Part shown: positions 1 to 64,000 of the stretch, one piece after another
Layout of the letters: the number at the start of each line of letters is the position of its first letter
How positions within the stretch are numbered: the first letter of the stretch is position 1
Source: Escherichia coli phage KS_S14
Strand: one strand, 5' to 3'
Sequence record: LC788706.1
Length of the DNA: 64,000 nucleotides
Made by a program: the position numbers and the translations under genes
Notes under the pieces: generated by a model
Database searches by the model: none
What the model saw: the letters and a program-made list of their open reading frames with translations, nothing else
What the model was told of the DNA's origin: nothing

Positions 1-170
1 CTTTTGACGGTGATCACATTCCACTAGAACAATTATCCTGTGATTACATGATATTGAAGAACTTTGACGAGACAAAGATCTCAAGCGTTTATAATCGACA
101 GAATCCATTAACGTGGAAATATAAGAAGAAAAAGAAAGGCATCAAATTCTTAAAAAATGTAGTTGCTTAG
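1..170 (+). CDS. hypothetical protein, 3' fragment (gene starts upstream of window)
   Basis: Open frame from window edge to TAG at 168-170; Lys-rich C-terminus. Confidence 0.3.
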   Translation, partial: FDGDHIPLEQLSCDYMILKNFDETKISSVYNRQNPLTWKYKKKKKGIKFLKNVVA

Positions 171-219
171 TTTCCAAAAGTTCTATATAATAATTACATA
201 AATTGAACTGGAGAAGCTA

Positions 220-411
220 ATGAAACGATTAGTTAGATTTAAGTGTTGTGGTTCTGAGCATATTTTTACACATCTTCGTGAATTTAAAATGTGTGATTGT
301 GGTAAATCAGGCTATGACGCAGGGGACGGGTTCTATACACGTACTCTAGGGAACTTCAATGATTTAGAGTTTGAAGATCTCGAAAAACAAGATAAATCGA
401 CCGTTGGCTGA
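220..411 (+). CDS. small Cys-rich protein (possible zinc ribbon)
   Basis: 63 aa ORF with GGAG RBS upstream; CC..CDC motif; 3' end overlaps tRNA-Cys. Confidence 0.45.
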   Translation: MKRLVRFKCCGSEHIFTHLREFKMCDCGKSGYDAGDGFYTRTLGNFNDLEFEDLEKQDKSTVG

Positions 412-473
412 ATGGCTTAGGCGAAGGATTGCAAATCCTTTTTATGTGAGTTCAAATCTCATGCGGTCGTCCA
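398..473 (+). tRNA. tRNA-Cys (anticodon GCA)
   Basis: Hand fold: 7-bp acceptor cgaccgt/gcggtcg, anticodon stem aagga/tcctt with loop ttGCAaa, T-arm gtgag-ttcaaat-ctcat, encoded CCA. Confidence 0.65.
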
Positions 474-492
474 ATTTTTAAGGATATAAGTA

Positions 493-1011
493 GTGCACAA
501 AAAAGTCTTTGATAATTTACTAAAGAGAGGTTTTGTTACAATCGAACCCTTCTCTATAACCACAGAACTAATACAAAGATTTATGGAAGAGTATATAAAT
601 CTTACTGGTACTAGTGGGAATATTAAAAAGAACACAAATACTTTATACGCAAGAAAACTTGCAGCACTATCATTCATAAAGTTTAAGCAAGAAAATAAAC
701 TACCTATTTCTGAAGGTTTTGTATACTGTATTAGTAATCCTGCATGGAAAAATCAGTATAAAATAGGTATGAGTCAAAATCCAAAAGAGAGATTAGCTCA
801 ATATCAGACTTATTCCCCTTATAGGGATTATAAGTTAGAGCATTGGTCTTTTTGGTTTGACAAACGAAAAGGTGAAAAACTAATTCACCAGTATTTCAAA
901 GATTTAAAAGAACATGAGTGGTTTAGTATAAATTCTAGGGATCTTAGTAAATATCTAGAACGTATTAACTCTAGTTCTGACTTATATGGTTCCTTAGCTC
1001 TAATTGGTTAG
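493..1011 (+). CDS. T5orf172-family (GIY-YIG-like) protein, putative homing-endonuclease-like
   Basis: 172 aa; block EGFVY.I.NPAW...YKIGM...ERL..YQTYSPYRDYKL...EWF shared with paralog 2766..3239. Confidence 0.6.
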   Translation: MHKKVFDNLLKRGFVTIEPFSITTELIQRFMEEYINLTGTSGNIKKNTNTLYARKLAALSFIKFKQENKLPISEGFVYCISNPAWKNQYKIGMSQNPKERLAQYQTYSPYRDYKLEHWSFWFDKRKGEKLIHQYFKDLKEHEWFSINSRDLSKYLERINSSSDLYGSLALIG

Positions 1012-1065
1012 AGCGGCATCTTGTTAAGTTGAGGGTTGCTGGTTCGAATCCAGCAGGAACCGCCA
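988..1065 (+). tRNA. tRNA, probably Asn (anticodon GTT), anticodon stem imperfect
   Basis: Acceptor ggttcct/aggaacc, T-arm gctgg-ttcgaat-ccagc, CCA encoded; anticodon loop ttGTTaa with two stem mismatches. Confidence 0.5.
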
Positions 1066-1167
1066 AATTCTGTGTAGAGTTAAGTAAACCGGTAGCCAAC
1101 CAGCTATCATTGCTGACATCGAATTCAGCCACAGATACCATTTTCATTAATAACTGAGAAAACAAGC

Positions 1168-1353
1168 ATGTCCAAGAATGTAATTGCACAGTTAGAAGTT
1201 CATCGTGATAGCACTATCAACAATATTGAAGTTGAGAAGAAATACATCGAAGAACTTAAACATGATATACTAGTAAGTCTTAATCGTCTTAATGTACGAA
1301 AAGAGTTTCTTAAAGAACTTAATGCAGCTATTGAGAAACTCAAAGCTGAATAA
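1168..1353 (+). CDS. hypothetical small coiled-coil protein
   Basis: 61 aa ORF between two tRNA genes; weak RBS. Confidence 0.35.
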   Translation: MSKNVIAQLEVHRDSTINNIEVEKKYIEELKHDILVSLNRLNVRKEFLKELNAAIEKLKAE

Positions 1354-1362
1354 ACAGATCAT

Positions 1363-1439
1363 GCGACCGGGGCTGGCTTGGTAATGGTACTCCCCTGTCA
1401 CGGGAGAGAATGTGGGTTCGAATCCCATCGGTCGCGCCA
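1363..1439 (+). tRNA. tRNA-Asp (anticodon GTC)
   Basis: Acceptor gcgaccg/cggtcgc, anticodon stem ctccc/gggag with loop ctGTCac, T-arm gtggg-ttcgaat-cccat, CCA. Confidence 0.7.
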
Positions 1440-1465
1440 AACTAAACTAGCACGAGAAATATGCT

Positions 1466-1813
1466 ATGATTAATGCTAAAGAAGAATTGTTACTTGCCCT
1501 AAAGAATACTAATTCTGAAGTTAAGTGTATTAAGATAGAATTCGGTTATTATGGGGACAAAGAAGTTTGGGTATTACCCGTAGGTTATACAGAAAAAGAT
1601 ATTGAAGATTTTCTAAATAATCTAGACTTTAAATATGATTCTGGTTTCGGCGGACAATTGCTTTATGGTAACGTATGGTTTACTGATGGAACTTGGTTAG
1701 AACGTGGTGAATATGATGGTTCTGAATGGTGGGAGTACAAGACTACACCAGCAATCCCTGAAGAATGCCGAACAATTAATGGTGAAGTAGATAATACTTT
1801 ACGATTAAACTAA
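1466..1813 (+). CDS. hypothetical protein
   Basis: 115 aa ORF, protein-like composition, no recognised motif. Confidence 0.45.
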   Translation: MINAKEELLLALKNTNSEVKCIKIEFGYYGDKEVWVLPVGYTEKDIEDFLNNLDFKYDSGFGGQLLYGNVWFTDGTWLERGEYDGSEWWEYKTTPAIPEECRTINGEVDNTLRLN

Positions 1814-1935
1814 TAAAATTTCAGTGCAGAACACGGAGCTAGCAATTCGGAAGTGCTGACTCATGATAAGCTGCCTATGTACTTGCGAAGCGGTCGTGTC
1901 CAAGACTCGGACTCTTGCACTGAAAACAATCAAAC

Positions 1936-2055
1936 ATTCTAGCGTGGTTGATGGGGAAACCAGCTTGGCGAGGGCAGAAGCTCGTTCGATTCGAGTGAAA
2001 GAATGGTTCTCGTAAGTCCGCACAAGTGATAACAGGTTCGAGTCCTGTCTAGAAT
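1936..2055 (+). ncRNA. tRNA-like structured RNA candidate with two T-arm-like hairpins
   Basis: 7-bp terminal pairing attctag/ctagaat encloses hairpins ctcg-ttcgatt-cgag and acagg-ttcgagt-cctgt; no canonical cloverleaf; lies in a 370-nt ORF-free gap. Confidence 0.3.
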
Positions 2056-2205
2056 GACACTATAAAGTTTACTTATTATGTAGGTTCCGATAGATCGGCG
2101 GGTCTATTCTGGCATTTAAGAGAGGTCTCGCAAACTTCTTTGTCAGCCGTGGGGTTCATAGCCTCCAGGTGGCCTACACAATAAGTAAATTTATTAAAAA
2201 TTCAT

Positions 2206-2234
2206 TTGCTATTCTGCTTAATTATCCGTATAAT
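2206..2234 (+). promoter_or_regulatory. sigma70-type early promoter (TTGCTA-17-TATAAT)
   Basis: Consensus -35/-10 with 17-bp spacer and AT-rich upstream. Confidence 0.6.
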
Positions 2235-2266
2235 ATATTTTATAAAGTGAAGAGAAGGAAAGCAAA

Positions 2267-2425
2267 ATGAAACACAAGATAGCTCAAGTTTTTATGGCAT
2301 TATGGTGTATGCCAATAGCTATAACAGCATTTAATCTAGATACTTTTACTATAGAAGAAAAATGTATCGGATTAGTTAGCGGCTTTAGTATGCTGGGCTT
2401 ATCTTTGTTGTGGTTGAAGAAATAA
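2267..2425 (+). CDS. small membrane protein (52 aa)
   Basis: ATG 33 nt after promoter -10 with GAAGGA RBS; hydrophobic; below ORF-track cutoff. Confidence 0.35.
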   Translation: MKHKIAQVFMALWCMPIAITAFNLDTFTIEEKCIGLVSGFSMLGLSLLWLKK

Positions 2426-2429
2426 TATT

Positions 2430-2507
2430 CTCCGTGTAGCTCAGTTTGGCCAGAGCGTTTCGTTTGGGGCGATAGGGTCGGGGGTTCAAATCCTCCCACG
2501 GAGACCA
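2430..2507 (+). tRNA. tRNA-Pro (anticodon TGG)
   Basis: Acceptor ctccgtg/cacggag, anticodon loop ttTGGgg, T-arm ggggg-ttcaaat-cctcc, CCA. Confidence 0.55.
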
Positions 2508-2513
2508 AACAAT

Positions 2514-2591
2514 TGCGGGTTAGATCTCTGGTAGAGATCGCTAGTCTCATAAGCTAGAAAGAGGTAGGTTCGATTCCTGCACCCGCTTCCA
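2514..2591 (+). tRNA. tRNA with CAT anticodon (Met or Ile2)
   Basis: Anticodon stem ctagt/gctag with loop ctCATaa, T-arm gtagg-ttcgatt-cctgc, CCA; 1-72 mismatch. Confidence 0.5.
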
Positions 2592-2611
2592 TTTTAATAG
2601 AGGATTTCGAA

Positions 2612-2776
2612 ATGAAAGTATTTCGATTAGTAGTAAGTGACAAACGGTCAGGTAAGAATACATCAAAATCCTTACTTGCCCATTATGGTAAAAATTGGGA
2701 TGAAGTAATGGCAGAGTTTAATACTAATCACCCTTACTTGAAAGTTCACTCTATTAAGGAAGTTTATGCTTATTAA
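2612..2776 (+). CDS. small hypothetical protein (54 aa)
   Basis: ATG with GAGGA RBS; stop overlaps start of next gene. Confidence 0.35.
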   Translation: MKVFRLVVSDKRSGKNTSKSLLAHYGKNWDEVMAEFNTNHPYLKVHSIKEVYAY

Positions 2777-3239
2777 CAGGGTGCTTCAAGCTCTAGATCT
2801 TCCAGAGCTCTTTACTATTACCGACCCCTTAATACATCGGTATATGGAAAAGTATAATGAAATCTCTGGTAAAAAAGGGAAACTAAAATCCTCAGAATTT
2901 AAGTTCTGTTATAGAATGGCAGCATTAAACCTCTTAAAGTACAAGAGGGAGCATAAAATCCCTATAACAGAAGGATTTGTCTATGTAATAGGTAATCCAG
3001 CATGGCCTGGACTATATAAGATAGGTATGACAGTAGATGTGAATGAAAGACTGTCTAGTTATCAAACATATTCGCCTTATCGTGATTACAAGTTATACCA
3101 TTTCAGATTCTCCTCGGACAAGAGAAGAACTGAAAAAGCATTACATAACCTTCTGAAGGACTACAAAGTATCAGGAGAATGGTTTGAAGTACCTCTGTTA
3201 GACGCCTTCAAACTATTAGTAGAAAATTTGGATTGCTAA
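2766..3239 (+). CDS. T5orf172-family (GIY-YIG-like) protein, paralog of 493..1011
   Basis: 157 aa; shares N- and C-terminal blocks with 493..1011; 3' end overlaps tRNA-Lys. Confidence 0.6.
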   Translation: MLINRVLQALDLPELFTITDPLIHRYMEKYNEISGKKGKLKSSEFKFCYRMAALNLLKYKREHKIPITEGFVYVIGNPAWPGLYKIGMTVDVNERLSSYQTYSPYRDYKLYHFRFSSDKRRTEKALHNLLKDYKVSGEWFEVPLLDAFKLLVENLDC

Positions 3240-3307
3240 CTCAACTGGATAAGAGTACCGGACCTTTAATCCGTCAGTTCTGGGTTCGAATCCCAGGCAA
3301 TCCACCA
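3230..3307 (+). tRNA. tRNA-Lys (anticodon TTT), tentative
   Basis: Acceptor ggattgc/gcaatcc, T-arm ctggg-ttcgaat-cccag, CCA; anticodon loop ccTTTaa with C at position 33. Confidence 0.5.
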
Positions 3308-3325
3308 ATTTCAAGAAAAACTCAG

Positions 3326-3354
3326 TTGCTTGATGCTTAATTTCTTGTTATAAT
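3326..3354 (+). promoter_or_regulatory. sigma70-type early promoter (TTGCTT-17-TATAAT) driving a non-coding transcript
   Basis: Consensus hexamers followed by ATAAATTGATGAGGAGAG box. Confidence 0.6.
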
Positions 3355-3361
3355 ATTTATA

Positions 3362-3592
3362 TAAATTGATGAGGAGAGATCCTCATCATAGTTCACTAAG
3401 GTATTAGCTCGACCTAGGACTGGCTGCCAAAAAGCACGATCCCTACGATTCGGGAGAAGTTCTAGATTAGTCCACTAGATTCAGCGGCAACTGAATAGTG
3501 TATTGGGTTTGCGAGATGACGCAGTTCCTTCCGCTCGAAGCGAAGGTGCTGTAGTTACGCCGAGCTAATAGCCTTAGTAAACTAAAGAATTT
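3362..3592 (+). ncRNA. promoter-driven structured RNA candidate upstream of tRNA-Ala
   Basis: Starts with perfect 7-bp hairpin gatgagg/cctcatc after the promoter; no ORF with RBS; further hairpins; ends at tRNA-Ala. Confidence 0.35.
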
Positions 3593-3671
3593 GGGGAATG
3601 GGTCTGCATGGAGTGGACACCTCGCTTGCACCGAGGACATCAGAACGGTTCGATTCCGTTATTCTCCACCA
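3593..3671 (+). tRNA. tRNA-Ala (anticodon TGC)
   Basis: Acceptor ggggaat/attctcc, anticodon stem cctcg/cgagg with loop ctTGCac, T-arm aacgg-ttcgatt-ccgtt, CCA. Confidence 0.6.
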
Positions 3672-3676
3672 AATAC

Positions 3677-3753
3677 GCGTGATTGATGGAATTGGCATAC
3701 ATACCGTCCTTAGAAGTCGGGTTTTGAGGGTTCGAATCCCTTGTCACGCACCA
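3677..3753 (+). tRNA. tRNA with TAG anticodon (Leu-type) but short variable region, atypical
   Basis: Acceptor gcgtgat/gtcacgc, T-arm gaggg-ttcgaat-ccctt, CCA; anticodon loop ctTAGaa; irregular D region. Confidence 0.45.
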
Positions 3754-3878
3754 AATTTGATGGTCAGAGTAAATTAAACCTACTATCTCGGTTGAGCTGT
3801 TTTAATGGGTTCGAATCCCAGCGAGGCGTAACTGCCTGGTGTGATAGAGGCATCATTCCACTAACATTGGAAAAACTA

Positions 3879-4109
3879 ATGAAACGAAAATTAAAAAAGT
3901 CTTATATAATTAAGATAAATAAGCTACGAAGTAGGGCAAAAGGATGGCCACTTCGAATATTAATTGCGGATAACCATACTAGATACCATGCGGAACAACG
4001 TCATTACAAACAGTGGGAGTCATACTGCCGCTCAAAAGCAGGTCGTTTAGATGGATCTTATGAGTTTCTATTTGGTAAGAAGCCTACTAGAGTAGCTTTA
4101 GGTAATTAG
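3879..4109 (+). CDS. small basic protein (76 aa)
   Basis: In-frame ATG inside ORF-track entry 3741..4109, whose upstream part is tRNA-like sequence; Lys/Arg-rich. Confidence 0.35.
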   Translation: MKRKLKKSYIIKINKLRSRAKGWPLRILIADNHTRYHAEQRHYKQWESYCRSKAGRLDGSYEFLFGKKPTRVALGN

Positions 4110-4114
4110 TACTT

Positions 4115-4205
4115 GGAAGAGCAAATCGAATTGGCGACGAAAACCGCTTGGAAAGTGGCTGACTGGTAAAACGGCTTGAGAGTTCAAATCTCTCCTCTTC
4201 CGCCA
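4115..4205 (+). tRNA. tRNA-Ser (anticodon GGA), class II
   Basis: Acceptor ggaagag/ctcttcc, anticodon loop ttGGAaa, long variable arm, T-arm gagag-ttcaaat-ctctc, CCA. Confidence 0.55.
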
Positions 4206-4217
4206 AACAATTTATAT

Positions 4218-4312
4218 GGTAGGTCAATCCAACGGCTGGCGCTGGACTCCGACTTGAAATCGGTTGATCGTAGTGATACGGTGTAAGGGTTCGATCCCCT
4301 TACCTACCTCCA
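4218..4312 (+). tRNA. tRNA-Ser (anticodon TGA), class II
   Basis: Acceptor ggtaggt/acctacc, anticodon loop ctTGAaa, long variable arm, T-arm aaggg-ttcgatc-ccctt, CCA. Confidence 0.55.
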
Positions 4313-4315
4313 AAT

Positions 4316-4451
4316 CTTGGAATATGCCGGAATTGGTAGACGGGACTGCCGAATAGGTTTACTAGGAACATCCACTCCTAGAAATATACCTTAAAAGCGG
4401 TTGAGTTAAATGGTCTAACTCATGAAGGTTCAAGCCCTTCTATTCCTTGAT
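4316..4451 (+). ncRNA. unresolved tRNA-like element (possibly class II tRNA with insertion)
   Basis: Leu-like D-loop gaattggtagac, hairpins ctagg/cctag and gagtta/taactc, perfect T-arm gaagg-ttcaagc-ccttc, no CCA; cloverleaf not resolved by hand. Confidence 0.3.
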
Positions 4452-4562
4452 ACATCAATGGCTCAAAGTGTAACGGTGCTATTTGATGCTCTTGGAAAGA
4501 CTTTCCCGACATGCGTTCGGGGGTAAGCTTCTGAGGCTAGAATAGAAGAGTTTCTGAGAGCC

Positions 4563-4682
4563 GCCACAATTGAAAATTCGTACTCGTCTTGAGCTGCGTG
4601 CAATAGGAGATAACTTGATTAGTATTCTAGAACATGCTAATTGAGGATGGTTTCGCTAACCCTGCGAGTTTTCAATTGTGGC
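4563..4682 (+). ncRNA. long-range stem structure (14-bp perfect inverted repeat) abutting tRNA-His
   Basis: gccacaattgaaaa at 4563-4576 pairs with ttttcaattgtggc at 4669-4682, enclosing about 90 nt; 3' arm overlaps tRNA-His 5' end. Confidence 0.3.
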
Positions 4683-4754
4683 TATATCATAATTGGTTAA
4701 TGATCCTGATTGTGAATCAGGCCTATGTGGATTCGAATTCCACTAGCCACCCCC
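4678..4754 (+). tRNA. tRNA-His (anticodon GTG)
   Basis: Acceptor gtggcta/tagccac, anticodon stem cctga/tcagg with loop ttGTGaa, T-arm gtgga-ttcgaat-tccac. Confidence 0.65.
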
Positions 4755-4780
4755 AAATTAACTTAAATAGGAAATAAAAT

Positions 4781-4981
4781 ATGGCTGATTTCTGCAAACA
4801 ATGCTCCATTGATATGTGGGGTAGAGATACTGGCGACTTATCTGGTCTGATTACAGAAGCCGAAGTCAAAGAAGGTTATGGTGCAGTTGTGGTTTGCGAA
4901 GGATGCGGAGTCATTCGAGTAGATCATGAAGGTAAGCGCCTTGAAGAACCTGAGCCAACCGCAATGGTTCCTGTAGAGTGA
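4781..4981 (+). CDS. small CxxC protein (zinc-ribbon-like)
   Basis: 66 aa; CKQC and CEGCG motifs; RBS present. Confidence 0.45.
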   Translation: MADFCKQCSIDMWGRDTGDLSGLITEAEVKEGYGAVVVCEGCGVIRVDHEGKRLEEPEPTAMVPVE

Positions 4982-4982
4982 A

Positions 4983-5564
4983 ATGAAATTAGAGAATTTT
5001 AAAGTAATCCCAGAATATCCAGAATACTTAATCTCTCCATATGGAGAGGTTTACTCTACTAAGAGTAATAAACTACTTACACATCATTTAGGCAGTGCAG
5101 GATACCCGTTTGTAACGTTCTATGAACAGGGTAAGAATGTTTCTGTTGTATTGCATAGATTATTGGCTAGAGTATTTAAAGATTTACCTTCGCTAGAATC
5201 TGAACTAGAGGTGGATCACAAAGATAGGAATAAATTGAACTTTACCCTAGATAATCTAGTTGTCATGACCAAGGAAGATCACAGAGTAAAAACTACACTT
5301 GAAAGAGGGCATACAGTAGGTGGTAGTAAATGTCCTTATTGTAATAAACAAATAAATTCTTCATCTAAAACTTGTTTTGATTGTAAACCTAAGAGTAGCC
5401 CTGATATTACAGCAGAGCAAATAGAATATTGGGTAATAAACTATTCATGGGTTAAAGCATCAAAAGAGCTGGGACTATCTGATAATGGTCTACGTAAACG
5501 TTATAAATCCTTAACAGGTAAAGATCCAAAAAGTATTAAGAAGAAGGTTAGCCAAGTCGGTTAA
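4983..5564 (+). CDS. HNH homing endonuclease
   Basis: 193 aa; EVDHKDRNKLNFTLDNL HNH motif and C-terminal CxxC..CxxC; 3' end overlaps tRNA-Gln. Confidence 0.65.
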   Translation: MKLENFKVIPEYPEYLISPYGEVYSTKSNKLLTHHLGSAGYPFVTFYEQGKNVSVVLHRLLARVFKDLPSLESELEVDHKDRNKLNFTLDNLVVMTKEDHRVKTTLERGHTVGGSKCPYCNKQINSSSKTCFDCKPKSSPDITAEQIEYWVINYSWVKASKELGLSDNGLRKRYKSLTGKDPKSIKKKVSQVG

Positions 5565-5617
5565 GGCTGGGGTCTCTGAAATCCTGATCAGTGGTTCGAA
5601 TCCACTACCTTCTGCCA
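5542..5617 (+). tRNA. tRNA-Gln (anticodon CTG)
   Basis: Acceptor agaaggt/accttct, anticodon loop ctCTGaa, T-arm agtgg-ttcgaat-ccact, CCA. Confidence 0.55.
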
Positions 5618-5623
5618 AACAAT

Positions 5624-5701
5624 TGGGGATTAGCTTAGCTTGGCCTAAAGCTTCGGCCTTTGAAGTCGAGATCATTGGTTCAAATCCAATATCCCCTGCC
5701 A
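5624..5701 (+). tRNA. tRNA-Gln (anticodon TTG)
   Basis: Anticodon stem tcggc/gtcga with loop ctTTGaa, T-arm attgg-ttcaaat-ccaat, CCA; 1-72 mismatch. Confidence 0.55.
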
Positions 5702-5708
5702 AATAATC

Positions 5709-5784
5709 GCGGTTAAGCACACGGGTTGTGCCGCAGGCCTTCCAAGCCTCGCTGAGTAGGGTTCGATTCCCTCTAGCCGCTCCA
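5709..5784 (+). tRNA. tRNA-Gly (anticodon TCC)
   Basis: Acceptor gcggtta/tagccgc, D-stem gcac/gtgc, anticodon loop ctTCCaa, CCA. Confidence 0.6.
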
Positions 5785-5800
5785 ACTTTAAGGAAACACT

Positions 5801-6022
5801 ATGCACGTTTTTGAGTTTCGTAATAAGAGTACTGATAAGCGAGTTATCATTATTGGAGAAACATATCGAGCATATGAACAAACTGACGGCTCTGTTATCT
5901 TGAATGATGAGAAAGGAGGTTTTAGCTTTTATCCAGAAGAAACGTATGAAGAATTTCGTACTAAGTTTCTTTTACCAGACTGGCTAGCAGTAGCCGAGCA
6001 ACGAGAATCCGAAGATGGCTGA
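5801..6022 (+). CDS. hypothetical protein
   Basis: 73 aa ORF with AAGGAAA RBS. Confidence 0.5.
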   Translation: MHVFEFRNKSTDKRVIIIGETYRAYEQTDGSVILNDEKGGFSFYPEETYEEFRTKFLLPDWLAVAEQRESEDG

Positions 6023-6179
6023 TAACCTAAAATTAAAGGTTGACAAACAAAAGAAATACGTTGAGATTGAATTAGGCGAAGAACGCTTAAAGCTAACTTT
6101 CGAGTTTCTTCAGCAGTTGGCAATGACAGTAATGTCAGATAAATCCCCTGTATTTGAAAAAGAAATTCCGTTGAAATAA
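6015..6179 (+). CDS. small hypothetical protein (54 aa)
   Basis: ATG overlaps stop of upstream gene; below ORF-track cutoff. Confidence 0.35.
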   Translation: MADNLKLKVDKQKKYVEIELGEERLKLTFEFLQQLAMTVMSDKSPVFEKEIPLK

Positions 6180-6189
6180 CGGGTTTATT

Positions 6190-6264
6190 GCTCCTAAAGC
6201 ATTGCTGGTGATGCAGTTGCCTTGTAAGCATCTGAACCGGGTTCGATTCCTGGTGGGAGCACCA
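6190..6264 (+). tRNA. tRNA-Thr (anticodon TGT)
   Basis: Acceptor gctccta/tgggagc, D-stem gcat/atgc, anticodon loop ctTGTaa, T-arm ccggg-ttcgatt-cctgg, CCA. Confidence 0.6.
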
Positions 6265-6279
6265 AATTTAAAAATTCAT

Positions 6280-6308
6280 TTGCTTTCTCTCTTATTTATT
6301 GCTATAAT
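6280..6308 (+). promoter_or_regulatory. sigma70-type early promoter (TTGCTT-17-TATAAT)
   Basis: Consensus hexamers; downstream ATAAATTAATGAGAGG box then RBS and ATG at 6339. Confidence 0.6.
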
Positions 6309-6338
6309 ATTTATATAAATTAATGAGAGGGAAACCAA

Positions 6339-6629
6339 ATGAAACGTTATCTTTCTGTAGTATTCCAAACTGGTGGCCAAAGGTACACCTATGAATTTCC
6401 ATCTTCTTGGAAAATCAAAGAGGGTGATCAAGTAGTAGTGCTAACACCGCGTGAAGGATATAAAGTAGTAACGGTTAAACAAGTATTTCCAAAAGATCAT
6501 GAACCAGCTAAAGGCATCCGCTATAAGATGATTCATGGTGTGGTTCGTCAAGTACCACGAACTGAGGTAGAAGTAGATAAGGCTGGAGAAACTAAATTCC
6601 ATTATACTTCTTACTTAGACAGTGTGTGA
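6339..6629 (+). CDS. hypothetical protein
   Basis: 96 aa ORF immediately after consensus promoter. Confidence 0.5.
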   Translation: MKRYLSVVFQTGGQRYTYEFPSSWKIKEGDQVVVLTPREGYKVVTVKQVFPKDHEPAKGIRYKMIHGVVRQVPRTEVEVDKAGETKFHYTSYLDSV

Positions 6630-6644
6630 TGTAAATATTTTAAT

Positions 6645-6721
6645 GCTTCGGTAGCTTAGCGATCTAAAGCACTCGGCTGATAACCGAGAGATCGGGGGTT
6701 TAAATCCCTCCCGGAGTACCA
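6645..6721 (+). tRNA. tRNA-Ile (anticodon GAT)
   Basis: Acceptor gcttcgg/ccggagt, anticodon stem ctcgg/ccgag with loop ctGATaa, T-arm ggggg-tttaaat-ccctc, CCA. Confidence 0.65.
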
Positions 6722-6818
6722 AATTTAGGAATTAAGACTATGCGTCCAGGAAAGTTTAAAAAAAGCTAATTGGTCTAAAGAGTATAAAGAATACTTACTT
6801 AGTCTAGTAAAACATAAC

Positions 6819-6894
6819 AGTTAGTTGGCAGAGTGGTTATGCACCTCCTTCATACGGAGCGACTACAGTGGTTCAAATCCACTACTAACTACCA
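6819..6894 (+). tRNA. tRNA with CAT anticodon (Met or Ile2)
   Basis: Acceptor agttagt/actaact, anticodon stem ctcc/ggag with loop ttCATac, T-arm agtgg-ttcaaat-ccact, CCA. Confidence 0.55.
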
Positions 6895-6931
6895 TTAAAA
6901 TAGCTAGAGATAGCTAAATTTAGGAGCAGCT

Positions 6932-7126
6932 ATGTTAACAATTAAAATAATGTCAGCCAAGAATGGTGAACATATCCATACGGGCAAAAGCGTAAGCTTT
7001 AATCCTAGAAATAAGAGATTGGCTATAGTTGGAGTAGATCAAGCCATCTTTTTAAAAGAAGATGAAGTAGCATACGTCATGAACCAAACTGGTAAGACAG
7101 TTTCCGTATACTATGGAAAAGTATAA
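6932..7126 (+). CDS. hypothetical protein
   Basis: 64 aa ORF with AGGAG RBS. Confidence 0.45.
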   Translation: MLTIKIMSAKNGEHIHTGKSVSFNPRNKRLAIVGVDQAIFLKEDEVAYVMNQTGKTVSVYYGKV

Positions 7127-7168
7127 AGAATAAAGAGCTGAGCCAAATTCTAACATCGGGGAGATCTA

Positions 7169-7537
7169 ATGAAAGCATATCAAAATCTTAAATCTGGCGT
7201 AATTAACCTTGTTCATGAAAATCAGATTATTCAGCTATATTCCGACAACGGTGAACTTAAACAGAAAGTTCTAGTTGAAGATCTAGAAGGTATCACACCA
7301 CAATTCGATCCTGAAGCCTTCCGTGAAGTTAAGGTGGAAGTCGCCCCTCAAATCGAAGGTGGTCAGCACCTAAATGTCAATGTGTTAAGCCGTGATCAGC
7401 TTTTGGATGCGCAGAAACATCCTGAAAAATACCCTCAATTAACTATCCGTGTTTCAGGGTACGCTGTGCGTTTTAACGCACTGACGCGTGAACAGCAGAA
7501 CGACGTTATTAGTCGTACATTTACTCAGGCGATGTAA
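7169..7537 (+). CDS. grcA: autonomous glycyl-radical cofactor (GrcA/YfiD-like) protein
   Basis: 122 aa; C-terminus [10 protein letters not shown]...[23 protein letters not shown] matches the glycyl-radical signature RVSGYAV of GrcA. Confidence 0.7.
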
Positions 7538-7618
7538 TGGGGCTTGGATACGGTTTCTACGAACTACGTAAGGTAGTCGAGCAAACTCCATTTATCTCCC
7601 AAGTTTTAGGAGAAATGT

Positions 7619-7933
7619 GTGGATCGAGCATTAAGACGTCATCACCGGCAACGTGTAAAGAACAACCGCAAGAAGTATTGGACAGTCTTCCCACATGAAG
7701 AAAGCCCTAAACGGTTAGGTATTATCACTACTACTCCTTGTATCTGTTCTTGTTGGATGTGCGGGAATCCTCGCAAATACTTTAAGAATAGTAAAGCAGG
7801 GATGAAAACCTCGGAGATTAGGAAAATGGAAGCAATGATTACGGATATTTCAAATGATGAATTTGATGGCTTTGTAGGATTCGGAGAAGGAATTAGCTCA
7901 GGCTGTTTCGAAGATGTACGCCCCGATTTGTAA
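7619..7933 (+). CDS. hypothetical Cys-rich protein
   Basis: 104 aa ORF, probable GTG start; followed by terminator. Confidence 0.4.
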   Translation: MDRALRRHHRQRVKNNRKKYWTVFPHEESPKRLGIITTTPCICSCWMCGNPRKYFKNSKAGMKTSEIRKMEAMITDISNDEFDGFVGFGEGISSGCFEDVRPDL

Positions 7934-7944
7934 TTAATAACAAA

Positions 7945-7978
7945 CCCCAGCTATTGAATAGGTAGTCTGGGGTTTTTC
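7945..7978 (+). terminator. rho-independent terminator
   Basis: Stem ccccag...ctgggg followed by T5 run. Confidence 0.6.
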
Positions 7979-8054
7979 TGTATACAGGTAGATAATTTAT
8001 GTATAATAAAATTCATCCACATTAGGTTAATTTAAAAAACTTAATGGAGGTAAT

Positions 8055-8402
8055 ATGAGCCGTACTTATCGTAAACAATCTGGTGATCAGTGGTGGAAGT
8101 CTAAAGAACAATTCTCTCAAGAATATTCTTTCATCAAAGAAAATGGCTACTGGATTCGTGTTATTTATGCCAAATCTTGGGACGACATCAAAAAAGAAAT
8201 GAAGGAAGCAACCATTCGTAATGAGAAAAAGGATGGTTATAACTGGAATTCTGTTAGTAAGAATGTTAAGTGGCATTCTAATAAAATGGTTCGTCAAGGG
8301 AATCGTCAAGAACTCCACCGCGTGATGAAAGATCCAGAAAATTACGACTATAATCGCGATCATGACATGCGTAAGCGTGGATTATGGTGGTGCTACGACT
8401 AA
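8055..8402 (+). CDS. hypothetical protein
   Basis: 115 aa ORF with GGAGG RBS. Confidence 0.5.
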   Translation: MSRTYRKQSGDQWWKSKEQFSQEYSFIKENGYWIRVIYAKSWDDIKKEMKEATIRNEKKDGYNWNSVSKNVKWHSNKMVRQGNRQELHRVMKDPENYDYNRDHDMRKRGLWWCYD

Positions 8403-8419
8403 TTTCTGAAATAATTCAT

Positions 8420-8448
8420 TTGCTAAACCTCTCTTTTCTTGTTATAAT
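8420..8448 (+). promoter_or_regulatory. sigma70-type early promoter (TTGCTA-17-TATAAT)
   Basis: Consensus hexamers with downstream ATAAATTGATGGGAGAGG box. Confidence 0.6.
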
Positions 8449-8478
8449 ATATTTATAAATTGATGGGAGAGGTTTGAA

Positions 8479-8760
8479 ATGAAAACTCGTCTAGACTGTG
8501 CTATCCACGTTGTCGAGCATAGTGTTGTTGGAACCTGTATGTCTTACCATGAGGCAGGTCGCTTAATTAAAGAACGTGTGGCAGATGTATGTGGATTGAA
8601 GATTACTGCTGAGGAAGCTGATGATCTTTTAGGCCAAGCACTTGAGAAAACCGAAATATTCCTCTGTGATTCTTGTTCTTGGTGGTGTGAAGCTCACGAA
8701 CATTCCTTCAATGATTATGATGTATGCCGTGACTGTAATGAGGAAGATACTGATGAATAA
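8479..8760 (+). CDS. hypothetical acidic Cys-rich protein
   Basis: 93 aa ORF after promoter; CDSCSWWC...CRDC motifs. Confidence 0.5.
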   Translation: MKTRLDCAIHVVEHSVVGTCMSYHEAGRLIKERVADVCGLKITAEEADDLLGQALEKTEIFLCDSCSWWCEAHEHSFNDYDVCRDCNEEDTDE

Positions 8761-9052
8761 GTTTATTATTGCATTGATGGTTTCGGCAGTTAGTTTCGGT
8801 TCTCTAGCATCTACCAAAGTTTTTATGAAAAATGGCAATGTTAAAGTACAACAGAACGGCATTATTACCGAGTATGGTAAAGTTCGTGATGTTAAGGAAC
8901 GTAACGGCAAAGTAGAAATATATACTAATAAAAACTTCTCTACTCCGGCTGTTACTGTTAGCAAACGTGGTGGGATAACTACTCAACGTACTAATAGCTC
9001 TAGTTCTTTTACTTGTCGTTATGATTGCGACTTTGAAGGTGAAGATGAATAA
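8753..9052 (+). CDS. secreted or periplasmic protein with N-terminal signal peptide
   Basis: ATG overlapping upstream stop; N-terminus MNKFIIALMVSAVSFGSLAST is signal-peptide-like. Confidence 0.45.
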   Translation: MNKFIIALMVSAVSFGSLASTKVFMKNGNVKVQQNGIITEYGKVRDVKERNGKVEIYTNKNFSTPAVTVSKRGGITTQRTNSSSSFTCRYDCDFEGEDE

Positions 9053-9440
9053 TTTAGACCCTAGAATTAAATTTGCAATTACAGAAATCCAAGATCAAAT
9101 TGATGAGGACTTCACTGTTTGGTCAAGGTCTGGTAATGGAGAATATTGCCAGCTTTATAGCATGAAAATGGGTATCTCAATTGAGCTTAATATCAACTCT
9201 GAAGGTAGAGTAGAAGCCCAACCTATGTTTAGTATTCCAGGCTTCTCTGGATTTGTTGCAGGTATGAAATTGTGTCTACCAAATAACCATCTTCATCGAG
9301 TTATTTGTCAACTAGAGACTATTAAACACTTCTTACCAGAAGATAACATTAATGACCACTACCATGAAGTAGTAGCAGCTCATATGATGAAAGAATGCAA
9401 ACGTCGGAGAGAAGAACGTGAAAAAGCTAAACATCAATAG
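9045..9440 (+). CDS. hypothetical protein
   Basis: In-frame ATG with GAAGGTGAAG RBS inside ORF-track entry 9021..9440. Confidence 0.45.
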   Translation: MNNLDPRIKFAITEIQDQIDEDFTVWSRSGNGEYCQLYSMKMGISIELNINSEGRVEAQPMFSIPGFSGFVAGMKLCLPNNHLHRVICQLETIKHFLPEDNINDHYHEVVAAHMMKECKRRREEREKAKHQ

Positions 9441-9714
9441 CACAGTGCAGATTCCAGCAACTAAGGATATTTTAACATTCCTACGTAGTGAAAACACTCA
9501 GTTTTGGCACGACTATATTCAGGAAAATAAAAATAATCCAGATATAGTGGCTTTTGCCAAAACCCGTATTGGGGAATACAAAGATCCAGAAATTAAAGAT
9601 GGCATGATTACTATGCAGTTATGGATAGCTATGAAAACATTTGGACCTACTATGAGTTTAGGATTTGCCCCTCTGTTTACTGATATTCTAATTAAGGAAA
9701 AGGATCTGAAATGA
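9418..9714 (+). CDS. hypothetical protein
   Basis: 98 aa ORF, overlapping-start arrangement. Confidence 0.4.
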   Translation: MKKLNINSTVQIPATKDILTFLRSENTQFWHDYIQENKNNPDIVAFAKTRIGEYKDPEIKDGMITMQLWIAMKTFGPTMSLGFAPLFTDILIKEKDLK

Positions 9715-9995
9715 TTATCTCTCCATTTGCTCTTTGGTTCGTCATTGGGTCTATAGTTGCTATTTACAGCTTGATTGATGATCTGTATATCTCTAAGAAC
9801 AAAGATGTACTTTTATATGTTATACATAAAACACGTCCACTAGATCTAGCACCTCTTGACGATAAAACACTATTAAGATGTGGTATGTCTGTGCTATTTA
9901 TTATGGATATTCTGCTAGGACCAGCATCTGTGTTTTTCTTTTATAGAAAAACTCGTAATATGAAAAAATTTAAAGCTGAAATGCAGAATACCTAA
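9711..9995 (+). CDS. small membrane protein
   Basis: 94 aa; two hydrophobic segments. Confidence 0.45.
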   Translation: MIISPFALWFVIGSIVAIYSLIDDLYISKNKDVLLYVIHKTRPLDLAPLDDKTLLRCGMSVLFIMDILLGPASVFFFYRKTRNMKKFKAEMQNT

Positions 9996-10105
9996 AGAAC
10001 TCGCGTAGGACCGAGTTGCGTCACCTGCAACTGTTACGGATAAGGGGCACGACTCCCTTAGTGCGGTAAGTGGTGAGGTGGCTGCTAGCCCTAACTGGAG
10101 ATAAT

Positions 10106-10450
10106 ATGACTATATTACTAATTCTTGTTACAACTTGGTTTTTAATTGGTGCTGGGTATGCAGTAGCTGTACTTAGACATTTGGACGAATATTCTGCTGA
10201 ATGGTTCATCAAATACCTTCGTATCGACAACAAGGAACATGAATTTAAAGATGAAAAGCAGAAAAAGGCAGTAGAGAAAATGACAGCCAAAGAATGTTTA
10301 TTCTACATGCGTATTATAGGATTCTTTGGGTTATTAATTGCTGGCCCAATTGGTTCTACTATTGCTCCGTACAAAGAAACAGTTGCCGACATCAAATTAT
10401 GGAGAAATGCAGGGGTACTACGCAAAGCTAGAGAAACTAATATTACATAA
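10106..10450 (+). CDS. membrane protein
   Basis: ATG with GGAG RBS; hydrophobic helices. Confidence 0.45.
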   Translation: MTILLILVTTWFLIGAGYAVAVLRHLDEYSAEWFIKYLRIDNKEHEFKDEKQKKAVEKMTAKECLFYMRIIGFFGLLIAGPIGSTIAPYKETVADIKLWRNAGVLRKARETNIT

Positions 10451-10495
10451 GATTGACACTAAGTCAACTTACTAGCAAAAGCAAATAATGACAAA

Positions 10496-10529
10496 GCCCA
10501 GCCTGCACTTTTGCGACTGGGCTATTTTT
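10496..10529 (+). terminator. rho-independent terminator
   Basis: Stem gcccag...ctgggc followed by TATTTTT. Confidence 0.55.
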
Positions 10530-10544
10530 GTAATAAAATTTTAG

Positions 10545-10573
10545 TTGCATAGATGCCCAAACTTTTGTATAAT
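10545..10573 (+). promoter_or_regulatory. sigma70-type promoter (TTGCAT-17-TATAAT)
   Basis: Hexamers with 17-bp spacer upstream of ORF 10605. Confidence 0.5.
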
Positions 10574-10604
10574 ATACTCATAGATTGAGGCAATAGGATT
10601 AAAT

Positions 10605-11303
10605 ATGAGAATCATTTCTAAATTCGCAGATGTGTATGATTTGCAGAACAGTTTGTTTGATCCCGATCGTGTTTGGGAGCGTAAAACTGAAGAGTTACTA
10701 GTTAAGGTAACTGATGATGCAGAAAAGAACATTGTGCATACTCGCCAAGTATTTCGTGAGGGTTCACTATCTTTCCGTGGTGACTTCGAATACTTCGTAA
10801 ACCCACTGTTTATTGCAGGTGAAGTTTACTGGCTACACGAGCTGTACTGCTGGCACCCAGCATTTAGTTTCAAAACGTTCAACCTCGACACTATGTTCGA
10901 TAAAATGGAAGAGATGGGATTGCATGCTCGCTCCTACTTAATGGATAAGAGTCGTGGAGATGTTCGTGAAACAATGCGTGATTTGCTCGTTGAAGCAAAA
11001 CCTAAAGCAGAACGTATCTTGTCCGAACTGCGTGTACCGATTGCATATGTGAAAGGTATTAAGAAGAACGATAACGATGATGTTCGTAACTTCGTGATTC
11101 AGACTAACATTCGTTTCCATCAGTCAGGTATTCCGTGGCAGGAAATTGAAAGTAACTTATACCGTTTACACCAAGTTCTTGAACAGTATATCTTCGGTGT
11201 ACTGGGAACTGGTGAGCCTGATATGATTAAAGTATCAGATAAAGACAGGTTAGCAGCACATGGATTTGATACAAAAACTTCTTTCAGGAATATGGCAAGG
11301 TAA
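10605..11303 (+). CDS. hypothetical protein
   Basis: 232 aa ORF after promoter; no recognised motif. Confidence 0.55.
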   Translation: MRIISKFADVYDLQNSLFDPDRVWERKTEELLVKVTDDAEKNIVHTRQVFREGSLSFRGDFEYFVNPLFIAGEVYWLHELYCWHPAFSFKTFNLDTMFDKMEEMGLHARSYLMDKSRGDVRETMRDLLVEAKPKAERILSELRVPIAYVKGIKKNDNDDVRNFVIQTNIRFHQSGIPWQEIESNLYRLHQVLEQYIFGVLGTGEPDMIKVSDKDRLAAHGFDTKTSFRNMAR

Positions 11304-11709
11304 GTGGTATATCCTGGGAGCAGGTCTAGCGATAGGCATCGGATTCGGTGCTTATCACTTAGTTAATAAGGTTGAGACTCTAGCAGGTGATCTTGCAGTA
11401 GCTACTAAAAAGATCTCTTCTCTAGAAACCTCCCTTAATAATGTGAGGGCTGAGAGTGAACTTCGTGAGACTCGAATGAATCAGTATTTCACAATGAATA
11501 ATGTTTCGCAAGCAGATCTAGACAAGAAAATTAATCAGCTTGATAAAGCACTTAGTCGTCAAGATATTATAGCTGCAAAGCCTGGATTGGTTACATTAAT
11601 TGCTAAAAAGCAGAGTAAGGAGTTCGAGGAAAGATTAGCATGTTTAACTGGAAACTTGGAATACTGCTCGCAGCCGCAATCACAATCACAGGCTGTGCAC
11701 AAGAAATAA
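11260..11709 (+). CDS. i-spanin-like protein (N-terminal TM helix plus coiled coil)
   Basis: 149 aa; hydrophobic N-terminus then long helical region; 3' end overlaps lipoprotein gene. Confidence 0.4.
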   Translation: MDLIQKLLSGIWQGKWYILGAGLAIGIGFGAYHLVNKVETLAGDLAVATKKISSLETSLNNVRAESELRETRMNQYFTMNNVSQADLDKKINQLDKALSRQDIIAAKPGLVTLIAKKQSKEFEERLACLTGNLEYCSQPQSQSQAVHKK

Positions 11710-11993
11710 AGCCAGAACCTACCCATGAACTACCAACAGCTCATGTGGACTGGCCTAAAGAACTTCAACCTTGTAGCTTTGATTTCAAATTTGAAAAGAA
11801 ATTAGCTACAAACGGTGAAGATGACGTAGTAGTAGTCGTACCATATAAAGATTGGAATATGTTGGCAAAATGCCGCGAGGCAGAATATTCATATATCTCA
11901 CGACTGACAAGTATGGTTTGCTTCTACCGCCAAGATTTGCAAGAAAAACGTTGTTTAGTATATTATCCACCAATTAACAATAGGAAAGATTAA
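11640..11993 (+). CDS. lipoprotein (o-spanin-like), overlapped with upstream gene
   Basis: 117 aa; signal peptide with lipobox ITGC; starts 70 nt inside previous ORF in another frame. Confidence 0.45.
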   Translation: MFNWKLGILLAAAITITGCAQEIKPEPTHELPTAHVDWPKELQPCSFDFKFEKKLATNGEDDVVVVVPYKDWNMLAKCREAEYSYISRLTSMVCFYRQDLQEKRCLVYYPPINNRKD

Positions 11994-12745
11994 TGTCAGT
12001 ATTAGTCGGTTTACATGGCGGGGCAGGTGCAGGAAAAGATACCGTTGCAAAATTAATTATCGATTGGTGTAACGACACGTATCCAATGTATTTAGCCCGT
12101 CGTTATAGTTTTGCTAAGCCCGTTTATGAACTTGCATCCGTAATCCTCGGTGTAACTCCAGAGTTTCTAGGAGAGCGCAGGGGGAAAGAGATTGACCAAT
12201 GGTTTACGGTCACACAATCTCAATTGGAGCGAGCTAGAGACGTATGGTTTAAATACGGTATCGATAAGTTTGAAGACTTCTCGTACGTTTGGCCGATTTT
12301 TGAGGAAAAATATCTTAATCCTCAACAACTTATCTCAGAGAATAAAGAAGACGGACTTTATAGTTTATTTATTTCTCCAAGAAAAATGTTACAGCTCGTA
12401 GGGACAGAGCTAGGAAGGCAGCTGGTGCATGAACGCATTTGGCTCATAATTCTGGAGCAATCCATCGCTAAAGACGACCCAGATGTCGCCGTAATAACAG
12501 ATGTTAGATTCCCCAATGAAGGAGAGCTACTCAGAGAAACAAACCATTTAGATATGGATTCTTTGATAGTAAATGTAGTACCAGCTAAGCAGAAGTTCAC
12601 TATTAAATCAGATCATCCATCTGAAAGTGGTATTCCTGCAAAATATATTACTCACGAATTAGTTAATAAATTCGATGGTATCAATAACCTTAAACTAGAA
12701 GTTTATAACTTCTGTGACTTAGAGCTAGAACCACTAGTTGGATAA
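11993..12745 (+). CDS. P-loop kinase, probable deoxynucleoside monophosphate kinase
   Basis: 250 aa; Walker A GGAGAGKDT near N-terminus; size as recalled for T5 dNMP kinase. Confidence 0.5.
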   Translation: MSVLVGLHGGAGAGKDTVAKLIIDWCNDTYPMYLARRYSFAKPVYELASVILGVTPEFLGERRGKEIDQWFTVTQSQLERARDVWFKYGIDKFEDFSYVWPIFEEKYLNPQQLISENKEDGLYSLFISPRKMLQLVGTELGRQLVHERIWLIILEQSIAKDDPDVAVITDVRFPNEGELLRETNHLDMDSLIVNVVPAKQKFTIKSDHPSESGIPAKYITHELVNKFDGINNLKLEVYNFCDLELEPLVG

Positions 12746-12757
12746 TCAAGGATCGCT

Positions 12758-13357
12758 ATGACTAATAAAAAAGAAGAAAAGACTAACCTGTTTCACTCCA
12801 TTCGCCAATCTAATGAGTATACCTTTTTCTTTGATGAAGAACTCGGTCCGCCGGATGAATACCGTGATTTATCAATGGTACTTATGCAAGCAAATGAGGA
12901 CGACGAAATTAATCTGATGATTAATGGTCCAGGTGGTTATGTTGATACTGCTGCACAGTTATCTAACTTAATTGCTAATTGCCGTGGAACAGTTATAGGA
13001 CATCTGGTTGGTCCTAGTGCTTCTGCTTACTGCACAATTTTCCTATCCTGTCATGGATGGGTAGTACATCCACATGCTACGCTAATGGGACACACGTTCT
13101 CTGGCGGATTCTGTGAGAAAGGTCAAGAAATCAAGAAAGCCTATGAATCTTACAACAAGTTCGTAGAAGATATGATGCTAGATGTCTACTATCCGTTCTT
13201 CTCAATAGATGAAATAGACGAGATGGTAAAAGACAACAAAAATATCTATCTAGATAGCAAGGAAATTCATAAGCGTATTGAAATCTTGGCGAAATATAGA
13301 TCTGAGCAATATAATAAAATGCAGTTAACTCAATCTGAGAAGCACAACGAAGAGTAA
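12758..13357 (+). CDS. ClpP-like serine protease (S14 family)
   Basis: 199 aa; INGPGG, GPSASAY and GHTFSGG motifs resemble ClpP. Confidence 0.55.
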   Translation: MTNKKEEKTNLFHSIRQSNEYTFFFDEELGPPDEYRDLSMVLMQANEDDEINLMINGPGGYVDTAAQLSNLIANCRGTVIGHLVGPSASAYCTIFLSCHGWVVHPHATLMGHTFSGGFCEKGQEIKKAYESYNKFVEDMMLDVYYPFFSIDEIDEMVKDNKNIYLDSKEIHKRIEILAKYRSEQYNKMQLTQSEKHNEE

Positions 13358-13367
13358 GTAATTTTAA

Positions 13368-13397
13368 GCCAGGGTTAAGTACCCTGGCTTTTCTTTT
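13368..13397 (+). terminator. rho-independent terminator
   Basis: Stem agccaggg...ccctggct followed by T-rich run. Confidence 0.6.
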
Positions 13398-13459
13398 ATC
13401 TAAAATTCTTCTTGACAACGACATAATTTTATGCTCCAAGTGTAACATTTAAAAACCCA

Positions 13460-13488
13460 TTGAAATTTTCCTCCAAAATTAGTATAAT
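13460..13488 (+). promoter_or_regulatory. sigma70-type promoter (TTGAAA-17-TATAAT)
   Basis: Hexamers with 17-bp spacer; GAGGAGG RBS follows. Confidence 0.5.
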
Positions 13489-13513
13489 GGTACTGGTTAG
13501 AGGAGGTTACAAA

Positions 13514-14170
13514 TTGGAAAAGTTCTTACAATTATTAACAGTACTGCTCCAAGAAGCGAAAGACCCAGCATCGCTTCTTAAACGTCTGCTAACTATCTTA
13601 GTTGCTGTCATTATTTTCTTATTTGTTAGTAATACTAGTGAAGTAATGTCATTCTTAAAGACTTTTTCCACGTCTGCAGTTTTACAGGATTTACAAACCC
13701 AGAGGATAGATAACTTCCCTAATGTGGCGAGGGAAAAGAGCATGGTTCTCTTCTCTCAGACGGGTGCAGATGCTGTTTTTGTAGTCAAGTATAAACCAGA
13801 TGCTATCAATGATTATTCCAATATTATTGCATGGGAAAGTAATGCGCAATTAGATAGGGCTGACTTGGCCGATAAAGCGGTAAATAAAACGTCTGAATTA
13901 TACAGACGTCATTTAGAGGGCTTTAACTACGCATCGGATTTAAGTGTAAGAGTAAATAAATATATGGGGTTAAATATACCTGCGTTTAAAAACGTTACTT
14001 TTAATTACATATACACTTGTCCATACTTCAATCTAAAAAATATCTATGCTGGGTACATTGGTATTGCTTGGAAAGATAATCCGGTAGATACAGCTGATTC
14101 TGAACAGTTCAAGGAATATTTAGCAAAGCTCTGTTCCCCACAACAGAGATCTTTAGGTAGGTCAATATGA
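13514..14170 (+). CDS. holin candidate (membrane-anchored, 218 aa from TTG start)
   Basis: TTG 7 nt after GAGGAGG RBS; ORF-track ATG at 13460 lies upstream of the -10 so cannot be the start; TM helix; directly upstream of endolysin. Confidence 0.45.
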   Translation: MEKFLQLLTVLLQEAKDPASLLKRLLTILVAVIIFLFVSNTSEVMSFLKTFSTSAVLQDLQTQRIDNFPNVAREKSMVLFSQTGADAVFVVKYKPDAINDYSNIIAWESNAQLDRADLADKAVNKTSELYRRHLEGFNYASDLSVRVNKYMGLNIPAFKNVTFNYIYTCPYFNLKNIYAGYIGIAWKDNPVDTADSEQFKEYLAKLCSPQQRSLGRSI

Positions 14171-14580
14171 GTTTTAAATTTGGTAAAAATAGCGAAAAAC
14201 AATTAGCTACCGTTAAGCCCGAGCTACAAAAAGTAGCTCGTAGGGCTTTAGAATTATCTCCGTATGATTTCACAATCGTGCAAGGTATTCGTACAGTAGC
14301 ACAAAGTGCCCAGAACATTGCTAATGGTACTTCATTTCTAAAAGATCCTAGTAAAAGCAAACATATTACTGGGGATGCTATTGATTTTGCTCCATATATT
14401 AATGGCAAAATTGATTGGAATGACTTAGAAGCATTTTGGGCAGTTAAAAAGGCTTTTGAACAAGCTGGTAAAGAACTAGGCATTAAACTTCGTTTTGGTG
14501 CTGATTGGAATGCTTCGGGAGACTATCACGATGAAATAAAACGTGGTACCTATGATGGCGGTCATGTAGAACTAGTTTAA
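14167..14580 (+). CDS. endolysin, L-alanyl-D-glutamate peptidase type
   Basis: 137 aa; length and position after holin as recalled for T5 endolysin; start overlaps holin stop. Confidence 0.55.
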   Translation: MSFKFGKNSEKQLATVKPELQKVARRALELSPYDFTIVQGIRTVAQSAQNIANGTSFLKDPSKSKHITGDAIDFAPYINGKIDWNDLEAFWAVKKAFEQAGKELGIKLRFGADWNASGDYHDEIKRGTYDGGHVELV

Positions 14581-14657
14581 TTAATAACTTAGGCGGGAAT
14601 ATTCCCGCCTTTTTAGGCAAAGGGGGCTTTAATAATTTTTGAAGATAGGAGAAAGCC

Positions 14658-15074
14658 ATGTTTGCAGAACTATTCACTATGATGCTGCTAGGTATCTGGA
14701 AAATAAGTCTAGTAGTATTCGTTTTAATGATAGTCTTTACTATCCTTGCATTAACTACCCGAAATAGCTTATTAATAAAGGTTATTCACGGACTAGAGTA
14801 TATAATTATGGGTTCATTCGGCGTTTGTAAATGCAATTGCCATAGAGATACGAAATATTGTTGGTTATGGATGGAACTAGAGAATCCTATATCCATAGCT
14901 TTAGCTGTTTCATTCGGTATGATTCTTATGGCCCTTACTCTAGCATTGATACCTTTGATGTTAGCTGGGGGAGTTACAGCGTATTTCATCCTTTTCTCCC
15001 CGATACTTATGTACTCAATTTACCCAATAACTATGTATCTAGTTAGGAAAAGATTTATACATGCAGTAGATTAA
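14658..15074 (+). CDS. multi-pass membrane protein
   Basis: 138 aa, several hydrophobic helices. Confidence 0.45.
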   Translation: MFAELFTMMLLGIWKISLVVFVLMIVFTILALTTRNSLLIKVIHGLEYIIMGSFGVCKCNCHRDTKYCWLWMELENPISIALAVSFGMILMALTLALIPLMLAGGVTAYFILFSPILMYSIYPITMYLVRKRFIHAVD

Positions 15075-15087
15075 GATAAAAAAGTAG

Positions 15088-15116
15088 TTGACTTTTAGCC
15101 CTAGTTATTATATAAT
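15088..15116 (+). promoter_or_regulatory. sigma70-type early promoter (TTGACT-17-TATAAT)
   Basis: Consensus hexamers; downstream ACATAAATTAG box. Confidence 0.55.
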
Positions 15117-15149
15117 ATATACATAAATTAGTTAAGAGAGGTATATATT

Positions 15150-15581
15150 ATGTCTGATCGTTTCTACACTCAAATGGCGGAACATTTTCGTATACCACAT
15201 TACGAGCTAAACATTGCACTCCGTGATCATGACTCTCCTGAGTACAAAAAGCTCGAAAAGAAAGCGGAAAAATCTATTGATACAAAGGTAGGTGCATCTA
15301 TGTCTAAGGGCAAAAAGTTAACTCGTCTTGATCTTAATAAAATTTTAACTGAACTTTTGGGTACGGATATTGAAGGTGCTAAATTACCACTTCTTGTACT
15401 AGAGACTATGATTAAAAAGGTCAAAAATAAAGAATATAAGAAGGTAGAAGTCCCGGAAGGCAGATTAAAGGCTCCTTATCAGGAAGCATTAACCGAGTGT
15501 TTGGGTGTAAATCTTGATCTGAGCACCGCAACCGTAAAAACTATGAAAAACTTCTTAGAGGCCATTAATAACTATGAGTAA
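15150..15581 (+). CDS. hypothetical protein
   Basis: 143 aa ORF after promoter. Confidence 0.5.
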   Translation: MSDRFYTQMAEHFRIPHYELNIALRDHDSPEYKKLEKKAEKSIDTKVGASMSKGKKLTRLDLNKILTELLGTDIEGAKLPLLVLETMIKKVKNKEYKKVEVPEGRLKAPYQEALTECLGVNLDLSTATVKTMKNFLEAINNYE

Positions 15582-15864
15582 ATTAGTATATCTATTGAAA
15601 GGTTCTACTTGTAACCCGTGTAAACTTTTCGAACCTGTGTTTGATAAAGTAGTCAATGACTATAATTTGGAAATCCATAAAGAGACTGATAATACAGAAT
15701 TAATGCAGAAATTTGGTGTACGCCAAGTTCCCGTAGTAGTTCTGGCGGATCGCTTACCTAATGGTCGAGTAGAAGCTAATCATATTTTGATTGGACGTCA
15801 GCTTCGTAAAGAAACTATGCACGAAGCTATTAAAAATTTCCTGGATGATAATCCAGAGGATTAA
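15574..15864 (+). CDS. thioredoxin/glutaredoxin-like protein
   Basis: 96 aa; CNPC redox motif near N-terminus. Confidence 0.5.
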   Translation: MSKLVYLLKGSTCNPCKLFEPVFDKVVNDYNLEIHKETDNTELMQKFGVRQVPVVVLADRLPNGRVEANHILIGRQLRKETMHEAIKNFLDDNPED

Positions 15865-15871
15865 TAAACCA

Positions 15872-15900
15872 AGCCTGATCTTAGCGGATCAGGCTTTTAT
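15872..15900 (+). terminator. rho-independent terminator
   Basis: Stem agcctgatc...gatcaggct followed by TTTTAT. Confidence 0.6.
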
Positions 15901-15904
15901 TTTA

Positions 15905-15934
15905 CTTGCTTTTTGCTAAAAATTTTGGTATAAT
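15905..15934 (+). promoter_or_regulatory. sigma70-type early promoter (TTGCTT-18-TATAAT)
   Basis: Hexamers plus ATAAATTGATGAGAAGG downstream box. Confidence 0.55.
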
Positions 15935-15991
15935 ACTTATATAAATTGATGAGAAGGCTATCTACGCACTACAAGAAATAGGAGTATTCCA

Positions 15992-16369
15992 ATGAACTAT
16001 GCATACCTTATTATTAATAATAACGTAGTTTGTGGTACTCGCGCTGTTGAGATGGGTATTACAGAAGAAAAGTATAAGTCACTTCCAGAAAAAGAACAAC
16101 AATATTATGTTGAAGAAGCTGCTTGGGAGTATGCTGAGGTTTATCCCGAAGAACGTGAAGATCGTCTTACTCTTGTTGTGTCTCTGGGTTTGGTTGGCTG
16201 TGATACCGAAGTTGATACAGACTTAGGGACTTTGGAGGAGTGGGAAGAGTTAGATATCTCAGCTAAAAACTCCTTAATCCGTGAAGCCTTTTGGGAAGCT
16301 GTAGATTGCCACGTAGTATTTGAGCCTAATGATGAAGAGGCTGAAAAACATACTAACCATTGGAGATAA
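15992..16369 (+). CDS. hypothetical acidic protein
   Basis: 125 aa ORF after promoter. Confidence 0.5.
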   Translation: MNYAYLIINNNVVCGTRAVEMGITEEKYKSLPEKEQQYYVEEAAWEYAEVYPEEREDRLTLVVSLGLVGCDTEVDTDLGTLEEWEELDISAKNSLIREAFWEAVDCHVVFEPNDEEAEKHTNHWR

Positions 16370-16373
16370 TTAA

Positions 16374-16619
16374 ATGTTAGCAGAGCAAGCAAAACATTTA
16401 GCTAGAGTTAATAGAGCTGCTCTTCTCAAGAGCAGAAAGAAACCGTATAGATACGTTAAAAGACGGATTATATCTTCTGTAGAATGTGGTGGTTCTTATG
16501 TGCAGTTTAACCGTGACGAAATTAGCTATGAAGCTATAAAATCCCTCTATAAAGAGGGTTATACTCTAAAACTATCAAATAATTATGGTACAACTATTTT
16601 AAATGTTATTTGGGAATAA
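16374..16619 (+). CDS. hypothetical protein
   Basis: 81 aa ORF. Confidence 0.4.
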   Translation: MLAEQAKHLARVNRAALLKSRKKPYRYVKRRIISSVECGGSYVQFNRDEISYEAIKSLYKEGYTLKLSNNYGTTILNVIWE

Positions 16620-16621
16620 TT

Positions 16622-17485
16622 ATGAAAAAAGAATTTAATGTACATAAAACACTAGTAGTACCTGATGATGTTAACTTATTCTTTGTTGGCGATATTCATG
16701 GATGCAACGATTTGCTAGAAGATGCGTTGAAATTAGCTGGATATAACGGCAAGAAAGATTGCGTTGTATGTGTAGGGGATTTAATTGACCGAGGCACGCA
16801 GAATCTACAAGTTCTAGCTAAATTCCTGTATAACCCACGCTTTATCAGTGTCCGTGGAAACCACGACCAGTTTATGATTGTGGGAGATTGGGCTAATTGG
16901 ATGTATAACGGTGGTATGTGGGCTATGAATGAACTAGATGCAGATACCATTAAAAATATTGCCGAAGACATGGCTGAAAAAATGCCAGTATTCCTAACTG
17001 TGCTGCATCGTGGCAAGAAATATGGTGTTGTTCATGGTGGTGTACCTTTTACGTACAAAGAATGTGGTAACGAAGTAGAAACCCCAGTATGGGGTAACCT
17101 TATTGCACAAGTAGAAGCAGCTAAGGAAGACCCACATGACCATCCTGGATACCATGTTGAACCATACTTATGGGATCGAGATGTAATTCAAGAAATAGGT
17201 TTCCATTTGTCCAAAAATGGTGAGGAACACTCGTATTTCCAGCGTTATGCAGGATTTAAAGAGAAATACATGGTAGAAGTACCTCCAGTTAGTGGAGTAG
17301 ACTTTGTGTTTCACGGACATACTGGAGTACCTTACCCTATTTTATACCAGAATCGTGTTTACCTAGATACTGGCGGTGTTTTCAACGGGCAGTTGACGGT
17401 TGCGCAGGTTAACGATGAAACTGGCAAAATCACCACATTTACCACAGATAAAAATGATAGCTGCGGTGTACAGAGGATCCTTTAA
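16622..17485 (+). CDS. Ser/Thr protein phosphatase (calcineurin-like)
   Basis: Motifs GDIHGC, GDLIDRG, RGNHD; start moved to ATG at 16622. Confidence 0.7.
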   Translation: MKKEFNVHKTLVVPDDVNLFFVGDIHGCNDLLEDALKLAGYNGKKDCVVCVGDLIDRGTQNLQVLAKFLYNPRFISVRGNHDQFMIVGDWANWMYNGGMWAMNELDADTIKNIAEDMAEKMPVFLTVLHRGKKYGVVHGGVPFTYKECGNEVETPVWGNLIAQVEAAKEDPHDHPGYHVEPYLWDRDVIQEIGFHLSKNGEEHSYFQRYAGFKEKYMVEVPPVSGVDFVFHGHTGVPYPILYQNRVYLDTGGVFNGQLTVAQVNDETGKITTFTTDKNDSCGVQRIL

Positions 17486-17781
17486 TGAATGATAGAATGA
17501 AAGAAGTACAAGAAGAATTACGAGCAATGCGTATTGATGCCCTTCGTTGGAGGGCATTAGTTAATGCTTTCGTCAAAGGAGATACCGGAGTAATATATTC
17601 TGGAATAGCAGTCAATTTTTGTTTTAATTCTCCTGCTGAAATAGAAATAGAAACAAGGCTTACTACCTATCTTAATGAGGTAGACCTTAAGGAAGGAGAG
17701 ATTCCCGAGGAGTTTAAAACTAGAGTATTAACTACCTGGGTTGATAATTTATACAAAAAAGGAGTAAGTGATGAAGGTTAA
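17485..17781 (+). CDS. hypothetical protein
   Basis: 98 aa ORF. Confidence 0.45.
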   Translation: MNDRMKEVQEELRAMRIDALRWRALVNAFVKGDTGVIYSGIAVNFCFNSPAEIEIETRLTTYLNEVDLKEGEIPEEFKTRVLTTWVDNLYKKGVSDEG

Positions 17782-18361
17782 ATTCTGGTCAGACTTGCAC
17801 TTAGACCACCCTGGAGCACTACGTTTCCGTCCGTGGTTTAAGAACATGAAAGAGCACGATGAGTATATTCTAGATACTTTGTCCAAGCATATTGGTAAAC
17901 GAACAAAACTTATTTTGCTAGGAGATATTGCAGTAGGTCGTGAAGGTCTGGCCAAATTAAAGTCGGTTATCCACAATGTCCCTAATCAACTCATTATGGG
18001 TAATCATGATGCGGAGCGTCAAGGGCTGAGTATTAGGGACTTAGCGGAAGTTTATGACGATATTCAAGCTCTAGGCAAACAGACTGGAGGTGGCAAAAAG
18101 TTTTGGCTATCTCACTGCCCTTTGCATCCCAATGAACTTCGTGGCAAACTAAATATTCACGGACATGTACATACTACTTCCCTACGTGATCCACGTTATA
18201 TTAATGTCTCATTTGAAATGAGTAAAACTCCAATTCCGCTAGAGGATATTGTGTCTGGTAAGTTTACTAGTTATGATAGAGTAGTTAATTGTACTACCGG
18301 CGAAGTATTACAAATAGGGGAAGATGTAGCTGCTGTATTACGTGGCGATATAAATGTATAA
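17771..18361 (+). CDS. calcineurin-like metallophosphoesterase
   Basis: Motifs DLHLDHPG, GDIAVG, GNHD, GHVHT. Confidence 0.6.
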   Translation: MKVKFWSDLHLDHPGALRFRPWFKNMKEHDEYILDTLSKHIGKRTKLILLGDIAVGREGLAKLKSVIHNVPNQLIMGNHDAERQGLSIRDLAEVYDDIQALGKQTGGGKKFWLSHCPLHPNELRGKLNIHGHVHTTSLRDPRYINVSFEMSKTPIPLEDIVSGKFTSYDRVVNCTTGEVLQIGEDVAAVLRGDINV

Positions 18362-18468
18362 GTATATAGCCGAGGCTATTATTAAACGAATCATACAAGC
18401 AGTAGCAATACTTATAATCATTTGTACTGCTATTGGCACAGGATTAGGCATTTTAATTGAAAGTTTTA

Positions 18469-18498
18469 TTTGCTAAAATGCTTAAGTTTCTGTATAAT
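18469..18498 (+). promoter_or_regulatory. sigma70-type early promoter (TTGCTA-18-TATAAT)
   Basis: Hexamers plus ATAAATTGATGAGAAGG box. Confidence 0.55.
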
Positions 18499-18528
18499 TA
18501 CTTTATAAATTGATGAGAAGGAATCAAA

Positions 18529-18960
18529 ATGAACAAAGTTGATAAAGCTCTAGTTTTCGCAGCAGCAGATAAGTTTGAACAAGTTAAGGCAACTTTCCGA
18601 ACCTTGTTCCAGTCTTACGTTCAGGATAAGTCTAATCCTATCTCTGAACGTTTGATGGTCTGGGAATGTCATGCTTGCAATGCCCTATTAATTGCGGATT
18701 ATCGTAGTGATATAGATAAAGATCTTTGTGAAATCCTTATCCCCGAGGAAGCAGAACGTTATCAGTTAATATCTTTCCAAGATTTGGCGGAGCATATCAT
18801 TCCTGATGATCTTTGGGATAAATACTATGGTGATCCTGAAGATGAAGGAATGACTCCAGAAGCCTGTATTGAGCTGATCTGCAAAGATCATCCTGAAATT
18901 GCAGAGAAATTTGAAAAAGTTTTTGCTTCTGAGTTCTCCGGCGTTGTTAACGATTGGTAA
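18529..18960 (+). CDS. hypothetical protein
   Basis: 143 aa ORF after promoter. Confidence 0.5.
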   Translation: MNKVDKALVFAAADKFEQVKATFRTLFQSYVQDKSNPISERLMVWECHACNALLIADYRSDIDKDLCEILIPEEAERYQLISFQDLAEHIIPDDLWDKYYGDPEDEGMTPEACIELICKDHPEIAEKFEKVFASEFSGVVNDW

Positions 18961-18977
18961 GTAATTAAAAAATTCAG

Positions 18978-19006
18978 TTGCTTTAAGCCTTAAAATTCTG
19001 TATAAT
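18978..19006 (+). promoter_or_regulatory. sigma70-type early promoter (TTGCTT-17-TATAAT)
   Basis: Consensus hexamers plus ATAAATTAATGAGAGAGG box. Confidence 0.6.
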
Positions 19007-19038
19007 AAGTTCATAAATTAATGAGAGAGGAAATTCTA

Positions 19039-19290
19039 ATGGAAAACATGACTAAAAACGAAATGGCTAACGTTCTGGCAATTCTCCTCGACATGCAGGG
19101 TTTTGAAGGACAGCTCATGAAGATGTCTATTCCGGCGATGAAAAAGATGTATGATTCTCTGAATAAGAATGCTATGGCGTTCAACCTTGCAAAACAGGAA
19201 GCTCGTTTTGCTAAAGAGCATCAAGCGACTGCCGAACGTCGTGCAGCATCTTTTGAGCGTGAAGTTAAGCAACTGAAAGGTAAGAAATAA
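19039..19290 (+). CDS. hypothetical protein
   Basis: ORF-track start 19021 lies inside the promoter downstream box; ATG at 19039 follows an RBS. Confidence 0.45.
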   Translation: MENMTKNEMANVLAILLDMQGFEGQLMKMSIPAMKKMYDSLNKNAMAFNLAKQEARFAKEHQATAERRAASFEREVKQLKGKK

Positions 19291-19312
19291 GGACTAAGGG
19301 AGTATATAATTA

Positions 19313-19594
19313 ATGTTGATTGAAATTCTCATTGGATTGCTAGTGCTTATGACACTAGTAGCTATAGGTGGGATTATTGGTATTGTAAGCATGCGAAAAA
19401 ATATAGAGAGTATGCTTACTACTAATAGTGGACTTCACTGCCGCTTAATAGAACAAGAACAAGATATTGAACTAGCACAAAGACGCTCAGATATTCTAAA
19501 AGAAAAACTAAACAATATTGAAGCAATAGCTGGGAATACAAAATTACCTAATAAAGTGATGCGTGCTCAGATAATTACGGAGATTAAAAAATGA
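19313..19594 (+). CDS. small membrane protein
   Basis: 93 aa with N-terminal hydrophobic helix. Confidence 0.4.
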   Translation: MLIEILIGLLVLMTLVAIGGIIGIVSMRKNIESMLTTNSGLHCRLIEQEQDIELAQRRSDILKEKLNNIEAIAGNTKLPNKVMRAQIITEIKK

Positions 19595-19836
19595 TGATGT
19601 TTATTCTAGCGTTTTATTTGATTGTGGTTGGTGTACTGGTTACCAAGTACCACACATGGACGCCAAAGAATGTTGTTAAGGTAGCTTTATTTGTTATTCC
19701 AGTTCCACTTATTATCTTTTCTATGTTACTGGTGATGTTAATCGGTAAAGTAACAAAAACAGATGTTAAGCGCATTGCTGACGAATTGCAACAGTCCTGT
19801 GATATGGTAGAGGATATTCTTAAAGATGAAGCTTAA
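19591..19836 (+). CDS. small membrane protein
   Basis: 81 aa, two hydrophobic helices. Confidence 0.4.
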   Translation: MMMFILAFYLIVVGVLVTKYHTWTPKNVVKVALFVIPVPLIIFSMLLVMLIGKVTKTDVKRIADELQQSCDMVEDILKDEA

Positions 19837-20152
19837 TTTTAATGAATTAAATACCTTACATGAGATATTACAGTTTGTGAACAATAATATTAGTATTCCA
19901 GATGATACACTAGAAGTTCTCACGGTAATCGAGAAAAAGGTAGGAATTGAGATTGAGGACTCCTGGAAACCGCTTTCTGTATTAACACCTCTTAATATGA
20001 AAGTGATAGTTAAAAATATCGATACTGGTGAAGAATGTAAGATGATTCGTAAAGAACTAGCTGATAGTTATTCACCAAAGTCTGTAGTAATGTATCATGA
20101 TGACACACCTAAGGTTCTACAGACAGCTAATTATGTATGGCGTCTCCCATGA
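19826..20152 (+). CDS. hypothetical protein
   Basis: 108 aa ORF. Confidence 0.45.
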   Translation: MKLNFNELNTLHEILQFVNNNISIPDDTLEVLTVIEKKVGIEIEDSWKPLSVLTPLNMKVIVKNIDTGEECKMIRKELADSYSPKSVVMYHDDTPKVLQTANYVWRLP

Positions 20153-20251
20153 TTGATTTAGTACCAATTACTGCGGGGATAATAGCACTATTAGTGCTCG
20201 CAGTTTTCATTATTGTGGAGCAGGCCAAAGTAATAAGGAGACTTAAAAACA

Positions 20252-20452
20252 ATGATAAAACGTCTTGTTTATCAAGCACCAAAGATTGTAACTGAGTATT
20301 TTATATTACTGCCTCAGATTGTATTTCTAACAGCACTATTTAATATACTTTTTCAACATCTAGGAATAACTGAAAATATCTTCTACACTTCTGGACTACT
20401 TCCTTTTATGTATGAAGGCATTATCACGGCAATTAACGGAGTTCGTAAATGA
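20252..20452 (+). CDS. small hydrophobic protein
   Basis: 66 aa ORF. Confidence 0.35.
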   Translation: MIKRLVYQAPKIVTEYFILLPQIVFLTALFNILFQHLGITENIFYTSGLLPFMYEGIITAINGVRK

Positions 20453-20910
20453 CAGCACTACAACAACTACAGAATTACTGGTTTGATAACCAATTTAACG
20501 ATCTTTTCATCCAGTTGTTTGTCGAAACGAACGGACGCTTCAACTACCGATTCTTTAATAAGTTTCATGAAACAAAGTTCTCGCATACAGAAATTAATGC
20601 AGCGATCCAAGACCTAACTGGTTCTAAAGTAATTCAATATCGCGAAGTAGACTTTACACCAGATTGTTTTGGATTTGAGTTGTTTAAGAAAGCATATAAA
20701 TTTGGTAAGTTTGAAGATGCTCGTCAATGGGTTCACGATTTTTGGTATAACACCGATATTGTTCCTAGTCGCGTGCTGATTCTTAACTGGATTGCTAAGC
20801 AACATCCACCTAAAACGCAATCATCCTTCTTACCGACTGACACAGGAAACCTCTACCATGACAGAAAAGAAAAATCCATTATTGGAGCAGATGAAGGAGT
20901 GGGAGAGTAA
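20449..20910 (+). CDS. hypothetical protein
   Basis: 153 aa ORF. Confidence 0.45.
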   Translation: MTALQQLQNYWFDNQFNDLFIQLFVETNGRFNYRFFNKFHETKFSHTEINAAIQDLTGSKVIQYREVDFTPDCFGFELFKKAYKFGKFEDARQWVHDFWYNTDIVPSRVLILNWIAKQHPPKTQSSFLPTDTGNLYHDRKEKSIIGADEGVGE

Positions 20911-21229
20911 TATTGAAACTGGTCTAATAGACGGTGAAGATATTGTCAACTCCATGCTAGAAGTAACAGTAGATAATATTAATCCTATTTTGGCCAAAGA
21001 AACCTCCGATCTTATAGGACTCTCTAGCACATTTGATTCTTTAGCTAAATTAGCCTTAGATGACGAAGAGATAACCAAAGAAGATCTCGCCTCAGCTATG
21101 AATATGGCTATTAACGCTTACATTGGTAAACGTACCGATGAACTTGGTAAACAGATCAATAAGCGTGATACTACGCTAGGTCTTATGGAAACGGCCACTA
21201 TGTTACGAAGTGGTAAACAACTTCATTAA
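20858..21229 (+). CDS. hypothetical acidic protein
   Basis: In-frame ATG inside ORF-track entry 20792..21229; start uncertain. Confidence 0.4.
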   Translation: MTEKKNPLLEQMKEWESNIETGLIDGEDIVNSMLEVTVDNINPILAKETSDLIGLSSTFDSLAKLALDDEEITKEDLASAMNMAINAYIGKRTDELGKQINKRDTTLGLMETATMLRSGKQLH

Positions 21230-21236
21230 TTCTAGA

Positions 21237-21265
21237 GGCCAGGACTTAATTGTTCTGGCCTTTTG
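21237..21265 (+). terminator. rho-independent terminator
   Basis: Stem ggccag...ctggcc followed by TTTT. Confidence 0.6.
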
Positions 21266-21288
21266 AGTACATATAAAAGGAGACTATA

Positions 21289-21522
21289 GTGGAAATTGTA
21301 TTAGTTATTCTTGCAATAGCACTATTATTCGCAATCAGCGTATCTATTAAAAAGACTCATGATCTTAATAGGACTATAGATGATAACAGAAAACTACGTG
21401 GTGAAAAGGCTAGGCTTAACCTACAACATGAAGCTCTGAAGTTATTTGTAGTTCAGGGCAATAGAAACCATACTCCTGAAGACTTTATTAAACAGCTTAA
21501 AAAGCACTTAGGGCTCAAATAA
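21289..21522 (+). CDS. small membrane protein
   Basis: 77 aa with N-terminal TM helix. Confidence 0.4.
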   Translation: MEIVLVILAIALLFAISVSIKKTHDLNRTIDDNRKLRGEKARLNLQHEALKLFVVQGNRNHTPEDFIKQLKKHLGLK

Positions 21523-21707
21523 TGGAAACTCTTTTTCTTTTAATGCTCGTAGGTTCTCTGTTACTAATACTAGCACTTCTACTAATCTGCAATATTCTTA
21601 ATAATAAGAATCTAGAGCTAAAGTGTGAGAACCAAATCCTTAACCGTGAACTTAAACAATATAATCTAGCAGCCCATAAACTGTTAGACAAACTGGAGAA
21701 TAAATAA
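21522..21707 (+). CDS. small membrane protein
   Basis: 61 aa, hydrophobic N-terminus. Confidence 0.35.
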   Translation: METLFLLMLVGSLLLILALLLICNILNNKNLELKCENQILNRELKQYNLAAHKLLDKLENK

Positions 21708-22309
21708 TGACTTTTAATGCGCAACAATCTATTCAAGTAGTGCCAGATCATGAACTGAACACATGGGATTATAGCTTTAAAGATTTAACCGCTACTGTAC
21801 AATTTAAATCTATGAAGCTAACATTTGCACACACTGACCTTAGAGCATGTAAAGGTCTTGAGGATAAGCTCGAAGATGCTCGCAAGATTTTTGGTAAGGC
21901 TCGCATCCCAGCTGATAATCTAATTAACGCATTAATCGATGCAGGGTACAAACTTGTGAAGACTGAGGTGAACCGCCCTAGTACTCCAGTGACTATTAGA
22001 GATCCGTGGCAGTCAGGGACAATCGCAATGCTGAATAAATCATCGGATTTGCACAATGTTCCTTGTGGGGGTGTGATAAGTAGTACGCAGTCATATAAGT
22101 TTGGGGAAGATTACGGCCCTTCTGTACAGTTGAAACATACTCAAGAAGCTTTTGAATCTGATATGCGAAGCGTAGCACCTGCGGATGCTGAAGGTTTTAG
22201 AAGTCCCATCTATGTTACTCACTTTAATAATCTTAGGCCTGGGAGTATAAATGATGCTATCCTTGAAGCGTTGGGAGCTGCTATTAATGAAGATAAGAGG
22301 AGTAATTAA
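21707..22309 (+). CDS. hypothetical protein
   Basis: 200 aa ORF. Confidence 0.5.
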   Translation: MTFNAQQSIQVVPDHELNTWDYSFKDLTATVQFKSMKLTFAHTDLRACKGLEDKLEDARKIFGKARIPADNLINALIDAGYKLVKTEVNRPSTPVTIRDPWQSGTIAMLNKSSDLHNVPCGGVISSTQSYKFGEDYGPSVQLKHTQEAFESDMRSVAPADAEGFRSPIYVTHFNNLRPGSINDAILEALGAAINEDKRSN

Positions 22310-23034
22310 TGAGTATAAAAAAGAATTTAGCAGAGATTATTAAGTTAGCTAGAGCTTGTAATGGAAAATGTGTTTCTCAGCTTAATGAACTAGAAGCACA
22401 TGCAGTAGCATTTTGTGCAGAGTTTTATCCTGCATACCTTAATGCTAGTGGGCAACCTAAATATAATAAGGATGCCGAAGAAGTTACGTTAGCTCCTTCA
22501 TATATTAGCTTGCGTCGTTTAATTCAAACCGTTGATCCTACTATTAAAGGATTCTCAGCAGATTCATTCCACGTCTTTGCAGATAAAGAACTCCCGTATT
22601 TTAAAGAAGGAAATGCAAAGTCATGTTTAGAATGTTATCCTAATATACTGATGATTCCTCAAAAGCAATGTAAATACGATCATCTTCCTAGACTTACAAA
22701 GAAAGTAGCACCACCTTATTCTTCTCTATCTGAATTAAAGCTAGGAATTGTATCTACACTTGCGCAGATTCATCTAAGTATAGTTGACGACTCAACAACA
22801 TCTAACCCTATTCTAGATGCTGCTCACTTTGAAATTTTACGTGATCCTGAACAAGCTAGAAAAGTTGCTAAGTCTGTTAAGTTTGATATATCAACAATTC
22901 TTGACACTAAACAAGAAACTAGACCTAGAGGAAGTGTAGATTATTCTGCGCTAAATTCCGAGTCATCTTACTTAGCAACATTCCTTTTCATGGCGTCAAA
23001 AGGGGTTATTCTAAAGGTTAATAAAGATGGATGA
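22309..23034 (+). CDS. hypothetical protein
   Basis: 241 aa ORF. Confidence 0.5.
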   Translation: MSIKKNLAEIIKLARACNGKCVSQLNELEAHAVAFCAEFYPAYLNASGQPKYNKDAEEVTLAPSYISLRRLIQTVDPTIKGFSADSFHVFADKELPYFKEGNAKSCLECYPNILMIPQKQCKYDHLPRLTKKVAPPYSSLSELKLGIVSTLAQIHLSIVDDSTTSNPILDAAHFEILRDPEQARKVAKSVKFDISTILDTKQETRPRGSVDYSALNSESSYLATFLFMASKGVILKVNKDG

Positions 23035-23755
23035 TTTACGTGCTGAAATTAATAAAAAGTTACGAGAGGAAGCCCGGAGGTTTCCTCTTAAAAACTTTTT
23101 GAAGTCAAATGGCTCTACTAATATAACGAAGATTAGGCAACTTCACCCTGACTTCCAACAAGAGGCCTTAAACCTTATCTTTATTAGGAAAGCTTTAAAA
23201 GTCCAGAAAGAAGAGTATGGGTATGAAAGAGTTAATTATAAGACAGCCAATCAGTTAGTAGAGATATGGTGCTATAAACATAAAGGATACTTTATGCAAA
23301 CTGCTAGATCTCACCTAGATGGGCACGGTTGTTTACAATGTGCTAGGGAAAGCAACCTAAATACACCTATCGAGAAACCGGAGGTAGAAGAAGATGTTCA
23401 GTCCCCCACATATCTCTATATCTTCTCTAATAAAGATCAGTCTAGGAAGAAATTAAAGACAAAGATTGGGGTTTCTAGAGAGCCACATCAAAGGTTTAAG
23501 AATCTAGAGTATGATAAATTGCGTGTGCCGGGTTTTGAAGATATGGAAGTATTTGGTATCTACCAGTATAAGAAAGGATCGAAAGAACTCGCTTACAAAA
23601 TAGAACACCAAGCACATAAATTTTTCGAGAATAAATTTGCTAACCATTATAAATTCGATGGAGCAAAAGAGATATTCAACATTAAAGCTGTAGAGGCAGA
23701 AGAATATCTATTAAGTCAAGGTTGCATAAAAATTTACCCAACTCCAAACTCATGA
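23027..23755 (+). CDS. zinc-ribbon plus T5orf172/GIY-YIG-like domain protein
   Basis: 242 aa; HxGxxxxxHLDGHGCLQC zinc-ribbon-like element and C-terminal YLYIF...KIGVS...EIF block. Confidence 0.5.
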   Translation: MDDLRAEINKKLREEARRFPLKNFLKSNGSTNITKIRQLHPDFQQEALNLIFIRKALKVQKEEYGYERVNYKTANQLVEIWCYKHKGYFMQTARSHLDGHGCLQCARESNLNTPIEKPEVEEDVQSPTYLYIFSNKDQSRKKLKTKIGVSREPHQRFKNLEYDKLRVPGFEDMEVFGIYQYKKGSKELAYKIEHQAHKFFENKFANHYKFDGAKEIFNIKAVEAEEYLLSQGCIKIYPTPNS

Positions 23756-23782
23756 CAAAAATTTAAAAGTAACGAAATCTGC

Positions 23783-23813
23783 TTGACATTCGTGAGAATA
23801 ATGTGTTATAATA
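23783..23813 (+). promoter_or_regulatory. sigma70-type promoter (TTGACA-19-TATAAT) facing the non-coding repeat field
   Basis: Perfect hexamers; no ORF for about 1.7 kb downstream. Confidence 0.45.
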
Positions 23814-24175
23814 ATCTCATAGATTAAAAACATCAACTTGTTTTTACCTCTAGGCCGTAGATTTACATCATTCCTCGTAGGAAAACACTTGATGACGGTT
23901 CTGTTCGCAGGTTCTCGTCAATTGTTCTTCCACACCGAGACTTAGGAGGATGTATCAAATCGCACGCGCCTAGAGGGGCTAACTCTCATGAAATGGGGGT
24001 ATATTAACTTTTAAATAACTGATAAATATTTAAAGGCAATATCTGTGTTCAAGATGATACACTTGTTGCCGCCCATCTGCTAGGATGGCACAACACTTTC
24101 TTCTAGACTCCTAAGTTTTTATGAAAACTCTAGTCAACTCAGGTGGTTTTCATGTTCCTAGAAACTTCAGCAATA

Positions 24176-24213
24176 GGCGGTTTAATACAGGGCGGTTATG
24201 GGGAGGGCGGTTA
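24176..24213. repeat. three direct copies of GGCGGTT(A/T)
   Basis: aggcggttt, gggcggtta, gggcggtta within 38 bp. Confidence 0.5.
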
Positions 24214-24256
24214 TTTCTAGGAGACATTTTTTGAAAACACATTTCCAGAAATTACT

Positions 24257-24856
24257 GTCGGATTTGCACACTGACATAGGTTTAAAAACTGGTCGGATTT
24301 GCACAATCGCCTAAGTTTTTAGGAACTCTTACTCTCCTGAAAATAGCAGCATTATTTCGGGCCGAAGGCCCGTGATTGCCTGAGTTTTTAGGGCCACAGA
24401 AATTTTCACTTGTCAAGCTATTTTGCCCCATTTTGCTAATAAAATTTTACTTTATCTGCACTTACCTCAAATTAACCCAAATCTTCTCAACTCTTCCCCA
24501 AAATCCCCGCAAATCAGGTGCTCCGCACCAAACATGCGCCCCTCTCGCAGTTCCCCCAAGTTTCTCTCGATCTCTCAACTTCTCCCCAAACCCATACAAT
24601 CACACACCATCTAATCGAAGTCACAAAAATCTTGTCGGATTCGCACAAATAAACCCATGTCGGATTTGCACATATTCTAGCTAATTCCACAGGATTCGAA
24701 CGCAGTTCGTGATTGCTGGAGTTTTTAGGAAAATTCATTGTCGGATTTGCACACTATAAAAATTTTTCGGGTCGGATTTGCACACTACCAAAAATTGTCG
24801 GATTCGCACATACACGCCCACGCGTAATCCATGGGGGCAAATGTCGGATTTGCACA
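24257..24856 (+). repeat. iteron-like array: 8 direct copies of GTCGGATT(T/C)GCACA
   Basis: Copies at 24257, 24292, 24634, 24659, 24740, 24771, 24797, 24843, same orientation, irregular spacing; several flanked by AGTTTTTAG motifs. Confidence 0.7.
24470..24600 (+). repeat. C-rich, G-poor strand-asymmetric tract
   Basis: About 130 bp with almost no G on the + strand. Confidence 0.45.
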
Positions 24857-24884
24857 AAAGCGCAGGGCAATTGCCCTGCTCGCC

Positions 24885-25070
24885 TGAATGCGAATGATAA
24901 TGAGAATAATTATCATTTAAGAAGTGGAATGCAAATGATAATTATTCTCATTTACGAAAGGGGGGTGAGAACTATTCAGGAAGTGAAACGATTCTCATTT
25001 AAAAAGTGAAATGATTATCGGTTAGACAGTGGAATGCGAATGATAATGATTCTCATTTAAGAATGGAAGT
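24885..25070. repeat. cluster of about 60-bp direct repeats each containing AATGAGAAT/ATTCTCATT palindromes
   Basis: ggaatgc(g/a)aatgataat three times; attctcattta four times; long AT-rich inverted repeats. Confidence 0.6.
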
Positions 25071-25090
25071 GAGAAACACTGTTATTTAAG

Positions 25091-25172
25091 TTATCAACAG
25101 ACTTATCAACAGCACGATTTGACTTGACAGAATCCTAGCCATTTTGAGGCGTTATTAACAGACTTATCCACA
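25091..25172 (+). promoter_or_regulatory. DnaA-box cluster
   Basis: TTATCAACA at 25091 and 25104; TTATCCACA at 25164. Confidence 0.5.
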
Positions 25173-25182
25173 GCTTATCCTA

Positions 25183-25198
25183 CTGTATATTTATACAG
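25183..25198. promoter_or_regulatory. SOS-box-like palindrome CTGTATATTTATACAG (left copy of inverted repeat)
   Basis: tactgtatatttatacagta resembles LexA consensus CTGT-N8-ACAG; partner at 28927. Confidence 0.4.
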
Positions 25199-25393
25199 TA
25201 TTCCTATGTAGTGAATAATTCTAATATAGGCCTAAAACGTCCTGAATCGCATTCTAACGCGTTTAATTTTGGTGGGGATACTAAAACAAGGGCAAAATTG
25301 GAGGAGGCTTGAAAATTAGTTAGCACGCTAACGATCACACAAGGCGACACGTAACACCCTAATCATTAGCAGGCTAACCATCGCGGGCGCGGT

Positions 25394-25416
25394 CAAATGA
25401 GAATGATTCTCATTTG
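25394..25416. repeat. 23-bp perfect palindrome CAAATGAGAATGATTCTCATTTG
   Basis: Perfect dyad; same core as the 24885-25070 repeats. Confidence 0.55.
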
Positions 25417-25566
25417 AAAATTGGGGGCACTCCCTGATAGTTGCGCCCCTTGATTATTATAGTAGTGGGCAACCGTTACGCTTTGCCCACTCCCCCCACT
25501 CATCTTGATGCCTAGACTTGCGACGGCGTACTAAAAACCGTTTATACCAGTGATTAAACCATCGTT

Positions 25567-25770
25567 TCATAAATCCTCCTCCGGTAGTCGGTGCGTGATC
25601 TTTTCCTCCTCTCCGTAGGAATCGACCAAATGTTGGTAGTAACCATCGTGATCATAAATCACTTTATCATACTCGCCACGCTCGACCGCTTGCCGGTTTT
25701 CCGGCGTATCGGGCACGTAAAAAACATCAACCATTGTACTAATTTTGGTTACAACAATTTTATTGCTCAT
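25567..25770 (-). CDS. hypothetical protein
   Basis: Start moved to second ATG with AGGGG RBS; last gene of minus-strand block. Confidence 0.4.
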   Translation of the reverse strand: MSNKIVVTKISTMVDVFYVPDTPENRQAVERGEYDKVIYDHDGYYQHLVDSYGEEEKITHRLPEEDL

Positions 25771-25870
25771 AATAACCCCTAGTAAATATATTTTTGCCAA
25801 TAGTGGCAAACGTTATCGCCACCAGCGGAATCATTTGCAGCCTCAACATTACCAGCGAAAATATATAATC

Positions 25871-26215
25871 TCATTGCGCCACCTTTCGAAACGCTGTTTC
25901 AATACTATCCGCAGTGGATTGAATATACGCTCCTTTCATTATCAGGCGCTCGGTACATACCTTACGGAAGATATTAATAAAATCATCTTCATTTTCTGCA
26001 ATTAATGCTTCACCCATAACCTGAACGTCGCAAGATGCAAAGGTCAAAAATTGAAACGCTAGTTCACGGGCAACGACCGCATTGATTTTATAATGCGCCT
26101 TGCCCTCATAAATATTAACAACGCCCTTGTAAGCTGGGGAAAGCTGATTTAAGTAATTTGCTAACAATGCAGGACGGCAATTAGCAACAAAACGATTGCC
26201 CTCATAAATAACCAT
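25871..26215 (-). CDS. hypothetical protein
   Basis: 114 aa ORF in minus-strand operon. Confidence 0.45.
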   Translation of the reverse strand: MVIYEGNRFVANCRPALLANYLNQLSPAYKGVVNIYEGKAHYKINAVVARELAFQFLTFASCDVQVMGEALIAENEDDFINIFRKVCTERLIMKGAYIQSTADSIETAFRKVAQ

Positions 26216-26338
26216 TTGACAGCCTCCCGATTAGATAGCCAGATAAAAGCATAAAAATCCCCAATGAAATGGGGTCATTTTTAAATAAGGTGGCGGTAAA
26301 ACCGCCAACCATTGCAAGGATAATAATGGTAACGCTTT

Positions 26339-26551
26339 TCATAGTACCCCACGAAACGCAGCGTAAAAGGTGGCAAAGTATTTAACCGTTTCAGCGATCA
26401 CGTTGCCGCGCTTATCAAATTTTTTCTCAGTAACACGAAAGGCATTTTTGTTACGTGCTACATATTCGATTTTACAATCTTCACGCTCGAACGTGTTAAC
26501 ATCCACCAGCTTAAAGCCTTTCGAACGTGCAAGGGAAACGTTACGAATCAT
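26339..26551 (-). CDS. hypothetical protein
   Basis: 70 aa ORF. Confidence 0.4.
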   Translation of the reverse strand: MIRNVSLARSKGFKLVDVNTFEREDCKIEYVARNKNAFRVTEKKFDKRGNVIAETVKYFATFYAAFRGVL

Positions 26552-26752
26552 TTTTATTCTCCTTTACCAGTCATGCAGCCCAGCAGATAAGAAAAAACGG
26601 CAATGCCAGCGCCGATAATAACAGCGTGAACGCCGAAAGCTATTGCAAATAACGATAAGATAGCGCCCAAGATACCCGCCAGAATAGCTCGAAAAATAAC
26701 CATTTGTAATACTCCCCTAGTTATCGGGGGATATAATATCCCCCGTTATTAA

Positions 26753-27016
26753 TTACATTAAAACAATTTTTGCAGCTTGTTTTTTGGTGCAATGTTCCGC
26801 CTTCAGGGTATCCAGCAAAAAGCCAGCCGTTTGCTGATCGATTTTATCGGCGTTATACAATTCTTGGATGGTGTTATAAGTTTTAGCAATGCCGTATTCT
26901 TGCACCATTTCGTGAATAATAACGCGGTTAGATACCCAGCCTTGAGCGGTGAACAGATGACTAGCAGAAGAATAAGCAACCATTTTAAGCCTCCAAATTT
27001 TTGGGAAAATTTTCAA
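26753..27016 (-). CDS. hypothetical protein
   Basis: 87 aa ORF. Confidence 0.4.
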   Translation of the reverse strand: MKIFPKIWRLKMVAYSSASHLFTAQGWVSNRVIIHEMVQEYGIAKTYNTIQELYNADKIDQQTAGFLLDTLKAEHCTKKQAAKIVLM

Positions 27017-27089
27017 CCGTCCTTAAACGGTGTAAAGGCATTATAACAAAAAAGGCCACCAATTATGGCGACCTTTACAAAACTTTACA

Positions 27090-27584
27090 TTAAACTACTT
27101 GTAATGTTTCAATATTGAAACATCGTTTCAATTCGTCATGCAAAACAGCATATTCCTCCCATCGGGTACTATCAGGAATATAAACAAGCTGTTTTAATCG
27201 GTTTGCATATATTACCGCTTTGTTATCGACTATCTCGACGCCACCATATTTAATAATTAATTTCATGACGGAATTAATAGGATCACCGCCGTTTACATAT
27301 GTGCCGGATTTACTTAGTTGATAATGATAAAGGCTTGCATATACGTTTTCATTCTCATACCATTCACCAGTTTCTTCGTCTTCGTAACCATCGCTACCAA
27401 AACGAGAAGCATTATCAATAGCCATTTCATGAGCGAAAGCGTCCAGATCCGTACCAGCAGGAACAAAATATTCCTCGGTGTTCCCTTCCCCGCAATAGCC
27501 AGTATGACAATCAACTAAAATGATCATATCATGTTTAGCCGTGCTCACTTCCCCTAGTGAGAAGCCGTATTTTTCTTCAGCCAT
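27090..27584 (-). CDS. hypothetical acidic protein
   Basis: 164 aa ORF with GGAGG RBS. Confidence 0.5.
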   Translation of the reverse strand: MAEEKYGFSLGEVSTAKHDMIILVDCHTGYCGEGNTEEYFVPAGTDLDAFAHEMAIDNASRFGSDGYEDEETGEWYENENVYASLYHYQLSKSGTYVNGGDPINSVMKLIIKYGGVEIVDNKAVIYANRLKQLVYIPDSTRWEEYAVLHDELKRCFNIETLQVV

Positions 27585-27649
27585 TAGTTAGCCTCCTATT
27601 AGTTAACAAGGGAATAGTAAAGTGGGGAAACAATCCCCACTAAATATTA

Positions 27650-28660
27650 TTACTCGCTTTCGATGTTAGTGGTGAAAGTAGAAATATCGATACCTTTTAC
27701 CATTTCATCAATCATTTCAGCGATGTTAAAACTTTGCACCATTTCCAGCATTGCCGCTTCCATAGCTGCGCCTGCTACCGCTTTCGCTTTCTGGTTATTC
27801 GGGGCGTACTGGTCAACCGCTACGCTCAGCAGGTTAGCAATAACTACCCGACCAATCGGCGTATCAATATAACCTTTGATCATGAATGGTGCTTTTTTAG
27901 CCGCTACTTTCGTAATTTGAGTTAATGCAATTTTGCCAGCTTCCAGTTTTGCAGCATTTACAACAGCGGATTTATTAGCGGCAACGATATTAGCGATCTT
28001 GGTCATGGTATTATTTCCTTTGTTTTCAGTAGTTTGAGTGTTAACGCTTTGAGTGTTAGAATTTACAGCATGTTTTTCCGTGTTGTCAATAGGCTGATCT
28101 TCCTCCTTCCAGAAAGAAAAGCCCGCGCTTTCAATATCCCCATCATATACATAAGGGTACACTTCCGACGGTAACAAAAAATTACCATCGCCATCAAAAG
28201 CCATTATAGCGGTATATTGAGACCCGTCGTTATCCGGCTTATGCCATCCAGCAGGTAAATACTTCCAGATAACATCTAAAAATCCCTCAATGCTAGAAAG
28301 TCCATTTATCAGATCAAGTCCAATAAGCTCAAAACCATTTATATTAAATGATTGACGGCCTGAATTGCTATGATATGCAACAATATTATTGCCCTGCGCA
28401 ATAATAAAATCGGCATCCGGCCCCGCTCCCCTACCTGTAAAGATATGGCAATCACGGTTATATAAAACAAGCGTTGCCCCTTGCTTATATAGTGGTAGAA
28501 AACTATCTATATCATAAGCGTCATAATCATCAAAAAAGTTTTGATGAATAGTTTCAGCCTTGTTAATAAAATGTTTAATGCTGGTTGACTTGCTACCATC
28601 CAGCAGGTTGCGCAATGCACCTTTTAAGACGGTTGCGTTATCTGGTTTATACAGCCTCAT
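27650..28660 (-). CDS. hypothetical protein (first gene of minus-strand block)
   Basis: 336 aa ORF with GAGGAGG RBS; Ala/Lys-rich C-terminal helical region. Confidence 0.55.
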   Translation of the reverse strand: MRLYKPDNATVLKGALRNLLDGSKSTSIKHFINKAETIHQNFFDDYDAYDIDSFLPLYKQGATLVLYNRDCHIFTGRGAGPDADFIIAQGNNIVAYHSNSGRQSFNINGFELIGLDLINGLSSIEGFLDVIWKYLPAGWHKPDNDGSQYTAIMAFDGDGNFLLPSEVYPYVYDGDIESAGFSFWKEEDQPIDNTEKHAVNSNTQSVNTQTTENKGNNTMTKIANIVAANKSAVVNAAKLEAGKIALTQITKVAAKKAPFMIKGYIDTPIGRVVIANLLSVAVDQYAPNNQKAKAVAGAAMEAAMLEMVQSFNIAEMIDEMVKGIDISTFTTNIESE

Positions 28661-28926
28661 TTGTTCGGCCTCCTCGTTAATCGGTGAGTGAATGATAAAG
28701 GTAATTTTCTAGCATAGGCAAATATTATTTTACCTTTTTATTTTCCTTGCCTAGCGTCTAATTTTATGCTAACCGCGCAGCGGTGTAATAAAGAGCAAAA
28801 CACGGCGAAGCCACCAGGCCGCAGCATTGAGGCTTTACTTTACTATTACCTTGCAGCGTTTAGCTCGTTAGAATGCGATTTAGGCCGCTTAAAATTGATT
28901 GCAGTTGTTAACACTACCTTTTTACC

Positions 28927-28966
28927 CTGTATATTTATACAGTGGAATAACCTGTGGATAAGTCTG
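28927..28966. repeat. right copy of about 40-bp inverted repeat with SOS-box-like palindrome and DnaA box
   Basis: Reverse complement of 28927-28966 matches 25159-25198 at about 34 of 40 positions. Confidence 0.55.
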
Positions 28967-29361
28967 TGCAAAAGTCCTTATATCGCCGCCTATCGTGTCA
29001 AGTTATTTCGTGCTGTGGATAACGTTGTGGATAACCTAAATGATAGTGCTTCTCACTTAGCTAGATGATTTCTTATAGTTATTATTTCTCATTAATTTAT
29101 ATGTATATTATATATCATGAAATAGTTAGTTAGCTAATGAGATTTTTCGTGATTAATAGTCTGCTAATAGTTTACTCGGTTACAGTCCACCAGCATGATT
29201 ATCATCCTAGCAATTATTATCCTGCTATCTTTCCGATGCATACTAACAAATAAAAGTCAATTAATTTATTTCATAAAATAAGTAGTTATCCACTGGAAAA
29301 TAAAAGTCAAGTGGATAACTAGGAAAATTTCATTTTTGCTTTTGGGGATAAGTTATCAACA
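28953..29361. promoter_or_regulatory. DnaA-box cluster in divergent control region
   Basis: TGTGGATAA at 28953, 29024, 29036; TTATCCAC at 29286; GTGGATAAC at 29311; TTATCAACA at 29353. Confidence 0.5.
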
Positions 29362-29766
29362 AGGCTAGAATGCACCTAAAACGCCCTAGAACGCGATGAA
29401 AGTTTTAGCCATGCCATTGCATTGCCTACCCTCGTTTATCGCTACCACGAGCTTTTTAGTTTTTGTCAAGTAGGGCAAGGCAAATATAAATGAAAAAATT
29501 ACTTGCCAACCTGCTGGGTTTTATGGTATTCGCGCGCCCGTTTCTTTTAATTTTAGGCCGTCGCCGCACGCCGTCCGGTGAGTTTTTGTCTTTACATTTC
29601 TTTACAAAAATAAGGTTGCGCCATTTTCGGGAATCCCCTATTATTTATCTCGTAGGGCGGCAATGACGAACTACACGGCGGGAAGTTTACCGCCACGCTC
29701 TTTAAAAATTGGGTACATCTTAAAGCCTATCGGCGGTAAACTTATACATTATAAGGAATCGACGAT

Positions 29767-29970
29767 ATGAAACAAACTTTATTGATCACTGGCAAGCCTA
29801 TTAAGGCACTAGATAGCAAAACAAAAAAATTGTTGACAGTAGCGCAAAGATCGGTAAAATACCGATTCACGCAGTACAAGAAAGGCCGCCAGCAAGGTTT
29901 AGAAATGATCTGGCGAAATATTATGATTGACTTGAAAGAAAATCATAAAAAACTGCAAAAAATTGTTTGA
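29767..29970 (+). CDS. hypothetical basic protein
   Basis: 67 aa; first ORF of + strand pre-early-like operon. Confidence 0.4.
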   Translation: MKQTLLITGKPIKALDSKTKKLLTVAQRSVKYRFTQYKKGRQQGLEMIWRNIMIDLKENHKKLQKIV

Positions 29971-30136
29971 CAATCTAGCCGATAGGTTTTAAGATGTACT
30001 CAGTTCGATAAGAGCGATAACTTGATAAAATTTGACGGTCGGTGCTTACCATAATGCATCCCGCCCCCTAACTGGGATATAGCGGCCTACGTGGAGTTCT
30101 TTAAATTGGTTAAACTGGCGAGCGGATTGTTACTTA

Positions 30137-30164
30137 TTACCTGCTAGTATTTTCTAGCAGGTAA
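30137..30164 (+). promoter_or_regulatory. intercistronic palindrome ttacctgctag/ctagcaggtaa
   Basis: 11-bp perfect arms with 6-nt AT loop between genes. Confidence 0.4.
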
Positions 30165-30200
30165 TGCGGAACAATCCCCAAATAACTAGGAGTTTATATT

Positions 30201-30452
30201 ATGCAAAACGTTATTACCGCGCCTAAAATTGGTCAATCCGTCTTTATTCCTTTCGTTACTAAAACGGATGAATTAACCGGAAAAGCCGAACGCATTAAAG
30301 GTGCGGCGCTTATGCCGTTCGATACAATCGACGCGGTATACGCTGAAACGGAACGCAGTAACAACGGCAAACCAGTTTTTAGCGTTCGCGTTAAATCCGG
30401 TGACGTTGTAAAGGTTGTTCAACGCAACGAAAAATGGGAAGCTGTTTTGTAA
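30201..30452 (+). CDS. hypothetical protein
   Basis: 83 aa ORF with AGGAG RBS. Confidence 0.45.
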   Translation: MQNVITAPKIGQSVFIPFVTKTDELTGKAERIKGAALMPFDTIDAVYAETERSNNGKPVFSVRVKSGDVVKVVQRNEKWEAVL

Positions 30453-30466
30453 TTTAGTGTTAACTT

Positions 30467-30494
30467 TATATTCCCCTGAAATATGGGGAATATA
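30467..30494 (+). promoter_or_regulatory. intercistronic palindrome tatattcccc/ggggaatata
   Basis: 10-bp perfect arms, 8-nt loop. Confidence 0.4.
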
Positions 30495-30553
30495 ACGATT
30501 AACATTAAGTTAATCATTAAATCCCTTAAATTAAACTAATAGGAGTTTTTACC

Positions 30554-30961
30554 ATGACTAACGCAAAAACCGCAAAATTCGCATGGAATGAAGAAAACAC
30601 TCAGAAAGCTGTTACCATGTATCAGCAGTTAATCAATGAAAACGGTTTAGATTTCGCAAATAGCGACGGTCTGAAAGAGATTGCGAAAGCAGTAGGCGCG
30701 GCCTCCCCCGTGTCAGTTCGCTCAAAATTGACCAGCGCGAAAGCATATCAAAAAAGCGATAAGCCGCGCAAAGTAGGCGGCGGTAGCTCTGTGCGTAAAG
30801 CTCATTATGTACGCGTTATCGCTAAACATGCTATTGATTCCGGCATTATCAAAGACGCCGACGATCTGGCAAGTCTGGAAAGTGCAAAACTTGAAACGCT
30901 GGACGCAGTAGCGCAACTGTTAGGCGTTGCCGATGAAGTAAAACAAGCCGCAGGCGAATAA
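30554..30961 (+). CDS. pre-early protein, possibly A2-like
   Basis: 135 aa; immediately upstream of the A1-like gene; assignment by position and size only. Confidence 0.35.
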   Translation: MTNAKTAKFAWNEENTQKAVTMYQQLINENGLDFANSDGLKEIAKAVGAASPVSVRSKLTSAKAYQKSDKPRKVGGGSSVRKAHYVRVIAKHAIDSGIIKDADDLASLESAKLETLDAVAQLLGVADEVKQAAGE

Positions 30962-30962
30962 T

Positions 30963-31006
30963 AGTTATATCTTGCCCCCTTTTAGTGAGGGGGCAATAAT
31001 ATAACT
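30963..31006 (+). promoter_or_regulatory. intercistronic GC-cored palindrome
   Basis: ttatatcttgccccc...gggggcaataatataa imperfect inverted repeat. Confidence 0.4.
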
Positions 31007-31051
31007 GTTTAGCGATAGTTATTTTCTTCCCTTAAATCAGGAGTTTTAAAA

Positions 31052-31249
31052 ATGGTTTTCTTCCCTACTGAATCATTAATTCTAGGCTTGTTTATTATGG
31101 CGGCCTCGTTATTGTTCGCTTATTTTCAAAATGATTTAGACTCATATTATTTTAAGCGTAAGTCTAAATTGGCAAAGCGTTTAGGTCTGATTTGTTTTAT
31201 TGCCGCCGTTGCTTGTGGTGTTAGTTCTAGCCTGATGCCTTTAAATTAA
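31052..31249 (+). CDS. small membrane protein
   Basis: 65 aa, two hydrophobic helices. Confidence 0.4.
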   Translation: MVFFPTESLILGLFIMAASLLFAYFQNDLDSYYFKRKSKLAKRLGLICFIAAVACGVSSSLMPLN

Positions 31250-31260
31250 TGTTGCAAATT

Positions 31261-31286
31261 ATAACGCCTATTATTCGAGGCGTTAT
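31261..31286 (+). promoter_or_regulatory. intercistronic palindrome ataacgcct/aggcgttat
   Basis: 9-bp arms, 8-nt loop. Confidence 0.4.
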
Positions 31287-31339
31287 ATTTGGCAATATTG
31301 CCGTTATTAATCTAATCCCTTTAATGGAGTTTTATTACT

Positions 31340-33010
31340 ATGATTATTTCCGCAGAAAAACAAACCGTTATCCTGAAAATGGCCGCTGACTTTAATTTCT
31401 ATGGTAAACGTCTGCGCGCTACTAAACTGGAAGTCTGCGACGATATATCAAAAGCGGTCTACGATACTACTAAACACTCCACCGCTATCTGCGACTGGCT
31501 GGAAGCAAATAAACCAGCTAAACCGAAAGCTGCAAAAGTAGCAAAAGCCATTAAAAACGATGAGCGCCCAGAAGCGGCGGGAATTGTTTCTAGTACGGTT
31601 GAGCAATGGGAAGTAAAACAGGGTAAACGCTTTATTATTACGTCGATTCAGAATAATACTTTCCCGCATAAAAACTTTTTGTCCTCGCTTGAACAATACG
31701 CTAAATATATCGGCGCTGATTTGCTTGTTTCTAAGTATATTTATAATAAAAACGGCTTCCAGAATGGAGAAGGTGCAGACGGTATCAAATACGATCCCGC
31801 ATTTGATAAATATATTTGCAGCAAAAACGTGTTTTTAAATAACCGCCGCTTTGCTTTCATGGCTGAAATTAATGTTTTGCCCACCGCAGATTATCCGCTT
31901 TCAGGATTCGCAGAAACTGCAACGGCTTTAAATATTGAAGGGCTGGCAATTGGTCATGCTAAAATTACCGCCGAAAGCGTGCCAGCTCTCAAAGGTGAGG
32001 TAGTGCGCCGCATGTATTCAACCGGAACGGCGACGTTAAAAAACTATATCCAGCAAAAAGCAGGGCAAAAAGCCGAGGCGCTGCATAACTTCGGCGCGCT
32101 GATTGTTGAGTTCGACGAGGACGGGGAATTTTTTGTTCGCCAGCTTGAAACAATGGATGAAAGCGGGGTGTTTTATGATCTGAACGTTTGCGCTACTCCT
32201 GCCGGATGTTATGAAACATCGGGACATGTTTTAGGCTTGCAATATGGCGACATCCACGCAGAAAAATTAGATGAGGAGTGCGCCGCCGCATCTTGGGGGC
32301 ATGGTGACACCTACGGGCTTGTGGATATTCTTAAACCAAAATATCAATTCGTCCATGACGTGCATGATTTTACATCACGCAACCATCACAACCGCGCATC
32401 CGGTGTATTCCTAGCAAAACAATACGCCGCCGGACGTGATAAGGTATTAGATGATCTTATCGATACGGGGCGCGTATTGGAATCAATGGAGCGCGATTTT
32501 TCTCAAACGATCATCGTAGAATCAAACCATGATTTAGCTTTATCCCGTTGGCTGGATGATCGTAACGCCAACATTAAAGACGACCCTGCAAACGCGGAAC
32601 TATATCACCGCCTGAATGCCGCTATTTACGCCGCAATCGGTGAGCATGATGAAACGTTTAACGTGCTTGATTATGCGCTGCGCAAAGTTGCAGGTTGTGA
32701 GTTTAACGCCATTTTCCTAACGACTGACCAGTCTTTCAAGATTGCAGGCATTGAATGCGGCGTACACGGTCACAATGGCATTAACGGCAGCCGTGGCAAT
32801 CCTAAACAATTTAAGAAATTGGGCAAGTTAAACACGGGGCATACGCATACCGCCAGCATTTACGGCGGTGTATATACCGCTGGCGTGACTGGTAGTCTGG
32901 ACATGGGTTACAACGTTGGCGCGTCTAGCTGGACTCAAACGCATATTATTACCTATGCAAACGGTCAACGCACTTTGATTGACTTTAAGAATGGTAAATT
33001 CTTTGCGTAA
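31340..33010 (+). CDS. A1: A1-like pre-early protein, calcineurin-like metallophosphoesterase (putative nuclease)
   Basis: 556 aa, the size recalled for T5 A1; motifs GDIHAEK, HDVHD, ESNHD, GHNGINGSRGN, GHTHT. Confidence 0.6.
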   Translation: MIISAEKQTVILKMAADFNFYGKRLRATKLEVCDDISKAVYDTTKHSTAICDWLEANKPAKPKAAKVAKAIKNDERPEAAGIVSSTVEQWEVKQGKRFIITSIQNNTFPHKNFLSSLEQYAKYIGADLLVSKYIYNKNGFQNGEGADGIKYDPAFDKYICSKNVFLNNRRFAFMAEINVLPTADYPLSGFAETATALNIEGLAIGHAKITAESVPALKGEVVRRMYSTGTATLKNYIQQKAGQKAEALHNFGALIVEFDEDGEFFVRQLETMDESGVFYDLNVCATPAGCYETSGHVLGLQYGDIHAEKLDEECAAASWGHGDTYGLVDILKPKYQFVHDVHDFTSRNHHNRASGVFLAKQYAAGRDKVLDDLIDTGRVLESMERDFSQTIIVESNHDLALSRWLDDRNANIKDDPANAELYHRLNAAIYAAIGEHDETFNVLDYALRKVAGCEFNAIFLTTDQSFKIAGIECGVHGHNGINGSRGNPKQFKKLGKLNTGHTHTASIYGGVYTAGVTGSLDMGYNVGASSWTQTHIITYANGQRTLIDFKNGKFFA

Positions 33011-33024
33011 TTAAATTATTCCCC

Positions 33025-33048
33025 TAGCGGCTTGAAATATAGCCGCTA
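33025..33048 (+). promoter_or_regulatory. intercistronic palindrome tagcggct/agccgcta
   Basis: 8-bp arms, 8-nt loop tgaaatat. Confidence 0.4.
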
Positions 33049-33064
33049 TTACAGGAGTCAAAAA

Positions 33065-33322
33065 ATGAAAGTTATTCTACCCAAAACACTAGACGAAAAA
33101 GCATTTATTTCCCCCGATGAAATGGAATCAAATAAAGTTTACAGCTTCGGGCCTATCCTAGCCGTCAAAACTGATACGGATGGCATTATTTCCATTGATT
33201 ATCGTGATAATGATGTTGTTCCTTTTGATGACGATAGCGCTTTTTATGAGTGGTTAAGCGATAATAATTTACCCGTAAATGGTGAATTAACGCCGTATCA
33301 AATGCAGATTATTATCAAATAA
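33065..33322 (+). CDS. hypothetical protein
   Basis: Start at second ATG with AGGAG RBS. Confidence 0.4.
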   Translation: MKVILPKTLDEKAFISPDEMESNKVYSFGPILAVKTDTDGIISIDYRDNDVVPFDDDSAFYEWLSDNNLPVNGELTPYQMQIIIK

Positions 33323-33360
33323 TTTAAATCCTTTATTAAACTAACTGGAGTTTTATAAAT

Positions 33361-33753
33361 ATGAAAAAGCAAAATATTCCATTCGATCGCGCTCAGTCTT
33401 CTATTGTTCTGGTTTATTCTAATGGTGAACGTTACCACGTCGAGGCGGGGCACGTTATTGATGATCTATTAGATTTCAATGACGCTTTACAGGTTACTAC
33501 CTTTGCCTATACGCAAGGCCGCGCAAGTAGTTACATTAAGGCCGCAGGCGTTTATGTTGATACGGTGAAACAAGAAACGATTATCATCGACGCCGTAAAA
33601 TCCGGTCTAGCCTTTGCGGTTGTCGCGCCTTGCCCCGCTTGCCTTGATGATCAATTGATTTCTGCAAAAGTATATACTTGTGCTGGGATTCGTTCCCATG
33701 TATCAGGTGAGGATGTTAGTTTTATTGCCGATGCGTTGGCTTATGGTCTTTAA
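33361..33753 (+). CDS. hypothetical protein
   Basis: 130 aa ORF with GGAG RBS. Confidence 0.45.
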   Translation: MKKQNIPFDRAQSSIVLVYSNGERYHVEAGHVIDDLLDFNDALQVTTFAYTQGRASSYIKAAGVYVDTVKQETIIIDAVKSGLAFAVVAPCPACLDDQLISAKVYTCAGIRSHVSGEDVSFIADALAYGL

Positions 33754-33766
33754 TAGTTGATTTATT

Positions 33767-33793
33767 ATTGCCCGCTGATAAATAGCGGGCAAT
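33767..33793 (+). promoter_or_regulatory. intercistronic palindrome attgcccgct/agcgggcaat
   Basis: 10-bp arms, 7-nt loop. Confidence 0.4.
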
Positions 33794-33832
33794 GCTGGAT
33801 AAACTAAATCCCTTTAATGGAGAACGTAACAA

Positions 33833-34567
33833 ATGAATAAAGCTATTATGAATATTTCCCGCAGCTTCCCGCATATTTCCCGCGTCATGATTTGGGATTT
33901 AGACGGCACTATCATTAATTCTTTCCACCGCGTAGCGCCTTGCTTTGATAGCGAGGGCAATTTAGATTTAAATAAGTATAAAAATGAAGCGTGTAAACAT
34001 CATTTAATAATGCAGGATACATTATTACCATTAGTTGAATACATGCGCCAGTGCATGAACGACGCAAATACTTTAAACATTATTTGTACCGCTCGACTAA
34101 TGAGCAAGTCGGACTATTATTATTTGCGTAAACAAGGGTTGCGCGGTCGTGGGGATAGTAATATCCGCGTTTTTTCCCGTGATACACTACACAAATATTT
34201 TGAGGCTGATAAAGTTAGCGAGATATACCACAGTAAGGACGCAGTTTATAAATCTTATTATTTTGAATTATTTAAACAGTTATATCCGAACGCTGATTTT
34301 ACAATGATTGATGATCATAAAGGTGTATTATCAGCGGCGGCATCATACGGATTTAAAACGCTGGACGCGCAAGCCGTTAACGATATTCTATCAATCGGCG
34401 TGGCATTAATAGGTGAAACCTTTATTGATGAATCCCTCGATGATGATAATGATTATCAATTCCTAGCCGACCGTTTAAAATTATGTTGGGAAGGTATGAC
34501 CGAGGAAGAACGCGCAGAATATAGTTGCAGCCCGCAACAATATATTGAGAAATTAAAAGTTGCGTAA
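33833..34567 (+). CDS. dmp: HAD-superfamily 5'-deoxyribonucleotidase (Dmp-like)
   Basis: 244 aa; N-terminal IWDLDGTI (DxDGT HAD motif); size recalled for T5 Dmp. Confidence 0.55.
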   Translation: MNKAIMNISRSFPHISRVMIWDLDGTIINSFHRVAPCFDSEGNLDLNKYKNEACKHHLIMQDTLLPLVEYMRQCMNDANTLNIICTARLMSKSDYYYLRKQGLRGRGDSNIRVFSRDTLHKYFEADKVSEIYHSKDAVYKSYYFELFKQLYPNADFTMIDDHKGVLSAAASYGFKTLDAQAVNDILSIGVALIGETFIDESLDDDNDYQFLADRLKLCWEGMTEEERAEYSCSPQQYIEKLKVA

Positions 34568-34584
34568 TAATTAAAGTTGAAACT

Positions 34585-34621
34585 GTTTCATCCTGTAATT
34601 AAAATGGTTGCAGGATGAAAC
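34585..34621 (+). promoter_or_regulatory. palindrome gtttcatcctg/caggatgaaac after last operon gene
   Basis: 11-bp arms; possible bidirectional terminator between convergent units. Confidence 0.4.
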
Positions 34622-34731
34622 AATTACCCTGCTAATAGTAACGGGAGTGGCGGTTAGCAGACTAAGTATTCTCCCCCAACCCACTGGGCACACCTCCATG
34701 TGTAATCTTATGAAATTTGGCAAAAGTCAAA

Positions 34732-34977
34732 TTAGCGCATAGAAGGGTCATCAAACCTGTATTCTGGTCTGAACTCACGGAATCTCTTCCGCGACGCCCG
34801 AGATCCATCCGACCACTCCCGCTCAAACTCCGCACGTTTCTCGTCAAACTTCCGCTCCCTTTCCGCAATCTCCCTCGTCACTCCCGCAATATATTTACGA
34901 TGCTTATTGATTGCCGCAGTCGTCCCGAAAACTCCCGCGAGTATCCCGATAATAAAAGCAATTATAATACTAAACAT
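34732..34977 (-). CDS. small membrane protein with charged C-terminal tail
   Basis: 81 aa; N-terminal TM helix; last gene of overlapping minus-strand cluster. Confidence 0.4.
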   Translation of the reverse strand: MFSIIIAFIIGILAGVFGTTAAINKHRKYIAGVTREIAERERKFDEKRAEFEREWSDGSRASRKRFREFRPEYRFDDPSMR

Positions 34978-35164
34978 CTAATTCCCTCTCAATTTGCAGA
35001 ATACGAGTGCTATCACAACGTTGCAGTAGTACTAGCTTTTCTAGAATAACTTGTTGTTGTTTCACTTGGGCTTCTAGAGTTTTTAGGCGGAGATACACGA
35101 CACGAGAGACAATAAGGATTACCCAGACTAATATTACTATTAGTGTAACTGCCACTTCCATCAT
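34970..35164 (-). CDS. small membrane protein with coiled-coil tail
   Basis: 64 aa; start overlaps upstream stop. Confidence 0.35.
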   Translation of the reverse strand: MMEVAVTLIVILVWVILIVSRVVYLRLKTLEAQVKQQQVILEKLVLLQRCDSTRILQIERELDV

Positions 35165-35267
35165 TTACGTTTCTCCGACAGTAGGGTTTCAATTCTAGCT
35201 AAGTGATTATCTAAAATACATTGACCAATAATCACAACCCCCAGTAGTGCAATAATTACCCATTCCA
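35160..35267 (-). CDS. very small membrane protein (35 aa)
   Basis: ATG overlapping stop of upstream ORF; hydrophobic; hand-found. Confidence 0.25.
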
Positions 35268-35395
35268 TTATATCCACCCCGCCATAGCTGCTAACCAAAA
35301 ACCTACGAAAATAAAGAATAGGATAGTTCCGAACCCAAAACTATTTATCCAACTCTCATACACCTCTCCGCGTCTATTCTTTCTTTTGTTTGACA
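35267..35395 (-). CDS. small membrane protein (42 aa)
   Basis: ATG with AGGAG RBS; basic N-terminus then hydrophobic helix; hand-found. Confidence 0.3.
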
Positions 35396-35572
35396 TATCT
35401 TTCATGCTCCTATAAGTGTGGTATTTGAAATATTCTATAACTTGTGCACAACCAACCGTGCCTATGAACTCCTAGAAGGACTTCTACTTTTCTTATATAG
35501 TGTTTTCTGCCAGTATACCGTCCAAGAAATAAAAAATTTAGTTTACTTGGATGTCTTTTTGTTTTATACTAA

Positions 35573-35839
35573 TTACAGGTAATTAGATTGCTCTAGTTTA
35601 AATTTACAATCACCGTATTTAAGGTCAAACTGACTGAGATCCCACCACCCAAACTTAGTACGGAGCTGTACTACTGGAAAGCGATCTCCCTTAATACGAA
35701 CTTTTTGAACCTTGAGGCCGTAATGTTCCTCTCCCGCACCACCAAAAGATTTTACAAATCCCATACAAAATGGTTTGGGGGCAGGTGCACAACCAGATAA
35801 CATAACTGTGGCAACTAGTGCAATCACAAACTTTTTCAT
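35573..35839 (-). CDS. lipoprotein, Llp-like (possible receptor-blocking lytic-conversion protein)
   Basis: 88 aa; signal peptide with lipobox LSGC; divergent from receptor-binding-protein candidate. Confidence 0.45.
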   Translation of the reverse strand: MKKFVIALVATVMLSGCAPAPKPFCMGFVKSFGGAGEEHYGLKVQKVRIKGDRFPVVQLRTKFGWWDLSQFDLKYGDCKFKLEQSNYL

Positions 35840-35924
35840 ATTTATCTCTCCATTTCTAATTTATGAATCTATTATAGCAAAATAGAGAGATGAAAGCAAA
35901 TACATTTTTATAATAGGAGATTAT

Positions 35925-37682
35925 ATGGGTTTTTTCGCTGGAAAGTATAGCGATGGTAAGACCGTACTATCTTTAAATACTGAATCTGGTGGTGACATTA
36001 ATCGTCACTATAGTCCAAGTAATAATAGTATTTTTCATAGTGATATGCCATTTGTTCTAGTTGATGGTACTTATGAGGCAGGATTAGGTGATGCCGGGAA
36101 TGGGTTTTTCGTATGTCAGATGCCTCCTGATATAGTAAATATTAAATCTAATGATCCTGGTAGAGTTATACTAACTGCTATTGAGATTAATGGTACTCAC
36201 AGAGCTTTTCTTAATGGTACTCAGAGTAAAGTTGGTCAAACTATAGTTGCCACTCAAGCAGACCCCTTTAGATCTTTTGCTAGTGTTTCTCAAACCAGTG
36301 GATTTGCATTTGGTAATAGTCTAGCATCTGGAACTTATAATTATAACCCATCGATAGGGCACGAAGAATCTATTTCTAGGAGTGGTACAGGTGGTACTAC
36401 GTTACATAGTACCTACCATGGGATAGTTAGGCCTGGTGCGGGAGCTCCTGTAGGTGTTACTGTTGCAGAAGCCTTTGCACAGTTAGGTTTTCCTACTAAT
36501 AGTAGCACAGTACCTGTAGATGGGAATAACCCGTATTATTGGGATCCTGGATGGATGTCGCCTCTAGGAGCAGCACATAGAGGGCATGATTGGTTTTATG
36601 TTTGCAACTCTAATATACGTGGATACGGTGGGGTTAGACAAGGGCTCCCAGGTAATGTAAATACTATGTACCACGACGGTGGGAACAGATTTGTTTGTAG
36701 GGGATCTACTACTAATTTAGCTAACCAGTCGGGTGACTCTACAATACTACAGGATTGGTATAATATAACCCCTACTAAGGTTATTTGGTATGTTCTTAAT
36801 TTAAGGTACTCTAATGGTGGAATGAGTATTTCAGGCAACCCCTTTACTGGTTCTGATATTCTTATATCTCCTTCTAATTTCATAATTAAAGGGGTAAGTC
36901 TCCCTAATACCGGGTATAAATTTATAAATCAGAATGCTTTTGGTAACCTAGGTTACCGTCCTGATATGGAGTATATAGGAAATAACGCAGCGTATACCGG
37001 GGTTTTTGGGGATACCACGGCAAGGTGTGAACTTGTAGGGTCTAGTAATGGAGGATTATGGTCTCCTGTAGACTATGGTGGAGCTAAATCCCAAATTAGC
37101 ATTTACAAATTCGGAGCTGGTAAGCAATGGTATGTAAACTCTAGGGATAATACTATCGGTAATGAACACGGGGTTGTTTGGGGACCATCAGCAGTTCCAT
37201 TACGACTTTTTGGTGGAAATGTAGGTAGCTCTTACATGGGGGATGATATTACTCCCAGCTACCCGGGAACAGGGGATAGATACGTTGGTTTATCAACTAT
37301 TGGGCTAGGTATACCGGGTGGCAATGCTACAGTAATTCTTACCACTGAAGTTATATCAGGTAACCTTAACTGTGCAGGTGTTCCTGCTAATACATGGAAT
37401 AACGGTGTGTTTCAAGTGCAAGGAAGAAGAGCATATAGCTATAGTAATGGAGATGCAATATTCCACCAGATTTTAACATTACCAGTAGGGTATTTAGTAC
37501 CTTTTCATACTACATCTGCTTTTAGATACACACCTAACAATGCCCTAAGTAGAAATAGTTTTATATACACTGCTAAAAATCTGGGGAATGGAAATGTAGA
37601 GTTAGGGGTAGTTATGCACGTAAGTTTAGGTAGTGCAGTTTTCCTACCGAGATTAAGAGTAACAGTTCAACGCCTTACCTAA
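35925..37682 (+). CDS. receptor-binding tail protein candidate (pb5/Oad-like)
   Basis: 585 aa; Gly/Asn/Ser-rich; adjacent to lipoprotein and terminal-repeat-like region; N-terminus MGFFAGK resembles recalled pb5 start. Confidence 0.45.
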
Positions 37683-37692
37683 AGGAGGAAAT

Positions 37693-38175
37693 ATGGCAAA
37701 TGATGTATTAGTACCAGATCTTATGTCCCCTGAAGGGATGGATGTAATTGAAGCATATTTACAGTGTGGCAGCGATGTGCCTTCTGCCGCACGTAGTCTT
37801 GGGATGTCCGAAATTGCTTTTCGAGATATTATGAATCGTAGTGAAGTTAAGAACTACTTAAATGATATTTTTATGGAGAGTGGTTTCCGTAACAGAGATC
37901 GTTTATTTGGTGTTCTGGATGAAGTTATCAAGCGTAAACTAGAGGAACTAGAAGAAACTGGCATGGGTTCTGACCAAGATATTATGGATATTCTCTGGAA
38001 AGCACATAAAATGAAAATGGAAGAAATGAAAATGATGGTAGAACTGGAGAAAGTGAAGGCAGCAGCCCGTACTCCAGCTAACCAGACCAACATCCAGAAT
38101 AATATTATTGCTGGAGCTGGGGATCAAAACTACATGGACTTAATTACTTCCCTAGCTACTGGAGGTAAGAAGTAA
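37693..38175 (+). CDS. terminase small subunit candidate
   Basis: 160 aa directly upstream of large terminase; HTH-like N-terminus. Confidence 0.5.
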
Positions 38176-39491
38176 TGGAAGTATCAAGACCTTACGTTAA
38201 TACAGTAGATGTTATTGATTTCGGAATAGATAAACGTTTCTTTCGTCTACCTGTTTCGGGAATACTAGCACAAGAAGGTATTACACCTAATGGTCCTCAA
38301 ATAGCGATTATTAATGCTCTAGAGGATCCTAGACATCGTTTTGTAACGGCGTGTGTATCACGCCGTGTAGGTAAATCCTTCATCGCATATACTCTTGGGT
38401 TCCTAAAATTGCTGGAACCTAATGTGAAGGTGTTAGTAGTTGCTCCTAACTATTCACTGGCCAACATCGGATGGTCTCAGATTCGTGGTCTTATTAAAAA
38501 ATATGGCCTACAAACTGAACGTGAGAACGCTAAAGATAAGGAAATTGAGTTAGCTAATGGTTCTCTGTTTAAACTAGCTTCCGCTGCTCAGGCTGACTCC
38601 GCAGTTGGACGTTCATATGATTTTATCATCTTTGACGAGGCGGCAATTTCCGATGTGGGTGGTGATGCCTTCAGGGTTCAGCTGCGTCCTACTCTAGATA
38701 AACCTAATTCTAAGGCTCTATTTATTTCCACACCTCGTGGAGGTAACTGGTTTAAAGAGTTTTACGCCTACGGATTTGATGATACGTTGCCTAACTGGGT
38801 ATCTATTCATGGTACATATCGTGATAACCCTCGTGCTGACCTGAATGATATAGAAGAAGCACGTCGTACGGTTAGTAAAAACTACTTCCGCCAGGAATAT
38901 GAAGCTGACTTCTCTGTATTTGAAGGTCAGATTTTTGATACTTTCAATGCTATTGACCATGTTAAAGACCTTAAGGGTATGCGTCATTTCTTTAAAGATG
39001 ATGAAGCATTCGAAACGTTGCTTGGTATCGACGTTGGTTATCGTGATCCTACAGCAGTTCTTACTATTAAGTATCATTACGATACGGATACTTACTATGT
39101 ATTAGAAGAGTATCAGCAGGCGGAGAAAACTACAGCTCAGCATGCTGCTTACATTCAGCACTGTATAGATCGTTATAAAGTTGATCGTATTTTTGTTGAC
39201 TCCGCGGCAGCTCAGTTCCGTCAAGACTTAGCTTATGAGCATGAAATTGCATCAGCTCCAGCTAAAAAATCTGTCCTAGATGGCCTAGCATGCCTGCAAG
39301 CACTGTTCCAACAGGGTAAGATTATTGTAGATGCCTCATGCTCCTCCTTAATTCATGCACTGCAGAACTATAAGTGGGACTTCCAAGAAGGTGAAGAGAA
39401 ATTATCACGTGAAAAACCACGTCATGATGCTAATTCTCACCTTTGTGATGCGCTGCGCTATGGAATTTACTCTATTTCCCGTGGTAAATAA
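38175..39491 (+). CDS. terminase large subunit
   Basis: 438 aa; Walker A-like RRVGKS, Walker B-like DFIIFDEAA, C-terminal nuclease-like region. Confidence 0.75.
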   Translation: MEVSRPYVNTVDVIDFGIDKRFFRLPVSGILAQEGITPNGPQIAIINALEDPRHRFVTACVSRRVGKSFIAYTLGFLKLLEPNVKVLVVAPNYSLANIGWSQIRGLIKKYGLQTERENAKDKEIELANGSLFKLASAAQADSAVGRSYDFIIFDEAAISDVGGDAFRVQLRPTLDKPNSKALFISTPRGGNWFKEFYAYGFDDTLPNWVSIHGTYRDNPRADLNDIEEARRTVSKNYFRQEYEADFSVFEGQIFDTFNAIDHVKDLKGMRHFFKDDEAFETLLGIDVGYRDPTAVLTIKYHYDTDTYYVLEEYQQAEKTTAQHAAYIQHCIDRYKVDRIFVDSAAAQFRQDLAYEHEIASAPAKKSVLDGLACLQALFQQGKIIVDASCSSLIHALQNYKWDFQEGEEKLSREKPRHDANSHLCDALRYGIYSISRGK

Positions 39492-39662
39492 ATAAATATA
39501 GGATGGGATACTACTCAGTTGGTATCCCATTCCTGTATTTTAAAATCCCCTTTACAAATTCGATACGATTATGTATACTATATTCATTGATCGGGAGAAC
39601 TTCTCCCATAATAGAACGTAAACAAGAAAAATTAATGCTCTACATGGGGTGTAGGAGATTCT

Positions 39663-40337
39663 ATGGGTCGACAAAAGCTAACAATAAAAGATATAAATAT
39701 TAGATTAGCTGATCGTGGAATCCAAATTGTCGGTGAGTATGTAAACCAACGTACAAAAACAGTATTTAAATGCCAGAGAGCACATGTTTGGGAAGCAACA
39801 CCACATTCTATACTCCATATGGGGAGAGGTTGTCCACACTGCTCCAATAATACAATATCGTTAGATGAAGTTAATAACAGAATATCTAATATAGGGTATA
39901 CTCTGTTAAGCAGCTATACTAATGCTAAAACAAAACTACATCTACGCTGCAATAATGGTCATGACTGTTTAATTACCTTAGATGGATTGACTCAAGGTAA
40001 GAGATGTCCTTATTGTTCTCTTAAGTGGGAGAATGGCGGATTCCTCTATATCATGTCCTCCTCTAGTGGTACTAAAGTAGGCATAAGCTTATACCCTGAG
40101 AAACGGCTGAATGAAGTTAAAAGAGAATCTGGATTTTCTGACCTATACTTGTTCACCATGTATCATCTGCCAGATAGAGAGACTGCTTTAGATTTAGAAA
40201 AGGAAGTTCACAGAGAATATTATAATAAAAACTGTGGGTTTTCTAATTTTACAGGAAGCACGGAATTTTTTAATGTTGCTCCTGAGGATATAGTAATCTT
40301 TCTAAGTAGCTTTGGATTGGAGGATTATGGCCACTAA
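39663..40337 (+). CDS. zinc-ribbon plus T5orf172/GIY-YIG-like homing-endonuclease-like protein
   Basis: 224 aa; two GxGCPxC ribbon repeats and C-terminal GGFLYIM...KVGIS...EFF block; sits between terminase and portal. Confidence 0.5.
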   Translation: MGRQKLTIKDINIRLADRGIQIVGEYVNQRTKTVFKCQRAHVWEATPHSILHMGRGCPHCSNNTISLDEVNNRISNIGYTLLSSYTNAKTKLHLRCNNGHDCLITLDGLTQGKRCPYCSLKWENGGFLYIMSSSSGTKVGISLYPEKRLNEVKRESGFSDLYLFTMYHLPDRETALDLEKEVHREYYNKNCGFSNFTGSTEFFNVAPEDIVIFLSSFGLEDYGH

Positions 40338-40764
40338 TACTAAGTACAAACGTGATGCCATTTCCATAATGAGGGATGGTATAAAATCTAGGTATAGTAA
40401 GGATGGTTGCTGTGCTATATGTGGTAGTAGTGAAGACCTAGAACTTCACCATTATCATACTATATCTCAGCTAATAAAAAAATTTGCTAAAGAACTCCAG
40501 CTGGATTTCACTGATGAGAATATCGTCCTTTCAAATAGGGAAGCATTCTACAAGAAATATGAGCATGAGTTAGTTAGGGACGTGGTAACATTGTGCCAGC
40601 ACCATCACCAATTATTACATAAGGTTTACACAAAAGAACCTCCTTTATTTTCTGCTAATAAGCAAAAAGCGTGGGTTCAAAAGCAGAAAGACAAATTACA
40701 GAATCCTCAAGAAAAGACACAAGTCAAGACTGAAACAAAATCAGGATTCGCAAGGTTCTTATAA
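40312..40764 (+). CDS. HNH endonuclease
   Basis: 150 aa; CCAICGSSEDLELHHYH and CQHHHQLLH motifs. Confidence 0.6.
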   Translation: MDWRIMATNTKYKRDAISIMRDGIKSRYSKDGCCAICGSSEDLELHHYHTISQLIKKFAKELQLDFTDENIVLSNREAFYKKYEHELVRDVVTLCQHHHQLLHKVYTKEPPLFSANKQKAWVQKQKDKLQNPQEKTQVKTETKSGFARFL

Positions 40765-41981
40765 TGGGTTTTAAAAGCTGGATTACTGAAAAGCTAAATC
40801 CGGGTCAACGTATTATAAGAGACATGGAACCAGTTAGTCATCGCACTAACCGTAAGCCTTTTACCACTGGACAAGCCTATAGCAAGATTGAGATTCTCAA
40901 TCGAACTGCCAATATGGTTATAGATAGTGCGGCGGAGTGTTCTTATACTGTCGGAGATAAATATAATATTGTTACGTACGCTAATGGCGTCAAAACAAAG
41001 ACTCTAGACACTCTCTTAAATGTACGACCTAATCCATTCATGGATATAAGTACATTCCGTAGACTTGTAGTCACTGACCTACTTTTTGAAGGTTGTGCAT
41101 ACATCTATTGGGATGGCACATCGCTTTACCATGTCCCGGCTGCTCTTATGCAGGTCGAGGCAGATGCCAATAAGTTTATCAAAAAATTTACATTTAATAA
41201 TCAGATAGACTATCGCGTAGATGAGATTATCTTTATAAAGGATAACAGTTACGTGTGTGGCACAAATTCTCAAATTTCTGGACAATCTCGTGTTGCTACT
41301 GTTATTGATTCTCTTGAAAAGCGTTCTAAGATGCTTAACTTTAAAGAGAAATTCTTAGATAACGGAACCGTGATTGGTCTTATTCTTGAGACGGATGAAA
41401 TCCTGAACAAGAAATTGCGTGAGCGTAAACAAGAAGAATTACAACTCGATTATAATCCTAGTACGGGTCAGTCTTCTGTCCTGATTCTAGATGGTGGTAT
41501 GAAAGCTAAACCGTACTCCCAAATATCCTCTTTTAAAGATCTAGACTTTAAGGAAGACATCGAAGGATTTAATAAATCTATTTGTCTAGCCTTTGGAGTT
41601 CCGCAAGTACTGCTTGATGGTGGTAATAATGCGAATATTCGACCAAACATCGAATTGTTCTATTATATGACTATCATTCCTATGCTGAACAAACTGACTA
41701 GTTCTCTTACTTTCTTTTTTGGTTATAAGATTACCCCTAATACTAAGGAGGTAGCTGCATTAACACCAGATAAAGAAGCTGAGGCTAAACATTTAACCTC
41801 ATTGGTTAATAATGGTATTATGACTGGTAACGAAGCTCGTTTAGAGCTGAACCTTGAACCTTTAGATGATGAGCAGATGGATAGGATTCGTATTCCTGCT
41901 AACGTTGCTGGTTCTGCAACAGGTGTATCTGGTCAAGAAGGTGGTAGACCTCAAGGTTCCACCGAGGGAGATAAAGAATGA
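40764..41981 (+). CDS. portal protein
   Basis: 405 aa, next structural gene after terminase and upstream of protease; size near recalled T5 portal. Confidence 0.6.
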   Translation: MGFKSWITEKLNPGQRIIRDMEPVSHRTNRKPFTTGQAYSKIEILNRTANMVIDSAAECSYTVGDKYNIVTYANGVKTKTLDTLLNVRPNPFMDISTFRRLVVTDLLFEGCAYIYWDGTSLYHVPAALMQVEADANKFIKKFTFNNQIDYRVDEIIFIKDNSYVCGTNSQISGQSRVATVIDSLEKRSKMLNFKEKFLDNGTVIGLILETDEILNKKLRERKQEELQLDYNPSTGQSSVLILDGGMKAKPYSQISSFKDLDFKEDIEGFNKSICLAFGVPQVLLDGGNNANIRPNIELFYYMTIIPMLNKLTSSLTFFFGYKITPNTKEVAALTPDKEAEAKHLTSLVNNGIMTGNEARLELNLEPLDDEQMDRIRIPANVAGSATGVSGQEGGRPQGSTEGDKE

Positions 41982-42472
41982 TTGATTATAATGGTCTAAA
42001 GACCATTTTTGGTGAAAAACTGCCAGAATCTCATATCTTCTTTGCTACGGTTGCTGCGCATAAATATGTTCCTAGCTATGCTTTTCTGCGTAGAGAACTA
42101 GGGCTTTCATCTGCGCATACTAACCGTAAAGTATGGAAGAAATTTGTAGAGGCTTATGGTAAAGCAGTTCCTCCTGCTCCACCGGCCCCACCGTTAACTC
42201 TTTCTAAAGATTTAACTGCTAGCATGTCAGTTGAAGAGGGAGCAGCATTAACACTTTCTGTTACTGCAACTGGTGGTACTGGTCCATATACTTATGCATG
42301 GACTAAAGATGGTTCTCCTATTCCGGATGCTTCAGGAGCTACCTATACTAAGCCTACAGCAGCAGCTGAGGATGCCGGCTCTTATAAAGTAACTGTAACA
42401 GATAGTAAGCAAGTAAGTAAGGACTCTACTACATGTGCTGTGACAGTTAATCCTACTGTTCCTGGAGGCTAA
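41978..42472 (+). CDS. capsid decoration protein with Ig-like domain (pb10-like)
   Basis: 164 aa; proline-rich linker then Ig-like C-terminal region. Confidence 0.5.
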   Translation: MIDYNGLKTIFGEKLPESHIFFATVAAHKYVPSYAFLRRELGLSSAHTNRKVWKKFVEAYGKAVPPAPPAPPLTLSKDLTASMSVEEGAALTLSVTATGGTGPYTYAWTKDGSPIPDASGATYTKPTAAAEDAGSYKVTVTDSKQVSKDSTTCAVTVNPTVPGG

Positions 42473-42475
42473 TAA

Positions 42476-43108
42476 ATGACACAAGCTGCTATTGACTATA
42501 ACAAGTTAAAATCAGCACCCGTTCATTTAGATGCTTATATTAAATCTATTGATAGCGAATCCAAAGAAGGTGTTGTAAAAATCCGTGGATTCGCTAATAC
42601 AATTAGTAAAGATCGCGCTGGTGATGTAATTCCTGCTTCTGCGTGGAAAACGTCTAATGCACTTACTAACTACATGAAAAACCCGATTATTCTTTTCGGA
42701 CACGATCATCGTCGTCCAATCGGTAAGTGTATTGATCTTAATCCTACTGAAATGGGTCTCGAAATCGAATGCGAGATCTATGAAAGTTCTGACCCGGCTA
42801 TCTTTTCACTAATTAAAAACGGTGTACTGAAAACTTTTAGTATCGGATTCCGCTGCCTAGATGCAGAGTGGGATGAAGCTACTGATATATTTATTATTAA
42901 AGATTTAGAACTATACGAAGTCTCGGTAGTTTCTGTACCTTGTAATCAGGACTCAACATTCAATCTCGCTAAGAGCATGAATGGTCATGATTATACTGAA
43001 TGGCGTAAATCTTTTACTGCAATAAGTTCTAAAGCTGTCCCAGCTCAAGAACGTAATCTTTCTGAACTAGAAAAACTTGCGATAGCTTTAGGCTACGTTA
43101 AAGAATAA
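42476..43108 (+). CDS. prohead protease
   Basis: 210 aa between decoration and capsid genes; FGHDH motif. Confidence 0.55.
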   Translation: MTQAAIDYNKLKSAPVHLDAYIKSIDSESKEGVVKIRGFANTISKDRAGDVIPASAWKTSNALTNYMKNPIILFGHDHRRPIGKCIDLNPTEMGLEIECEIYESSDPAIFSLIKNGVLKTFSIGFRCLDAEWDEATDIFIIKDLELYEVSVVSVPCNQDSTFNLAKSMNGHDYTEWRKSFTAISSKAVPAQERNLSELEKLAIALGYVKE

Positions 43109-43125
43109 CGGAGAATTATTTAAAA

Positions 43126-44502
43126 ATGACTATTGATATTAATAAGCTGAAAGAAGAACTTGGTCTGGGTGATCTGGCTAAATCTCTGGAAGGTCTGACC
43201 GCTGCTCAGAAAGCTGCCGAAGCTGAACGTATGCGCAAAGAGCAGGAAGAAAAAGAACTGGCTCGTATGAATGATCTGGTTTCTAAAGCAGTTGGTGAAG
43301 ATCGTCAGAAGCTAGAAGAAGCTCTGGAACTGGTTAAATCCCTGGATGAAAAATCTAAAAAGAGCGCAGAACTGTTTGCACAGACTGTAGAAAAACAGCA
43401 GGAAACTATTATTGGTCTTCAGGACGAAATCAAATCTCTACTGGCAGCTCGTGAAGGACGTTCCTTCGTCGGTGATAGCGTAGCTAAAGCACTGTATGGT
43501 ACTCAGGAAGCTTTCGAAGATGAAGTTGAAAAACTAGTTCTGCTATCTTATGTAATGGAAAAAGGCGTATTCGAAACTGAACATGGTCAGAATCACCTTA
43601 AAGCTGTAAACACCTCTTCTTCAGTTCAGGTTTCTAATGAAAACTATGAAACTATTTTCTCCCAGCGTATCATTCGTGATCTGCAGAAAGAGCTGGTAGT
43701 TGGTGCACTGTTCGAAGAATTGCCGATGTCTAGTAAGATTCTTACTATGCTAGTTGAACCAGATGCTGGTAAAGCTACTTGGGTTGCTGCTTCTACTTAT
43801 GGTACTGATGCAACTACTGGTGAAGAAGTTAAAGGTGCTCTGACTGAAATTCATTTCAGTACTTACAAATTAGCTGCTAAGTCCTTCATTACTGATGAAA
43901 CTGAAGAAGATGCAATCTTCTCTCTGCTGCCTCTGCTGCGTAAACGCCTGATTGAAGCACACGCTGTTTCTATCGAAGAAGCTTTCATGACTGGTGATGG
44001 TTCTGGTAAGCCGAAAGGTCTGCTGACCCTTGCTAGCGAAGATAGTGCTAAGGTTGTTACCGAGGCTAAAGCTGATGGTTCTGTATTAGTAACTGCTAAA
44101 ACTATTTCTAAACTGCGTCGTAAACTGGGCCGTCATGGTCTGAAACTTAGCAAACTAGTACTGATCGTATCTATGGATGCTTATTACGATCTGCTGGAAG
44201 ATGAAGAATGGCAGGATGTTGCACAGGTTGGTAACGATGCTGTTAAACTGCAAGGTCAGGTTGGTCGTATTTATGGTCTGCCAGTTGTAGTTTCTGAATA
44301 CTTCCCTGCTAAAGCTGCTTCCGCAGAATTCGCAGTTATCGTTTATAAAGATAACTTTGTAATGCCGCGTCAGCGTGCTGTTACTGTTGAACGTGAGCGC
44401 CAAGCTGGTAAACAGCGTGACGCGTACTACGTTACCCAGCGTGTTAACCTGCAACGTTACTTTAATAACGGCGTTGTATCCGGTACTTACGCTGCATCTT
44501 AA
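43126..44502 (+). CDS. major capsid protein precursor
   Basis: 458 aa; coiled-coil N-terminal scaffold-like domain; HK97-like position; highly expressed codon style. Confidence 0.7.
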   Translation: MTIDINKLKEELGLGDLAKSLEGLTAAQKAAEAERMRKEQEEKELARMNDLVSKAVGEDRQKLEEALELVKSLDEKSKKSAELFAQTVEKQQETIIGLQDEIKSLLAAREGRSFVGDSVAKALYGTQEAFEDEVEKLVLLSYVMEKGVFETEHGQNHLKAVNTSSSVQVSNENYETIFSQRIIRDLQKELVVGALFEELPMSSKILTMLVEPDAGKATWVAASTYGTDATTGEEVKGALTEIHFSTYKLAAKSFITDETEEDAIFSLLPLLRKRLIEAHAVSIEEAFMTGDGSGKPKGLLTLASEDSAKVVTEAKADGSVLVTAKTISKLRRKLGRHGLKLSKLVLIVSMDAYYDLLEDEEWQDVAQVGNDAVKLQGQVGRIYGLPVVVSEYFPAKAASAEFAVIVYKDNFVMPRQRAVTVERERQAGKQRDAYYVTQRVNLQRYFNNGVVSGTYAAS

Positions 44503-44523
44503 TACAGGCTTTTCAGCCGATAA

Positions 44524-44548
44524 GGAGAGCTTCGGCTCTCCTTTTTTA
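44524..44548 (+). terminator. rho-independent terminator after capsid gene
   Basis: Stem ggagagc-ttcg-gctctcc followed by T6. Confidence 0.7.
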
Positions 44549-44561
44549 TTGGGAAAAATAA
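44547..44561 (+). promoter_or_regulatory. conserved late-region motif TATTGGGAAAAATAAA abutting start codon
   Basis: One of three near-identical copies, each directly after a terminator. Confidence 0.3.
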
Positions 44562-45074
44562 ATGCAAATCATCACAGCCGAAGATTATAGATTATATGGT
44601 GGTTTAAAACGACCTGAATTAGAATCTGGTGTAGAAATGATGATTACTGCTGCCAATGCGCTGATTACGAGCCTTCTAGGCATGGATGATGCTGATGCGG
44701 TAGACCAGTTAATCAATACAAAACCTACACGTAGGAAATATTTTCTGAGCTCACCATCTGCTACCTCCGTAACTAAAGTGACGATTAACGATAAGGAGAT
44801 TGACCCAGAGCAGTATAAGCTATACTCTGATGGTATTATCCTTCTCAAATTTAATCCTCCAGAAGGTTATATGGATGTAGCATATACACAAGGTGGATTC
44901 AATCCAATACCTGAAGATCTCAAACTTGCAGCATGTATGTTAGTAGATCATTGGCACAAACAAGATTACCGCCAAGCTAAAACAATTGGTGGAGAAACAG
45001 TTACTTTTAATAATACTAAGTCTGGTATTCCAGAGCATATTCGTACTATTATTGAAGTTTACAGGAGAGTATAA
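44562..45074 (+). CDS. head completion or adaptor protein candidate
   Basis: 170 aa immediately downstream of capsid gene. Confidence 0.4.
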   Translation: MQIITAEDYRLYGGLKRPELESGVEMMITAANALITSLLGMDDADAVDQLINTKPTRRKYFLSSPSATSVTKVTINDKEIDPEQYKLYSDGIILLKFNPPEGYMDVAYTQGGFNPIPEDLKLAACMLVDHWHKQDYRQAKTIGGETVTFNNTKSGIPEHIRTIIEVYRRV

Positions 45075-45841
45075 TGTCTCTTTCTGATTTAGCTACACAA
45101 ATTATCAAGGAGCAATTAGATACTGCGGGACGTTCCGAGAATAATAAGAATACCGTTGTATATTCTGTTGAAACAGGACTGAAAGATCCTACTAGAGATG
45201 GTACTGTTGCTCAGGTATCTTTTAAATTCTCAAAACCTGTATCCCAAGACCTCCTTAATGTTAGGACCGCTTCTATTCTAAAAGCAGTTTCTTCTAGCTT
45301 AGATCTAACAGGAGACTTAGGTGCTTTAGAAAGTCTTATTCAAGCAACCTCTGGTAAAAAATCCTCTGTAGGTAAAAAACGTTCTACTGGTAGAGTTCAA
45401 GTAAACTTTGGAGACCCTAGAGACGTAGAAGATGGATATTCTGGTGCAGTAACAGGTGCTTCAGGACGTTTTGTATCTAATAGCAATATGAAGGTTATTC
45501 TGGAGTTGGTTGCTAAAGAATACTTAATAAAGGATATGAAAAAAGCAGGAGCTCCACTTAAATTTAGAACAGGTCGTTTTGCAAATTCTCTAAAAGTTAA
45601 AGATGTTATGCTTAGAGATACTGGAACTAGCAAAGGTGCTCCTGAATTAAATGTTACATATAATTATATGGTACGTCCATATTCAGTATTTAACCCCGCA
45701 GTGTCTACATATCGAAGATTATCATTACGACCATATCCAGGTGCTAGAAACCCCCAAAAATTAATTGGAGAGGCGATAGCTAAAGCTGCAAGAGACCTAA
45801 TTCACTCCAGATACAAAATTAAGGTTAATCAAGGAACCTAA
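45074..45841 (+). CDS. hypothetical structural protein
   Basis: 255 aa in head-tail joining region. Confidence 0.45.
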   Translation: MSLSDLATQIIKEQLDTAGRSENNKNTVVYSVETGLKDPTRDGTVAQVSFKFSKPVSQDLLNVRTASILKAVSSSLDLTGDLGALESLIQATSGKKSSVGKKRSTGRVQVNFGDPRDVEDGYSGAVTGASGRFVSNSNMKVILELVAKEYLIKDMKKAGAPLKFRTGRFANSLKVKDVMLRDTGTSKGAPELNVTYNYMVRPYSVFNPAVSTYRRLSLRPYPGARNPQKLIGEAIAKAARDLIHSRYKIKVNQGT

Positions 45842-45844
45842 TAA

Positions 45845-46330
45845 ATGGATCACAGAACAAGTATAGCACAAGCTCTGGTTGATCGAATAGCCAAACAAAT
45901 GGATGGCTCTCAACCAGATGAATATTTTAATAACTTGTATGGAAACGTCTCACGTCAAACTTATAAGTTTGAGGAGATACGAGAGTTTCCTTATGTTGCA
46001 GTTCATATCGGAACTGAAACTGGGCAATATCTTCCCTCAGGTCAACAGTGGATGTTTTTAGAACTTCCTATCCTGGTGTATGATAAAGAGAAAACAGACA
46101 TTCAAGAGCAACTTGAAAAACTCGTAGCGGATATAAAAACCGTTATTGACACAGGTGGAAATTTAGAATATACTGTTAGTAAACCTAATGGATCGACCTT
46201 CCCATGTGAGGCGACTGATATGAGCATTACATCAGTTAGTACAGATGAGGGTCTACTGGCCCCATATGGTTTAGCAGAAATAAATGTAACAGTGAGGTAT
46301 CAGCCTCCACGTAGGTCACTTCGCAGATAA
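45845..46330 (+). CDS. tail completion protein candidate
   Basis: 161 aa upstream of tail tube gene. Confidence 0.4.
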   Translation: MDHRTSIAQALVDRIAKQMDGSQPDEYFNNLYGNVSRQTYKFEEIREFPYVAVHIGTETGQYLPSGQQWMFLELPILVYDKEKTDIQEQLEKLVADIKTVIDTGGNLEYTVSKPNGSTFPCEATDMSITSVSTDEGLLAPYGLAEINVTVRYQPPRRSLRR

Positions 46331-46356
46331 GTTACAGATTAGGAGAAAATAATTAA

Positions 46357-47754
46357 ATGTCTTTACAACTATTACGTAATACTCGAATCTTCGTGTCTAC
46401 GGTTAAGACTGGTCACAACAAGACCAACACGCAAGAGATTCTAGTTCAGGATGATATTTCTTGGGGTCAGGACAGTAACTCAACAGATATTACTGTTAAC
46501 GAAGCTGGTCCGCGTCCTACTCGTGGTTCTAAACGATTTAACGATTCCTTAAACGCAGCTGAGTGGAGTTTTTCTACTTATATCCTGCCATATATCAATA
46601 AAGATGATCAGAAGCAAATCGTTCCTGACTATATGTTATGGCATGCACTTTCTAGTGGTAAAGCTATTAACTTAGGAGGTAATACAGGAGCACACAATAA
46701 CGAAGCTAACTTCATGGTTAACTTCAAAGATAACTCCTATCATGAGTTAGCAATGTTACATATTTATATTCTGACTGATAAAGCATGGAGTTATATCGAT
46801 TCCTGTCAGATTAACCAGGCAGAAGTTAACGTTGATATTGAGGATATTGGTCGTGTAACTTGGTCCGGTAATGGTAATCAGCTTATTCCTCTGGATGAGC
46901 AACCATTTGACCCAGATGAGTTAGGTATTGATGATGAAACTTATATGACTATCCAGGGTTCTTATATTAAGAACAAACTAACGATCTTGAAGATCAAGGA
47001 TATGGATACCAATAAGTCTTATGACATACCTATTACTGGTGGTACTTTCACTATTAATAACAACATCACGTACCTAACCCCGAATATTATGTCTCGTGTT
47101 AATATTCCGATCGGTTCATTTACTGGCGCATTTGAACTAACTGGTTCATTAACTGCTTATCTGAATGATAAATCTCTTGGTTCTATGGAGCTATACAAAG
47201 ATCTTATCAAGACTCTGAAGGTAGTTAACCGCTTCGAAATTGCTCTAGTACTTGGTGGTGAATACGATGAAGAACGTCCTGCGGCTATTCTGGTAGCTAA
47301 ACAAGCACACGTTAATATTCCTACTATTGAAACTGATGATGTACTTGGTACTTCAGTAGAGTTTAAAGCTATTCCATCTGATCTGGATGCTGGTGATGAA
47401 GGTTACTTAGGCTTCTCTAGTAAATATACCAAAACAACTATTAATAACTTGATTGTTAATGGTGATGGTGCTACTAATGCTGTAACCGCAATTACTGTTA
47501 AATCTGCTGGTGATGCTACTACAGTAAATAACTCGGCTACTCTTCAAATGAGTGTTGAAGTTACTCCTTCTTCCGCAAAGAATAAGGAAGTTACTTGGGC
47601 TATCACTGCCGGTGATGCAGCTACAATTGATCCAGAATCTGGCCTATTAACTGCGGACACCACTAAAACTGGTGAAGTAACTGTAGAAGCTACTGCTAAA
47701 GATGGTTCTGGAGTTAAAGGTACTAAACAGATTACTGTAACAGCAGGTGGCTAA
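46357..47754 (+). CDS. major tail tube protein with C-terminal Ig-like domain (pb6-like)
   Basis: 465 aa; C-terminal Big_2-like stretch; position before tape measure. Confidence 0.6.
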   Translation: MSLQLLRNTRIFVSTVKTGHNKTNTQEILVQDDISWGQDSNSTDITVNEAGPRPTRGSKRFNDSLNAAEWSFSTYILPYINKDDQKQIVPDYMLWHALSSGKAINLGGNTGAHNNEANFMVNFKDNSYHELAMLHIYILTDKAWSYIDSCQINQAEVNVDIEDIGRVTWSGNGNQLIPLDEQPFDPDELGIDDETYMTIQGSYIKNKLTILKIKDMDTNKSYDIPITGGTFTINNNITYLTPNIMSRVNIPIGSFTGAFELTGSLTAYLNDKSLGSMELYKDLIKTLKVVNRFEIALVLGGEYDEERPAAILVAKQAHVNIPTIETDDVLGTSVEFKAIPSDLDAGDEGYLGFSSKYTKTTINNLIVNGDGATNAVTAITVKSAGDATTVNNSATLQMSVEVTPSSAKNKEVTWAITAGDAATIDPESGLLTADTTKTGEVTVEATAKDGSGVKGTKQITVTAGG

Positions 47755-47758
47755 TTAA

Positions 47759-48658
47759 ATGTACTACTCTCTAATGAGAGAGTCAAAAGTTATAGTTGAG
47801 TATGATGGTAGGGCATTTCATTTTGATGCCCTATCAAACTATGATATACAGACTTCCTACGAGGAATTCAAGACTCTTCGTAGGACTGTTCATCGTAGAA
47901 CTAACTATGCAGACTCTATTATAAATGCTCAAACCCCTTCTTCTATCTCTCTAGCAGTAAATTTTAGTAATACTCTTACTGAAGCTAACTTCTTTGAATG
48001 GTTAGGTTTTGATAGAAAAGGTAATACTTTCTTACTCCCATTATATAGTAATAATATTGAACCTATTATGTTCAATATCTATATAGTAAACAAAGATAAT
48101 AACTGTGTATATTTTGAAAACTGTTATGTATCTACAGTAGATTTTTCTTTAGATAAGAATATACCAATTCTTAATATTGGTATTGAGTCTGGGAAATTCT
48201 CAGAAGTATCTACCTATAGAGAAGCAGCTTCTATTATACAGGGTGAAGTAATGTCTTACAGCCCAGTAATAGCTTCTACTAATGGCAGCATCTTACCCGG
48301 TCTTATCTCTGCTTCCTTATCTTTCCAACAGCAGTGCTCCTGGAGAGAGGATAAGAGTGTTTTTGATATAAATAAAATTTATAATAATAAAAGAGCCTAT
48401 GTAACTGAAATGAATGCTTCGGCAACCATTTCTCTATACTACTTAAAACGTTTTGCAGGAGATATGGTTTACAATATCGAACCGGAGACAGATGTACCTT
48501 TAAATATAAGAAATAATAATATTTCTATAGATTTTCCTTCAGCACGTATTACAAAACGCCTAGAGTTCTCAGATGTGTATAGAGTTGAGTGGGATGTTAT
48601 ACCTACTGCTTCTTCAGACCCAGTGAGAATAGATTTCTTTGGAGAAATTAAAAAATGA
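47759..48658 (+). CDS. hypothetical tail-associated protein
   Basis: 299 aa between tail tube and tape measure. Confidence 0.45.
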   Translation: MYYSLMRESKVIVEYDGRAFHFDALSNYDIQTSYEEFKTLRRTVHRRTNYADSIINAQTPSSISLAVNFSNTLTEANFFEWLGFDRKGNTFLLPLYSNNIEPIMFNIYIVNKDNNCVYFENCYVSTVDFSLDKNIPILNIGIESGKFSEVSTYREAASIIQGEVMSYSPVIASTNGSILPGLISASLSFQQQCSWREDKSVFDINKIYNNKRAYVTEMNASATISLYYLKRFAGDMVYNIEPETDVPLNIRNNNISIDFPSARITKRLEFSDVYRVEWDVIPTASSDPVRIDFFGEIKK

Positions 48659-49059
48659 TTAATTTAAAAGATATTACTCTTGATACTCGTACTATTACTC
48701 TTTCCTACCCAGGTATGCCGAATTTTAAACTAGAACTTAACTATATGTCTCGTGCTACCTCTAAACGTGTTATTTCTTCTGCTAAACGTGATGAATGGGT
48801 TAATGGTACGCTGATACAAGTACAGGATGATGATAAGTTTATTGAAGCCTTTGTTGATGCAGCTATTAAAGGCTGGACTGGCTTAACTGTTGGTGACGTT
48901 GAAAAACTGATGCTGATTGAAACTGATGCTGATCCTGAAACTGAAGTTCCTTTTAGCCGCGACAATGCTGTAATGCTTATGCAGAACTCTGCTGCGTTTG
49001 ATTCTTGGATCAACCAGACAGTGTTCCACTTAGACACTTTTCGTAGCCCAAAAGCGTAA
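48655..49059 (+). CDS. hypothetical tail-associated protein
   Basis: 134 aa. Confidence 0.45.
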   Translation: MINLKDITLDTRTITLSYPGMPNFKLELNYMSRATSKRVISSAKRDEWVNGTLIQVQDDDKFIEAFVDAAIKGWTGLTVGDVEKLMLIETDADPETEVPFSRDNAVMLMQNSAAFDSWINQTVFHLDTFRSPKA

Positions 49060-49120
49060 AGAACTCCTAGATGCTGTTGCTGATTTTGCAGATAAGTGTA
49101 TTAAAAGCTCAGCATCTAAA

Positions 49121-49489
49121 ATGACTAAACAACAATATTTAATACTTTGTGAATCAATGGGTATAGAGCCTGATCCTAAGGCCATACCTGTTGAACTTGA
49201 AGACTTTCCACCTATTGTAGCTACTAGTATGAATATTTATAATAGTCTAATTGACTGTTTCATACCTGGTGACTTCCCTATCTTTATAGGTAAAGACAAA
49301 GCTGCTCTAGGTGTTTTATTTGATATTTATGGGATTACTGATCCTATAGAAAAAGAATTTGTTCTACACATTATCAATATATTTGATGCTAAAGCTGTAG
49401 ATGCTGCACGTAAACGTGCTGAGAAGCATAAACCGCAAAACGGAAGGATTCCTAACGTTAAGCCACATGCTAGATCTCGTGCACGGTAA
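49121..49489 (+). CDS. tail assembly chaperone candidate
   Basis: 122 aa immediately upstream of tape measure. Confidence 0.4.
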   Translation: MTKQQYLILCESMGIEPDPKAIPVELEDFPPIVATSMNIYNSLIDCFIPGDFPIFIGKDKAALGVLFDIYGITDPIEKEFVLHIINIFDAKAVDAARKRAEKHKPQNGRIPNVKPHARSRAR

Positions 49490-49524
49490 AAGTTTCCTCC
49501 AATGGGCGTTCCACGATGAGGCTT

Positions 49525-49557
49525 GGCTCTGGGTGATTTGCCCAGAGCCTTTTTTTA
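49525..49557 (+). terminator. rho-independent terminator
   Basis: Stem ggctctggg...cccagagcc followed by T7. Confidence 0.7.
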
Positions 49558-49572
49558 TTGGGAAAAATAAAA
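49556..49572 (+). promoter_or_regulatory. conserved late-region motif TATTGGGAAAAATAAAA
   Basis: Second copy, directly before tape measure start. Confidence 0.3.
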
Positions 49573-49573
49573 C

Positions 49574-52500
49574 ATGACTGATAAGCTAATACGAGAATTA
49601 CTAATAGACGTTAAACAGAAGGGGGCAACTCGTACTGCAAAGTCTATTGAAAACGTATCTGATGCGTTGGAAAATGCTGCTGCTGCTTCCGAACTGACAA
49701 ATGAGCAGTTAGGTAAAATGCCCAAAACTCTTTATTCCATTGAGAGGGCAGCAGACAGAGCAGCAAAAAGTCTTACTAAAATGCAAGCTAGTAGGGGTAT
49801 GGCTGGTATCACCAAATCTATTAATGATATTGGTGATAAACTAGATTACCTAGCTATCCAACTTATTGAAGTAACAGATAAACTAGAAATTGGATTCGAT
49901 GGAGTTTCTAGATCTGTTAAAACAATGGGCAATGATGTTGCAGCTGCAACAGAGAAAGTTCAAGATAGGTTATACGATACTAATAGAGTTTTAGGCGGTA
50001 CAACCAGAGGTTTTAATGATACTGCTGGTGCCGCTGGTAGAGCGTCTAGAGCCATTGGTAATACTTCTGGTTCAGCACGTGGTGCAACTCGTGATTTTGC
50101 AGCAATGGCTAAGATAGGTGGTAGTTTACCTATTATGTACGCAGCTCTTGCTTCCAACATCTTCGTTTTGCAATCAGCATTTGAACAACTTAAACTAGGT
50201 GATCAGCTAAATCGTTTAGAAAAATTTGGTGTTATAGTAGGTACTCAGACAGGTACTCCTGTTCAGACCCTTGCTAGATCACTACAAGAAGCTGCTGGAT
50301 ATGCTATTTCTTTTGAGGAAGCAATGAGACAGGCATCTTCAGCATCAGCTTATGGGTTTGATGCCGAACAACTTAATAAATTTGGTTTAGTAGCTCGTCG
50401 TGCGGCTGCTGTTCTTGGCGTTGATATGACTGATGCACTTAACCGTGTAATTAAGGGCGTATCTAAACAAGAAATCGAACTTCTGGATGAACTTGGTGTC
50501 ACCATTCGTCTTAATGACGCATACGCTGATTATGTTAAACAGTTAAATGCTGCAAACACAGGTATAACATATAATGTTAATAGTCTTACCACTTTCCAGA
50601 AGCAACAAGCATACGCTAATGCGGTAATTGCTGAATCTACTAAGCGTTTTGGCTACCTAGATGAAGTACTACGTGCAACTCCATGGGAGCAATTTGCTGC
50701 TAATGCAGATGCTGCACTAAGAAAAATACAACAAGCTGCTGCTAAGTATTTAGGGCCAGTAATTGATGCTATCAACACAGTATTTTATACATCTCAGGCT
50801 TCTATATCTGCTGAGGCAGCTAGGGCCCAAGAAAAAACTAATAGACAGATAGACCCTACCAACGTTGGTGCTGTTGCTTTAAGTTTAGCTGCATCTGAAG
50901 AAGGCTATAATAAAGCTCTAGATATGTATAAGGAATCTCTTGATAAGCGTAATAAGCTAAAATCTGAGTTCGATAAACGAATGGAACAAGCAGATTTCTA
51001 TACAAAACTAGCTATACGTCAAGTTGGTGAAGGTATTCCTATTGGTCTTGCAGCAGCAGGTGCCTCGGAGGCCAATAAGCAATTTGTAGCAGAAACTGCA
51101 GCTATGGGTCTACAAGTAACTAGACTTGGTAAGGAAGTAGAGGATTCTACAGAGAACCTCAATGCTTGGAAATCAGCGTATCAAGCTGCCGGGGCTGCTG
51201 CTGCAAAGGCTAGTCCAGAGTTTCAGAAGCAAATTAATCTACAGAGAGATACTACTGATCCTGGTGCTGTATATGATTTTAACTCTACTGTATTAAAAGG
51301 ACTAACTGAGCAGCAGAAAGCATACAATCAGACTAAGAAAACTGCTAGTGACTTAGCTAATGATATACAGAACGTTGCTCAGAATACAGATACTGCTGCT
51401 AAAACTAGTGCTACTTTAGCAGATGCTATAAAAAACATAGAATCTCTATCTCTAGGTACTGGTAAGAGTGCTGATGAATACGTTAAAAATCTTAACCTAG
51501 GCTATAATACTCTGTCTGAAATGAAAACTGCGTCTCAGGCCTTATCTGAGTACGTTAAACTAACTGGTAATGAGACTAAGAACCAGTTAGCAGTTCAACA
51601 GAAGATAGCTGACGTATACAACCAAACTAAAGATAAAGAAAAAGCACAGGAAGCTGGTAGGCGTTTAGAACTCCAACAGTTAGAAGAGCAAGAAGCTGCT
51701 TTACGCCGTGTACTTCAAACTAATCAGGGAAATAAAGCTGTTGAGAAAGAAATTGAAAAAATTCAGCTGGAGAAACTTAAACTTACTAATCAGGGTATGG
51801 AGGCTCAGAAGAAGGTTAAGGATTATACAGATAAAATCCTGGGTGTAGATCGTGAGATAGCTCTCTTAAATAACCGTACTATGACAGATACTCAGTATCG
51901 TCTAGCACAGTTAAATCTTGAATTGACCATTGAAAAGGAAAAGTACGAATGGTATACAAAACAAGCTGATAAACAGAAAGAGGCTGAACAGTCTAGACGT
52001 GCTCAAGCCCAAATTGAACGTGAAATCTGGAAATTCCGCCAAGATCAGATTGCTTCAATGGCTGCTGGTAGAGAGGAAGAACAGCAAAGACAATTTACTG
52101 CTAAACCACTAATGGGAAATGCGGAGCGCTTACAGGAACAGCTAAAATTATATGAAGACTTAAAGCAGAAAACATTAGGTAATGCTGCGGCACAAGCGGA
52201 GTATAATAAAAAGATAGCTGAAACTAGGGCACAACTAGCAGGTTTAAGGGCACAGAGAAATGCGGAGATGCAAGCTTCTGTTGGATCTTCTTTAGGTGCT
52301 GTGTATACTCCTACAACTGGACTATCTGGAGAAGATAAAGATTTTGCTGATATGGGAAATAGAATGGCTTCTTATGATCAGGCAATTTCTAAACTATCTG
52401 AGTTAAATTCCGAAGCAACTGCTGTAGCTCAAAGCATGGGTAATTTAACCAATGCTATGATTCAGTTCTCTATGGGGTCTTTAGACACTACTTCCACGAT

Positions 52501-53254
52501 CGCAGCAGGTATGCAGACTGTAGCCTCTATGATTCAATATAGTACTAGTCAACAGGTTAGTGCGATTGATCAGGCTATTGCAGCAGAGCAGAAACGAGAT
52601 GGTAAATCAGAAGCATCTAAAGCTAAGTTGAAGAAGTTGGAAGCTGAAAAGCTGAAGATTCAACAAGACGCAGCTAAGAAGCAGATTATCATCCAAACTG
52701 CAGTAGCTGTAATGCAGGCAGCCACCGCTGTTCCATATCCGTTCTCTATTCCACTAATGGTTGCGGCAGGTTTGGCGGGTGCCTTAGCTCTTGCTCAAGC
52801 ATCTTCTGCTTCTAGTATGTCAAGTATTGCTGATTCGGGAGCTGATACAACTAGTTACTTAACCTTAGGAGAGCGTCAGAAGAATATAGATGTGTCTATG
52901 TCTGCTAATGCAGGTGAACTATCTTATATTCGTGGAGATAAAGGCATAGGCGGTGCTAACTCTTTCGTTCCTCGCGCTGAGGGTGGTAATATGTACCCTG
53001 GGGTTAGCTATCAAATGGGTGAGCATGGTACAGAAGTAGTTACCCCTATGGTTCCTATGAAAGCTACACCTAATGATGAGCTAAAAACCTCATCTAACTC
53101 AACTTCAGGAAGACCTATCATCTTGAATATTAGTGCTATGGATGCTGCAAGTTTCAGAGAGTTTGCTTCTAGTAATAGTAGTGCTCTAAGAGACGCAGTA
53201 GAATTAGCTCTGAATGAGAACGGTGCTAGTTTGAAAACATTAGGAAATTCTTAA
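49574..53254 (+). CDS. tail tape measure protein (pb2-like)
   Basis: 1226 aa; Ala/Gln-rich coiled coil, C-terminal hydrophobic segment; size close to recalled T5 pb2. Confidence 0.75.
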   Translation: MTDKLIRELLIDVKQKGATRTAKSIENVSDALENAAAASELTNEQLGKMPKTLYSIERAADRAAKSLTKMQASRGMAGITKSINDIGDKLDYLAIQLIEVTDKLEIGFDGVSRSVKTMGNDVAAATEKVQDRLYDTNRVLGGTTRGFNDTAGAAGRASRAIGNTSGSARGATRDFAAMAKIGGSLPIMYAALASNIFVLQSAFEQLKLGDQLNRLEKFGVIVGTQTGTPVQTLARSLQEAAGYAISFEEAMRQASSASAYGFDAEQLNKFGLVARRAAAVLGVDMTDALNRVIKGVSKQEIELLDELGVTIRLNDAYADYVKQLNAANTGITYNVNSLTTFQKQQAYANAVIAESTKRFGYLDEVLRATPWEQFAANADAALRKIQQAAAKYLGPVIDAINTVFYTSQASISAEAARAQEKTNRQIDPTNVGAVALSLAASEEGYNKALDMYKESLDKRNKLKSEFDKRMEQADFYTKLAIRQVGEGIPIGLAAAGASEANKQFVAETAAMGLQVTRLGKEVEDSTENLNAWKSAYQAAGAAAAKASPEFQKQINLQRDTTDPGAVYDFNSTVLKGLTEQQKAYNQTKKTASDLANDIQNVAQNTDTAAKTSATLADAIKNIESLSLGTGKSADEYVKNLNLGYNTLSEMKTASQALSEYVKLTGNETKNQLAVQQKIADVYNQTKDKEKAQEAGRRLELQQLEEQEAALRRVLQTNQGNKAVEKEIEKIQLEKLKLTNQGMEAQKKVKDYTDKILGVDREIALLNNRTMTDTQYRLAQLNLELTIEKEKYEWYTKQADKQKEAEQSRRAQAQIEREIWKFRQDQIASMAAGREEEQQRQFTAKPLMGNAERLQEQLKLYEDLKQKTLGNAAAQAEYNKKIAETRAQLAGLRAQRNAEMQASVGSSLGAVYTPTTGLSGEDKDFADMGNRMASYDQAISKLSELNSEATAVAQSMGNLTNAMIQFSMGSLDTTSTIAAGMQTVASMIQYSTSQQVSAIDQAIAAEQKRDGKSEASKAKLKKLEAEKLKIQQDAAKKQIIIQTAVAVMQAATAVPYPFSIPLMVAAGLAGALALAQASSASSMSSIADSGADTTSYLTLGERQKNIDVSMSANAGELSYIRGDKGIGGANSFVPRAEGGNMYPGVSYQMGEHGTEVVTPMVPMKATPNDELKTSSNSTSGRPIILNISAMDAASFREFASSNSSALRDAVELALNENGASLKTLGNS

Positions 53255-53261
53255 AACTGGA

Positions 53262-53285
53262 GGAGGACTTTGAGTCCTCCTTTTC
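53262..53285 (+). terminator. rho-independent terminator after tape measure
   Basis: Stem ggaggac-tttga-gtcctcc followed by TTTT. Confidence 0.65.
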
Positions 53286-53286
53286 T

Positions 53287-53303
53287 TTATGGAAAAATAA
53301 AAA
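53287..53303 (+). promoter_or_regulatory. conserved late-region motif TTATGGAAAAATAAAAA
   Basis: Third copy, again directly after a terminator. Confidence 0.3.
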
Positions 53304-53307
53304 TTTC

Positions 53308-53336
53308 TTGATAAAATTTTCTAATACTATTATAAT
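53308..53336 (+). promoter_or_regulatory. sigma70-type promoter (TTGATA-17-TATAAT) inside late tail cluster
   Basis: Consensus hexamers, then GAGGAG RBS and ATG at 53364. Confidence 0.45.
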
Positions 53337-53363
53337 ATTGTTATTAAAGAGGAGAAATTAACT

Positions 53364-53978
53364 ATGAGATTACCAGACCCATACACGAATCCAGAACTTT
53401 CAGGCTTAGGATTCGAAAGTGTTAACCTGATTGATAATGACCCAGTAATTCGTGATGAGTTACCAAATGGTAAAGTTAACGAAGTTAAGGTATCTGCTCA
53501 ATACTGGGGTATAAATATTTCTTATCCAGAATTATTTCCAGATGAATATAGTGTTCTAGATGCATTTATTCTAGAATACAAAAGGACTGGTGGTTATATA
53601 GATGTTATATTACCACAATACGAAGCTTTTAGAGTTAGAGGTAATACTAGCCTAGTAAATATACCTGCTGGACAGAAGGGTTCTAATATAACTATGGATA
53701 CAAAAGGACTTCTCACAGGTATTCCAAAACCAGGGGATCTATTTAAGCTATCTAACCATCCAAAAGTATATAAAATAACATCATTCAATAAATCAGGCAA
53801 TACGTGGTCTATAAACTTATACCCTGATTTATTTATAACTACTACTGGGGCTGAGAAACCAGTGTTTAACGGAATACTATTTAGAACAAAACTCATGAAT
53901 GGTGATGCTTTCGGATCTACATTAAATAATAACGGAACATATTCCGGCATCTCATTAAATTTACGGGAAAGTTTATGA
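53364..53978 (+). CDS. distal tail protein (pb9-like)
   Basis: 204 aa immediately after tape measure; length matches recalled T5 pb9. Confidence 0.55.
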   Translation: MRLPDPYTNPELSGLGFESVNLIDNDPVIRDELPNGKVNEVKVSAQYWGINISYPELFPDEYSVLDAFILEYKRTGGYIDVILPQYEAFRVRGNTSLVNIPAGQKGSNITMDTKGLLTGIPKPGDLFKLSNHPKVYKITSFNKSGNTWSINLYPDLFITTTGAEKPVFNGILFRTKLMNGDAFGSTLNNNGTYSGISLNLRESL

Positions 53979-56824
53979 AGAAAATACTAGATAGTGCTAG
54001 AAACTACTTAAAAAATAATAGCAGAATAAAAACTGCTAGTCTAATTTCCCTAGAATTACCTGGCTCTACTGGTACTAGTACTGCTTTTATTTATTTAACT
54101 GATTATTTTAGAGATGTACTATATAATGGTATTTTGTACCAGGCCGGTAAGGTTAAGTCCATTAGCACACATAAACAAAATAGAGATTTATCTATTGGCA
54201 GTCTATCTTTTACTATTACGGGTACAGCGCAGGATGAAGTACTGAAATTAGTGCAGAATGGTGTGTCCTTTTTAGATAGAATAGTAACAATCCACCAAGC
54301 AATTATTACAGAGGATGGTTCTATTTTACCTGTAGACCCAGACACAAATGGCCCTTTATTATACTTTAGAGGGAGAATTACCGGTGGGGGTATTAAGGAC
54401 AACATTAGTACTTCTGGGGTTGGAACCTCCACAATTACTTGGAATTGTTCTAACCAATTCTATGACTTTGATAGGGTTAACGGTAGATTTACTGATGATG
54501 CTTCTCATAGAGGGCTTGAGGTTGTAGCAGGGCAATTAGTTCCATCTAACGGGGCTAAAAGACTTGAGTACCAAGAAGATTATGGGTTCTTTCATGCTAA
54601 TAAAAGTATCTCTATTTTAGCAAAATATCAGGTACAGGAAGAGAGATACAAGCTAAAGTCTAAGAAAAAGCTATTTGGCCTATCTAGAAGCTATAGTCTT
54701 AAAAAGTATTATGAGACTGTTACTAAAGAAGTAGATATAGATTTTAACCTTGCTGCTAAGTATATACCAGTAGTTTATGGTGTACAGAAAATACCAGGAA
54801 TACCTATTTTTGCGGATACGGAACTACACAATCCTAATATAGTTTATGTAGTATACGCCTTTGCTGAAGGGGAGATAGACGGTTTTCTTGACTTTTCCTT
54901 CGGGGATAACCCTATGATTTGTATGGACTCTAATGATAGCTCTGCTAGAACCTGTTTCGGTGTTAAAAAAGTAGCAGGAGACACCATGCAAAGAATAGCA
55001 TCAGGAATATCTTCTAGTAGTCCTTCTGTGCATGGTCAGGAATATAAGTATAATGATGGTAATGGTGATATAAGGATTTGGACTTATCATGGAAAAGCTG
55101 ATCAAACGGCTTCTGAAGTATTAGTAGACATAGCGAAAGAACGTGGGTTCTACCTTCAGAATATGAATGGCAATGGACCGGAGTACTGGGATGCTAGGTA
55201 TAAACTACTAGATACTGCATACGCAGTGGTGCGCTTCACTATTAATGAAAATAGGACTGAGATTCCTGAAGTTAGTGCTGAAATTCAAGGTAAAAAAGTA
55301 AAAGTCTATCATTCTGATGGTAGAGTAACTGCTAATAGTACTAGTTTAAATGGTATTTGGCAAACACTTGACTACTTAACCTCCGATAGATACGGTGCTA
55401 ATATTACCATTGATCAGTTCCCTCTTCAGCAATTAATACAGGAAGCAGCTATTTTAGATATTATAGATGAATCCTATCAGGTATCTTGGCAGCCATATTG
55501 GAGATACGTTGGGTGGACTGATCCACTAGCAGAAAATAGACAAATAGTACAAATGAATACTATTCTGGATACATCTGAATCAGTATTTAAAAATGTGCAA
55601 GGTTTATTAGAGTCCTACGGTGGGGCTATTAACAACTTATCTGGCCAGTACAGGATTACTGTAGAAAAATACTCTAATACTCCATTAGAGATTAATTTTC
55701 TAGATACTTACGGTGATTTGGAGCTATCAGATACTACTGGTAGAAATAAATTCAACTCAGTTCAAGCATCTATCGTAGATCCAGCCCTTAGCTGGAAAAC
55801 TAATTCCATTACATTCTATAACTCCAAGTATAAGGAACAGGACAAGAACCTAGACAAAAAATTACAATTATCTTTTGCAAATATAACTAACTACTATACT
55901 GCTAGAAGTTTTGCAGACAGAGAACTTAAGAAATCTAGGTATTCTAGAACCCTCTCATTTTCTTTACCATATCAATTCATTGGTATTGAGCCTAATGATG
56001 CTATTGCATTTACATACGACCGTTACGGATGGGATAAGAAGTACTTTTTAGTAGATGAAGTCGAAAACTCTAGGGAAGGAAAGATAAATGTTACTCTACA
56101 GGAGTATGGAAAAGATGTATTCATCAACTCTGATCAAGTAGATAATAGTGGTAATGATATACCAGATATTAGTAACAACGTTCTTCCTCCTAGAGATTTT
56201 AAGTATACTCCTACACCCGGTGGCTTAGTTGGTTCTATAGGTAAAAATGGTGAGTTATCCTGGCTTCCGAGTCTAACCAATAATGTAGTTTATTACTCTA
56301 TTGTGCACTCAGGCCATGCCGAACCTTACATAGTACAACAGTTAGAGACCAATCCTAACGAACGTATGATCCAAGAAATAATTGGGGAACCAGCAGGTCT
56401 GGCTATATTTGAGATAAGAGCAGTAGATATTAATGGTAGAAGAAGTTCCCCGGTGACTCTGTCTATAGAACTTAACTCTGCTAAAAACCTTAGTGTAGTA
56501 TCTAATTTTAGGGTAACTAATACTGCTTCTGGAGATGTAACTGAGTTTGTTGGCCCAGATGTAAAACTAGCTTGGGATAGAATACCTGAAGAAGATATAA
56601 TAGAGAGTATATTTTATACACTTGAAATACACGATTCGCAAAATAGGATGTTAAGAAGTGTACGTATTGAAAATCAGTATACTTATGACTATTTATTAAC
56701 ATATAATAAGGCAGACTTTGCTCTCCAGAACAGCGGTGCTCTAGGTATAAATAGAAAATTGTATTTTCGTATTAGGGCTGAAGGGGATGATGGAGAACAG
56801 TCTGTGGAGTGGGCATCCATTTAA
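53975..56824 (+). CDS. baseplate hub / tail tip protein (pb3-like)
   Basis: 949 aa; position after distal tail protein; length matches recalled T5 pb3. Confidence 0.6.
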   Translation: MKKILDSARNYLKNNSRIKTASLISLELPGSTGTSTAFIYLTDYFRDVLYNGILYQAGKVKSISTHKQNRDLSIGSLSFTITGTAQDEVLKLVQNGVSFLDRIVTIHQAIITEDGSILPVDPDTNGPLLYFRGRITGGGIKDNISTSGVGTSTITWNCSNQFYDFDRVNGRFTDDASHRGLEVVAGQLVPSNGAKRLEYQEDYGFFHANKSISILAKYQVQEERYKLKSKKKLFGLSRSYSLKKYYETVTKEVDIDFNLAAKYIPVVYGVQKIPGIPIFADTELHNPNIVYVVYAFAEGEIDGFLDFSFGDNPMICMDSNDSSARTCFGVKKVAGDTMQRIASGISSSSPSVHGQEYKYNDGNGDIRIWTYHGKADQTASEVLVDIAKERGFYLQNMNGNGPEYWDARYKLLDTAYAVVRFTINENRTEIPEVSAEIQGKKVKVYHSDGRVTANSTSLNGIWQTLDYLTSDRYGANITIDQFPLQQLIQEAAILDIIDESYQVSWQPYWRYVGWTDPLAENRQIVQMNTILDTSESVFKNVQGLLESYGGAINNLSGQYRITVEKYSNTPLEINFLDTYGDLELSDTTGRNKFNSVQASIVDPALSWKTNSITFYNSKYKEQDKNLDKKLQLSFANITNYYTARSFADRELKKSRYSRTLSFSLPYQFIGIEPNDAIAFTYDRYGWDKKYFLVDEVENSREGKINVTLQEYGKDVFINSDQVDNSGNDIPDISNNVLPPRDFKYTPTPGGLVGSIGKNGELSWLPSLTNNVVYYSIVHSGHAEPYIVQQLETNPNERMIQEIIGEPAGLAIFEIRAVDINGRRSSPVTLSIELNSAKNLSVVSNFRVTNTASGDVTEFVGPDVKLAWDRIPEEDIIESIFYTLEIHDSQNRMLRSVRIENQYTYDYLLTYNKADFALQNSGALGINRKLYFRIRAEGDDGEQSVEWASI

Positions 56825-58881
56825 TGATTTCAAATAATGCACCAGCCAAAATGGTCTTAAATAGTATAATGACTGGATATACTTTGGCTTATGTCCAGCA
56901 CTCCATTTATACTGATTATGATGTTATTGGTAGATCTTTTTGGTTAAAAATAGGAGAAAGTATAGATAGACGTGATTACACCGGTATAGATACTTTCTTC
57001 GTAATGATTAATAATTTAACCCCCTCTACCTCCTATGAGATTCAGGGGGCTTTCTATGACTCAATTATTGACTCAGAGTTACTAGAAGCTAAGATTGGTA
57101 TCAACCTCTCTAATGAAACTAACTTTAGAACAAAGGAAAAGCCAATAATTACTGCAGCAAGATCTGAATCAGAACCCGTTGACGTTGGTGTTGGTGCTCC
57201 AATAGTTGTTGTAGAGACTGCTGGTGAGGCTAGTTACTGCACTATTGAATTAAAAAGTACTGCATCAGAAGATAGTGAATGGGTTAAATATTACATAGGA
57301 GCACTGGGACCTACTATCAAATTTGGTGGTGTTCCTGTTGGCAACTATAAGATCAGAATATCTGGTCAAGTTACTATGCCAGATGGTGTTACAGTTGACT
57401 CATCTGGCTATTATGAATATCCTAGCGTTTTCACTGTAGCTTATAATTTCGTACCACCTACTGCACCTACTAACATTGACTTTAAAGCTGCACGAATCGC
57501 AGACGGTAAGGAACGATATGATGTTAGAATAGAGTGGGACTGGGAACGTGGTGCTGGTGCTAATGTCCGTGAATTTCTGGTTACTTATATAAACTCTGAA
57601 GAATATTCTAAGACTGGCTGGGCTAAAGCTCAAAAGATAAACGTTGGTGCTGCCAGAGCCGCAACGATTATATCATTCCCATGGAAAGTTGAGCATACTT
57701 TTAAGGTATCATCAATTGCCTGGGGACCAAATAAGCAAGATATAGCAGAATCAGCTCCTGTAACGTTTATACTTAATGAAGATACTCCTCTAGACAACAG
57801 CTTTGTCAATGAGACTGGTATTGATGTTAACTATGCCTTTATTAAGGGCAGCATGAAAGATGGAGAAATCTGGAGACAGACATTCTTAATCGACGCAGCT
57901 ACTGGTGCTATTAACATTGGTCTGCTAGATGAAGAAGGAAAAGCACCTATTTCTTTTGACCCTATAAACCGTGTTGTTAACGTTGATGGTAAAGTAATTA
58001 CTAGAGATATTAATGCTGCGAACTTTATCATGACTAACTTATCTGGTAAGGATAATCCAGCAATTTACACTCAAGGTAAATCTTGGGGTGATAATAACTC
58101 CGGTATTTGGATGGGTATGGATAATACTTCTGCCAAAGCTAAACTAGACATTGGTAACGCCACACAATGGATACGTTATGATGGTGATGTGCTACGTATT
58201 TCTAGTGGAGTAGTTATTGGAACTCCTAATGGCGATGTAGATCTGGGTACTGGTATGCAAGGTAAGCAAACAGTATTTGTTTATAAGTTAGCAACATCTC
58301 TACCTGCTAAACCACTAGAACAAGATTATCCGCCTCCTGGTTGGTCAAAAACTCCACCTAACCGTACAGATATGACACAAAATATCTATACCACTACAGG
58401 TACGCTTGATCCAGTTACTAATAGGTTATTAGAGGGTACTAGCTGGTCGGATGTAGTTCAGTGGAGTGGTACTGAAGGTACTATAGGGCATGATGGACAA
58501 CGTGGTCCTGGGATGTATTCTGTAGGTATAGCAGGTTTAGGTGGTTGGGATGATGGACAAGCTAATTCCTTCTTTCAAAGTAACTTCGGTTCTCCACCAG
58601 TTAAATACGATGTATTAACTGAATTTAATAGTAATGCCCCCCAATCAGCATTTACAAGGCAATGGAATGGGTCTGGTTGGGTTAACCCTGCAATGGTTCT
58701 CCATGGAAACATGATTGTTAATGGGACGGTGACGGCAGATAAAATTGTAGCAGGAAATGCTTTCTTATCTCAGATCGGTGTTAACATCATTTATGATAGG
58801 AATGCTGCATTATCGGGAAACCCTGAGGCATACTACAAGATGAAGATAGACCTAAATAGTGGGTATATCCATATAAGGTAA
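56809..58881 (+). CDS. central tail fibre / tail tip protein (pb4-like)
   Basis: 690 aa following baseplate hub. Confidence 0.55.
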   Translation: MGIHLMISNNAPAKMVLNSIMTGYTLAYVQHSIYTDYDVIGRSFWLKIGESIDRRDYTGIDTFFVMINNLTPSTSYEIQGAFYDSIIDSELLEAKIGINLSNETNFRTKEKPIITAARSESEPVDVGVGAPIVVVETAGEASYCTIELKSTASEDSEWVKYYIGALGPTIKFGGVPVGNYKIRISGQVTMPDGVTVDSSGYYEYPSVFTVAYNFVPPTAPTNIDFKAARIADGKERYDVRIEWDWERGAGANVREFLVTYINSEEYSKTGWAKAQKINVGAARAATIISFPWKVEHTFKVSSIAWGPNKQDIAESAPVTFILNEDTPLDNSFVNETGIDVNYAFIKGSMKDGEIWRQTFLIDAATGAINIGLLDEEGKAPISFDPINRVVNVDGKVITRDINAANFIMTNLSGKDNPAIYTQGKSWGDNNSGIWMGMDNTSAKAKLDIGNATQWIRYDGDVLRISSGVVIGTPNGDVDLGTGMQGKQTVFVYKLATSLPAKPLEQDYPPPGWSKTPPNRTDMTQNIYTTTGTLDPVTNRLLEGTSWSDVVQWSGTEGTIGHDGQRGPGMYSVGIAGLGGWDDGQANSFFQSNFGSPPVKYDVLTEFNSNAPQSAFTRQWNGSGWVNPAMVLHGNMIVNGTVTADKIVAGNAFLSQIGVNIIYDRNAALSGNPEAYYKMKIDLNSGYIHIR

Positions 58882-58887
58882 TAAATA

Positions 58888-59310
58888 ATGAGTACTGAAA
58901 ATAGAGTTATAGACTTAGTAATAGATGAAAAAGTACCTTATGGTCTAATGATGCAATTCTTAGATGTTGATGATAGTACTTATCCACCTACAAATACCCC
59001 TGTTAACTTAACAGGGTATTCCCTAAGGGGTACTATAAAGGCGGGGCTTGATGAGAACGCGGAAACTTTGGCATCTTTTACTACTAAAATTATTGATGCT
59101 GCTCAAGGTGCTATAGCTATAAGTTTACCTGTAGAGGCGGTAGATAATATTGGTGAAAAAGCTACCAAAGAGAGAGATAAGTATAACCCTCGCCAACGTT
59201 TTGCAGGATACTATGATATAATTATGACACGAGATGTCATAGGATCAGCTATTAGCTCTTTTCGTATAATGGAGGGTAAAGTATTTATCAGTGATGGGGT
59301 AACTAGATAA
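58888..59310 (+). CDS. collar protein candidate (p132-like)
   Basis: 140 aa between pb4-like and fibre genes. Confidence 0.4.
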
Positions 59311-60983
59311 TGGCAATAACTACTAAGATTATTGTACAACAAATATTAAATATTGATGATACTAAAGCTACTGCTAGTAAATTTCCTAGATACACAGTAA
59401 CTCTTGGAAATTCTATTAGCTCTATTACTGCTAATGAGTTAGTATCTTCTATAGAGGCTGCTGCTAAATCTGCTGCGGCTGCAAAAGATTCTGAAATAGC
59501 TGCTAAAACCTCAGAACTTAATGCTAAGAACTCTGAACAGAAAGCTGCTATTTCTGCTACTGAAGCAGGAAAACAAGCTACTAATGCTGCTAATAGTGCT
59601 AATACTGCTAAAACTGAAGCCGATCGTTCAAAAACTGAGGCTGATAGATCAGAAGCTGCTGCTAATTCTACCCCCGACATTCAACCTCTTCCAGATGTAT
59701 GGATACCGTTTAACGATTCTCTAGATATGATCACCGGCTTTGCGCCAGGCTATAAAAAAATAACAGTCGGTGATGAGGAAATAACACTGCCCAGTGACAA
59801 GATTGTTAGCTTTACACGTGCATCAACTGCGACATATATTAATAAATCAGGTGTATTAACTGTTGCGGGGATTGATGAACCTAGATTTGAAAAGGATGGT
59901 TTGCTCATTGAGGGGCAAAGAACTAACTATCATCTTAACTCACTTACGCCATCTAAGTGGGGAGCTACAACAAGTGTAACTATAACAGAAAGTGGTGTTG
60001 ATGAGTTTGGATTTACTTATGGGCGGTTTCAAATAAAGGACGAAAAAATTGGGACAAATACGGCAATGAATATCGCTGCGATTTCAGGAGGAAGAGGTGT
60101 CGATGTTACCGGAACTGAAAAGTATGTTACAACATCATGTCGTGTAAAAAGCGATAGTGCTAATATACAATGTCGTATAAGATTTGAAAGATATGACGGA
60201 TCCGCATATTTTTATCTAGCAGATGCATATCTTAATATAACAGATATGTCCATTAGAAAAACGGGAGTAGGGGCTGCAAGAATAACCGCCCGAGCGGAGA
60301 AAGAATCTAATGGATGGATTTATTTCGAGGTTACATATCAATCTGAAGCTATTGATAATATGGTTGGCTCTCAGATCCAAATTGCTCCACCTGTTTCACC
60401 TGGCACTTATTCTGGTGGAGAGTACTTACAGGTAGCTACCCCTCAAGTTGAAGGCGGGGCGTGCGCTTCATCGTTTATTATTACAGAAGCGACTCCAGTA
60501 ACACGGGCAAGCGATATGGTCACATTACCAATAAAAAACAACCTTTACAATTTGCCGTTTACAGTACTTGTGGAAGCTCATAAAAACTGGAGTATAACGC
60601 CAAATGCAGCGCCACGTGTTTTTGATACCAGCGGTCATCAAACCGGAGCGGCTATTATTCTTGCTTTCGGATCTGCCGAAGGCGATAATGATGGTTTCCC
60701 TTATTGCGATATAGGTAAATCAAACAGAAGGGTTTACGAGAATGCAAAACTAAAAAAGATGATCATGGGAATGAGAGTAAAGAGTGATTACAATACTTGC
60801 TGTGTAAGTAATGCCAGAATATCAAGCGAAACAAAAACGGAATGGAGATACATACAATCAACGGCTACTATAAGGATTGGAGGACAAACAACTACGGGCG
60901 GACGTCATCTTTTCGGGCACGTTAGAAACTTTAGAATCTGGCATAAGGAACTAACTGATAGACAAATGAAGGAGTATGTATGA
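59310..60983 (+). CDS. tail fibre protein with Ala-rich coiled-coil N-terminus and distinct C-terminal domain
   Basis: 557 aa; N-terminal AAAKSAAAAKDSEIAAK coiled coil; C-terminal half has different composition. Confidence 0.55.
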   Translation: MAITTKIIVQQILNIDDTKATASKFPRYTVTLGNSISSITANELVSSIEAAAKSAAAAKDSEIAAKTSELNAKNSEQKAAISATEAGKQATNAANSANTAKTEADRSKTEADRSEAAANSTPDIQPLPDVWIPFNDSLDMITGFAPGYKKITVGDEEITLPSDKIVSFTRASTATYINKSGVLTVAGIDEPRFEKDGLLIEGQRTNYHLNSLTPSKWGATTSVTITESGVDEFGFTYGRFQIKDEKIGTNTAMNIAAISGGRGVDVTGTEKYVTTSCRVKSDSANIQCRIRFERYDGSAYFYLADAYLNITDMSIRKTGVGAARITARAEKESNGWIYFEVTYQSEAIDNMVGSQIQIAPPVSPGTYSGGEYLQVATPQVEGGACASSFIITEATPVTRASDMVTLPIKNNLYNLPFTVLVEAHKNWSITPNAAPRVFDTSGHQTGAAIILAFGSAEGDNDGFPYCDIGKSNRRVYENAKLKKMIMGMRVKSDYNTCCVSNARISSETKTEWRYIQSTATIRIGGQTTTGGRHLFGHVRNFRIWHKELTDRQMKEYV

Positions 60984-61258
60984 GAGATATAATCCTAAAA
61001 TTCACGGATAAATCAGCATATAAAGATTTTCTCTTAAAAATAGAGTGGGATACTAATGAAAATTTGCAAAACCAAATAATGCTTGACGAAATTGGATATA
61101 CTTATACTGAAATCTCTCCGCTAGGTGATGAGGAACCTAGATGCATCCGTAATGAAGGGTATTATATTAATGTAAGGATTCTTGATGAATCCTTTACTTA
61201 CGAATCCTTCGAGCCTTTTATAGTTCAGCTAGAACAGCCTCTTAGAGTATGGGCATAA
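60980..61258 (+). CDS. hypothetical protein, possible fibre assembly factor
   Basis: 92 aa between two fibre genes. Confidence 0.4.
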   Translation: MRDIILKFTDKSAYKDFLLKIEWDTNENLQNQIMLDEIGYTYTEISPLGDEEPRCIRNEGYYINVRILDESFTYESFEPFIVQLEQPLRVWA

Positions 61259-61267
61259 GGTTTTATA

Positions 61268-63036
61268 ATGGTAACTAAAACAGTAATTCCTACGGATATT
61301 ACAAAACTTAAAAATGAGTCACTTAATAAAAATAATAACCTGAGTGACTTAGCAGACCGTGCAGCAGCATGGCTAAATGTGCGTCCTATTGGATCTACCC
61401 CTCTTGCTGGAGATCCTGTTAGTGACTATGATGCCGCAACTAAGCGTTGGGTGGAGAACAAACTTAATACTGGCACAGTAGGACCCACAATGAATGGTGT
61501 TATGAACTACGGGGTGGGGGATTTTCATCTTCGAGATAGCCGTGCGTATATTCAACCTTATGAGGTAGTTTCTGATGGGCAGCTTCTTAACAGGGCTGAC
61601 TGGCCTGAACTTTGGGCGTATGCACAAATGGTTGGAGCTATAGATGATTCAGTTTGGTTAGCAGATGTAGGACAACGTGGGAAATATTCTACGGGAGATG
61701 GTACCACTACTTTCCGCGTCCCAGATCGTAATGGTGTGCAACTAAATTCAATCAAAGGGTTATTCGCTCGTGGTGACGGTGGGGGGATGCTGGTCAAGCT
61801 GGTTCAATATCAGAAGCTGCAGCACCCAATATTACTGGTAGTTTTCCTGGCGCTATTGCTGGTGCATATGAAGAAGCGCTTAATAGATATTCATCTAGAT
61901 TTGGTCTTATTGGGGCGATTGGTGGTGAAAACGGCTTAGGTGCCGCTCCTGGAGGTGCATCTAAATCATTCGCCGTAGTTAATCCTGATAACCAATACGG
62001 ATTTAGTTTTGATGCAAACTTAGCGGACCCTGTTTATGGGCGTTATGGAATAAAAGGTACTATTATTCCAAACAGCTTTATAGGTGTCTGGGTAATCCGT
62101 GCTTCTGGTGGGTTCGTGGCTGCAAAGACTTCGTGGAGTGTTATTAGTGGTGATGCTGTCAAACCTAATACTGGTACTACTGTTTATGGCGGGAGTGTAC
62201 TATCTGAGTATAAAGTAGGTACTAGTAGTGAGGCTGTAAGTACACTACGAGCTAAAGCTACTATTGGTGGCACCTACTCTACTGAACTACTAATAGACAA
62301 TAAATCTACCGGTAAATCGAATTCCGCCCAGCTTGTAGATAATGGGGATTTTGTAACGGATCGTTTTAAAGCTAGATTAGTTACTGGCATGGCGTGGTCT
62401 CAGACTGGCTGGGTACAAGGTACTCTTTCTCAGAACGAGGTCAATATAGGTAGTACATTTAACTTTAATAGTATATTGAGCGGTTCCCAGTCTTCTTCCG
62501 CAGGGTATAAGACATCTGCACATTTTGGATTAATTCATAATGACTTAGGCTCATTTGCAGATTCTTGTTGGCAGGTAGCGGGAGATGATGATAATAAATT
62601 TGGTGTGCGTTTAAAAATTCAGCCGAATAATAATAGTATTTATTTTTATTCTTGGTGGCCAGGTGCTTCAGCAACCTATACTTTGCAATTAAATGCTGTA
62701 TCTGATTCTCGCTTAAAGCATGATATTAAGGCTATAGACGCAACTAAGTCCATCGAGGTATTAAAAGGATTAGAATTCCAATCCTTTGTATATAATAACG
62801 ATGAAAAATCTCGTGTCCGACGTGGGGTTATTGCTCAGCAAGTAGAGACTATAGAACCACTTTATGTAAAAACTAGAAAATTTTATAATGATGACGGAAT
62901 AGAGCAGGAGCAAAAGGAATTAGATACAACTCCAATGCTTCTTGACACTATGCATGTTGTGCAAGATCTTATTAAACGGATTGAAGATCTAGAGAAAGAG
63001 CTTGAGCAATTAAAGGTACAATTAGTATCACAATAA
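61268..63036 (+). CDS. L-shaped tail fibre-like protein with C-terminal intramolecular-chaperone domain; interrupted by frameshift at G6 run 61781-61786
   Basis: Frame 2 ORF 61268..61939 and frame 1 ORF opening after TGA at 61774 join at GGGGGG; C-terminus SDSRLKHDIKAID...GVIAQQVE...LEKELEQLK resembles self-cleaving chaperone domain. Confidence 0.5.
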
Positions 63037-63037
63037 A

Positions 63038-63078
63038 AGAAAACCCCAGTGGACAAAATCCACTGGGGTTTATTATTT
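63038..63078. terminator. bidirectional rho-independent terminator between convergent genes
   Basis: Stem ccccagtgga...tccactgggg flanked by A-run upstream and T-run downstream. Confidence 0.7.
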
Positions 63079-63092
63079 ATTTTATATGTAGA

Positions 63093-63539
63093 TTACTTAC
63101 TTCCTGAACTTCCAAATCCTCCTTCTCCACGTACAGTCTCTTCTAACTCATCAACGATTTCAAAATTATGAGTTGAGTAATGTGGCAATACCACTAGCTG
63201 ACAAAGTCTCTCGAAATTCTCCAGAGTTTGCATTTCAGAACCGTAATTATAGAGGTTCATCTTAATAGTACCACGATAGTCTGAGTCGATCACCCCTGCG
63301 GTGTTTGCAATCATCAAATAGCGCTTACCTAAAGAGCTACGAGGAACCACCAAACCGAACCAACCTCGCGGAATTTCTACCGCGACACCGGTGTCAATCA
63401 TTAGGGATTTGCCTGGCGCAATAGCACGTAAATCTGCGGCAGGGTTTGTACCAAAGAATGCTCGCAGATCCATACCTGCGGCATCTTCGGAACCAATCTT
63501 AGGCATACAATCTGGATTAGTTAATTTAATTTTAATCAT
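63093..63539 (-). CDS. dut: dUTPase
   Basis: 148 aa; motifs AAGMDL, RSSLG, GVIDSDYRG and C-terminal RGEGGFGSSG. Confidence 0.85.
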   Translation of the reverse strand: MIKIKLTNPDCMPKIGSEDAAGMDLRAFFGTNPAADLRAIAPGKSLMIDTGVAVEIPRGWFGLVVPRSSLGKRYLMIANTAGVIDSDYRGTIKMNLYNYGSEMQTLENFERLCQLVVLPHYSTHNFEIVDELEETVRGEGGFGSSGSK

Positions 63540-64000
63540 TGTTCTGCAATCTCCAAAATATCTTTTGTAAACTTATCTAATACATCTTGACCTACAGCAG
63601 CAATAGCGTCCACACAGTAGGTAGGTAAATCAACTAAAATTAGGTTTCGATAAAGCAATTCTTCCGAAGCATTTAAATTCTGTATATATTTCTGTTTTCC
63701 AGGTAGTGGAAGCTGATCAATAATATCCAGAACGTTACCAAATTCACGAATAATATTATACCCGCGTTTTGCCCCAATACCTTCAACACCACGGATATTA
63801 TCCCCTAAATCACCCATAATTGCTTTCAGAGAGATAAACTGCTCTACATCGTCAACATTATGGTGCTCATACATATCACGAAGATGATATTCACGACGTG
63901 TTGTAAAAGAGAAGCGAGAAACTTTATCAGTTAATAAAGTATCCCAGTCACCATCGGTAGAAATTAGCCAAACATGATCATATAGATGCCCAATCAGCTT
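63536..64000 (-). CDS. 5'-3' flap endonuclease (D15-like), 3' portion; gene continues beyond window
   Basis: C-terminal H3TH-like region LGDNIRGVEGIGAKRG; open frame continues to window edge. Confidence 0.65.
   Translation of the reverse strand, partial: KLIGHLYDHVWLISTDGDWDTLLTDKVSRFSFTTRREYHLRDMYEHHNVDDVEQFISLKAIMGDLGDNIRGVEGIGAKRGYNIIREFGNVLDIIDQLPLPGKQKYIQNLNASEELLYRNLILVDLPTYCVDAIAAVGQDVLDKFTKDILEIAEQ

Follow-up and report, generated by a model that had tools for sequence, protein, structure and literature searches.

The window, that is, the whole stretch of 64,000 nucleotides of Escherichia coli phage KS_S14 (LC788706.1) that was analysed, belongs to a T5-like phage and is its tRNA region, and the spacers between genes across the cluster are only 0-15 nt long. 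Four ORFs on the plus strand had been described in a sequence-only reading as ending inside tRNA genes, among them an HNH gene ending inside tRNA-Gln and a small ORF ending inside tRNA-Cys. The ORF list gives exactly these frames (220..411, 493..1011, 2766..3239, and 4983..5564), and ARAGORN and Rfam place the 5′ ends of the tRNAs, all on the plus strand, at 398 (Cys-GCA), 988 (Asn-GUU), 3230 (Lys-UUU), and 5542 (Gln-CUG), which confirms all four overlaps at 14, 24, 10, and 23 nt in the same order. The tRNA at 988, previously called only Asn-like, is a genuine tRNA-Asn(GUU) with a score of 55 bits. The proposal that ORFs 493..1011 and 2766..3239 end in the 5′ acceptor stem held in part: both stops lie inside the tRNA, but ORF 493..1011 reads through the acceptor stem and stops at a TAG (1009-1011) in the D-arm. 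The HNH gene also reads through the stem to a TAA (5562-5564) in the D-arm, and ORF 2766..3239 is the only one of the three nuclease ORFs that stops directly past the acceptor stem, with its TAA at tRNA-Lys positions 8-10.

The ORF at 220..411 had been named alongside the nuclease genes but is not one of them. It encodes a small Cys-rich, non-nuclease protein of 63 aa (PHROG 7042) whose only Pfam match, to DUF7695, is below the cut-off, and its TGA lies 14 nt inside tRNA-Cys. The locus comparison showed that in phages lacking this ORF an in-frame internal deletion took it out. A fourth cassette at this position was ruled out, as the tRNA-Cys allele is the same with or without the ORF.

Two promoter-like sites on the plus strand precede these genes. 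The site at 163..191 (TTGCTT, 17 nt, TATAAT) was read from the sequence and heads the unit of orf0, tRNA-Cys, nuclease A, and tRNA-Asn. It may be a promoter; its position is that of promoter P14b in the T5 annotation, and it was not among the sites of our consensus promoter scan. The site at 2206..2234, at the position of T5 promoter P13a, has 10 of 12 consensus matches in the scan and heads p2267, tRNA-Pro, tRNA-fMet, p2612, nuclease B, and tRNA-Lys. Promoters belonging to the nuclease genes themselves were not supported, as the consensus scan gave fewer sites than shuffled controls.

Families of the three nuclease genes

Nuclease A (493..1011, plus strand, 172 aa) is a T5orf172/GIY-YIG-superfamily protein and an ortholog of T5.069, and nuclease B (2766..3239, plus strand, 157 aa) is its paralog, as had been claimed, with 50% identity over 139 aa (BLASTP, E=2e-46). 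Both exceed the Pfam gathering cut-offs for T5orf172 (PF10544; 47.7 bits for A and 54.7 bits for B, cut-off 20) and MUG113 (PF13455; 59.5 and 69.9 bits, cut-off 22.3). The nuclease domain occupies residues 75-158, C-terminal to a three-helix N-terminal domain, and the paralogs have the GIY-YIG alpha/beta fold. The GIY...YIG motifs and the catalytic Arg and Glu are present, and 28 sequences agree without exception at G75, Y78, K90, G92, R100, E128, E142, and W143. Nuclease B is annotated as a "putative homing endonuclease" in phage IrmaTschudi. Each of the 31 instances of this small T5orf172 subfamily (157-188 aa) is followed by a tRNA, at a distance of no more than 51 nt in 30 cases, and 27 have their stop within that tRNA; three of the 12 lineages have no overlap (-9, -51, and -164 nt). 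In annotations, the "hypothetical proteins" of the T5.069 type can be relabelled putative tRNA-associated T5orf172 homing endonucleases.

A T5orf172 and tRNA-Asn pair is also present in Klebsiella phage Sugarland, where the tRNA is 96% identical and the neighbours and reading frame are different; in four metagenomic lineages of the family, the tRNA-Asn is 65-72% identical. Co-inheritance of nuclease and tRNA beyond Demerecviridae was unsupported, Sugarland alone sharing the tRNA-Asn allele.

The HNH gene (4983..5564, plus strand; Pfam NUMOD4 and HNH_3) is, from its sequence, an ortholog of T5 hegD, which encodes the nicking endonuclease F-TflII already characterised in phage T5. The two genes are 92.8% (nucleotide) and 96% (amino acid) identical, lie between a T5.062 homolog and tRNA-Gln(CUG), share the 23-nt overlap, and show no essential difference; T5 hegC likewise stops 14 nt inside its tRNA, tRNA-Ser(GGA). 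The cleavage sites of the F-Tfl enzymes were reportedly mapped by Akulenko in 2004. The His-Me finger classification puts HNH_3 together with I-HmuI, although the gene in the window is free-standing and not intron-encoded. Nickases of the I-HmuI type can cut both alleles of their target, so that an immune allele is not strictly needed for the cassette that contains the HNH gene. F-TflII has been reported to make single-strand breaks (PMC6105707).

Replacement cassettes and their tRNA alleles

Comparison with relatives showed that the window contains three replacement cassettes (A, B, and C), each composed of one nuclease ORF and the tRNA or tRNAs that follow it, in an allele particular to that cassette. 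Cassette A (478..1062, plus strand) is the segment replaced in phages without nuclease A, which carry a 7- or 152-nt spacer and an 83-nt tRNA-Asn allele in its place. On its left, past the conserved flanking tRNA-Cys(GCA) at 398..473, homology to nuclease-free loci stops at 477-483; on its right, the BLAST alignment picks up at 1041 in the shared T-loop, and full identity begins directly past the CCA end. The tRNA-Asn(GUU) at 988..1065 is a 78-nt allele found only with nuclease A, whose ORF tail GSLALIG and stop occupy the first 24 nt of the tRNA. The 78-nt allele occurs in 133 phage records and the alternative one in 285. The 152-nt spacer gave no HMM signal and no Rfam match, which ruled out both a nuclease gene in decay and an RNA of known type.

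The left flank of cassette B is a conserved 54-aa ORF (2612..2776, plus strand), the last 11 nt of which overlap the start of nuclease B; in phages without this nuclease it stops 0-1 nt before tRNA-Lys. The tRNA-Lys(UUU) linked to nuclease B (3230..3307, anticodon loop C32-C33-UUU) is a private allele present in 86 records, compared with 85 for the nuclease. Cassette C follows a conserved 66-aa ORF (4781..4981, plus strand). It contains the HNH gene, the linked tRNA-Gln(CUG) allele (5542..5617), whose first 23 nt are the ORF tail and stop, and a second plus-strand tRNA, tRNA-Gln(UUG) (5624..5701), of which phages with the HNH gene and phages lacking it likewise have different versions. The tRNA-Gln(CUG) allele occurs in 31 records, 18 with the full HNH gene and the rest with HNH-deleted remnants. 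A simple insertion/deletion polymorphism was ruled out because the nuclease-free phages hold a different tRNA allele and not an empty site.

The earlier suggestion that the nuclease genes are mobile around tRNA genes agrees well with their distribution. Full-length copies of nuclease A, nuclease B, and the HNH gene are present in 81, 85, and 18 of 577 related records, respectively, and seven of the eight possible combinations of the three cassettes occur, which indicates independent assortment. The ORFs are therefore sporadic and not fixed in the tRNA islands of relatives, each at one locus with conserved flanks among close relatives, and the borders of the replaced segments in these flanks are sharp. 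Nuclease presence implies the private, divergent tRNA allele, with perfect linkage in 22 loci and the window, and no nuclease with the alternative allele was found among these 23 loci; co-inheritance of nuclease and allele is seen at the population level. Decayed or deleted nuclease copies occur beside retained tRNA alleles. The dN/dS values of the nuclease ORFs (0.04-0.13; 0.04 for nuclease B and 0.05-0.13 for the HNH gene) point to purifying selection.

Homing as the proposed mechanism

We suggest, with a probability of roughly 0.7 for the explanation as a whole, that these are three free-standing homing endonuclease cassettes, two of the T5orf172/GIY-YIG type and one carrying the HNH nickase F-TflII, which sit inside polycistronic tRNA transcription units. 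The nuclease genes are best read as free-standing homing endonuclease genes like T4 segB. Mobile elements of this kind are known, with published precedents in T4 SegB and the F-Tfl enzymes of T5 (PMC2330249). During mixed infection, the nuclease would cut or nick the homologous region of a phage without the gene, most likely in or beside the alternative tRNA allele. Nuclease and tRNA would be copied together when the damage is repaired on the template of the genome that carries the nuclease. The private tRNA allele would then be what renders the carrier uncuttable.

T4 SegB (GIY-YIG; Brok-Volchanskaya et al. 2008) is also a free-standing nuclease gene between tRNA genes, and phages with and without it differ in the flanking tRNA genes (PMC2330249), as do the phages compared here. 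SegB homologs are widely tRNA-associated (PMC13096335). However, nucleases A and B are of the T5orf172 branch, their nuclease domain following the three-helix domain at the C terminus, and each cassette swaps one or two tRNA alleles and not a block of several genes. Their only Pfam matches are to T5orf172 and MUG113, by which they fall outside the SegB family, although they would work in the manner of SegB. The same nuclease domain is found in the T5orf172 homing genes of ICP1 and others (Barth et al. 2023, PMC10448857). That paper reports T5orf172 genes to be abundant in T5-like phages and to lie at boundaries of genetic exchange, and the mentions of tRNA in its accessible portion concern other genes, in contrast to the strict tRNA association described above.

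It is also possible, though unlikely, that the targets lie outside the tRNA, for example, at an upstream ORF/spacer-tRNA junction destroyed by the insertion, and that the tRNA alleles are gene-conversion passengers without a role in immunity. Free-standing phage endonucleases often cut away from their insertion point, the cassette borders lie in the flanks and not at a point within the tRNA, and at zero linkage distance the hitch-hiking of a tRNA allele needs no selection. T4 SegG, going by the title of a study cited in PMC2330249, promotes co-conversion that starts at a cut far from its own gene. However, T4 SegB does recognise tRNA gene sequence (PMC2330249), the HNH-deleted derivatives (such as loci L016 and L022) retain the linked tRNA-Gln alleles, as expected if the allele itself matters, and the collection-wide counts agree with the absence of nuclease-alternative allele pairs from the 23 loci.

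Stop codons inside tRNA genes

The nuclease ORFs lie in a tRNA cluster and stop inside the next tRNA, the arrangement known from SegB. In the 23 T5-like loci, the stop lies inside the tRNA in all 10 distinct nuclease-tRNA pairs and in 3 of 17 non-nuclease ORF-tRNA pairs (Fisher p=3.4e-5), and the pattern is thus specific to nuclease genes beyond chance. The three non-overlapping T5orf172 lineages and the overlapping non-nuclease ORF 220..411 show that the overlap is neither necessary nor exclusive. That the gene ends are constrained by the tRNA, as had been supposed, is supported by the tRNA-encoded tail GSLALIG, which does not vary even though identity over the remainder of the protein falls to about 80%.

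In T4, the cut that matures tRNA-Arg separates the last codon of segB from its stop codon, which has been proposed to limit segB expression; the anatomy of segB and tRNA-Arg and the RNA-processing idea are thus already published, in a paper that mentions them for the T5 F-Tfl genes as well (PMC2330249). With the stop codon located in the tRNA, a cut by RNase P at position +1 of the tRNA would, by analogy with the SegB proposal, leave a nuclease mRNA without a stop codon, and processing in this way probably limits nuclease expression. Protein would be released from unprocessed transcripts only, and a potentially toxic nuclease would be kept scarce. The overlap would also bind nuclease and tRNA allele firmly to each other; close physical linkage by itself would likewise keep a nuclease and the tRNA allele next to it together. 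tRNA processing is said to set mRNA ends in a polycistronic precursor in mitochondria as well (tRNA punctuation, Ojala et al. 1981). In that system, processing and polyadenylation complete stop codons, whereas here processing would remove the stop. The consistent layout also provides a simple instance in which the throttling of a toxic gene by RNA processing can be tested.

The overlap might instead be a by-product of genome compaction without a regulatory role, in that an ORF that loses its own stop would end after a few codons of the tRNA without penalty. Stop codons are frequent in the 5′ parts of tRNAs, where U8-A9-G10 reads TAG; nuclease B, Sugarland gp162, and several HNH genes all stop at tRNA positions 8-10, and the tRNA-encoded tails lie outside the Pfam domain with low pLDDT; the tight spacing of the cluster, the overlap of ORF 220..411, and the three lineages without overlap are also in agreement with this. 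We consider it rather doubtful, because under equal compaction 14 of the 17 non-nuclease ORFs stop before the tRNA, and because the pattern recurs in unrelated nuclease families, namely T5orf172, I-HmuI-like HNH, a 128-aa HNH, and T4 SegB (PMC2330249).

That each locus has two old haplotypes exchanged by ordinary recombination, with T5orf172 proteins domesticated as DNA- or RNA-binding factors (for example, regulatory or tRNA-related) and no longer mobile, would fit a dN/dS as low as that of a core gene, a subfamily strictly tied to tRNA genes, and the domestication of T5orf172-type nucleases in a phage satellite of ICP1 (PMC8096241), but it is very improbable given the invariant catalytic residues, the patchy distribution across genera with seven of eight cassette combinations, and the decayed copies beside retained alleles, which fit a homing cycle of gain and loss, while purifying selection is also expected for active selfish nucleases.

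Phages are now known to carry tRNA genes that act against tRNA-cleaving defences: the tRNA-Lys of T5 neutralises PARIS (PMC11464382), and SegB amplifies tRNA genes, resulting in escape from Septu (PMC13096335). If each homing nuclease carries its own tRNA allele, selfish genes determine the set of tRNA variants present in a phage and the speed at which these spread between phages, and this coupling would explain the mosaic tRNA clusters of T5-like phages, a much-used group. Speculatively, and with a low probability, the cassettes might combine drive and cargo, the nuclease giving super-Mendelian spread and the linked tRNA allele altering sensitivity to tRNA-cleaving host defences such as PARIS, PrrC, or retron Eco7. 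If so, homing nucleases would drive the exchange and spread of anti-defence tRNA alleles among T5-like phages, RNase P would be a built-in governor of the nuclease, and this T5orf172 subfamily would be specialised for tRNA genes. An example of such cargo would be the tRNA-Lys(UUU) of the window, which has C33 and an altered anticodon stem.

Nuclease genes in the tRNA cluster of phage KS_S14

The region corresponds to the early cluster of tRNA genes in a Tequintavirus-type genome, with a gene order that agrees with the T5 reference annotation. The first 8 kb of the window are matched by 577 phage records, nearly all of them T5-like with Escherichia, Salmonella, or Klebsiella hosts; none of the 577 is as much as 99% identical across the entire stretch. 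Within the first 7 kb, ARAGORN called 14 tRNAs, with the same 5' ends in Rfam. Positions 5709-5784 differ from T5 tRNA-Gly1(UCC) by a single mismatch, and the sequence at about 4116-4205 resembles tRNA-Ser(GGA); neither was called by ARAGORN or found in Rfam at the gathering threshold. Therefore, the window has more than 14 tRNA or tRNA-like genes.

Four ORFs, whose coordinates are exact in the ORF list, end inside tRNAs: ORF 220..411 overlaps tRNA-Cys by 14 nt, ORF 493..1011 (nuclease A) overlaps tRNA-Asn(GUU) by 24 nt, ORF 2766..3239 (nuclease B) overlaps tRNA-Lys(UUU) by 10 nt, and ORF 4983..5564 (the HNH gene) overlaps tRNA-Gln(CUG) by 23 nt. The sequence-only reading had placed the ends of nucleases A and B inside the acceptor stem, which is slightly inaccurate: two of the ORFs run past that stem and stop in the D-arm. 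The stop codon of one ORF was read from the sequence at tRNA positions 8-10.

Nucleases A and B, proposed to be paralogs, share 50% identity over 139 residues (E = 2e-46), and each exceeds the Pfam cut-offs of T5orf172 and MUG113 and belongs to PHROG 5032. A database search found relatives of the T5orf172 proteins in only 27 clusters, of 159-186 residues each, and in the alignment with these clusters the GIY and YIG motifs, one Arg, and two Glu are invariant. The AlphaFold model built from the T5orf172 alignment is confident (pLDDT 89, pTM 0.83) and predicts a three-helix domain at the N-terminus and an alpha/beta domain after it. ORF 4983..5564 contains NUMOD4 and HNH_3 domains and has 92.8% DNA identity to T5 hegD, which encodes the characterised endonuclease F-TflII and occupies the equivalent position; this homology identifies the HNH gene as F-TflII. 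Pairwise dN/dS was 0.04-0.13 across all three nuclease ORFs and 0.07 for a neighbouring core ORF. These core-like values show that the nuclease proteins are maintained rather than decaying.

ORF 220..411 encodes a small Cys-rich protein, for which no nuclease signature was found in Pfam or PHROG. It is missing in the comparison contigs L003, L004, L006, L007, and others through a precise in-frame deletion just upstream of tRNA-Cys, which leaves a 10-codon mini-ORF with the original start codon and with its stop still inside tRNA-Cys.

Replacement cassettes and their tRNA alleles

Among the 577 related records, full-length copies of nuclease A, nuclease B, and the HNH gene are present in 81, 85, and 18, respectively. 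Seven of the eight possible presence combinations were seen in the window and 22 T5-like contigs fetched around one conserved neighbouring gene, and of the loci compared only the window carries all three genes. The ORFs are thus not found at identical positions in all relatives. Comparison of the loci indicates that this polymorphism consists not of simple insertions but of replacement cassettes with private tRNA alleles, in which the nuclease ORF and its allele of the downstream tRNA(s) are swapped as a unit. In pairwise alignments, the cassette borders lie at about 478-1062, 2767-3307, and 4983-5701.

Every phage carrying nuclease A has a 78-nt tRNA-Asn that starts GGTTCCTTAGC, and in every phage that lacks the nuclease the tRNA-Asn is 83 nt in length, starts GGGTCGTTAGCC, and follows a spacer of 7 or 152 nt; identity between the two kinds of phage is restored directly after the CCA end. 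Nuclease B is always accompanied by a tRNA-Lys(UUU) starting GGATTGCTA. In phages without nuclease B, the tRNA-Lys starts AGATCGCTAGC and directly follows a conserved 54-55-aa ORF, the exceptions being a third allele in T5 itself and a chimeric allele in contig L007. With the HNH gene, both tRNA-Gln(CUG) and tRNA-Gln(UUG) have alleles of their own.

Counts over the whole collection are in line with this linkage: the tRNA-Lys allele of nuclease B occurs in 86 records, compared with 85 for the nuclease itself. The HNH-linked tRNA-Gln(CUG) allele is present in 31 records, of which 18 have an intact HNH gene and some of the others (e.g., contigs L016 and L022) show deletion remnants. For tRNA-Asn, 133 records have the nuclease A-linked allele and 285 the alternative one. 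The same rule is followed in the fetched loci by T5orf172 paralogs before tRNA-Glu, tRNA-Leu(UAG), and tRNA-Arg(UCU) and by HNH genes before tRNA-Asp and tRNA-Gly, and among these further pairs some phages keep the nuclease-linked tRNA allele without the nuclease. In a second genus, Klebsiella phage Sugarland has a T5orf172 homolog whose downstream tRNA-Asn is the same allele at 96% identity, with other neighbours and in another reading frame.

The T5 copy of the HNH-linked tRNA-Gln(CUG) (3845-3920 in L036, the T5 locus fetched here; 29344-29419 in the T5 record) is a pseudogene according to RefSeq, and therefore the linked tRNA is not always kept functional; the window's copy appears intact (57 bits). 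The alternative tRNA-Asn of all phages without nuclease A (9259-9341 in contig L002) has 83 nt, 13 of them in the variable region, an unusual build for tRNA-Asn; its Rfam score is still 59 bits. The 152-nt spacer between tRNA-Cys and tRNA-Asn in many of these phages (L002:9107-9258) has a stable predicted fold (about -41 kcal/mol); it matches nothing in Rfam, and remnants of a nuclease gene were not found in it. Compared with loci L002-L017, window positions 1-7200 form a mosaic in which the closest relative switches by segment (e.g., 3326-3856 is 99% identical to L017, and 4312-4957 is 98% identical to L013), and several switches coincide with the cassettes.

Probable homing and a possible exchange of tRNA variants

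It has been proposed from the sequence that the nuclease genes mobilise around tRNA sequences. The tRNA-overlapping paralogs and HNH gene were confirmed, and the variable presence of the genes together with their tRNA alleles supports mobile nuclease genes, with free-standing homing endonuclease genes as the best-supported reading. The comparison itself yields a population pattern of nuclease genes and tRNA alleles, from which we infer cleavage and homing. Gene conversion during mixed infections would spread the nuclease genes and carry the tRNA allele along. Self-immunity could plausibly come from the private tRNA allele, or the allele may hitch-hike with the nuclease.

For homing cassettes of this kind, the closest functional parallel is T4 SegB, whose gene lies in a tRNA cluster; this GIY-YIG nuclease cuts the tRNA genes of phages without SegB and is inherited along with adjacent tRNA genes (PMC2330249). 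The tRNA association is widespread among SegB homologs (PMC13096335), and T5-like phages are known to be rich in T5orf172 homing genes (PMC10448857). In some GenBank records, the ORFs studied here already bear the label "putative homing endonuclease" or that of a "GIY-YIG nuclease family protein". Our findings add members to a known homing-nuclease type, plus one enzyme already known (F-TflII); in the literature searched, we found no account of the one-to-one coupling of nuclease and private tRNA allele or of the strict tRNA association in this small T5orf172 subfamily.

The nuclease B-linked tRNA-Lys(UUU) (window 3230-3307) has the anticodon loop C-C-UUU-A-A, in which C33 (at about 3264) replaces the nearly universal U33, as it does in loci L013, L014, L015, L018, and L037; U33 is present in the tRNA-Lys of T5 and of the phages that lack nuclease B. 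In T5, tRNA-Lys acts as the known anti-PARIS factor (PMC11464382), so the C33 variant may matter for defence evasion. More speculatively, the nucleases may drive an exchange of tRNA variants that are relevant to defence. A phage tRNA-Trp in the T5-like contig L014 (8416-8492) has a single C-to-T change that gives the anticodon CUA and could be an amber suppressor tRNA. The tRNA-Glu gene of contig L011 (about 7933-8026) is 94 nt long and has about 19 nt of its T-arm region duplicated internally.

Stop codons within tRNAs

The overlap of stop codon and tRNA is specific to the nuclease genes. Ten distinct nuclease-tRNA pairs occur in the T5-like loci (five T5orf172 and five HNH genes, one of the latter a 128-aa HNH before tRNA-Ala), and in every one the stop lies 8-39 nt inside the tRNA, whereas 14 of the 17 other ORF-tRNA pairs stop 0-21 nt short of it and three overlap, including ORF 220..411 (Fisher's exact p = 3.4e-5). 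A T5orf172-subfamily HMM detected 31 ORFs over all fetched loci, six distant metagenomic contigs included; every one precedes a tRNA, in 30 cases by at most 51 nt, and the stop is inside the tRNA in 27, with 3 of 12 lineages lacking the overlap. HNH genes outside the tRNA cluster had no such tRNA neighbour in the fetched loci.

The nuclease genes sit between tRNAs, in units that begin at sites matching annotated T5 promoters, and no recognisable promoter for the nuclease genes themselves was found in the T5 annotation or by a consensus scan. Because the genes lie between tRNAs without a promoter of their own, an RNase P cut at the tRNA 5' end would remove the nuclease stop codon. Processing at this position has been described for T4 segB/tRNA-Arg and proposed to limit expression, and the same limit is thought to apply to the T5 F-Tfl genes (PMC2330249). 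We consider a regulatory role of the overlap plausible. Genome compaction is a less likely explanation.

In two comparison contigs (L002:11729-12115 and L009), tRNA-Ala(UGC) is preceded by the 128-aa HNH-motif ORF, whose stop codon lies 10 nt into the tRNA. This ORF represents a further nuclease type sharing the layout.

Follow-up and report, generated by a model that had tools for sequence, protein, structure and literature searches.

The segment at positions 1935 to 2059 on the plus strand of the DNA analyzed here, a 64,000-nt stretch of Escherichia coli phage KS_S14 (the window), is almost certainly RNA2 of phage T5, a tRNA-derived noncoding RNA of T5-like phages whose gene has already been catalogued. 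The explanation that best accounts for the evidence as a whole, to which we give a slightly better than even chance, is that this tRNA-derived RNA combines a covarying shell with a conserved internal module and would act in trans as a non-decoding tRNA mimic.

The 125-nt segment matches the annotated rna2 genes of phages T5 and BF23 with 96 to 97% identity (96.8%) and 100% coverage, in syntenic position and between equal flanking genes. The record of T5 (AY692264) and that of the BF23 tRNA region each describe a 125-nt misc_RNA named rna2 as a "tRNA-like RNA with unknown functions." The window copy agrees with the T5 and BF23 copies (AY692264, AY543070, and AJ604530/NC_042564) in length, strand, upstream open reading frame (ORF), and downstream RNAIV and promoter P13a. 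It differs from T5 RNA2 by a few point changes, for example, U3-A70 in the window versus U3.G70 in T5. In BF23 and the Epseptimavirus phages, an inserted tRNA-Gly separates RNA2 from RNAIV; neither the window nor T5 has this insertion. The surroundings are those of the tRNA region of a T5-like phage, with 14 tRNA genes found by ARAGORN in the first 7 kb, and the interval from 1814 to 2267 is 96 to 99% identical to many Tequintavirus genomes. An earlier note, made from the sequence alone, had offered several options for this locus, and the correct one was a non-tRNA stable RNA of the T5-like tRNA region, since the locus is the annotated rna2 (AY692264, AY543070, and BF23). Among 60 sampled phage records with RNA2, only those of T5 and BF23 carry the rna2 label; in the other sampled records, RNA2 is either unannotated or lies beneath a "hypothetical protein" coding sequence. 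The coding sequence drawn across RNA2 in some records is spurious. No paper on the function of RNA2 was found in the literature searched, and the annotation records none either.

The earlier note had placed a single element in a 370-nt ORF-free gap. The distance between credible genes is instead about 453 nt (1814 to 2266), and mechanical ORFs of 27 to 72 amino acids overlap the gap on both strands. Minimum free energy (MFE) folding gave three independent domains rather than one (1819 to 1925, 1935 to 2059, and about 2070 to 2187), of which RNA2 is the second (Table 1). The first domain, which has no annotation in T5, partly resembles an element of about 60 nt upstream of RNA2 in Epseptimavirus and My1. 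The third contains RNAIV, annotated in T5 and BF23 as a 103-nt "stable RNA with unknown functions"; its closing stem reaches 2070 to 2187, and it is conserved in T5 and BF23 and partly in bobsandoy. Promoter P13a, downstream of RNAIV, drives the following ORF together with the tRNA-Pro and tRNA-Met genes. A consensus scan of the gap found no promoter-like site upstream of RNA2.

Table 1. Structured elements, RNA2 parts, and promoter in the gap (window coordinates; compensatory pairs counted in the curated segmentation of 17 sequences)
Feature	Position	Strand	Evidence or remark
Unannotated structured element	1819..1925	+	Closing stem UUCAGUGCAGA/UCUUGCACUGAA; own MFE domain; outside RNA2
Acceptor stem, 5' strand AUUCUAG	1936..1942	+	Pairs with 2049-2055; 7/7 pairs compensatory
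D arm	1945..1962	+	Stem 1945-1948/1959-1962, loop UGAUGGGGAA; 4/4 pairs compensatory
P_ac (anticodon-position stem), 5' strand GCUUG	1963..1967	+	Pairs with 2023-2027; 5/5 pairs compensatory
J1, unpaired G-rich strand GCGAGGGCAGAA	1968..1979	+	GGG/AGG core kept in 17/17 curated sequences
hp1, inner T-arm-like hairpin GCUCG-UUCGAUU-CGAGU	1980..1996	+	4/5 pairs compensatory
J2, purine-rich linker GAAAGA	1997..2002	+	Homolog comparison
hp2, hairpin	2003..2021	+	Stem AUGG/CCGC (2003-2006/2018-2021), 11-nt loop; C-N-CGUAA invariant
J3, single unpaired A	2022..2022	+	Invariant, 17/17
P_ac, 3' strand CAAGU	2023..2027	+	Partner of 1963-1967
Variable-region equivalent GAUA	2028..2031	+	3-4 nt in types with acceptor stem, 1 nt in Acinetobacter type
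T arm ACAGG-UUCGAGU-CCUGU	2032..2048	+	3/5 pairs compensatory; T-loop consensus kept
Acceptor stem, 3' strand CUAGAAU	2049..2055	+	Partner of 1936-1942
3' tail GACA	2056..2059	+	CCA not encoded, versus CCA in 14/14 canonical tRNA genes of the window
RNAIV gene	2078..2180	+	T5 and BF23 annotation; MFE domain
Promoter P13a, TTGCTA-17-TATAAT	2206..2234	+	Consensus scan 10/12; T5 and BF23 annotation

RNA2 was present in 484 phage records by blastn. Beyond Tequintavirus and Epseptimavirus, the blastn relatives were found in Pectobacterium phage My1, Pantoea phage AAS21, and the Klebsiella Sugarlandvirus phages, and T4-like phages of Acinetobacter gave a match to part of RNA2. Further homologs were sought by pattern scans, including scans of IMG/VR, and screened with covariance model R1, which gave the window copy 145 bits. 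The loose IMG/VR pattern scans returned mostly chance or ordinary-tRNA matches, and these were removed by the covariance model. The contigs referred to below are L125 (164 kb, IMG/VR; 94.6 bits with R1), L228 (57 kb; 43.9 bits), L267 (a metagenome contig; 67.2 bits), and L127 (159.8 kb, Acinetobacter type), in which the homolog is the exact spacer between a tRNA-Gly and a tRNA-Cys gene. Besides several lineages of Demerecviridae and the T4-like phages of Acinetobacter, three metagenomic phage lineages carry RNA2. When 185,579 species genomes of bacteria and archaea were scanned once, with a pattern that excludes the Klebsiella-phage and My1 variants, the only match was in a phage-sized contig of 167 kb (L147) that is filed as a bacterial bin and carries a phage-style tRNA cluster. 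The module that replaces the anticodon loop had no blastn match in 5,426 E. coli genomes. The family, which has no Rfam entry, is apparently confined to phages. In most lineages, RNA2 lies within or beside tRNA genes; the exceptions are L125, whose 10 kb contain no tRNA gene, and L267, where tRNA genes are only distant.

RNA2 has several features in common with canonical tRNAs (RF00005), namely, the 7-bp acceptor stem, the D arm with GG, a T arm whose UUCRANY loop hairpin abuts the 3' acceptor strand in tRNA fashion, and the location in a tRNA gene cluster. It differs from them in having a branched module of about 55 nt instead of a 5-bp stem with a 7-nt anticodon loop and, in the window copy, in having C8 and U14 and no encoded CCA. 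Genuine tRNAs match the RNA2 covariance model at 20 to 35 bits, and only with the insert deleted. The 7-bp acceptor-like pairing reported in the earlier note (attctag, 1936 to 1942, with ctagaat, 2049 to 2055) is perfectly complementary, and its coordinates are exact. In other lineages, the same stem is formed by AGACAAU/AUUGUCU, UACGGGG/UCCCGUA, GACUUUG/CAAAGUC, or AGUUAAU/AUUAACU. The statement that there is no canonical D arm did not hold, since a D arm is present at 1945 to 1962 and all four of its stem pairs covary in homologs. It consists of tggt (1945 to 1948), the 10-nt loop tgatggggaa, and acca (1959 to 1962). Its core in the window is non-canonical, with C8 and U14 where tRNAs have U8 and A14, and the loop GG is conserved; L125 and L228 have the canonical U8/A14 D arm.

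The place of a canonical anticodon arm, which the earlier note had also called absent, is taken by P_ac and the branched module. A canonical anticodon arm (5 bp, a 7-nt loop, and U33) was considered and rejected, as the U33 equivalent can be any base and the hp2 loop is 10 to 13 nt long among homologs. In the Acinetobacter-phage type, P_ac comprises 7 bp. Both T-arm-like hairpins described in the earlier note are present, at 1980 to 1996 (hp1) and 2032 to 2048 (the T arm). In hp1, pairing is kept by seven different stem sequences, and a UUCRAUU loop is common to all 17 curated sequences. The J2 linker GAAAGA is identical in the T5 type, L125, L267, and three of the four Acinetobacter-type sequences, with GGAAGA in the fourth (Acj9), and varies in Klebsiella phages, My1, and L228. 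In hp2, neither the GG/CC core nor the CGUAA of the loop (2011 to 2015) varies, the N in front of the CGUAA can be any base, and support for the stem is one-sided (A.C/U.G versus A-U/U-A). The CC of hp2 may instead pair with the GGG of J1, and covariation favors neither of the two pairings because all of the partners are invariant. CCA is encoded after the acceptor stem in the homologs of Pantoea phage AAS21 (ACCA) and Klebsiella phage GlastoCabaret (UCCA), so that in some phages, the CCA end may be aminoacylated or used in another way.

Pairing statistics were obtained from a model alignment of 19 sequences, and per-helix counts were obtained from the curated segmentation of 17 sequences. In the 19-sequence alignment, 94.9% of the cells were paired, compared with 81.3% in shuffles and 30 to 42% when the partners were slid, and double changes occurred in 19 of the 30 pairs; none of 500 shuffles reached the observed values. 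Compensatory pairs were found in five helices (acceptor stem, 7/7; D stem, 4/4; P_ac, 5/5; hp1, 4/5; T arm, 3/5), so that the covariation across related phages that the earlier note had proposed to look for is indeed found. The tRNA derivation in its option of a tRNA-derived regulatory RNA is likewise backed by the covarying cloverleaf shell. Thermodynamic stability was unexceptional, with an MFE z-score of -1.3. It is conservation together with covariation, and not thermodynamics alone, that places the structure beyond chance.

The most conserved part of RNA2 is the insert of about 55 nt that replaces the anticodon loop, and the stems drift. The string GAAAGAAUGGUUC-N-CGUAA is nearly unchanged in the T5 type, L125, L267, and the Acinetobacter T4-like phages, apart from the variable N and the GGAAGA of Acj9, and hardly any change is seen in the loops between Demerecviridae and Straboviridae phages. 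As judged from this comparison, the tightest constraint lies on the insert and not on the tRNA shell, because the stems drift while the unpaired parts of the module stay fixed. The Acinetobacter type keeps P_ac, the module, and the T arm and is without the acceptor stem; in L127, the T arm of the homolog is followed after just 4 nt by the 5' end of the next gene, tRNA-Cys. This spacing, like the CCA-less copy in the window, suggests that the acceptor end is dispensable.

This distribution of constraint bears directly on the reading that RNA2 acts only in cis. RNA2 would then be a tRNA-like punctuation or stability element that steers cleavage by RNase P and RNase E, or end protection, of the long tRNA/ORF transcripts and has no role as a free RNA. 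We consider this unlikely. For a processing signal, the acceptor/T-arm stack would suffice, whereas the strongest constraint lies in the internal module, and the acceptor stem is precisely what one lineage lost. Moreover, the CGUAA, the J3 A, and the inner T loop are invariant across phage families with different hosts. In favor of a cis element are the location of RNA2, which is flanked by tRNAs and ORFs and has no promoter-like site just upstream, and the homolog in L127 that exactly fills the spacer between tRNA-Gly and tRNA-Cys. Processing signals that resemble tRNA are also well known in other systems.

We rate as improbable the reading that RNA2 is an unusual working tRNA, from which the module would be spliced or processed out or in which hp2 would serve as the anticodon arm (CGU, Thr) or UCCGCA as a CCG (Arg) loop. 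By default, ARAGORN made no tRNA call at RNA2, nor did it at the default threshold with introns allowed or in tmRNA mode, and Rfam gave nothing but noise in 1700 to 2450, both at the gathering score and at an E value of ≤10. With introns allowed and a lowered threshold, ARAGORN could be forced to call a tRNA-Arg(CCG) whose 48-nt intron would lie at position 32/33, which is non-canonical, and after in silico removal of nucleotides 30 to 69, it could be forced to call a tRNA-Thr(CGU), a result that is descriptive only. The CGUAA motif corresponds to positions 34 to 38 of a tRNA-Thr(CGU) loop, and the Pantoea and Klebsiella phage homologs encode CCA, both of which would suit a working tRNA. However, the T5-type copies are without CCA, in contrast to all 14 neighboring tRNA genes, and the Acinetobacter-type homologs are without the acceptor stem. 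U, G, A, and C all occur at the U33 position, the loop has 10 to 13 nt, and with hp2 stacked on P_ac, the arm would exceed the length suited to the ribosome by about 4 to 6 bp. The insert is also more conserved than the shell.

The intron-bearing tRNA suggested by the earlier note likewise finds no support: the intron appears only at the lowered ARAGORN threshold and away from the canonical site (37/38), the insert is more conserved than the would-be exons, and there is no match to group I or to any other intron family in Rfam. A bulge-helix-bulge motif was not recognized in the RNA2 sequence by eye. The loss of the acceptor stem in the Acinetobacter-phage homologs also speaks against an intron-bearing tRNA. 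Its other suggestion, a degenerate tRNA, does not agree with a non-tRNA insert as the best-conserved part. For tmRNA, there was no match by ARAGORN at default or with -m and a lowered threshold and none in Rfam, and the short AUG frame of the T5 type, as a tag reading frame, is not kept in the Klebsiella phage, My1, and Acinetobacter phage homologs. RNA2 is therefore neither a canonical tRNA nor an intron-bearing tRNA nor a tmRNA, and it probably does not decode.

A decaying tRNA pseudogene or a set of chance hairpins without function is highly improbable. The MFE z-score of only -1.3 would be compatible with it, as would the tolerance of the T5 tRNA region to laboratory deletions (PMC12483538 and PMC11464382). 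The compensatory changes in five helices effectively refute it, and the near-invariance of the loops between Demerecviridae and Straboviridae, along with the presence of RNA2 in 484 phage records, points the same way. The chance that the locus encodes a small protein is negligible: mechanical ORFs exist at 1863 to 2015 (plus strand, 50 amino acids) and 1805 to 2023 (minus strand, 72 amino acids), and several T5-like records, among the many GenBank records with a hypothetical protein, have such a feature under the match, but the substitutions are paired across stems with no codon periodicity, J1 and hp2 have one-nucleotide indels between lineages, neither the start nor the reading frame is conserved, and the curators of T5 and BF23 annotated an RNA.

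RNA2 is most likely a tRNA mimic that does not decode and that is set free by the enzymes of tRNA processing. RNA2 is probably cotranscribed with the neighboring tRNA genes, because there is no promoter-like site immediately upstream. Since the acceptor/T-arm stack looks tRNA-like, host enzymes may excise it, with RNase P acting at the 5' end and exonucleases, with or without the CCA-adding enzyme, acting at the 3' end. If hp2 is stacked on P_ac, the resulting arm would surpass the anticodon arm of a tRNA by about 4 to 6 bp and would in addition be branched, and because such an arm is too long and branched, the RNA would probably not decode on the ribosome. Both T loops would probably lock onto G-rich strands, namely, the D loop and J1, with J1 presumably acting like a D loop that docks on the inner T loop; this would make RNA2 a rigid molecule with two elbows like that of a tRNA. 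The invariant module would then be a recognition surface for a tRNA-recognizing factor that is conserved between enterobacteria and Acinetobacter. The one-sided covariation of hp2 and its loop length of 10 to 13 nt speak against strict mimicry of an anticodon loop.

How such a mimic might act in trans can be proposed only tentatively. RNA2 could be a decoy, directed at a host enzyme that targets tRNAs or at a defense nuclease, or it could be a cofactor or binding partner. By analogy, a decoy role is plausible because host tRNases that are counteracted by the T5 tRNA region are documented: T5 tRNAs defeat the tRNA-cleaving defenses PARIS (PMC11464382) and OLD (bioRxiv 10.64898/2026.07.10.737580). 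As a broader and more doubtful proposition, to which we assign a low chance, RNA2 might be the founder of a widespread family of two-elbow tRNA mimics whose module captures a conserved host tRNA-binding factor. Members of such a family would be, for example, RNA decoys that blunt tRNA-cleaving antiphage nucleases or, alternatively, sponges or cofactors, either for an enzyme that modifies tRNA or for an aminoacyl-tRNA synthetase, of which ThrRS is an example. The E. coli ThrRS reads the GU of the anticodon.

Phage tRNA clusters were once regarded as curiosities and are now known as counterdefense loci, and RNA2 sits in such a locus. The RNA itself has been catalogued for many years (AY692264 and AJ604530). 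The present analysis adds a covariation-backed secondary structure, evidence that selection across phage families preserves the non-tRNA insert and not the tRNA shell, and a set of homologs sufficient to start an Rfam family and to guide the design of loop mutants. The family reaches beyond what is annotated, and its conserved module offers precise targets for experiments.

Among other systems, the stable RNA species 1 and 2 of phage T4 (rnaC and rnaD) are like RNA2 in being small, annotated as stable, and located at the end of a phage tRNA cluster, and rnaC also ends in a T-arm-like hairpin. To our knowledge, the function of rnaC and rnaD has been unknown for decades. Their architecture is different from that of RNA2, with no CGUAA module. 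Homology to rnaC and rnaD was considered and rejected, as R1 gave 13.4 bits over most of rnaC (L117, 2906 to 3018), which is the same level as for ordinary tRNAs, and rnaD gave no convincing R1 match. The tRNA-like domain of tmRNA and the YrlA-type Y RNAs resemble RNA2 in that a tRNA-like acceptor/T arm or elbow serves as a handle on a larger non-decoding RNA, with the anticodon arm replaced by another part. In contrast to the YrlA-type Y RNAs, no long terminal Ro-binding stem was seen in RNA2, which ends at the acceptor stem and not at the opposite pole.

Several leads toward an interaction partner or a different fold were also followed. Pairing of J2-hp2 with E. coli 16S, 23S, and 5S rRNAs was no better than that of shuffles. 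The best rRNA pairings were those of J1 with 23S rRNA (shuffle fraction, 0.03) and of the D loop with 5S rRNA (0.045), values that are uncorrected for nine tests and not convincing. An alternative hairpin, CCAUU-GAAAG-AAUGG, forms in the Acinetobacter type only and is not conserved. No conserved protein partner was found beside RNA2, and the ORF upstream of it in T5 is unrelated to the one upstream in Acinetobacter phage Henu6. A protein with an RF-1 domain that lacks GGQ was rejected as a partner, since it adjoins the homolog only in Henu6/ZZ1 and lies 2.7 to 5 kb away in Acj9 and L127. The YqeY-like "tRNA amidotransferase," encoded 0.2 to 0.8 kb upstream in L125 and L228, was rejected as well, being absent near L267. 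The YqeY-like protein is common in tRNA-rich phages without a listed RNA2 match, such as the phi92-like phages.

Two structured elements flank RNA2, the tRNA-like RNA gene of T5-like phages. Directly upstream lies an unannotated element of about 107 nt, which is predicted to fold as a separate domain and is closed by the stem UUCAGUGCAGA/UCUUGCACUGAA. Its 3' part, containing CGGACUCU, is shared with an element of about 60 nt in Epseptimavirus phages and Pectobacterium phage My1, where it is closed by a hairpin and placed between tRNA-Lys and RNA2. The T5 record has no annotated feature at the counterpart of the upstream element. On the other side is RNAIV, whose 15-bp closing stem (2070-2084/2173-2187) has one A-C mismatch, and which encloses a degenerate T-arm-like hairpin (GGGG-UUCAUAG-CCUC). 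RNAIV is conserved in T5 and BF23 and partially in bobsandoy; it had no match in an Rfam search.

In many deposited T5-like genomes, a "hypothetical protein" CDS, in one case named "Rz-like spanin," spans the RNA2/RNAIV gap (GenBank matches H1-H11, H48, H58, H70, H72, and H74). Among the records sampled, the RNAs of this gap are labelled only in those of T5 and BF23, and the CDS calls across it are therefore probably a systematic mis-annotation.

The window contains further tRNA-like genes, none of which was called by ARAGORN or Rfam. The one 3' of tRNA-Asn is the counterpart of the 74-nt "RNA3, tRNA-like RNA with unknown functions" of BF23, and it has an acceptor-like pairing and a 3' end of ACCA. 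Two of the three genes between 4113 and about 4450, probably the T5 tRNA-Ser genes, encode CCA and combine 7-bp acceptor stems with good T arms and long variable arms (GGAAGAG...CUCUUCC-G-CCA and GGUAGGU...ACCUACC-U-CCA). The third, longer element ends in the T arm GAAGG-UUCAAGC-CCUUC. The covariance model built here for RNA2 matched weakly at 4217-4313.

Features in the window and near RNA2 homologs or RNA2-like elements of other phages
Feature	Sequence	Position	Remarks
RNA3 counterpart	window	~1068-1141	
Upstream element	window	1819-1925	unannotated
RNAIV	window	2078-2180 (2070-2187 with closing stem)	T5 and BF23 annotation: stable RNA, unknown function
tRNA-like genes	window	4113-4206; 4217-4313; ~4325-4450	
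Isolated T-arm-like hairpins	window	3805-3821; 5757-5773	within or beside ORFs
"tRNA-Pyl"	L147 (167-kb contig)	7053-7127 (-)	ARAGORN call; anticodon CUA (amber-reading)
"tRNA-Pyl"	Acinetobacter phage Acj9 (locus L118)	256-328	GenBank annotation
gp197	Acinetobacter phage Henu6 (locus L007)	1608-1838	76 aa; RF-1 domain match
YqeY/GatB-like "tRNA amidotransferase"	L125 (164-kb contig)	3005-3508	phrog_1460, E = 4e-33
YqeY/GatB-like "tRNA amidotransferase"	L228 (57-kb contig)	5430-5846	phrog_1460, E = 2e-25

We additionally examined genes near RNA2 homologs and RNA2-like elements in other phages. In L147, a "tRNA-Pyl" immediately precedes the RNA2-like element; in Acj9, the distance between the two is about 1.2 kb, with the "tRNA-Pyl" again upstream and both in one tRNA cluster. 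Henu6 gp197 scores above the Pfam cut-off for the RF-1 (peptidyl-tRNA hydrolase/release factor) domain (E = 3e-10) and has homologs in L128 and L127 (the latter a 159.8-kb Acinetobacter-type contig). In place of the GGQ motif, gp197 seems to carry another sequence (...FRVGKHSNWVN...). In Henu6/ZZ1 the RF-1-domain gene immediately follows the RNA2 homolog; in Acj9 and L127 the two are 2.7 to 5 kb apart.

In L125 and L228, which represent two unrelated metagenomic phage lineages, the YqeY/GatB-like gene precedes the RNA2 homolog at a distance of 0.2 and 0.8 kb, respectively. L125 has no tRNA genes within 10 kb. No YqeY/GatB-like protein was found near the RNA2 homolog of contig L267, and this protein is widespread in tRNA-rich phages that do not appear among the matches listed by the RNA2 searches.

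Follow-up and report, generated by a model that had tools for sequence, protein, structure and literature searches.

Within 64,000 nucleotides of Escherichia coli phage KS_S14 (LC788706.1; this whole stretch is referred to as the window), the initial annotation noted at least ten near-identical sigma70 promoters between 2206 and 19040, most of them followed by a conserved box. The recurrence raises two questions, namely what class of promoter these sites represent and what the box contributes to it. The window derives from a T5-like phage (Tequintavirus), with ~95% identity to phage Baret and Tequintavirus genomes, and from the comparisons below the motif family very probably represents the standard early-class promoters of T5-like phages (Demerecviridae), a host sigma-70 cassette that combines promoter, 5'UTR and ribosome-binding site.

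Members of the promoter family

All ten of the noted sites are present (Table 1), and the motif lies far above chance. TTGCT-N17-19-TATAAT has nine exact matches in the window versus 0.41 expected, a number reached in no shuffle, while TATAAT-N5-8-ATAAAT occurs ten times versus 0.35 expected. The box sequence TAAATTRATGAGAGG, with two or fewer mismatches allowed, is matched seven times in the window versus 0.54 expected; six of the seven matches are on the + strand within 2206-19040, and all six follow a TATAAT hexamer. The spacer is 17 bp in the scored members, and the -35 hexamers at 10545 and 15088 are variants of TTGCT(T/A). Two of the noted -35 coordinates were 1 nt off, the hexamers starting at 15906 and 18470. 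Upstream of the -35, the window, T5 and Vibrio phage Pontus sets all show high information content at an A-rich consensus, tAAAAATT, and this block at -43 agrees with the published description of phage AKFV33 (PMC3326045).

The box is complete at six sites (3326, 6280, 8420, 15905, 18469 and 18978), partial at 2206, 15088 and 10545, and absent from the holin promoter at 13460; overall, ATAAATT with a purine-rich tract at +1 was found at 11 sites and not at 13460. Since scanning with a matrix trained on the window itself is circular, that scan was superseded by an independent position weight matrix, trained only on T5 promoters at 40-67 kb, a region of T5 without homology to the window (reporting threshold, score 12). 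This matrix recovered 11 window sites with scores of 30-56, compared with a top score of 13.8 in 20 shuffles. The holin promoter falls below the threshold and is outside the box subfamily.

The family is larger than the ten sites of the initial annotation, which overlooked 163-214 (+), 35848-35899 (-) and a partial member at 29085-29112 (-). The promoter at 35899 lies within the late region, upstream of a gene for a Cor/Llp-like receptor-blocking lipoprotein, and corresponds in position and role to T5P41 (llp). The site at 29112, which is conserved in phage Stitch, scored 33.2 with the self-trained matrix and below 12 with the independent one; a comparison with T5P4 showed that it is not that promoter. 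At 18978, an in-frame ATG at 19021 lies within the box and misleads ORF finders.

Table 1. Promoters and associated features in the window, with +1 positions predicted by homology to PN25
Feature	Span	Strand	-35	-10	Predicted +1	Box	Start codon and context	T5 orthologue	Independent matrix score
Early promoter, absent from initial annotation	150..222 (site 163-214)	+	TTGCTT 163-168	TATAAT 186-191	198	198-214	ATG 220	T5P18 / P14b	29.7
Early promoter	2193..2269	+	TTGCTA 2206-2211	2229-2234, 7-nt discriminator	2242	variant ATAAAGTGAAGAGAAGG	ATG 2267	T5P17 / P13a	40.7
tRNA-operon early promoter	3313..3388	+	3326-3331	3349-3354	3361	3361-3377	no ORF downstream	P13b	45.3
Structured leader RNA from 3326 promoter	3361..3592	+					ends at tRNA-Ala (3593)		
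Early promoter	6267..6341	+	6280-6285	6303-6308	6315	6315-6331, exact-consensus copy	ATG 6339	T5P16 / P11	52.6
Early promoter	8407..8481	+	8420-8425	8443-8448	8455	8455-8471	ATG 8479	T5P14	41.0
Divergent early promoter	10532..10607	+	TTGCAT 10545-10550	10568-10573	10580	ATAGATTGAGGCAATAGG	ATG 10605	T5P13	43.1
Holin-operon promoter	13447..13516	+	TTGAAA 13460-13465	13483-13488		no ATAAATT box	strong SD GAGGAGG, then TTG start	T5P12	below 12
Early promoter	15075..15152	+	TTGACT 15088-15093	15111-15116	15123	ATAAATTAGTTAAGAGAGG	ATG 15150	T5P11	31.8
Terminator hairpin	15871-15896	+					directly 5' of early promoter		
Early promoter	15871..15994 (with terminator)	+	15906-15911	15929-15934	15941	15941-15957	51-nt leader, second SD, ATG 15992	T5P10	51.4
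Early promoter	18457..18531	+	18470-18475	18493-18498	18505	18505-18521	ATG 18529	T5P9 / P-F30	45.9
Early promoter	18965..19041	+	18978-18983	19001-19006	19013	19013-19030	likely ATG 19039	T5P8	55.7
Partial member, pre-early / terminal-repeat region	29084..29136 (site 29085-29112)	-	poor, TTAGCT	perfect, 29112-29107		ATAAATTAATGAGAAAT from 29100	no nearby ORF		below 12
Early-type promoter beyond range of initial annotation	35837..35912 (site 35848-35899)	-	TTGCTT 35899-35894	35876-35871	35864	ATAAATTAGAAATGGAGAG	ATG 35839		52.8

Relation to the early promoters of T5

Site by site, the window promoters are orthologues of promoters annotated in T5 genome records (T5P8-T5P38 in AY587007; in NC_005859, P-F30, P11, P13a, P13b and P14b, the historical names that recur among the window orthologues), and, as with the annotated T5 promoters, they are co-directional with the early genes. 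The two sets share the A-block at -43, TTGCTT, the 17-bp spacer, TATAAT, an A/T-rich discriminator, and ATAAATT with its purine tract, as well as genomic positions, orientation and downstream genes, and from the -35 to the -10 the window copies are identical or near-identical to their T5 counterparts. They differ by a few sequence changes and by one ORF inserted after the window's 15905 copy, none of which is a difference in kind.

The reading of these sites as sigma70 promoters is borne out by this orthology and by their paralogy to the experimentally characterised promoter PN25 (T5P33), which lies at 63.1 kb in T5, outside the region homologous to the window. A 70-mer PN25 query matched T5 at 100%; PN25 itself has no match in the window at up to 3 mismatches. 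PN25 belongs to this promoter family and is the "T5 promoter" of the pQE expression vectors. T5 early promoters, including PN25, P25, P26, P28 and others, were reportedly treated by Gentz and Bujard in 1985 and by Kammerer et al. in 1986.

The initial annotation gave a reading of the motif that is supported, and did not recognise in it a textbook T5 promoter family. Both the family and its extended consensus are already known, having been described since the 1980s and annotated in reference genomes. In phage vB_EcoS_AKFV33, which is 93.7% identical to the window, the consensus of 32 promoters (TTGCTw, 17-18 bp, TATAATA, and AT-rich segments at -43, AAAAATT, and at +1, TAAATT) is exactly the motif noted here (Niu et al. 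2012, PMC3326045); that paper leaves the Shine-Dalgarno (SD) half and the initial-transcribed half of the box unseparated. A literature search for transcription start site or RNA-seq mapping in T5 found none.

Two parts of the downstream box

If +1 is placed, by homology to PN25, on the initial A of ATAAATT, the predicted extent of the box is +1 to +17 of the transcript, in agreement with the earlier claim that it runs past the transcription start. It has two parts, an ATAAATT(G/A) head from +1 to +8, which is intrinsic to the promoter, and a purine-rich tract from +8 to +18. Inspection of the box members identifies the GAGG core of this tract as the SD site of the first cistron: nine of the 11 have the core at +13 to +17, with 6-8 nt spacing and a start codon at +23 to +28. 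The exceptions are 3326, which has no ORF, and 15905, where the start codon at +52 has its own SD. The suspicion that the box is a translation-initiation element therefore holds for its 3' half.

We examined this partition in 44 promoters from the window, T5 and Pontus. An SD core lies within +9 to +20 in 26 of the 28 promoters with a start codon at or before +30, versus 4 of the 16 in which the start is farther away or absent, and across the three phages the core shifts in step with the start codon. Of the same 16 promoters, ten keep ATAAATT, and purine content from +8 to +18 is 0.80, compared with 0.54 for the + strand of window positions 1-24000. The SD-like tract is also kept at 3326 and 15905, where no start codon lies at the expected distance, and an SD role by itself fails to account for it at these two sites.

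A role for the box as RNA structure in mRNA leaders is ruled out by their lack of structure; most fold no better than shuffles (MFE 0 to -6.6 kcal/mol), which leaves the SD accessible. In the leader of the 163 promoter, weak pairing 3' of the SD core and over the start codon gives a hairpin of -5.1 kcal/mol (z = -2.8).

The leader of the tRNA operon

The leader transcribed from the 3326 promoter is the counterpart of the T5 misc_RNA rna2H, annotated as a 'stable RNA with unknown functions'. Its fold has an MFE of -87.4 versus -58.2 +/- 4.5 (z = -6.55), and covariation, with compensatory changes in 16 of 67 pairs, supports conservation of the fold. In a 5' hairpin (3367-3388; -13.8 kcal/mol, z = -3.8), CCUCAUC sequesters the SD-like part of the box by pairing with it, and it is perhaps in this hairpin, at the head of RNA2H, that the tract of the tRNA-operon copy has its role. 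Rfam searches of positions 1-40000 at the gathering threshold and of 3300-3700 at E values up to 10 returned only tRNAs or noise.

Predicted roles in transcription and translation

We propose that one shared module of promoter, 5'UTR and ribosome-binding site heads every early operon. Unmodified host sigma-70 RNA polymerase would be held very tightly by TTGCT(T/A), the 17-bp spacer, the perfect TATAAT and the A/T-rich discriminator of 6-7 nt, with the A-rich block at about -46 to -38 (AAAAATTCA) possibly serving as an UP-like element. Transcription would begin, as at PN25, with the A of ATAAATT, making the box the initial transcribed sequence (ITS), in which the head, ATAAATTG/A (+1 to +8), appears invariant and A/T-rich. 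Together, the head and the purine-rich non-template tract (+8 to +18) would favour promoter clearance rather than abortive cycling. In the mRNA, the tract would then provide the SD core (GAGG, AGGA or GGAG, +13 to +17), with the start codon 6-8 nt on.

Both the predicted start positions and the predicted escape mechanism are carried over from PN25 to the window. The N25 ITS, ATAAATTTGAGAGAGGAG, studied together with N25anti by the Hsu laboratory, corresponds to the box with one or two differences and is likewise purine-rich and A/T-rich, the escape mechanism having been measured on N25 only (PMC12464699). Replacement of +3 to +20 lowered productive synthesis ~10-fold, and the native sequence gave the fastest escape, at +11; these effects were measured in purified transcription systems, with no ribosomes (PMC12464699). 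Productive yield correlates with purine content, and Kammerer et al. 1986 reportedly found a >10-fold effect in vivo (PMC5961368). By analogy, the 5' half of the box may be the shared regulatory element that the initial annotation envisaged, acting through control of escape (PMC12464699, PMC5961368).

Rather than on DNA and polymerase, the +1 to +8 head could act mainly in RNA, as an A/U-rich leader for enhancement by ribosomal protein S1 or for mRNA stability at the 5' end. Leaders of 22-27 nt that are unstructured and A/U-rich at their 5' ends would suit such a role, as would the position of the head, always ~5 nt 5' of the SD in mRNA promoters. However, the head is equally conserved at promoters with no nearby ORF (3326, with its tRNAs and RNA2H; T5 repc3, repc7 and P30; and Pontus 21354), and the effect at PN25 was seen in the ribosome-free systems described above. 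A mainly RNA-level role is, in our estimate, rather unlikely.

Conservation, copying and class specificity

Between the window and Stitch, orthologous promoters are 0.90-0.92 identical from -10 to +14 versus ~0.78 in the flanks, a modest footprint (0.91 versus 0.78). In Vibrio phage Pontus, a member of another subfamily, the cassette occurs 14 times in 40 kb versus 0.17 expected, and the alignment match is confined to a promoter segment of roughly 80 nt. The box is present in Tequintavirus, Epseptimavirus, Sugarlandvirus and Vibrio Thalassavirus, and TTGCT and ATAAATT were not found in the T5 pre-early (P1, P2, P4, P5) and late (P39, P40, P42) promoters. Specificity to a phage group, as originally proposed, is upheld by this distribution.

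The exact ATGAGAGG variant, annotated as 'repeat b' in the T5 record, is confined to one subfamily, and for this reason paralogy, not selection, may underlie part of the near-identity of the copies. In a stronger form of this argument, the near-identity would be mainly historical, the copies having been dispersed through duplication, gene conversion or recombination, with selection on the -10 and SD only, and the cassettes may be module-shuffling junctions like the PeSL (promoter-early stem-loop) cassettes of T4-type phages. The latter, reportedly described by Arbiol et al. in 2010, are similar in being repeated early promoters with small variable ORFs on their flanks, some of them placed after a terminator hairpin; three mosaic junctions coincide with cassettes in the window, and the sequences are unrelated. 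Stretches of -10 plus box do form repeat families a, b and c in the T5 record, and 3 of 24 window/T5 breakpoints (223, 3316 and 15957) fall within ~30 nt of a box promoter versus ~0.85 expected; at 15957, similarity between the window and T5 ends exactly with the box of the 15905/15906 promoter. However, this enrichment amounts to three events, and ATAAATT and purine richness are kept in a Vibrio phage of another subfamily and at promoters from which the SD has moved away, which points to selection acting on the sequence itself. Functional data on the N25 ITS (PMC12464699) also speak against this reading. We consider a mainly historical explanation unlikely.

The class specificity of the box also bears on whether a phage-encoded factor that times or shuts off the early class recognises the ATAAATTGA head along with the early-specific discriminator and -35 (as an operator or the target of a polymerase modifier), in which case the box would be more than an element for escape and translation. 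Absence from the pre-early and late promoters examined is consistent with such a site, as is conservation between hosts as far apart as Escherichia and Vibrio; moreover, the mechanism of the T5 class switch is stated to be unknown, and the contacts that polymerase makes with -5 to +2 are weakened by gpT5.026, which also reduces early transcripts (PMC7472727). The target of gpT5.026, however, is the polymerase beta subunit and not DNA (PMC7472727), and published work uses PN25 as a strong promoter for E. coli polymerase by itself (PMC12464699; PMC3326045). In addition, two-step DNA transfer accounts for early timing, and the copies of the box share no dyad or direct-repeat symmetry, a 12-bp palindrome (ATTTATATAAAT, -6 to +6) being found in some copies (3326, 6280) and not in others. 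Papers from the Bujard laboratory are said to describe other T5 early promoters as likewise strong with E. coli polymerase alone. We consider recognition by a phage factor a very unlikely explanation of the box.

Significance

As a discovery, the finding has little weight, since the sites belong to the classic early family of T5 from which the pQE "T5 promoter" was taken. It has modest value in splitting the box into a promoter-intrinsic head and purine tract, as against an SD core whose position follows the start codon, and in tracing the cassette into Vibrio phages of another subfamily, a distribution that favours selection on the ITS. It is conceivable, if improbable, that the ATAAATTGA head and A/T discriminator form a cis-element for early shut-off by a conserved Demerecviridae factor (e.g., gpT5.026 and a partner), and/or that the ~70-bp cassettes are recombination junctions that shuffle early-gene modules among T5-like phages. 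For the T5 early-to-late switch, a class-specific cis-element would be a sensible place to look.

Relation to known T5-type promoters

A megablast search with window positions 2000-20000 returned 584 phage records, the best of which are Tequintavirus genomes (Escherichia phage Baret, 95.3%; phiLLS and AKFV33 (93.7%)); the standard T5 orientation is the reverse of the window's + strand. Lysis, dNMP kinase and phosphatase genes accompany the tRNA cluster in the early region (Table). T5-like sequence is also found, at 97-100% identity, in four short contigs or genomes, namely OR847284, OR848287 and OR846838 (Listeria phage LM) and MG065642 (Campylobacter phage A148, UNVERIFIED), for which contamination or mislabelling is the most likely explanation.

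All ten sigma70 promoters listed in the initial annotation, named here by the coordinates given there, are present in the window. TTGCT-N17-19-TATAAT occurs 9 times (0.41 expected), TATAAT-N5-8-ATAAAT 10 times (0.35 expected) and the full downstream box, with <=2 mismatches, 7 times (0.54 expected), in each case immediately 3' of a TATAAT hexamer. A generic sigma-70 consensus scan of the window gave no enrichment (54 sites, against 63 in shuffles), indicating that the signal is the specific extended motif and not promoter-like sequence generally. We found three sites absent from the initial list, one of them partial (Table). With a position weight matrix trained solely on T5 promoters at 40-67 kb, and so independent of the window, 11 window sites score 29.7-55.7, the highest score among 20 shuffles being 13.8; the holin promoter (13460), which lacks the box, and the partial site 29112 (-), which has a poor -35, fall below the reporting threshold of 12.

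In the T5 record AY587007 every orthologous position carries one of the 70-bp "putative early promoters" (T5P8 to T5P18), and the stretches of -10 and box are annotated as repeat families a, b and c. The same promoters are annotated in the RefSeq record NC_005859, some under the historical names P-F30, P11, P13b, P13a and P14b, and several are identical to those of the window from -35 to -10. The 70-nt sequence of PN25, the T5 promoter of pQE vectors, matches T5 at 100%. The matching T5 segment, at 63 kb and so outside the window, is annotated both as promoter T5P33 and as "repeat c copy 6". For AKFV33, Niu et al. 2012 described 32 promoters with the consensus TTGCTw, 17-18 bp, TATAATA, AT-rich at -43 (AAAAATT) and +1 (TAAATT) (PMC3326045), which is the motif of the initial annotation. 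The promoter family, box included, is already known and annotated, and the initial interpretation of the promoters and their downstream box is supported overall.

Features of the window discussed in the text
Feature	Coordinates	Strand	Remarks
Early region	1 to ~24 kb
14-tRNA cluster	398-6894		in early region
Pre-early / terminal-repeat region	~24-35 kb
Late region	from near 35.5 kb
Additional site	163-214	+
Leader to tRNA-Ala	3361-3592	+	232 nt
5' hairpin of leader	3367-3388	+
Interruption of T5 similarity	15957-16369	+	stops exactly where the box of the 15905 promoter ends, resumes at 16369
Extra ORF	15992-16369		125 aa, own Shine-Dalgarno (SD) sequence
Single DnaA boxes	17967 and 25164	+
ATG inside box	19021	+	at +9; likely true start at 19039
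DnaA-box trio	28953-29034	-	three perfect boxes (TTATCCACA) inside 82 nt
Additional site, partial	29085-29112	-
Early-type box promoter in late region, spanning the additional site of the next row	35837-35912	-
Additional site	35848-35899	-
Possible late-class promoter	39538-39605	+	weak matrix match (20.2); extended -10 (TGTATACT); -35 TTTACA; ATAAATT box absent

Anatomy of the downstream box

PN25 reads TATAAT-AGATTC-ATAAATTTGAGAGAGGAG, with +1 at the A of ATAAATT, and the published -12/+2 oligonucleotide is TATAATAGATTCAT (PMC7472727). With the start site carried over from PN25 by homology, the box of the window would cover +1 to +17. Nine of the 11 box members have an SD core (GAGG, AGGA, GGAG, GGGA or GAGA) at +13 to +17 and a start codon at +23 to +28 that opens an ORF of 52-232 aa; most of these mRNA leaders are no more stably folded than their shuffles. 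A pooled set of 44 promoters was drawn from the window, Vibrio phage Pontus and the part of T5 not homologous to the window. An SD core lies within +9 to +20 in 26 of the 28 with a start codon no later than +30, but in only 4 of the 16 with a more distant start or none. The latter 16 have a purine content of 0.80 at +8 to +18, compared with 0.54 on the + strand of window positions 1-24000, and 10 of them retain ATAAATT with <=1 mismatch.

These counts indicate that the box is composite. Its head (ATAAATTG/A) and its purine richness are part of the promoter, the GAGG core is a ribosome-binding site that shifts with the start codon, and the exact ATGAGAGG spelling, annotated in T5 as "repeat b", is a trait of a subfamily. 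The head is unlikely to act mainly as an RNA-level enhancer, because it is equally conserved where there is no downstream ORF. In one box an ATG shares the reading frame of the likely true start codon (Table), so that mechanical ORF calling begins the gene within the promoter box.

Conservation and class specificity

The box, whose absence from relatives would, according to the initial annotation, have counted against the interpretation given there, is present in Stitch, Sugarland and Pontus. Salmonella phage Stitch (Epseptimavirus), ~72% identical in a promoter-centred 551-nt query, carries the same promoters in the same positions, and over 12 orthologous pairs its identity to the window is 0.90-0.92 from -10 to +14 versus ~0.78 in the flanks. 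Klebsiella phage Sugarland has an orthologue of the 3326 promoter. In Pontus (Ermolyevavirinae, Thalassavirus) the match to the 551-nt query is limited to a promoter segment of ~80 nt; across 40 kb, this phage has 14 copies of TTGCT-N17-19-TATAAT (0.17 expected) and 7 of TATAAT-N5-8-ATAAAT (0.09 expected). The Pontus consensus is AATTGCTAAA...TATAAT-AGTTAC-ATAAATTGA, followed by a purine-rich SD and then ATG; a single copy is spelled ATAAATTGATGAGAGAGG.

The T5 repeat annotation hints that the near-identity of the boxes reflects pure paralogy or a recombination cassette, as does the finding that, of 24 breakpoints in similarity between the window and T5, three fall at cassettes (223, 3316 and 15957; about 0.85 expected), a weak hint that promoter cassettes are recombination junctions. 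However, the box is conserved in Pontus and also where the SD has moved away, both of which argue for selection. The third of these breakpoints opens an interval in which the window has an extra ORF (Table).

Both TTGCT and ATAAATT are absent from the T5 pre-early promoters P1, P2, P4 and P5 and from the late promoters P39, P40 and P42, and both are present in the early promoters P38 and P41 (llp). This class specificity, together with conservation across hosts, would allow the box to be a regulator-binding site, although host polymerase suffices for PN25 activity and symmetry within the box is not consistent. The sole early-type box promoter within the late region of the window drives a gene for a Cor/Llp-like receptor-blocking lipoprotein, divergent from the receptor-binding protein gene, paralleling T5 llp, for which an early promoter of its own (T5P41) is annotated. 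A further site may be a late-class promoter (Table). In the pre-early / terminal-repeat region, three DnaA boxes lie directly downstream of the weak box-bearing promoter 29112 (-); the window total is five, versus 0.65 expected.

The tRNA-operon leader

The 3326 promoter has no ORF downstream. The leader from this promoter up to tRNA-Ala is folded much more stably than its shuffles (z = -6.55). Aligning nine T5-like phages, including Sugarland, gives 67 predicted pairs, of which 16 carry compensatory changes; among them is a long closing helix that has six double changes in Sugarland. The leader RNA is both conserved and highly structured. At its 5' end, CCUCAUC pairs with the SD-like half of the box (GAUGAGGAG) to form a hairpin (-13.8 kcal/mol; z = -3.8). 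This hairpin is conserved in the eight aligned Markadamsvirinae sequences, with G-U replacing A-U in three of them and a mismatched pair in T5; it is absent in Sugarland, where +1 leads straight into the closing helix. No Rfam family was found for the leader (window 1-40000 at the gathering threshold; 3300-3700 at E up to 10). NC_005859 annotates the corresponding 172-nt rna2H at 31808-31979, between P13b and tRNA-Ala, as "stable RNA with unknown functions"; the leader gene is therefore already known. The minus-strand hypothetical CDS annotated over it in Baret and Sugarland is probably spurious.

Proposed mechanism

Klimuk et al. 2020 placed the main difference between T5 early and late promoters in the discriminator, described a weakening by gpT5.026 of the contacts that polymerase makes at -5 to +2, and stated that the mechanism of the class switch is unknown (PMC7472727). 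In PN25, an "anti" sequence at +3 to +20 lowers productive synthesis about 10-fold, and the native A/T-rich, purine-rich sequence gives the fastest escape, at +11 (PMC12464699). Productive yield correlates with purine content, and Kammerer et al. 1986 reported a >10-fold effect in vivo (PMC5961368). The anatomy and conservation of the box are observed directly here; an effect on escape would carry over by analogy with PN25. The best-supported interpretation is a tight-binding, escape-limited sigma-70 promoter, in which the conserved initial transcribed sequence would secure promoter clearance and would also serve as 5'UTR and ribosome-binding site.

Follow-up and report, generated by a model that had tools for sequence, protein, structure and literature searches.

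RNA 2H and its promoter P13b in the T5-like Escherichia coli phage KS_S14: a covariation-supported double-pseudoknot fold and a proposed route of excision

The region preceding the tRNA-Ala gene in Escherichia coli phage KS_S14 (LC788706.1; the 64,000-nt stretch analysed is hereafter called the window) corresponds, as judged from its sequence, to promoter P13b and RNA 2H of phages T5 and BF23, and is hence an already known element and no discovery. Added here are a double-pseudoknot fold supported by covariation, a distribution of the RNA that now takes in three Demerecviridae groups and four genera, a hypothesis on its processing, and evidence of dispensability. The model as a whole, in which P13b drives RNA 2H, which adopts the double-pseudoknot fold, is excised within its closing duplex P1 and probably acts in trans as an accessory RNA, is held with moderate confidence.

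The window belongs to a T5-like phage (Demerecviridae), and its first 7 kb constitute the tRNA region, with 14 tRNAs called by ARAGORN. Megablast of positions 3200–3800 matched 508 phage records, chiefly of Tequintavirus and Epseptimavirus. Over 276 nt the RNA region was 96.7% identical to BF23 (AJ604530) and 97.1% identical to T5 (AY692264), and both records annotate there “promoter P13b”, a 172-nt “rna2H / RNA 2H, stable RNA with unknown functions” and then tRNA-Ala; the ends and the stability of RNA 2H are as annotated by the GenBank depositors. The position is the same as in T5 and BF23, between tRNA-Lys/Val and tRNA-Ala, except that the window is without tRNA-Val between tRNA-Lys and the promoter; otherwise there is no material difference. 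The RNA core (3389–3584), numbered as window position minus 3388, was 100% identical to that of phage phiLLS. Coordinates are collected in Table 1.

Table 1. Promoter, RNA and tRNA features of the region, with the two more distant RNA 2H homologues; helices are those of the predicted fold, and positions refer to the window unless another locus is named.
Feature	Position	Core position	Strand	Remarks
Promoter P13b	3306–3380		+	Annotation transferred from AJ604530 (BF23) and AY692264 (T5); includes A-rich upstream region
P13b −35 element	3326–3331		+	TTGCTT; followed by 17-nt spacer
P13b −10 element	3349–3354		+	TATAAT
P13b downstream box	3361–3378		+	
T5-type early promoters	163, 2206, 3326, 6280, 8420, 15906, 18470, 18978		+	
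T5-type early promoter	35899		−	
5′ leader hairpin	3367–3388		+	Perfect 9-bp stem: TGATGAGGA (3367–3375), loop GAGA, TCCTCATCA (3380–3388)
Mature RNA 2H	3402–3573	14–185	+	172 nt; misc_RNA rna2H of BF23 (L001, 1791–1962) and T5 (L003, 683–854)
P1, 5′ strand	3389–3411	1–23	+	9 of 22 P1 pairs change on both sides; 98.5% of cells paired
P1, 3′ strand	3561–3584	173–196	+	Bulged G at 3571 (G183)
PK1, 5′ strand	3417–3422	29–34	+	GGACUG; pairs with P3 loop UAGUCC (3468–3473, core 80–85)
PK2, 5′ strand	3425–3428	37–40	+	UGCC; pairs with P4 loop GGCA (3486–3489, core 98–101)
Single strand	3429–3437	A-run 41–45	+	AAAAA then GCAC; CCAAAAARCACG in the three representative lineages compared
P2′ (tentative)	GUGU at 3498–3501	46–49 with 110–113	+	GCAC with GUGU; one-sided changes only, one break
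P2b	3440–3455	52–67	+	Hairpin arm that varies in length; both-sided changes in 3 of 4 pairs
P3	3461–3479	73–91	+	Hairpin UCUAG/CUAGA; 4 of 5 pairs change on both sides; loop holds PK1 3′ strand
P4	3480–3495	92–107	+	Hairpin UUCA/UGAA, loop motif YGGYAA; 4 of 4 pairs change on both sides
P5	3511–3560	123–172	+	Long irregular arm abutting P1; sequence swapped between phage groups, architecture retained
tRNA-Ala(UGC)	3593–3671		+	ARAGORN, Rfam
tRNA-Leu(UAG)	3677–3753		+	ARAGORN, Rfam
Homologue in Klebsiella phage IME260 (Sugarlandvirus)	L071, 9783–9998			67.8 bits
Homologue in Pectobacterium phage DU_PP_V (Hongcheonvirus, Mccorquodalevirinae)	L070, 11673–11869			62.9 bits

Among the annotated matches examined, only the T5 and BF23 records name RNA 2H, and no structure is given in either; none of 14 genome records sampled from 426 core-bearing blastn matches annotates it. 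The Epseptimavirus S114 record carries a “putative P13b-like” promoter label, and several other records have a “hypothetical protein” CDS laid over the RNA region. A literature search found no paper dealing with RNA 2H. The Rfam search proposed with the initial annotation returned no family match: against Rfam 15 (including GOLLD, ROOL, 6S, Y RNA and ribozymes) nothing reached gathering score, with noise only at E ≤ 10, and the divergent homologue KpGranit likewise had no match. A tRNA or tRNA-like RNA was rejected, with no ARAGORN call and no RF00005 match in 3389–3584 at E ≤ 10, and with the T-loop motif (GGTTCRANYCC) absent from the sequence.

The initial annotation had described at this locus a TTGCTT-17-TATAAT promoter with the conserved downstream box, followed by a perfect hairpin (gatgagg/cctcatc) in place of a ribosome-binding site and ATG, and all of these elements were recovered. 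The site shows the features of the T5 early promoter class, i.e. TTGCT(T/A), 17-nt spacer, TATAAT, A-rich upstream stretch and the box ATAAATTRATGAG; its own downstream box, ATAAATTGATGAGGAGAG, starts seven nucleotides past the −10 element. The promoter class is not a chance pattern, because TTGCT-N18-TATAAT occurred in nine copies in the window vs 0.18 expected, a count reached in none of 100 shuffles, and the A-rich upstream stretch and the box ATAAATTRATGAGRRGG were common to all nine T5-type sites. P13b was without variation from −35 to +10 in eight phages, and by analogy with other T5 promoters the transcription start would lie near 3361. At most other sites the downstream box also provides the first gene with its ribosome-binding site, and a start codon was found within the 45 nt shown at seven of the eight; at 3326 the box is instead paired to its complement, and there is no subsequent ATG.

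This pairing forms the 5′ leader hairpin, of which the gatgagg/cctcatc element is the core, and which by its sequence appears to sequester the SD-like GAGGAG of the standard downstream box. Among T5-like phages the stem was conserved and the loop variable or inverted; DU_PP_V has another hairpin (GGGGAG/CUCCCC) at this position, and Sugarlandvirus is without one. In fp01 (L008), S114 (L007), L009, L061 and L063 the leader hairpin (approximately window 3372–3384) gives way to a structured insert of about 95 nt closed by a stem, AAAUUGAUG/CAUCAAUUU, of roughly 9 bp; for this insert no Rfam match was obtained in the long-leader variant fp01. Two metagenome contigs (L032 and L038; approximately window 3376–3379) have the same stem with the loop ATTTCT, the reverse complement of the usual AGAAAT, as though the palindromic hairpin had been inverted. 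As a terminator the leader hairpin was rejected, as the scan lists it for the minus strand only, where there are no genes, and the plus strand has no U-run.

The approximately 200 nt past the leader hairpin, ending 8 nt before tRNA-Ala, contain stops in all six frames. The longest ORF overlapping the region is 57 aa on the minus strand, antisense across tRNA-Ala, which accords with the earlier reading that no credible ORF is present. All six frames carried stops in each of seven representative homologues, and homologue lengths differ by 1, 23 or 26 nt, none a multiple of three; on these two grounds the protein-coding reading was rejected and the element is non-coding. Plus-strand orientation of the RNA is certain, because the covariance model scored 242 bits on the plus strand vs 35 bits on the minus strand and several near-invariant G-U pairs become A-C mismatches if read from the other strand. 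The hypothetical CDS annotations and the 57-aa ORF could be taken to mean that the region is not an RNA element and holds a small protein gene or a DNA-level signal, but besides the stops, the indel lengths and the antisense course of the ORF, substitutions are compensatory for RNA pairing and the G-U pairs are strand-specific, which makes this explanation extremely improbable.

Minimum free energy of 3361–3592 was −87.4 kcal/mol (z = −6.55 vs shuffles), and the folding is genuine; several further hairpins had been noted initially. The predicted fold, supported by covariation, comprises the closing duplex P1 of 22–24 bp, the hairpins P2b, P3, P4 and P5, and a double pseudoknot in which one single strand would pair successively with the P3 loop (PK1) and the P4 loop (PK2). 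For comparison, 46 distinct core sequences were gathered from GenBank phages, IMG/VR and metagenomes. When 34 T5-like sequences were aligned with MAFFT alone, both partners had changed in 14 pairs, and pairing was retained in 96.5% of cells vs 31–44% when partners are slid. In an alignment of 33 sequences with the IME260 and DU_PP_V copies included, fitted to the nested helices, whose pair counts are thereby inflated, and not fitted to PK1 and PK2, 37 of 69 pairs change on both sides vs 17.3 ± 2.1 in shuffles (37 reached in 0 of 500), and 94.8% of cells pair vs 32–40% with partners slid; this covariation comes from few independent lineages, i.e. about three deep groups with sub-types.

Pairing in P1 is retained in three distinct sequence versions, with a conserved box UAAGG...GCCUUA, of which GCCUUA (3571–3576) was present in every sequence examined. 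PK1 occurs as GGACUG/UAGUCC in T5-like phages, AGUCG/UGGCU or UGACU in Sugarlandvirus and GAACCG/UGGUUC in DU_PP_V, and three of its six pairs change on both sides in the alignment not fitted to it. PK2 is more tentative than PK1: pair 38–100 is G-C in 29 sequences and A-U in four, and 98.5% of its cells are paired. P3 was found in four paired versions (UCUAG/CUAGA, UCUGAU/AUCAGA, CGGAG/CUCCG, UUCCG/CGGAA) and P4 in three (UUCA/UGAA, ACGC/GCGU, AGGG/CCCU), and in P2b UCCC/GGGA is swapped for UUGCAA/UUGCAA with a longer distal part. In P5, changes on both sides affect nine pairs when Markadamsvirinae alone are aligned with MAFFT, and 13 in the wider, model-fitted alignment. The single-stranded elements CCAAAAARCACG, YGGYAA (the P4 loop) and GUGUA are conserved in all lineage representatives compared, with substitutions or a one-A deletion in the A-run of individual Markadamsvirinae. 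A 6-mer of P1 recurs in the P5 apical loop: in the T5 type it is GCUCGA of the 5′ strand (3407–3412 vs 3534–3539) and in the Epseptimavirus/Sugarlandvirus type GCUAAU of the 3′ strand; the repeat could be due to chance or be a feature of strand exchange or dimerisation.

The first RNAalifold consensus of the T5-like sequences contained the helices P2 (26–33/70–77), P2a (35–37/45–47) and a proximal P4 (85–89/108–112); P2 and P2a were rejected, being unpaired in IME260 and DU_PP_V, and the revised fold scores these homologues 16–18 bits higher. GUG 110–112 (3498–3500) can pair with CAC 47–49 (P2′, within 3434–3437) or with CAC 85–87 (3473–3475), and in JN-S202001 the changes A86G and U111C retain the pairing with CAC 85–87 and disrupt the one with CAC 47–49. 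GUG 110–112 may thus have two conformations, or the double change may be due to chance. Two mutually exclusive pairings in a complex pseudoknotted fold right after a promoter would suit a riboswitch-like sensor or attenuator governing read-through into the downstream tRNAs or ORF, but no hairpin with a U-run lies on the plus strand from 3361 to the tRNAs, no expression platform is visible, the downstream genes are tRNAs, and the RNA is excised as a stable RNA according to its annotation; such a cis-regulatory role is very unlikely.

The T5-like cores are mosaics, in which P2b and P5 are swapped, with the same architecture kept, for versions that differ in sequence and length, against a near-invariant background of promoter, closing duplex and some 100 nt of core. 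The covariance model built from the T5-like alignment gave one strong match in each of two further Demerecviridae groups, in phages IME260 and DU_PP_V (Table 1), and with the revised fold these copies scored 81–89 bits using fewer pairs. Their homology is supported by genomic context, since the IME260 copy has a TTGCTA-17-TATAAT promoter directly upstream and a tRNA-Ala beginning 3 nt downstream, and in DU_PP_V a tRNA-Leu lies 5 nt downstream of the RNA. Blastn with the T5-type core did not recover either as a full-length homologue; by blastn the similarity of the IME260 copy to Epseptimavirus is confined to its P5 half, and the DU_PP_V copy finds nothing but itself. Sequence and fold are clearly constrained between related phages, contrary to the lack of constraint that the initial annotation had named as counting against it. 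Elsewhere, blastn found no counterpart in 5,426 E. coli host genomes, scanning 185,579 genomes of bacteria and archaea for the motif yielded 10 matches of which none passed the model, the motif scan of metagenomes gave T5-like contigs only, plus about 11 chance matches, and a search for loci related to the neighbouring Sugarlandvirus protein gave just two near-identical contigs.

Downstream of the promoter, the scan listed no terminator-like site on the plus strand from 3361 up to and including the tRNAs (to 3753), and on this basis the transcript most likely continues into tRNA-Ala and tRNA-Leu, which would be co-transcribed. The initial annotation had envisaged a 230-nt non-coding RNA; its non-coding character was borne out, and a discrete transcript of 230 nt was not, as there is no terminator-like site and the annotated mature RNA is 172 nt. 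There appears to be some truth in both roles offered for it, that of a leader from which processing releases tRNA-Ala and that of an independent small RNA. Located between the promoter and the two tRNA genes with no terminator-like site, the segment most likely forms the 5′ portion of a precursor of tRNA. An independent RNA is supported by the annotation of a discrete 172-nt “stable RNA” and by the internal fold, conserved with compensatory changes in three phage groups, which a mere spacer would not need.

According to the BF23 annotation, both tRNA-Ala and tRNA-Leu suppress once their anticodon is changed. Just past tRNA-Leu, within 3757–3835 and outside every called tRNA, lies the T-arm-like sequence GGGTTCGAATCCC; tRNA-Leu is annotated as 84–87 nt in relatives vs 77 nt by ARAGORN, and the call may be truncated, or GGGTTCGAATCCC may be a tRNA remnant. 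Two long-arm tRNA-like sequences without ARAGORN call, at about 4111–4201 and 4218–4308, are probably the tRNA-Ser genes annotated in BF23; the latter scored 38 bits on the tRNA-Sec model, under threshold.

In the proposed pathway, host sigma-70 RNA polymerase would start at about 3361 and produce a transcript most likely ordered as the 5′ hairpin hiding the SD-like sequence, RNA 2H, tRNA-Ala and tRNA-Leu. The 172-nt RNA would then be excised by staggered cleavage inside P1, at the AAGG/CCUU box beside the bulged G, leaving tRNA-Ala with a 5′ leader of about 20 nt for RNase P. Judged by geometry alone, the cleaving enzyme is most likely host RNase III. Of the two ends given in the annotation, the 5′ one (core 14) is paired to core 182 and the 3′ one (core 185) to core 12, giving a 2-bp stagger with the bulged G, and it is from this location of both ends within P1 that we infer RNase III-type excision. 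The P1 duplex, at 22–24 bp, covaries in its upper and lower halves and has the length of about 20 bp or more expected of an RNase III substrate. Its lower half, outside the mature RNA, is conserved and covarying (pairs 7–190 and 8–189), so that excision would seem to require the duplex in full.

The ends, with a paired 5′ nucleotide and a 3′ tail G-C-C, also fit RNase P cleavage followed by 3′ exonuclease trimming that halts at CC; this route is the less probable one, as tRNA features are absent and the CC of the precursor is base-paired. Such ends could make the RNA a mimic of a tRNA acceptor end, with an RNase P 5′ end at core 14 and a trimmed G-C-C extended to GCCA by the CCA-adding enzyme, that engages tRNA-handling enzymes. 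Next to core 182, the partner of the 5′ nucleotide, come G183-C184-C185, like a discriminator base plus CC; GCCUUA occurs in all lineages examined, P5 and P1 are stacked directly on one another like a T arm and an acceptor stem, and the neighbouring BF23 RNA1 and RNA2 as well as T4 rnaC are tRNA-like. However, ARAGORN and the tRNA covariance model were blank in 3389–3584 even at E = 10, the T-loop sequence is absent, and in the precursor CC pairs with G12-G13 in a lower stem that covaries, an arrangement favourable to a double-strand nuclease that would be an obstacle to RNase P. Moreover, G/U at −1/+1, as at the 5′ end of RNA 2H, is not typical of RNase P substrates. A tRNA mimic of this kind is accordingly judged improbable, and excision by RNase III is preferred.

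In rRNA operons and the T7 early transcript, RNase III stems are likewise long duplexes formed from the flanks of a structured RNA, and they are cut at positions offset by 2 bp across the duplex, which is the same working principle. The predicted cleavage box of RNA 2H differs in that its sequence, AAGG/CCUU plus the bulged G, is conserved, an uncommon feature of RNase III sites. In BF23, “RNA IV” (L001, 532–659) is also enclosed by a long terminal stem, and with the RNA 2H model it gives a weak score of about 10 bits on either strand; T5 stable RNAs may thus commonly be built with flanking duplexes.

The T4 species 1 and 2 RNAs (rnaC, rnaD) are comparable as small, stable, function-unassigned RNAs in a phage tRNA cluster, and are co-transcribed and processed with the tRNAs. 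T4 rnaC has a tRNA-type T arm, CCGGGUUCGAAUCCCGG, which RNA 2H is without, and the RNA 2H model reached at best 10 bits on the T4 tRNA region, i.e. no match. Paralogy with other BF23 stable RNAs or with rnaC and rnaD was rejected for want of a model match, and the T4 RNAs are analogues of RNA 2H, not homologues. GOLLD and ROOL RNAs resemble RNA 2H in being phage-encoded, elaborately folded, often located beside tRNAs and not obviously regulatory; they are several times larger, and their Rfam models do not match the region.

RNA 2H is dispensable in culture, because it is missing for the most part in one natural phage and wholly covered by a viable deletion in another. Phage vB_EcoS_FFH_1 (L057, NC_024139) has naturally lost core 24–148 by a deletion between a GCTCGA in the P1 5′ strand and its repeat in the P5 apical loop; the promoter and tRNA-Ala are still present. 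The viable mutant T5-123 carries the deletion 29191–32442 (PMC11464382), and RNA 2H, located at 31718–31913 in AY587007, falls inside it. Dispensability would also be expected if the element were only a cis-acting processing module, i.e. a folded leader that organises maturation of the downstream tRNAs, in the manner of the stems flanking rRNA in its operons, and whose 172-nt piece is a functionless by-product. The RNA lies directly upstream of a tRNA in T5-like phages, Sugarlandvirus and DU_PP_V (3–20 nt), and the lower P1 3′ strand serves as the 5′ leader of that tRNA. Against this, RNA 2H is not tied to tRNA-Ala, as an 87-codon ORF follows it in place of a tRNA in three Epseptimaviruses (Ace, KKP 3953 and PRF-SP13) and unrelated sequence follows it in L053; two pseudoknots and the single strands noted above are kept across genera, though a cleavage platform has no need of them, and the RNA is annotated as stable. 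A purely cis-acting module is thus considered unlikely, and a product that acts in trans is favoured.

The conserved single strands and tertiary pairings of the mature RNA, a dispensable accessory molecule, suggest action in trans through binding of a protein or small ligand, with a role, at present speculative, in host take-over or counter-defence. What makes such a role plausible is the documented character of the T5 tRNA region as a counter-defence island, with several determinants (PMC11464382; bioRxiv 10.1101/2023.03.15.532788), among them tRNA-Lys against PARIS, and tRNA-Tyr and Rad against retrons. Rad itself, the retron anti-defence factor, is an ORF and distinct from RNA 2H. Rather doubtful, though conceivable, is the further reading of RNA 2H as founder of an undescribed class of trans-acting, double-pseudoknotted phage RNAs, acting against a host nuclease or a defence system as its decoy or inhibitor, or else as a ligand- or protein-binding or even catalytic RNA.

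T5 is a classic model phage, in which RNA 2H stands as an orphan structured RNA. A promoter type among the strongest of the phage, a demanding tertiary fold in at least four genera and dispensability in the laboratory make up the profile expected of a host-range or counter-defence factor. With a defined fold, a covariance model and natural variants in hand, its function is now directly testable. If the founder-class reading were true, RNA 2H would be one more determinant of the T5 counter-defence island.
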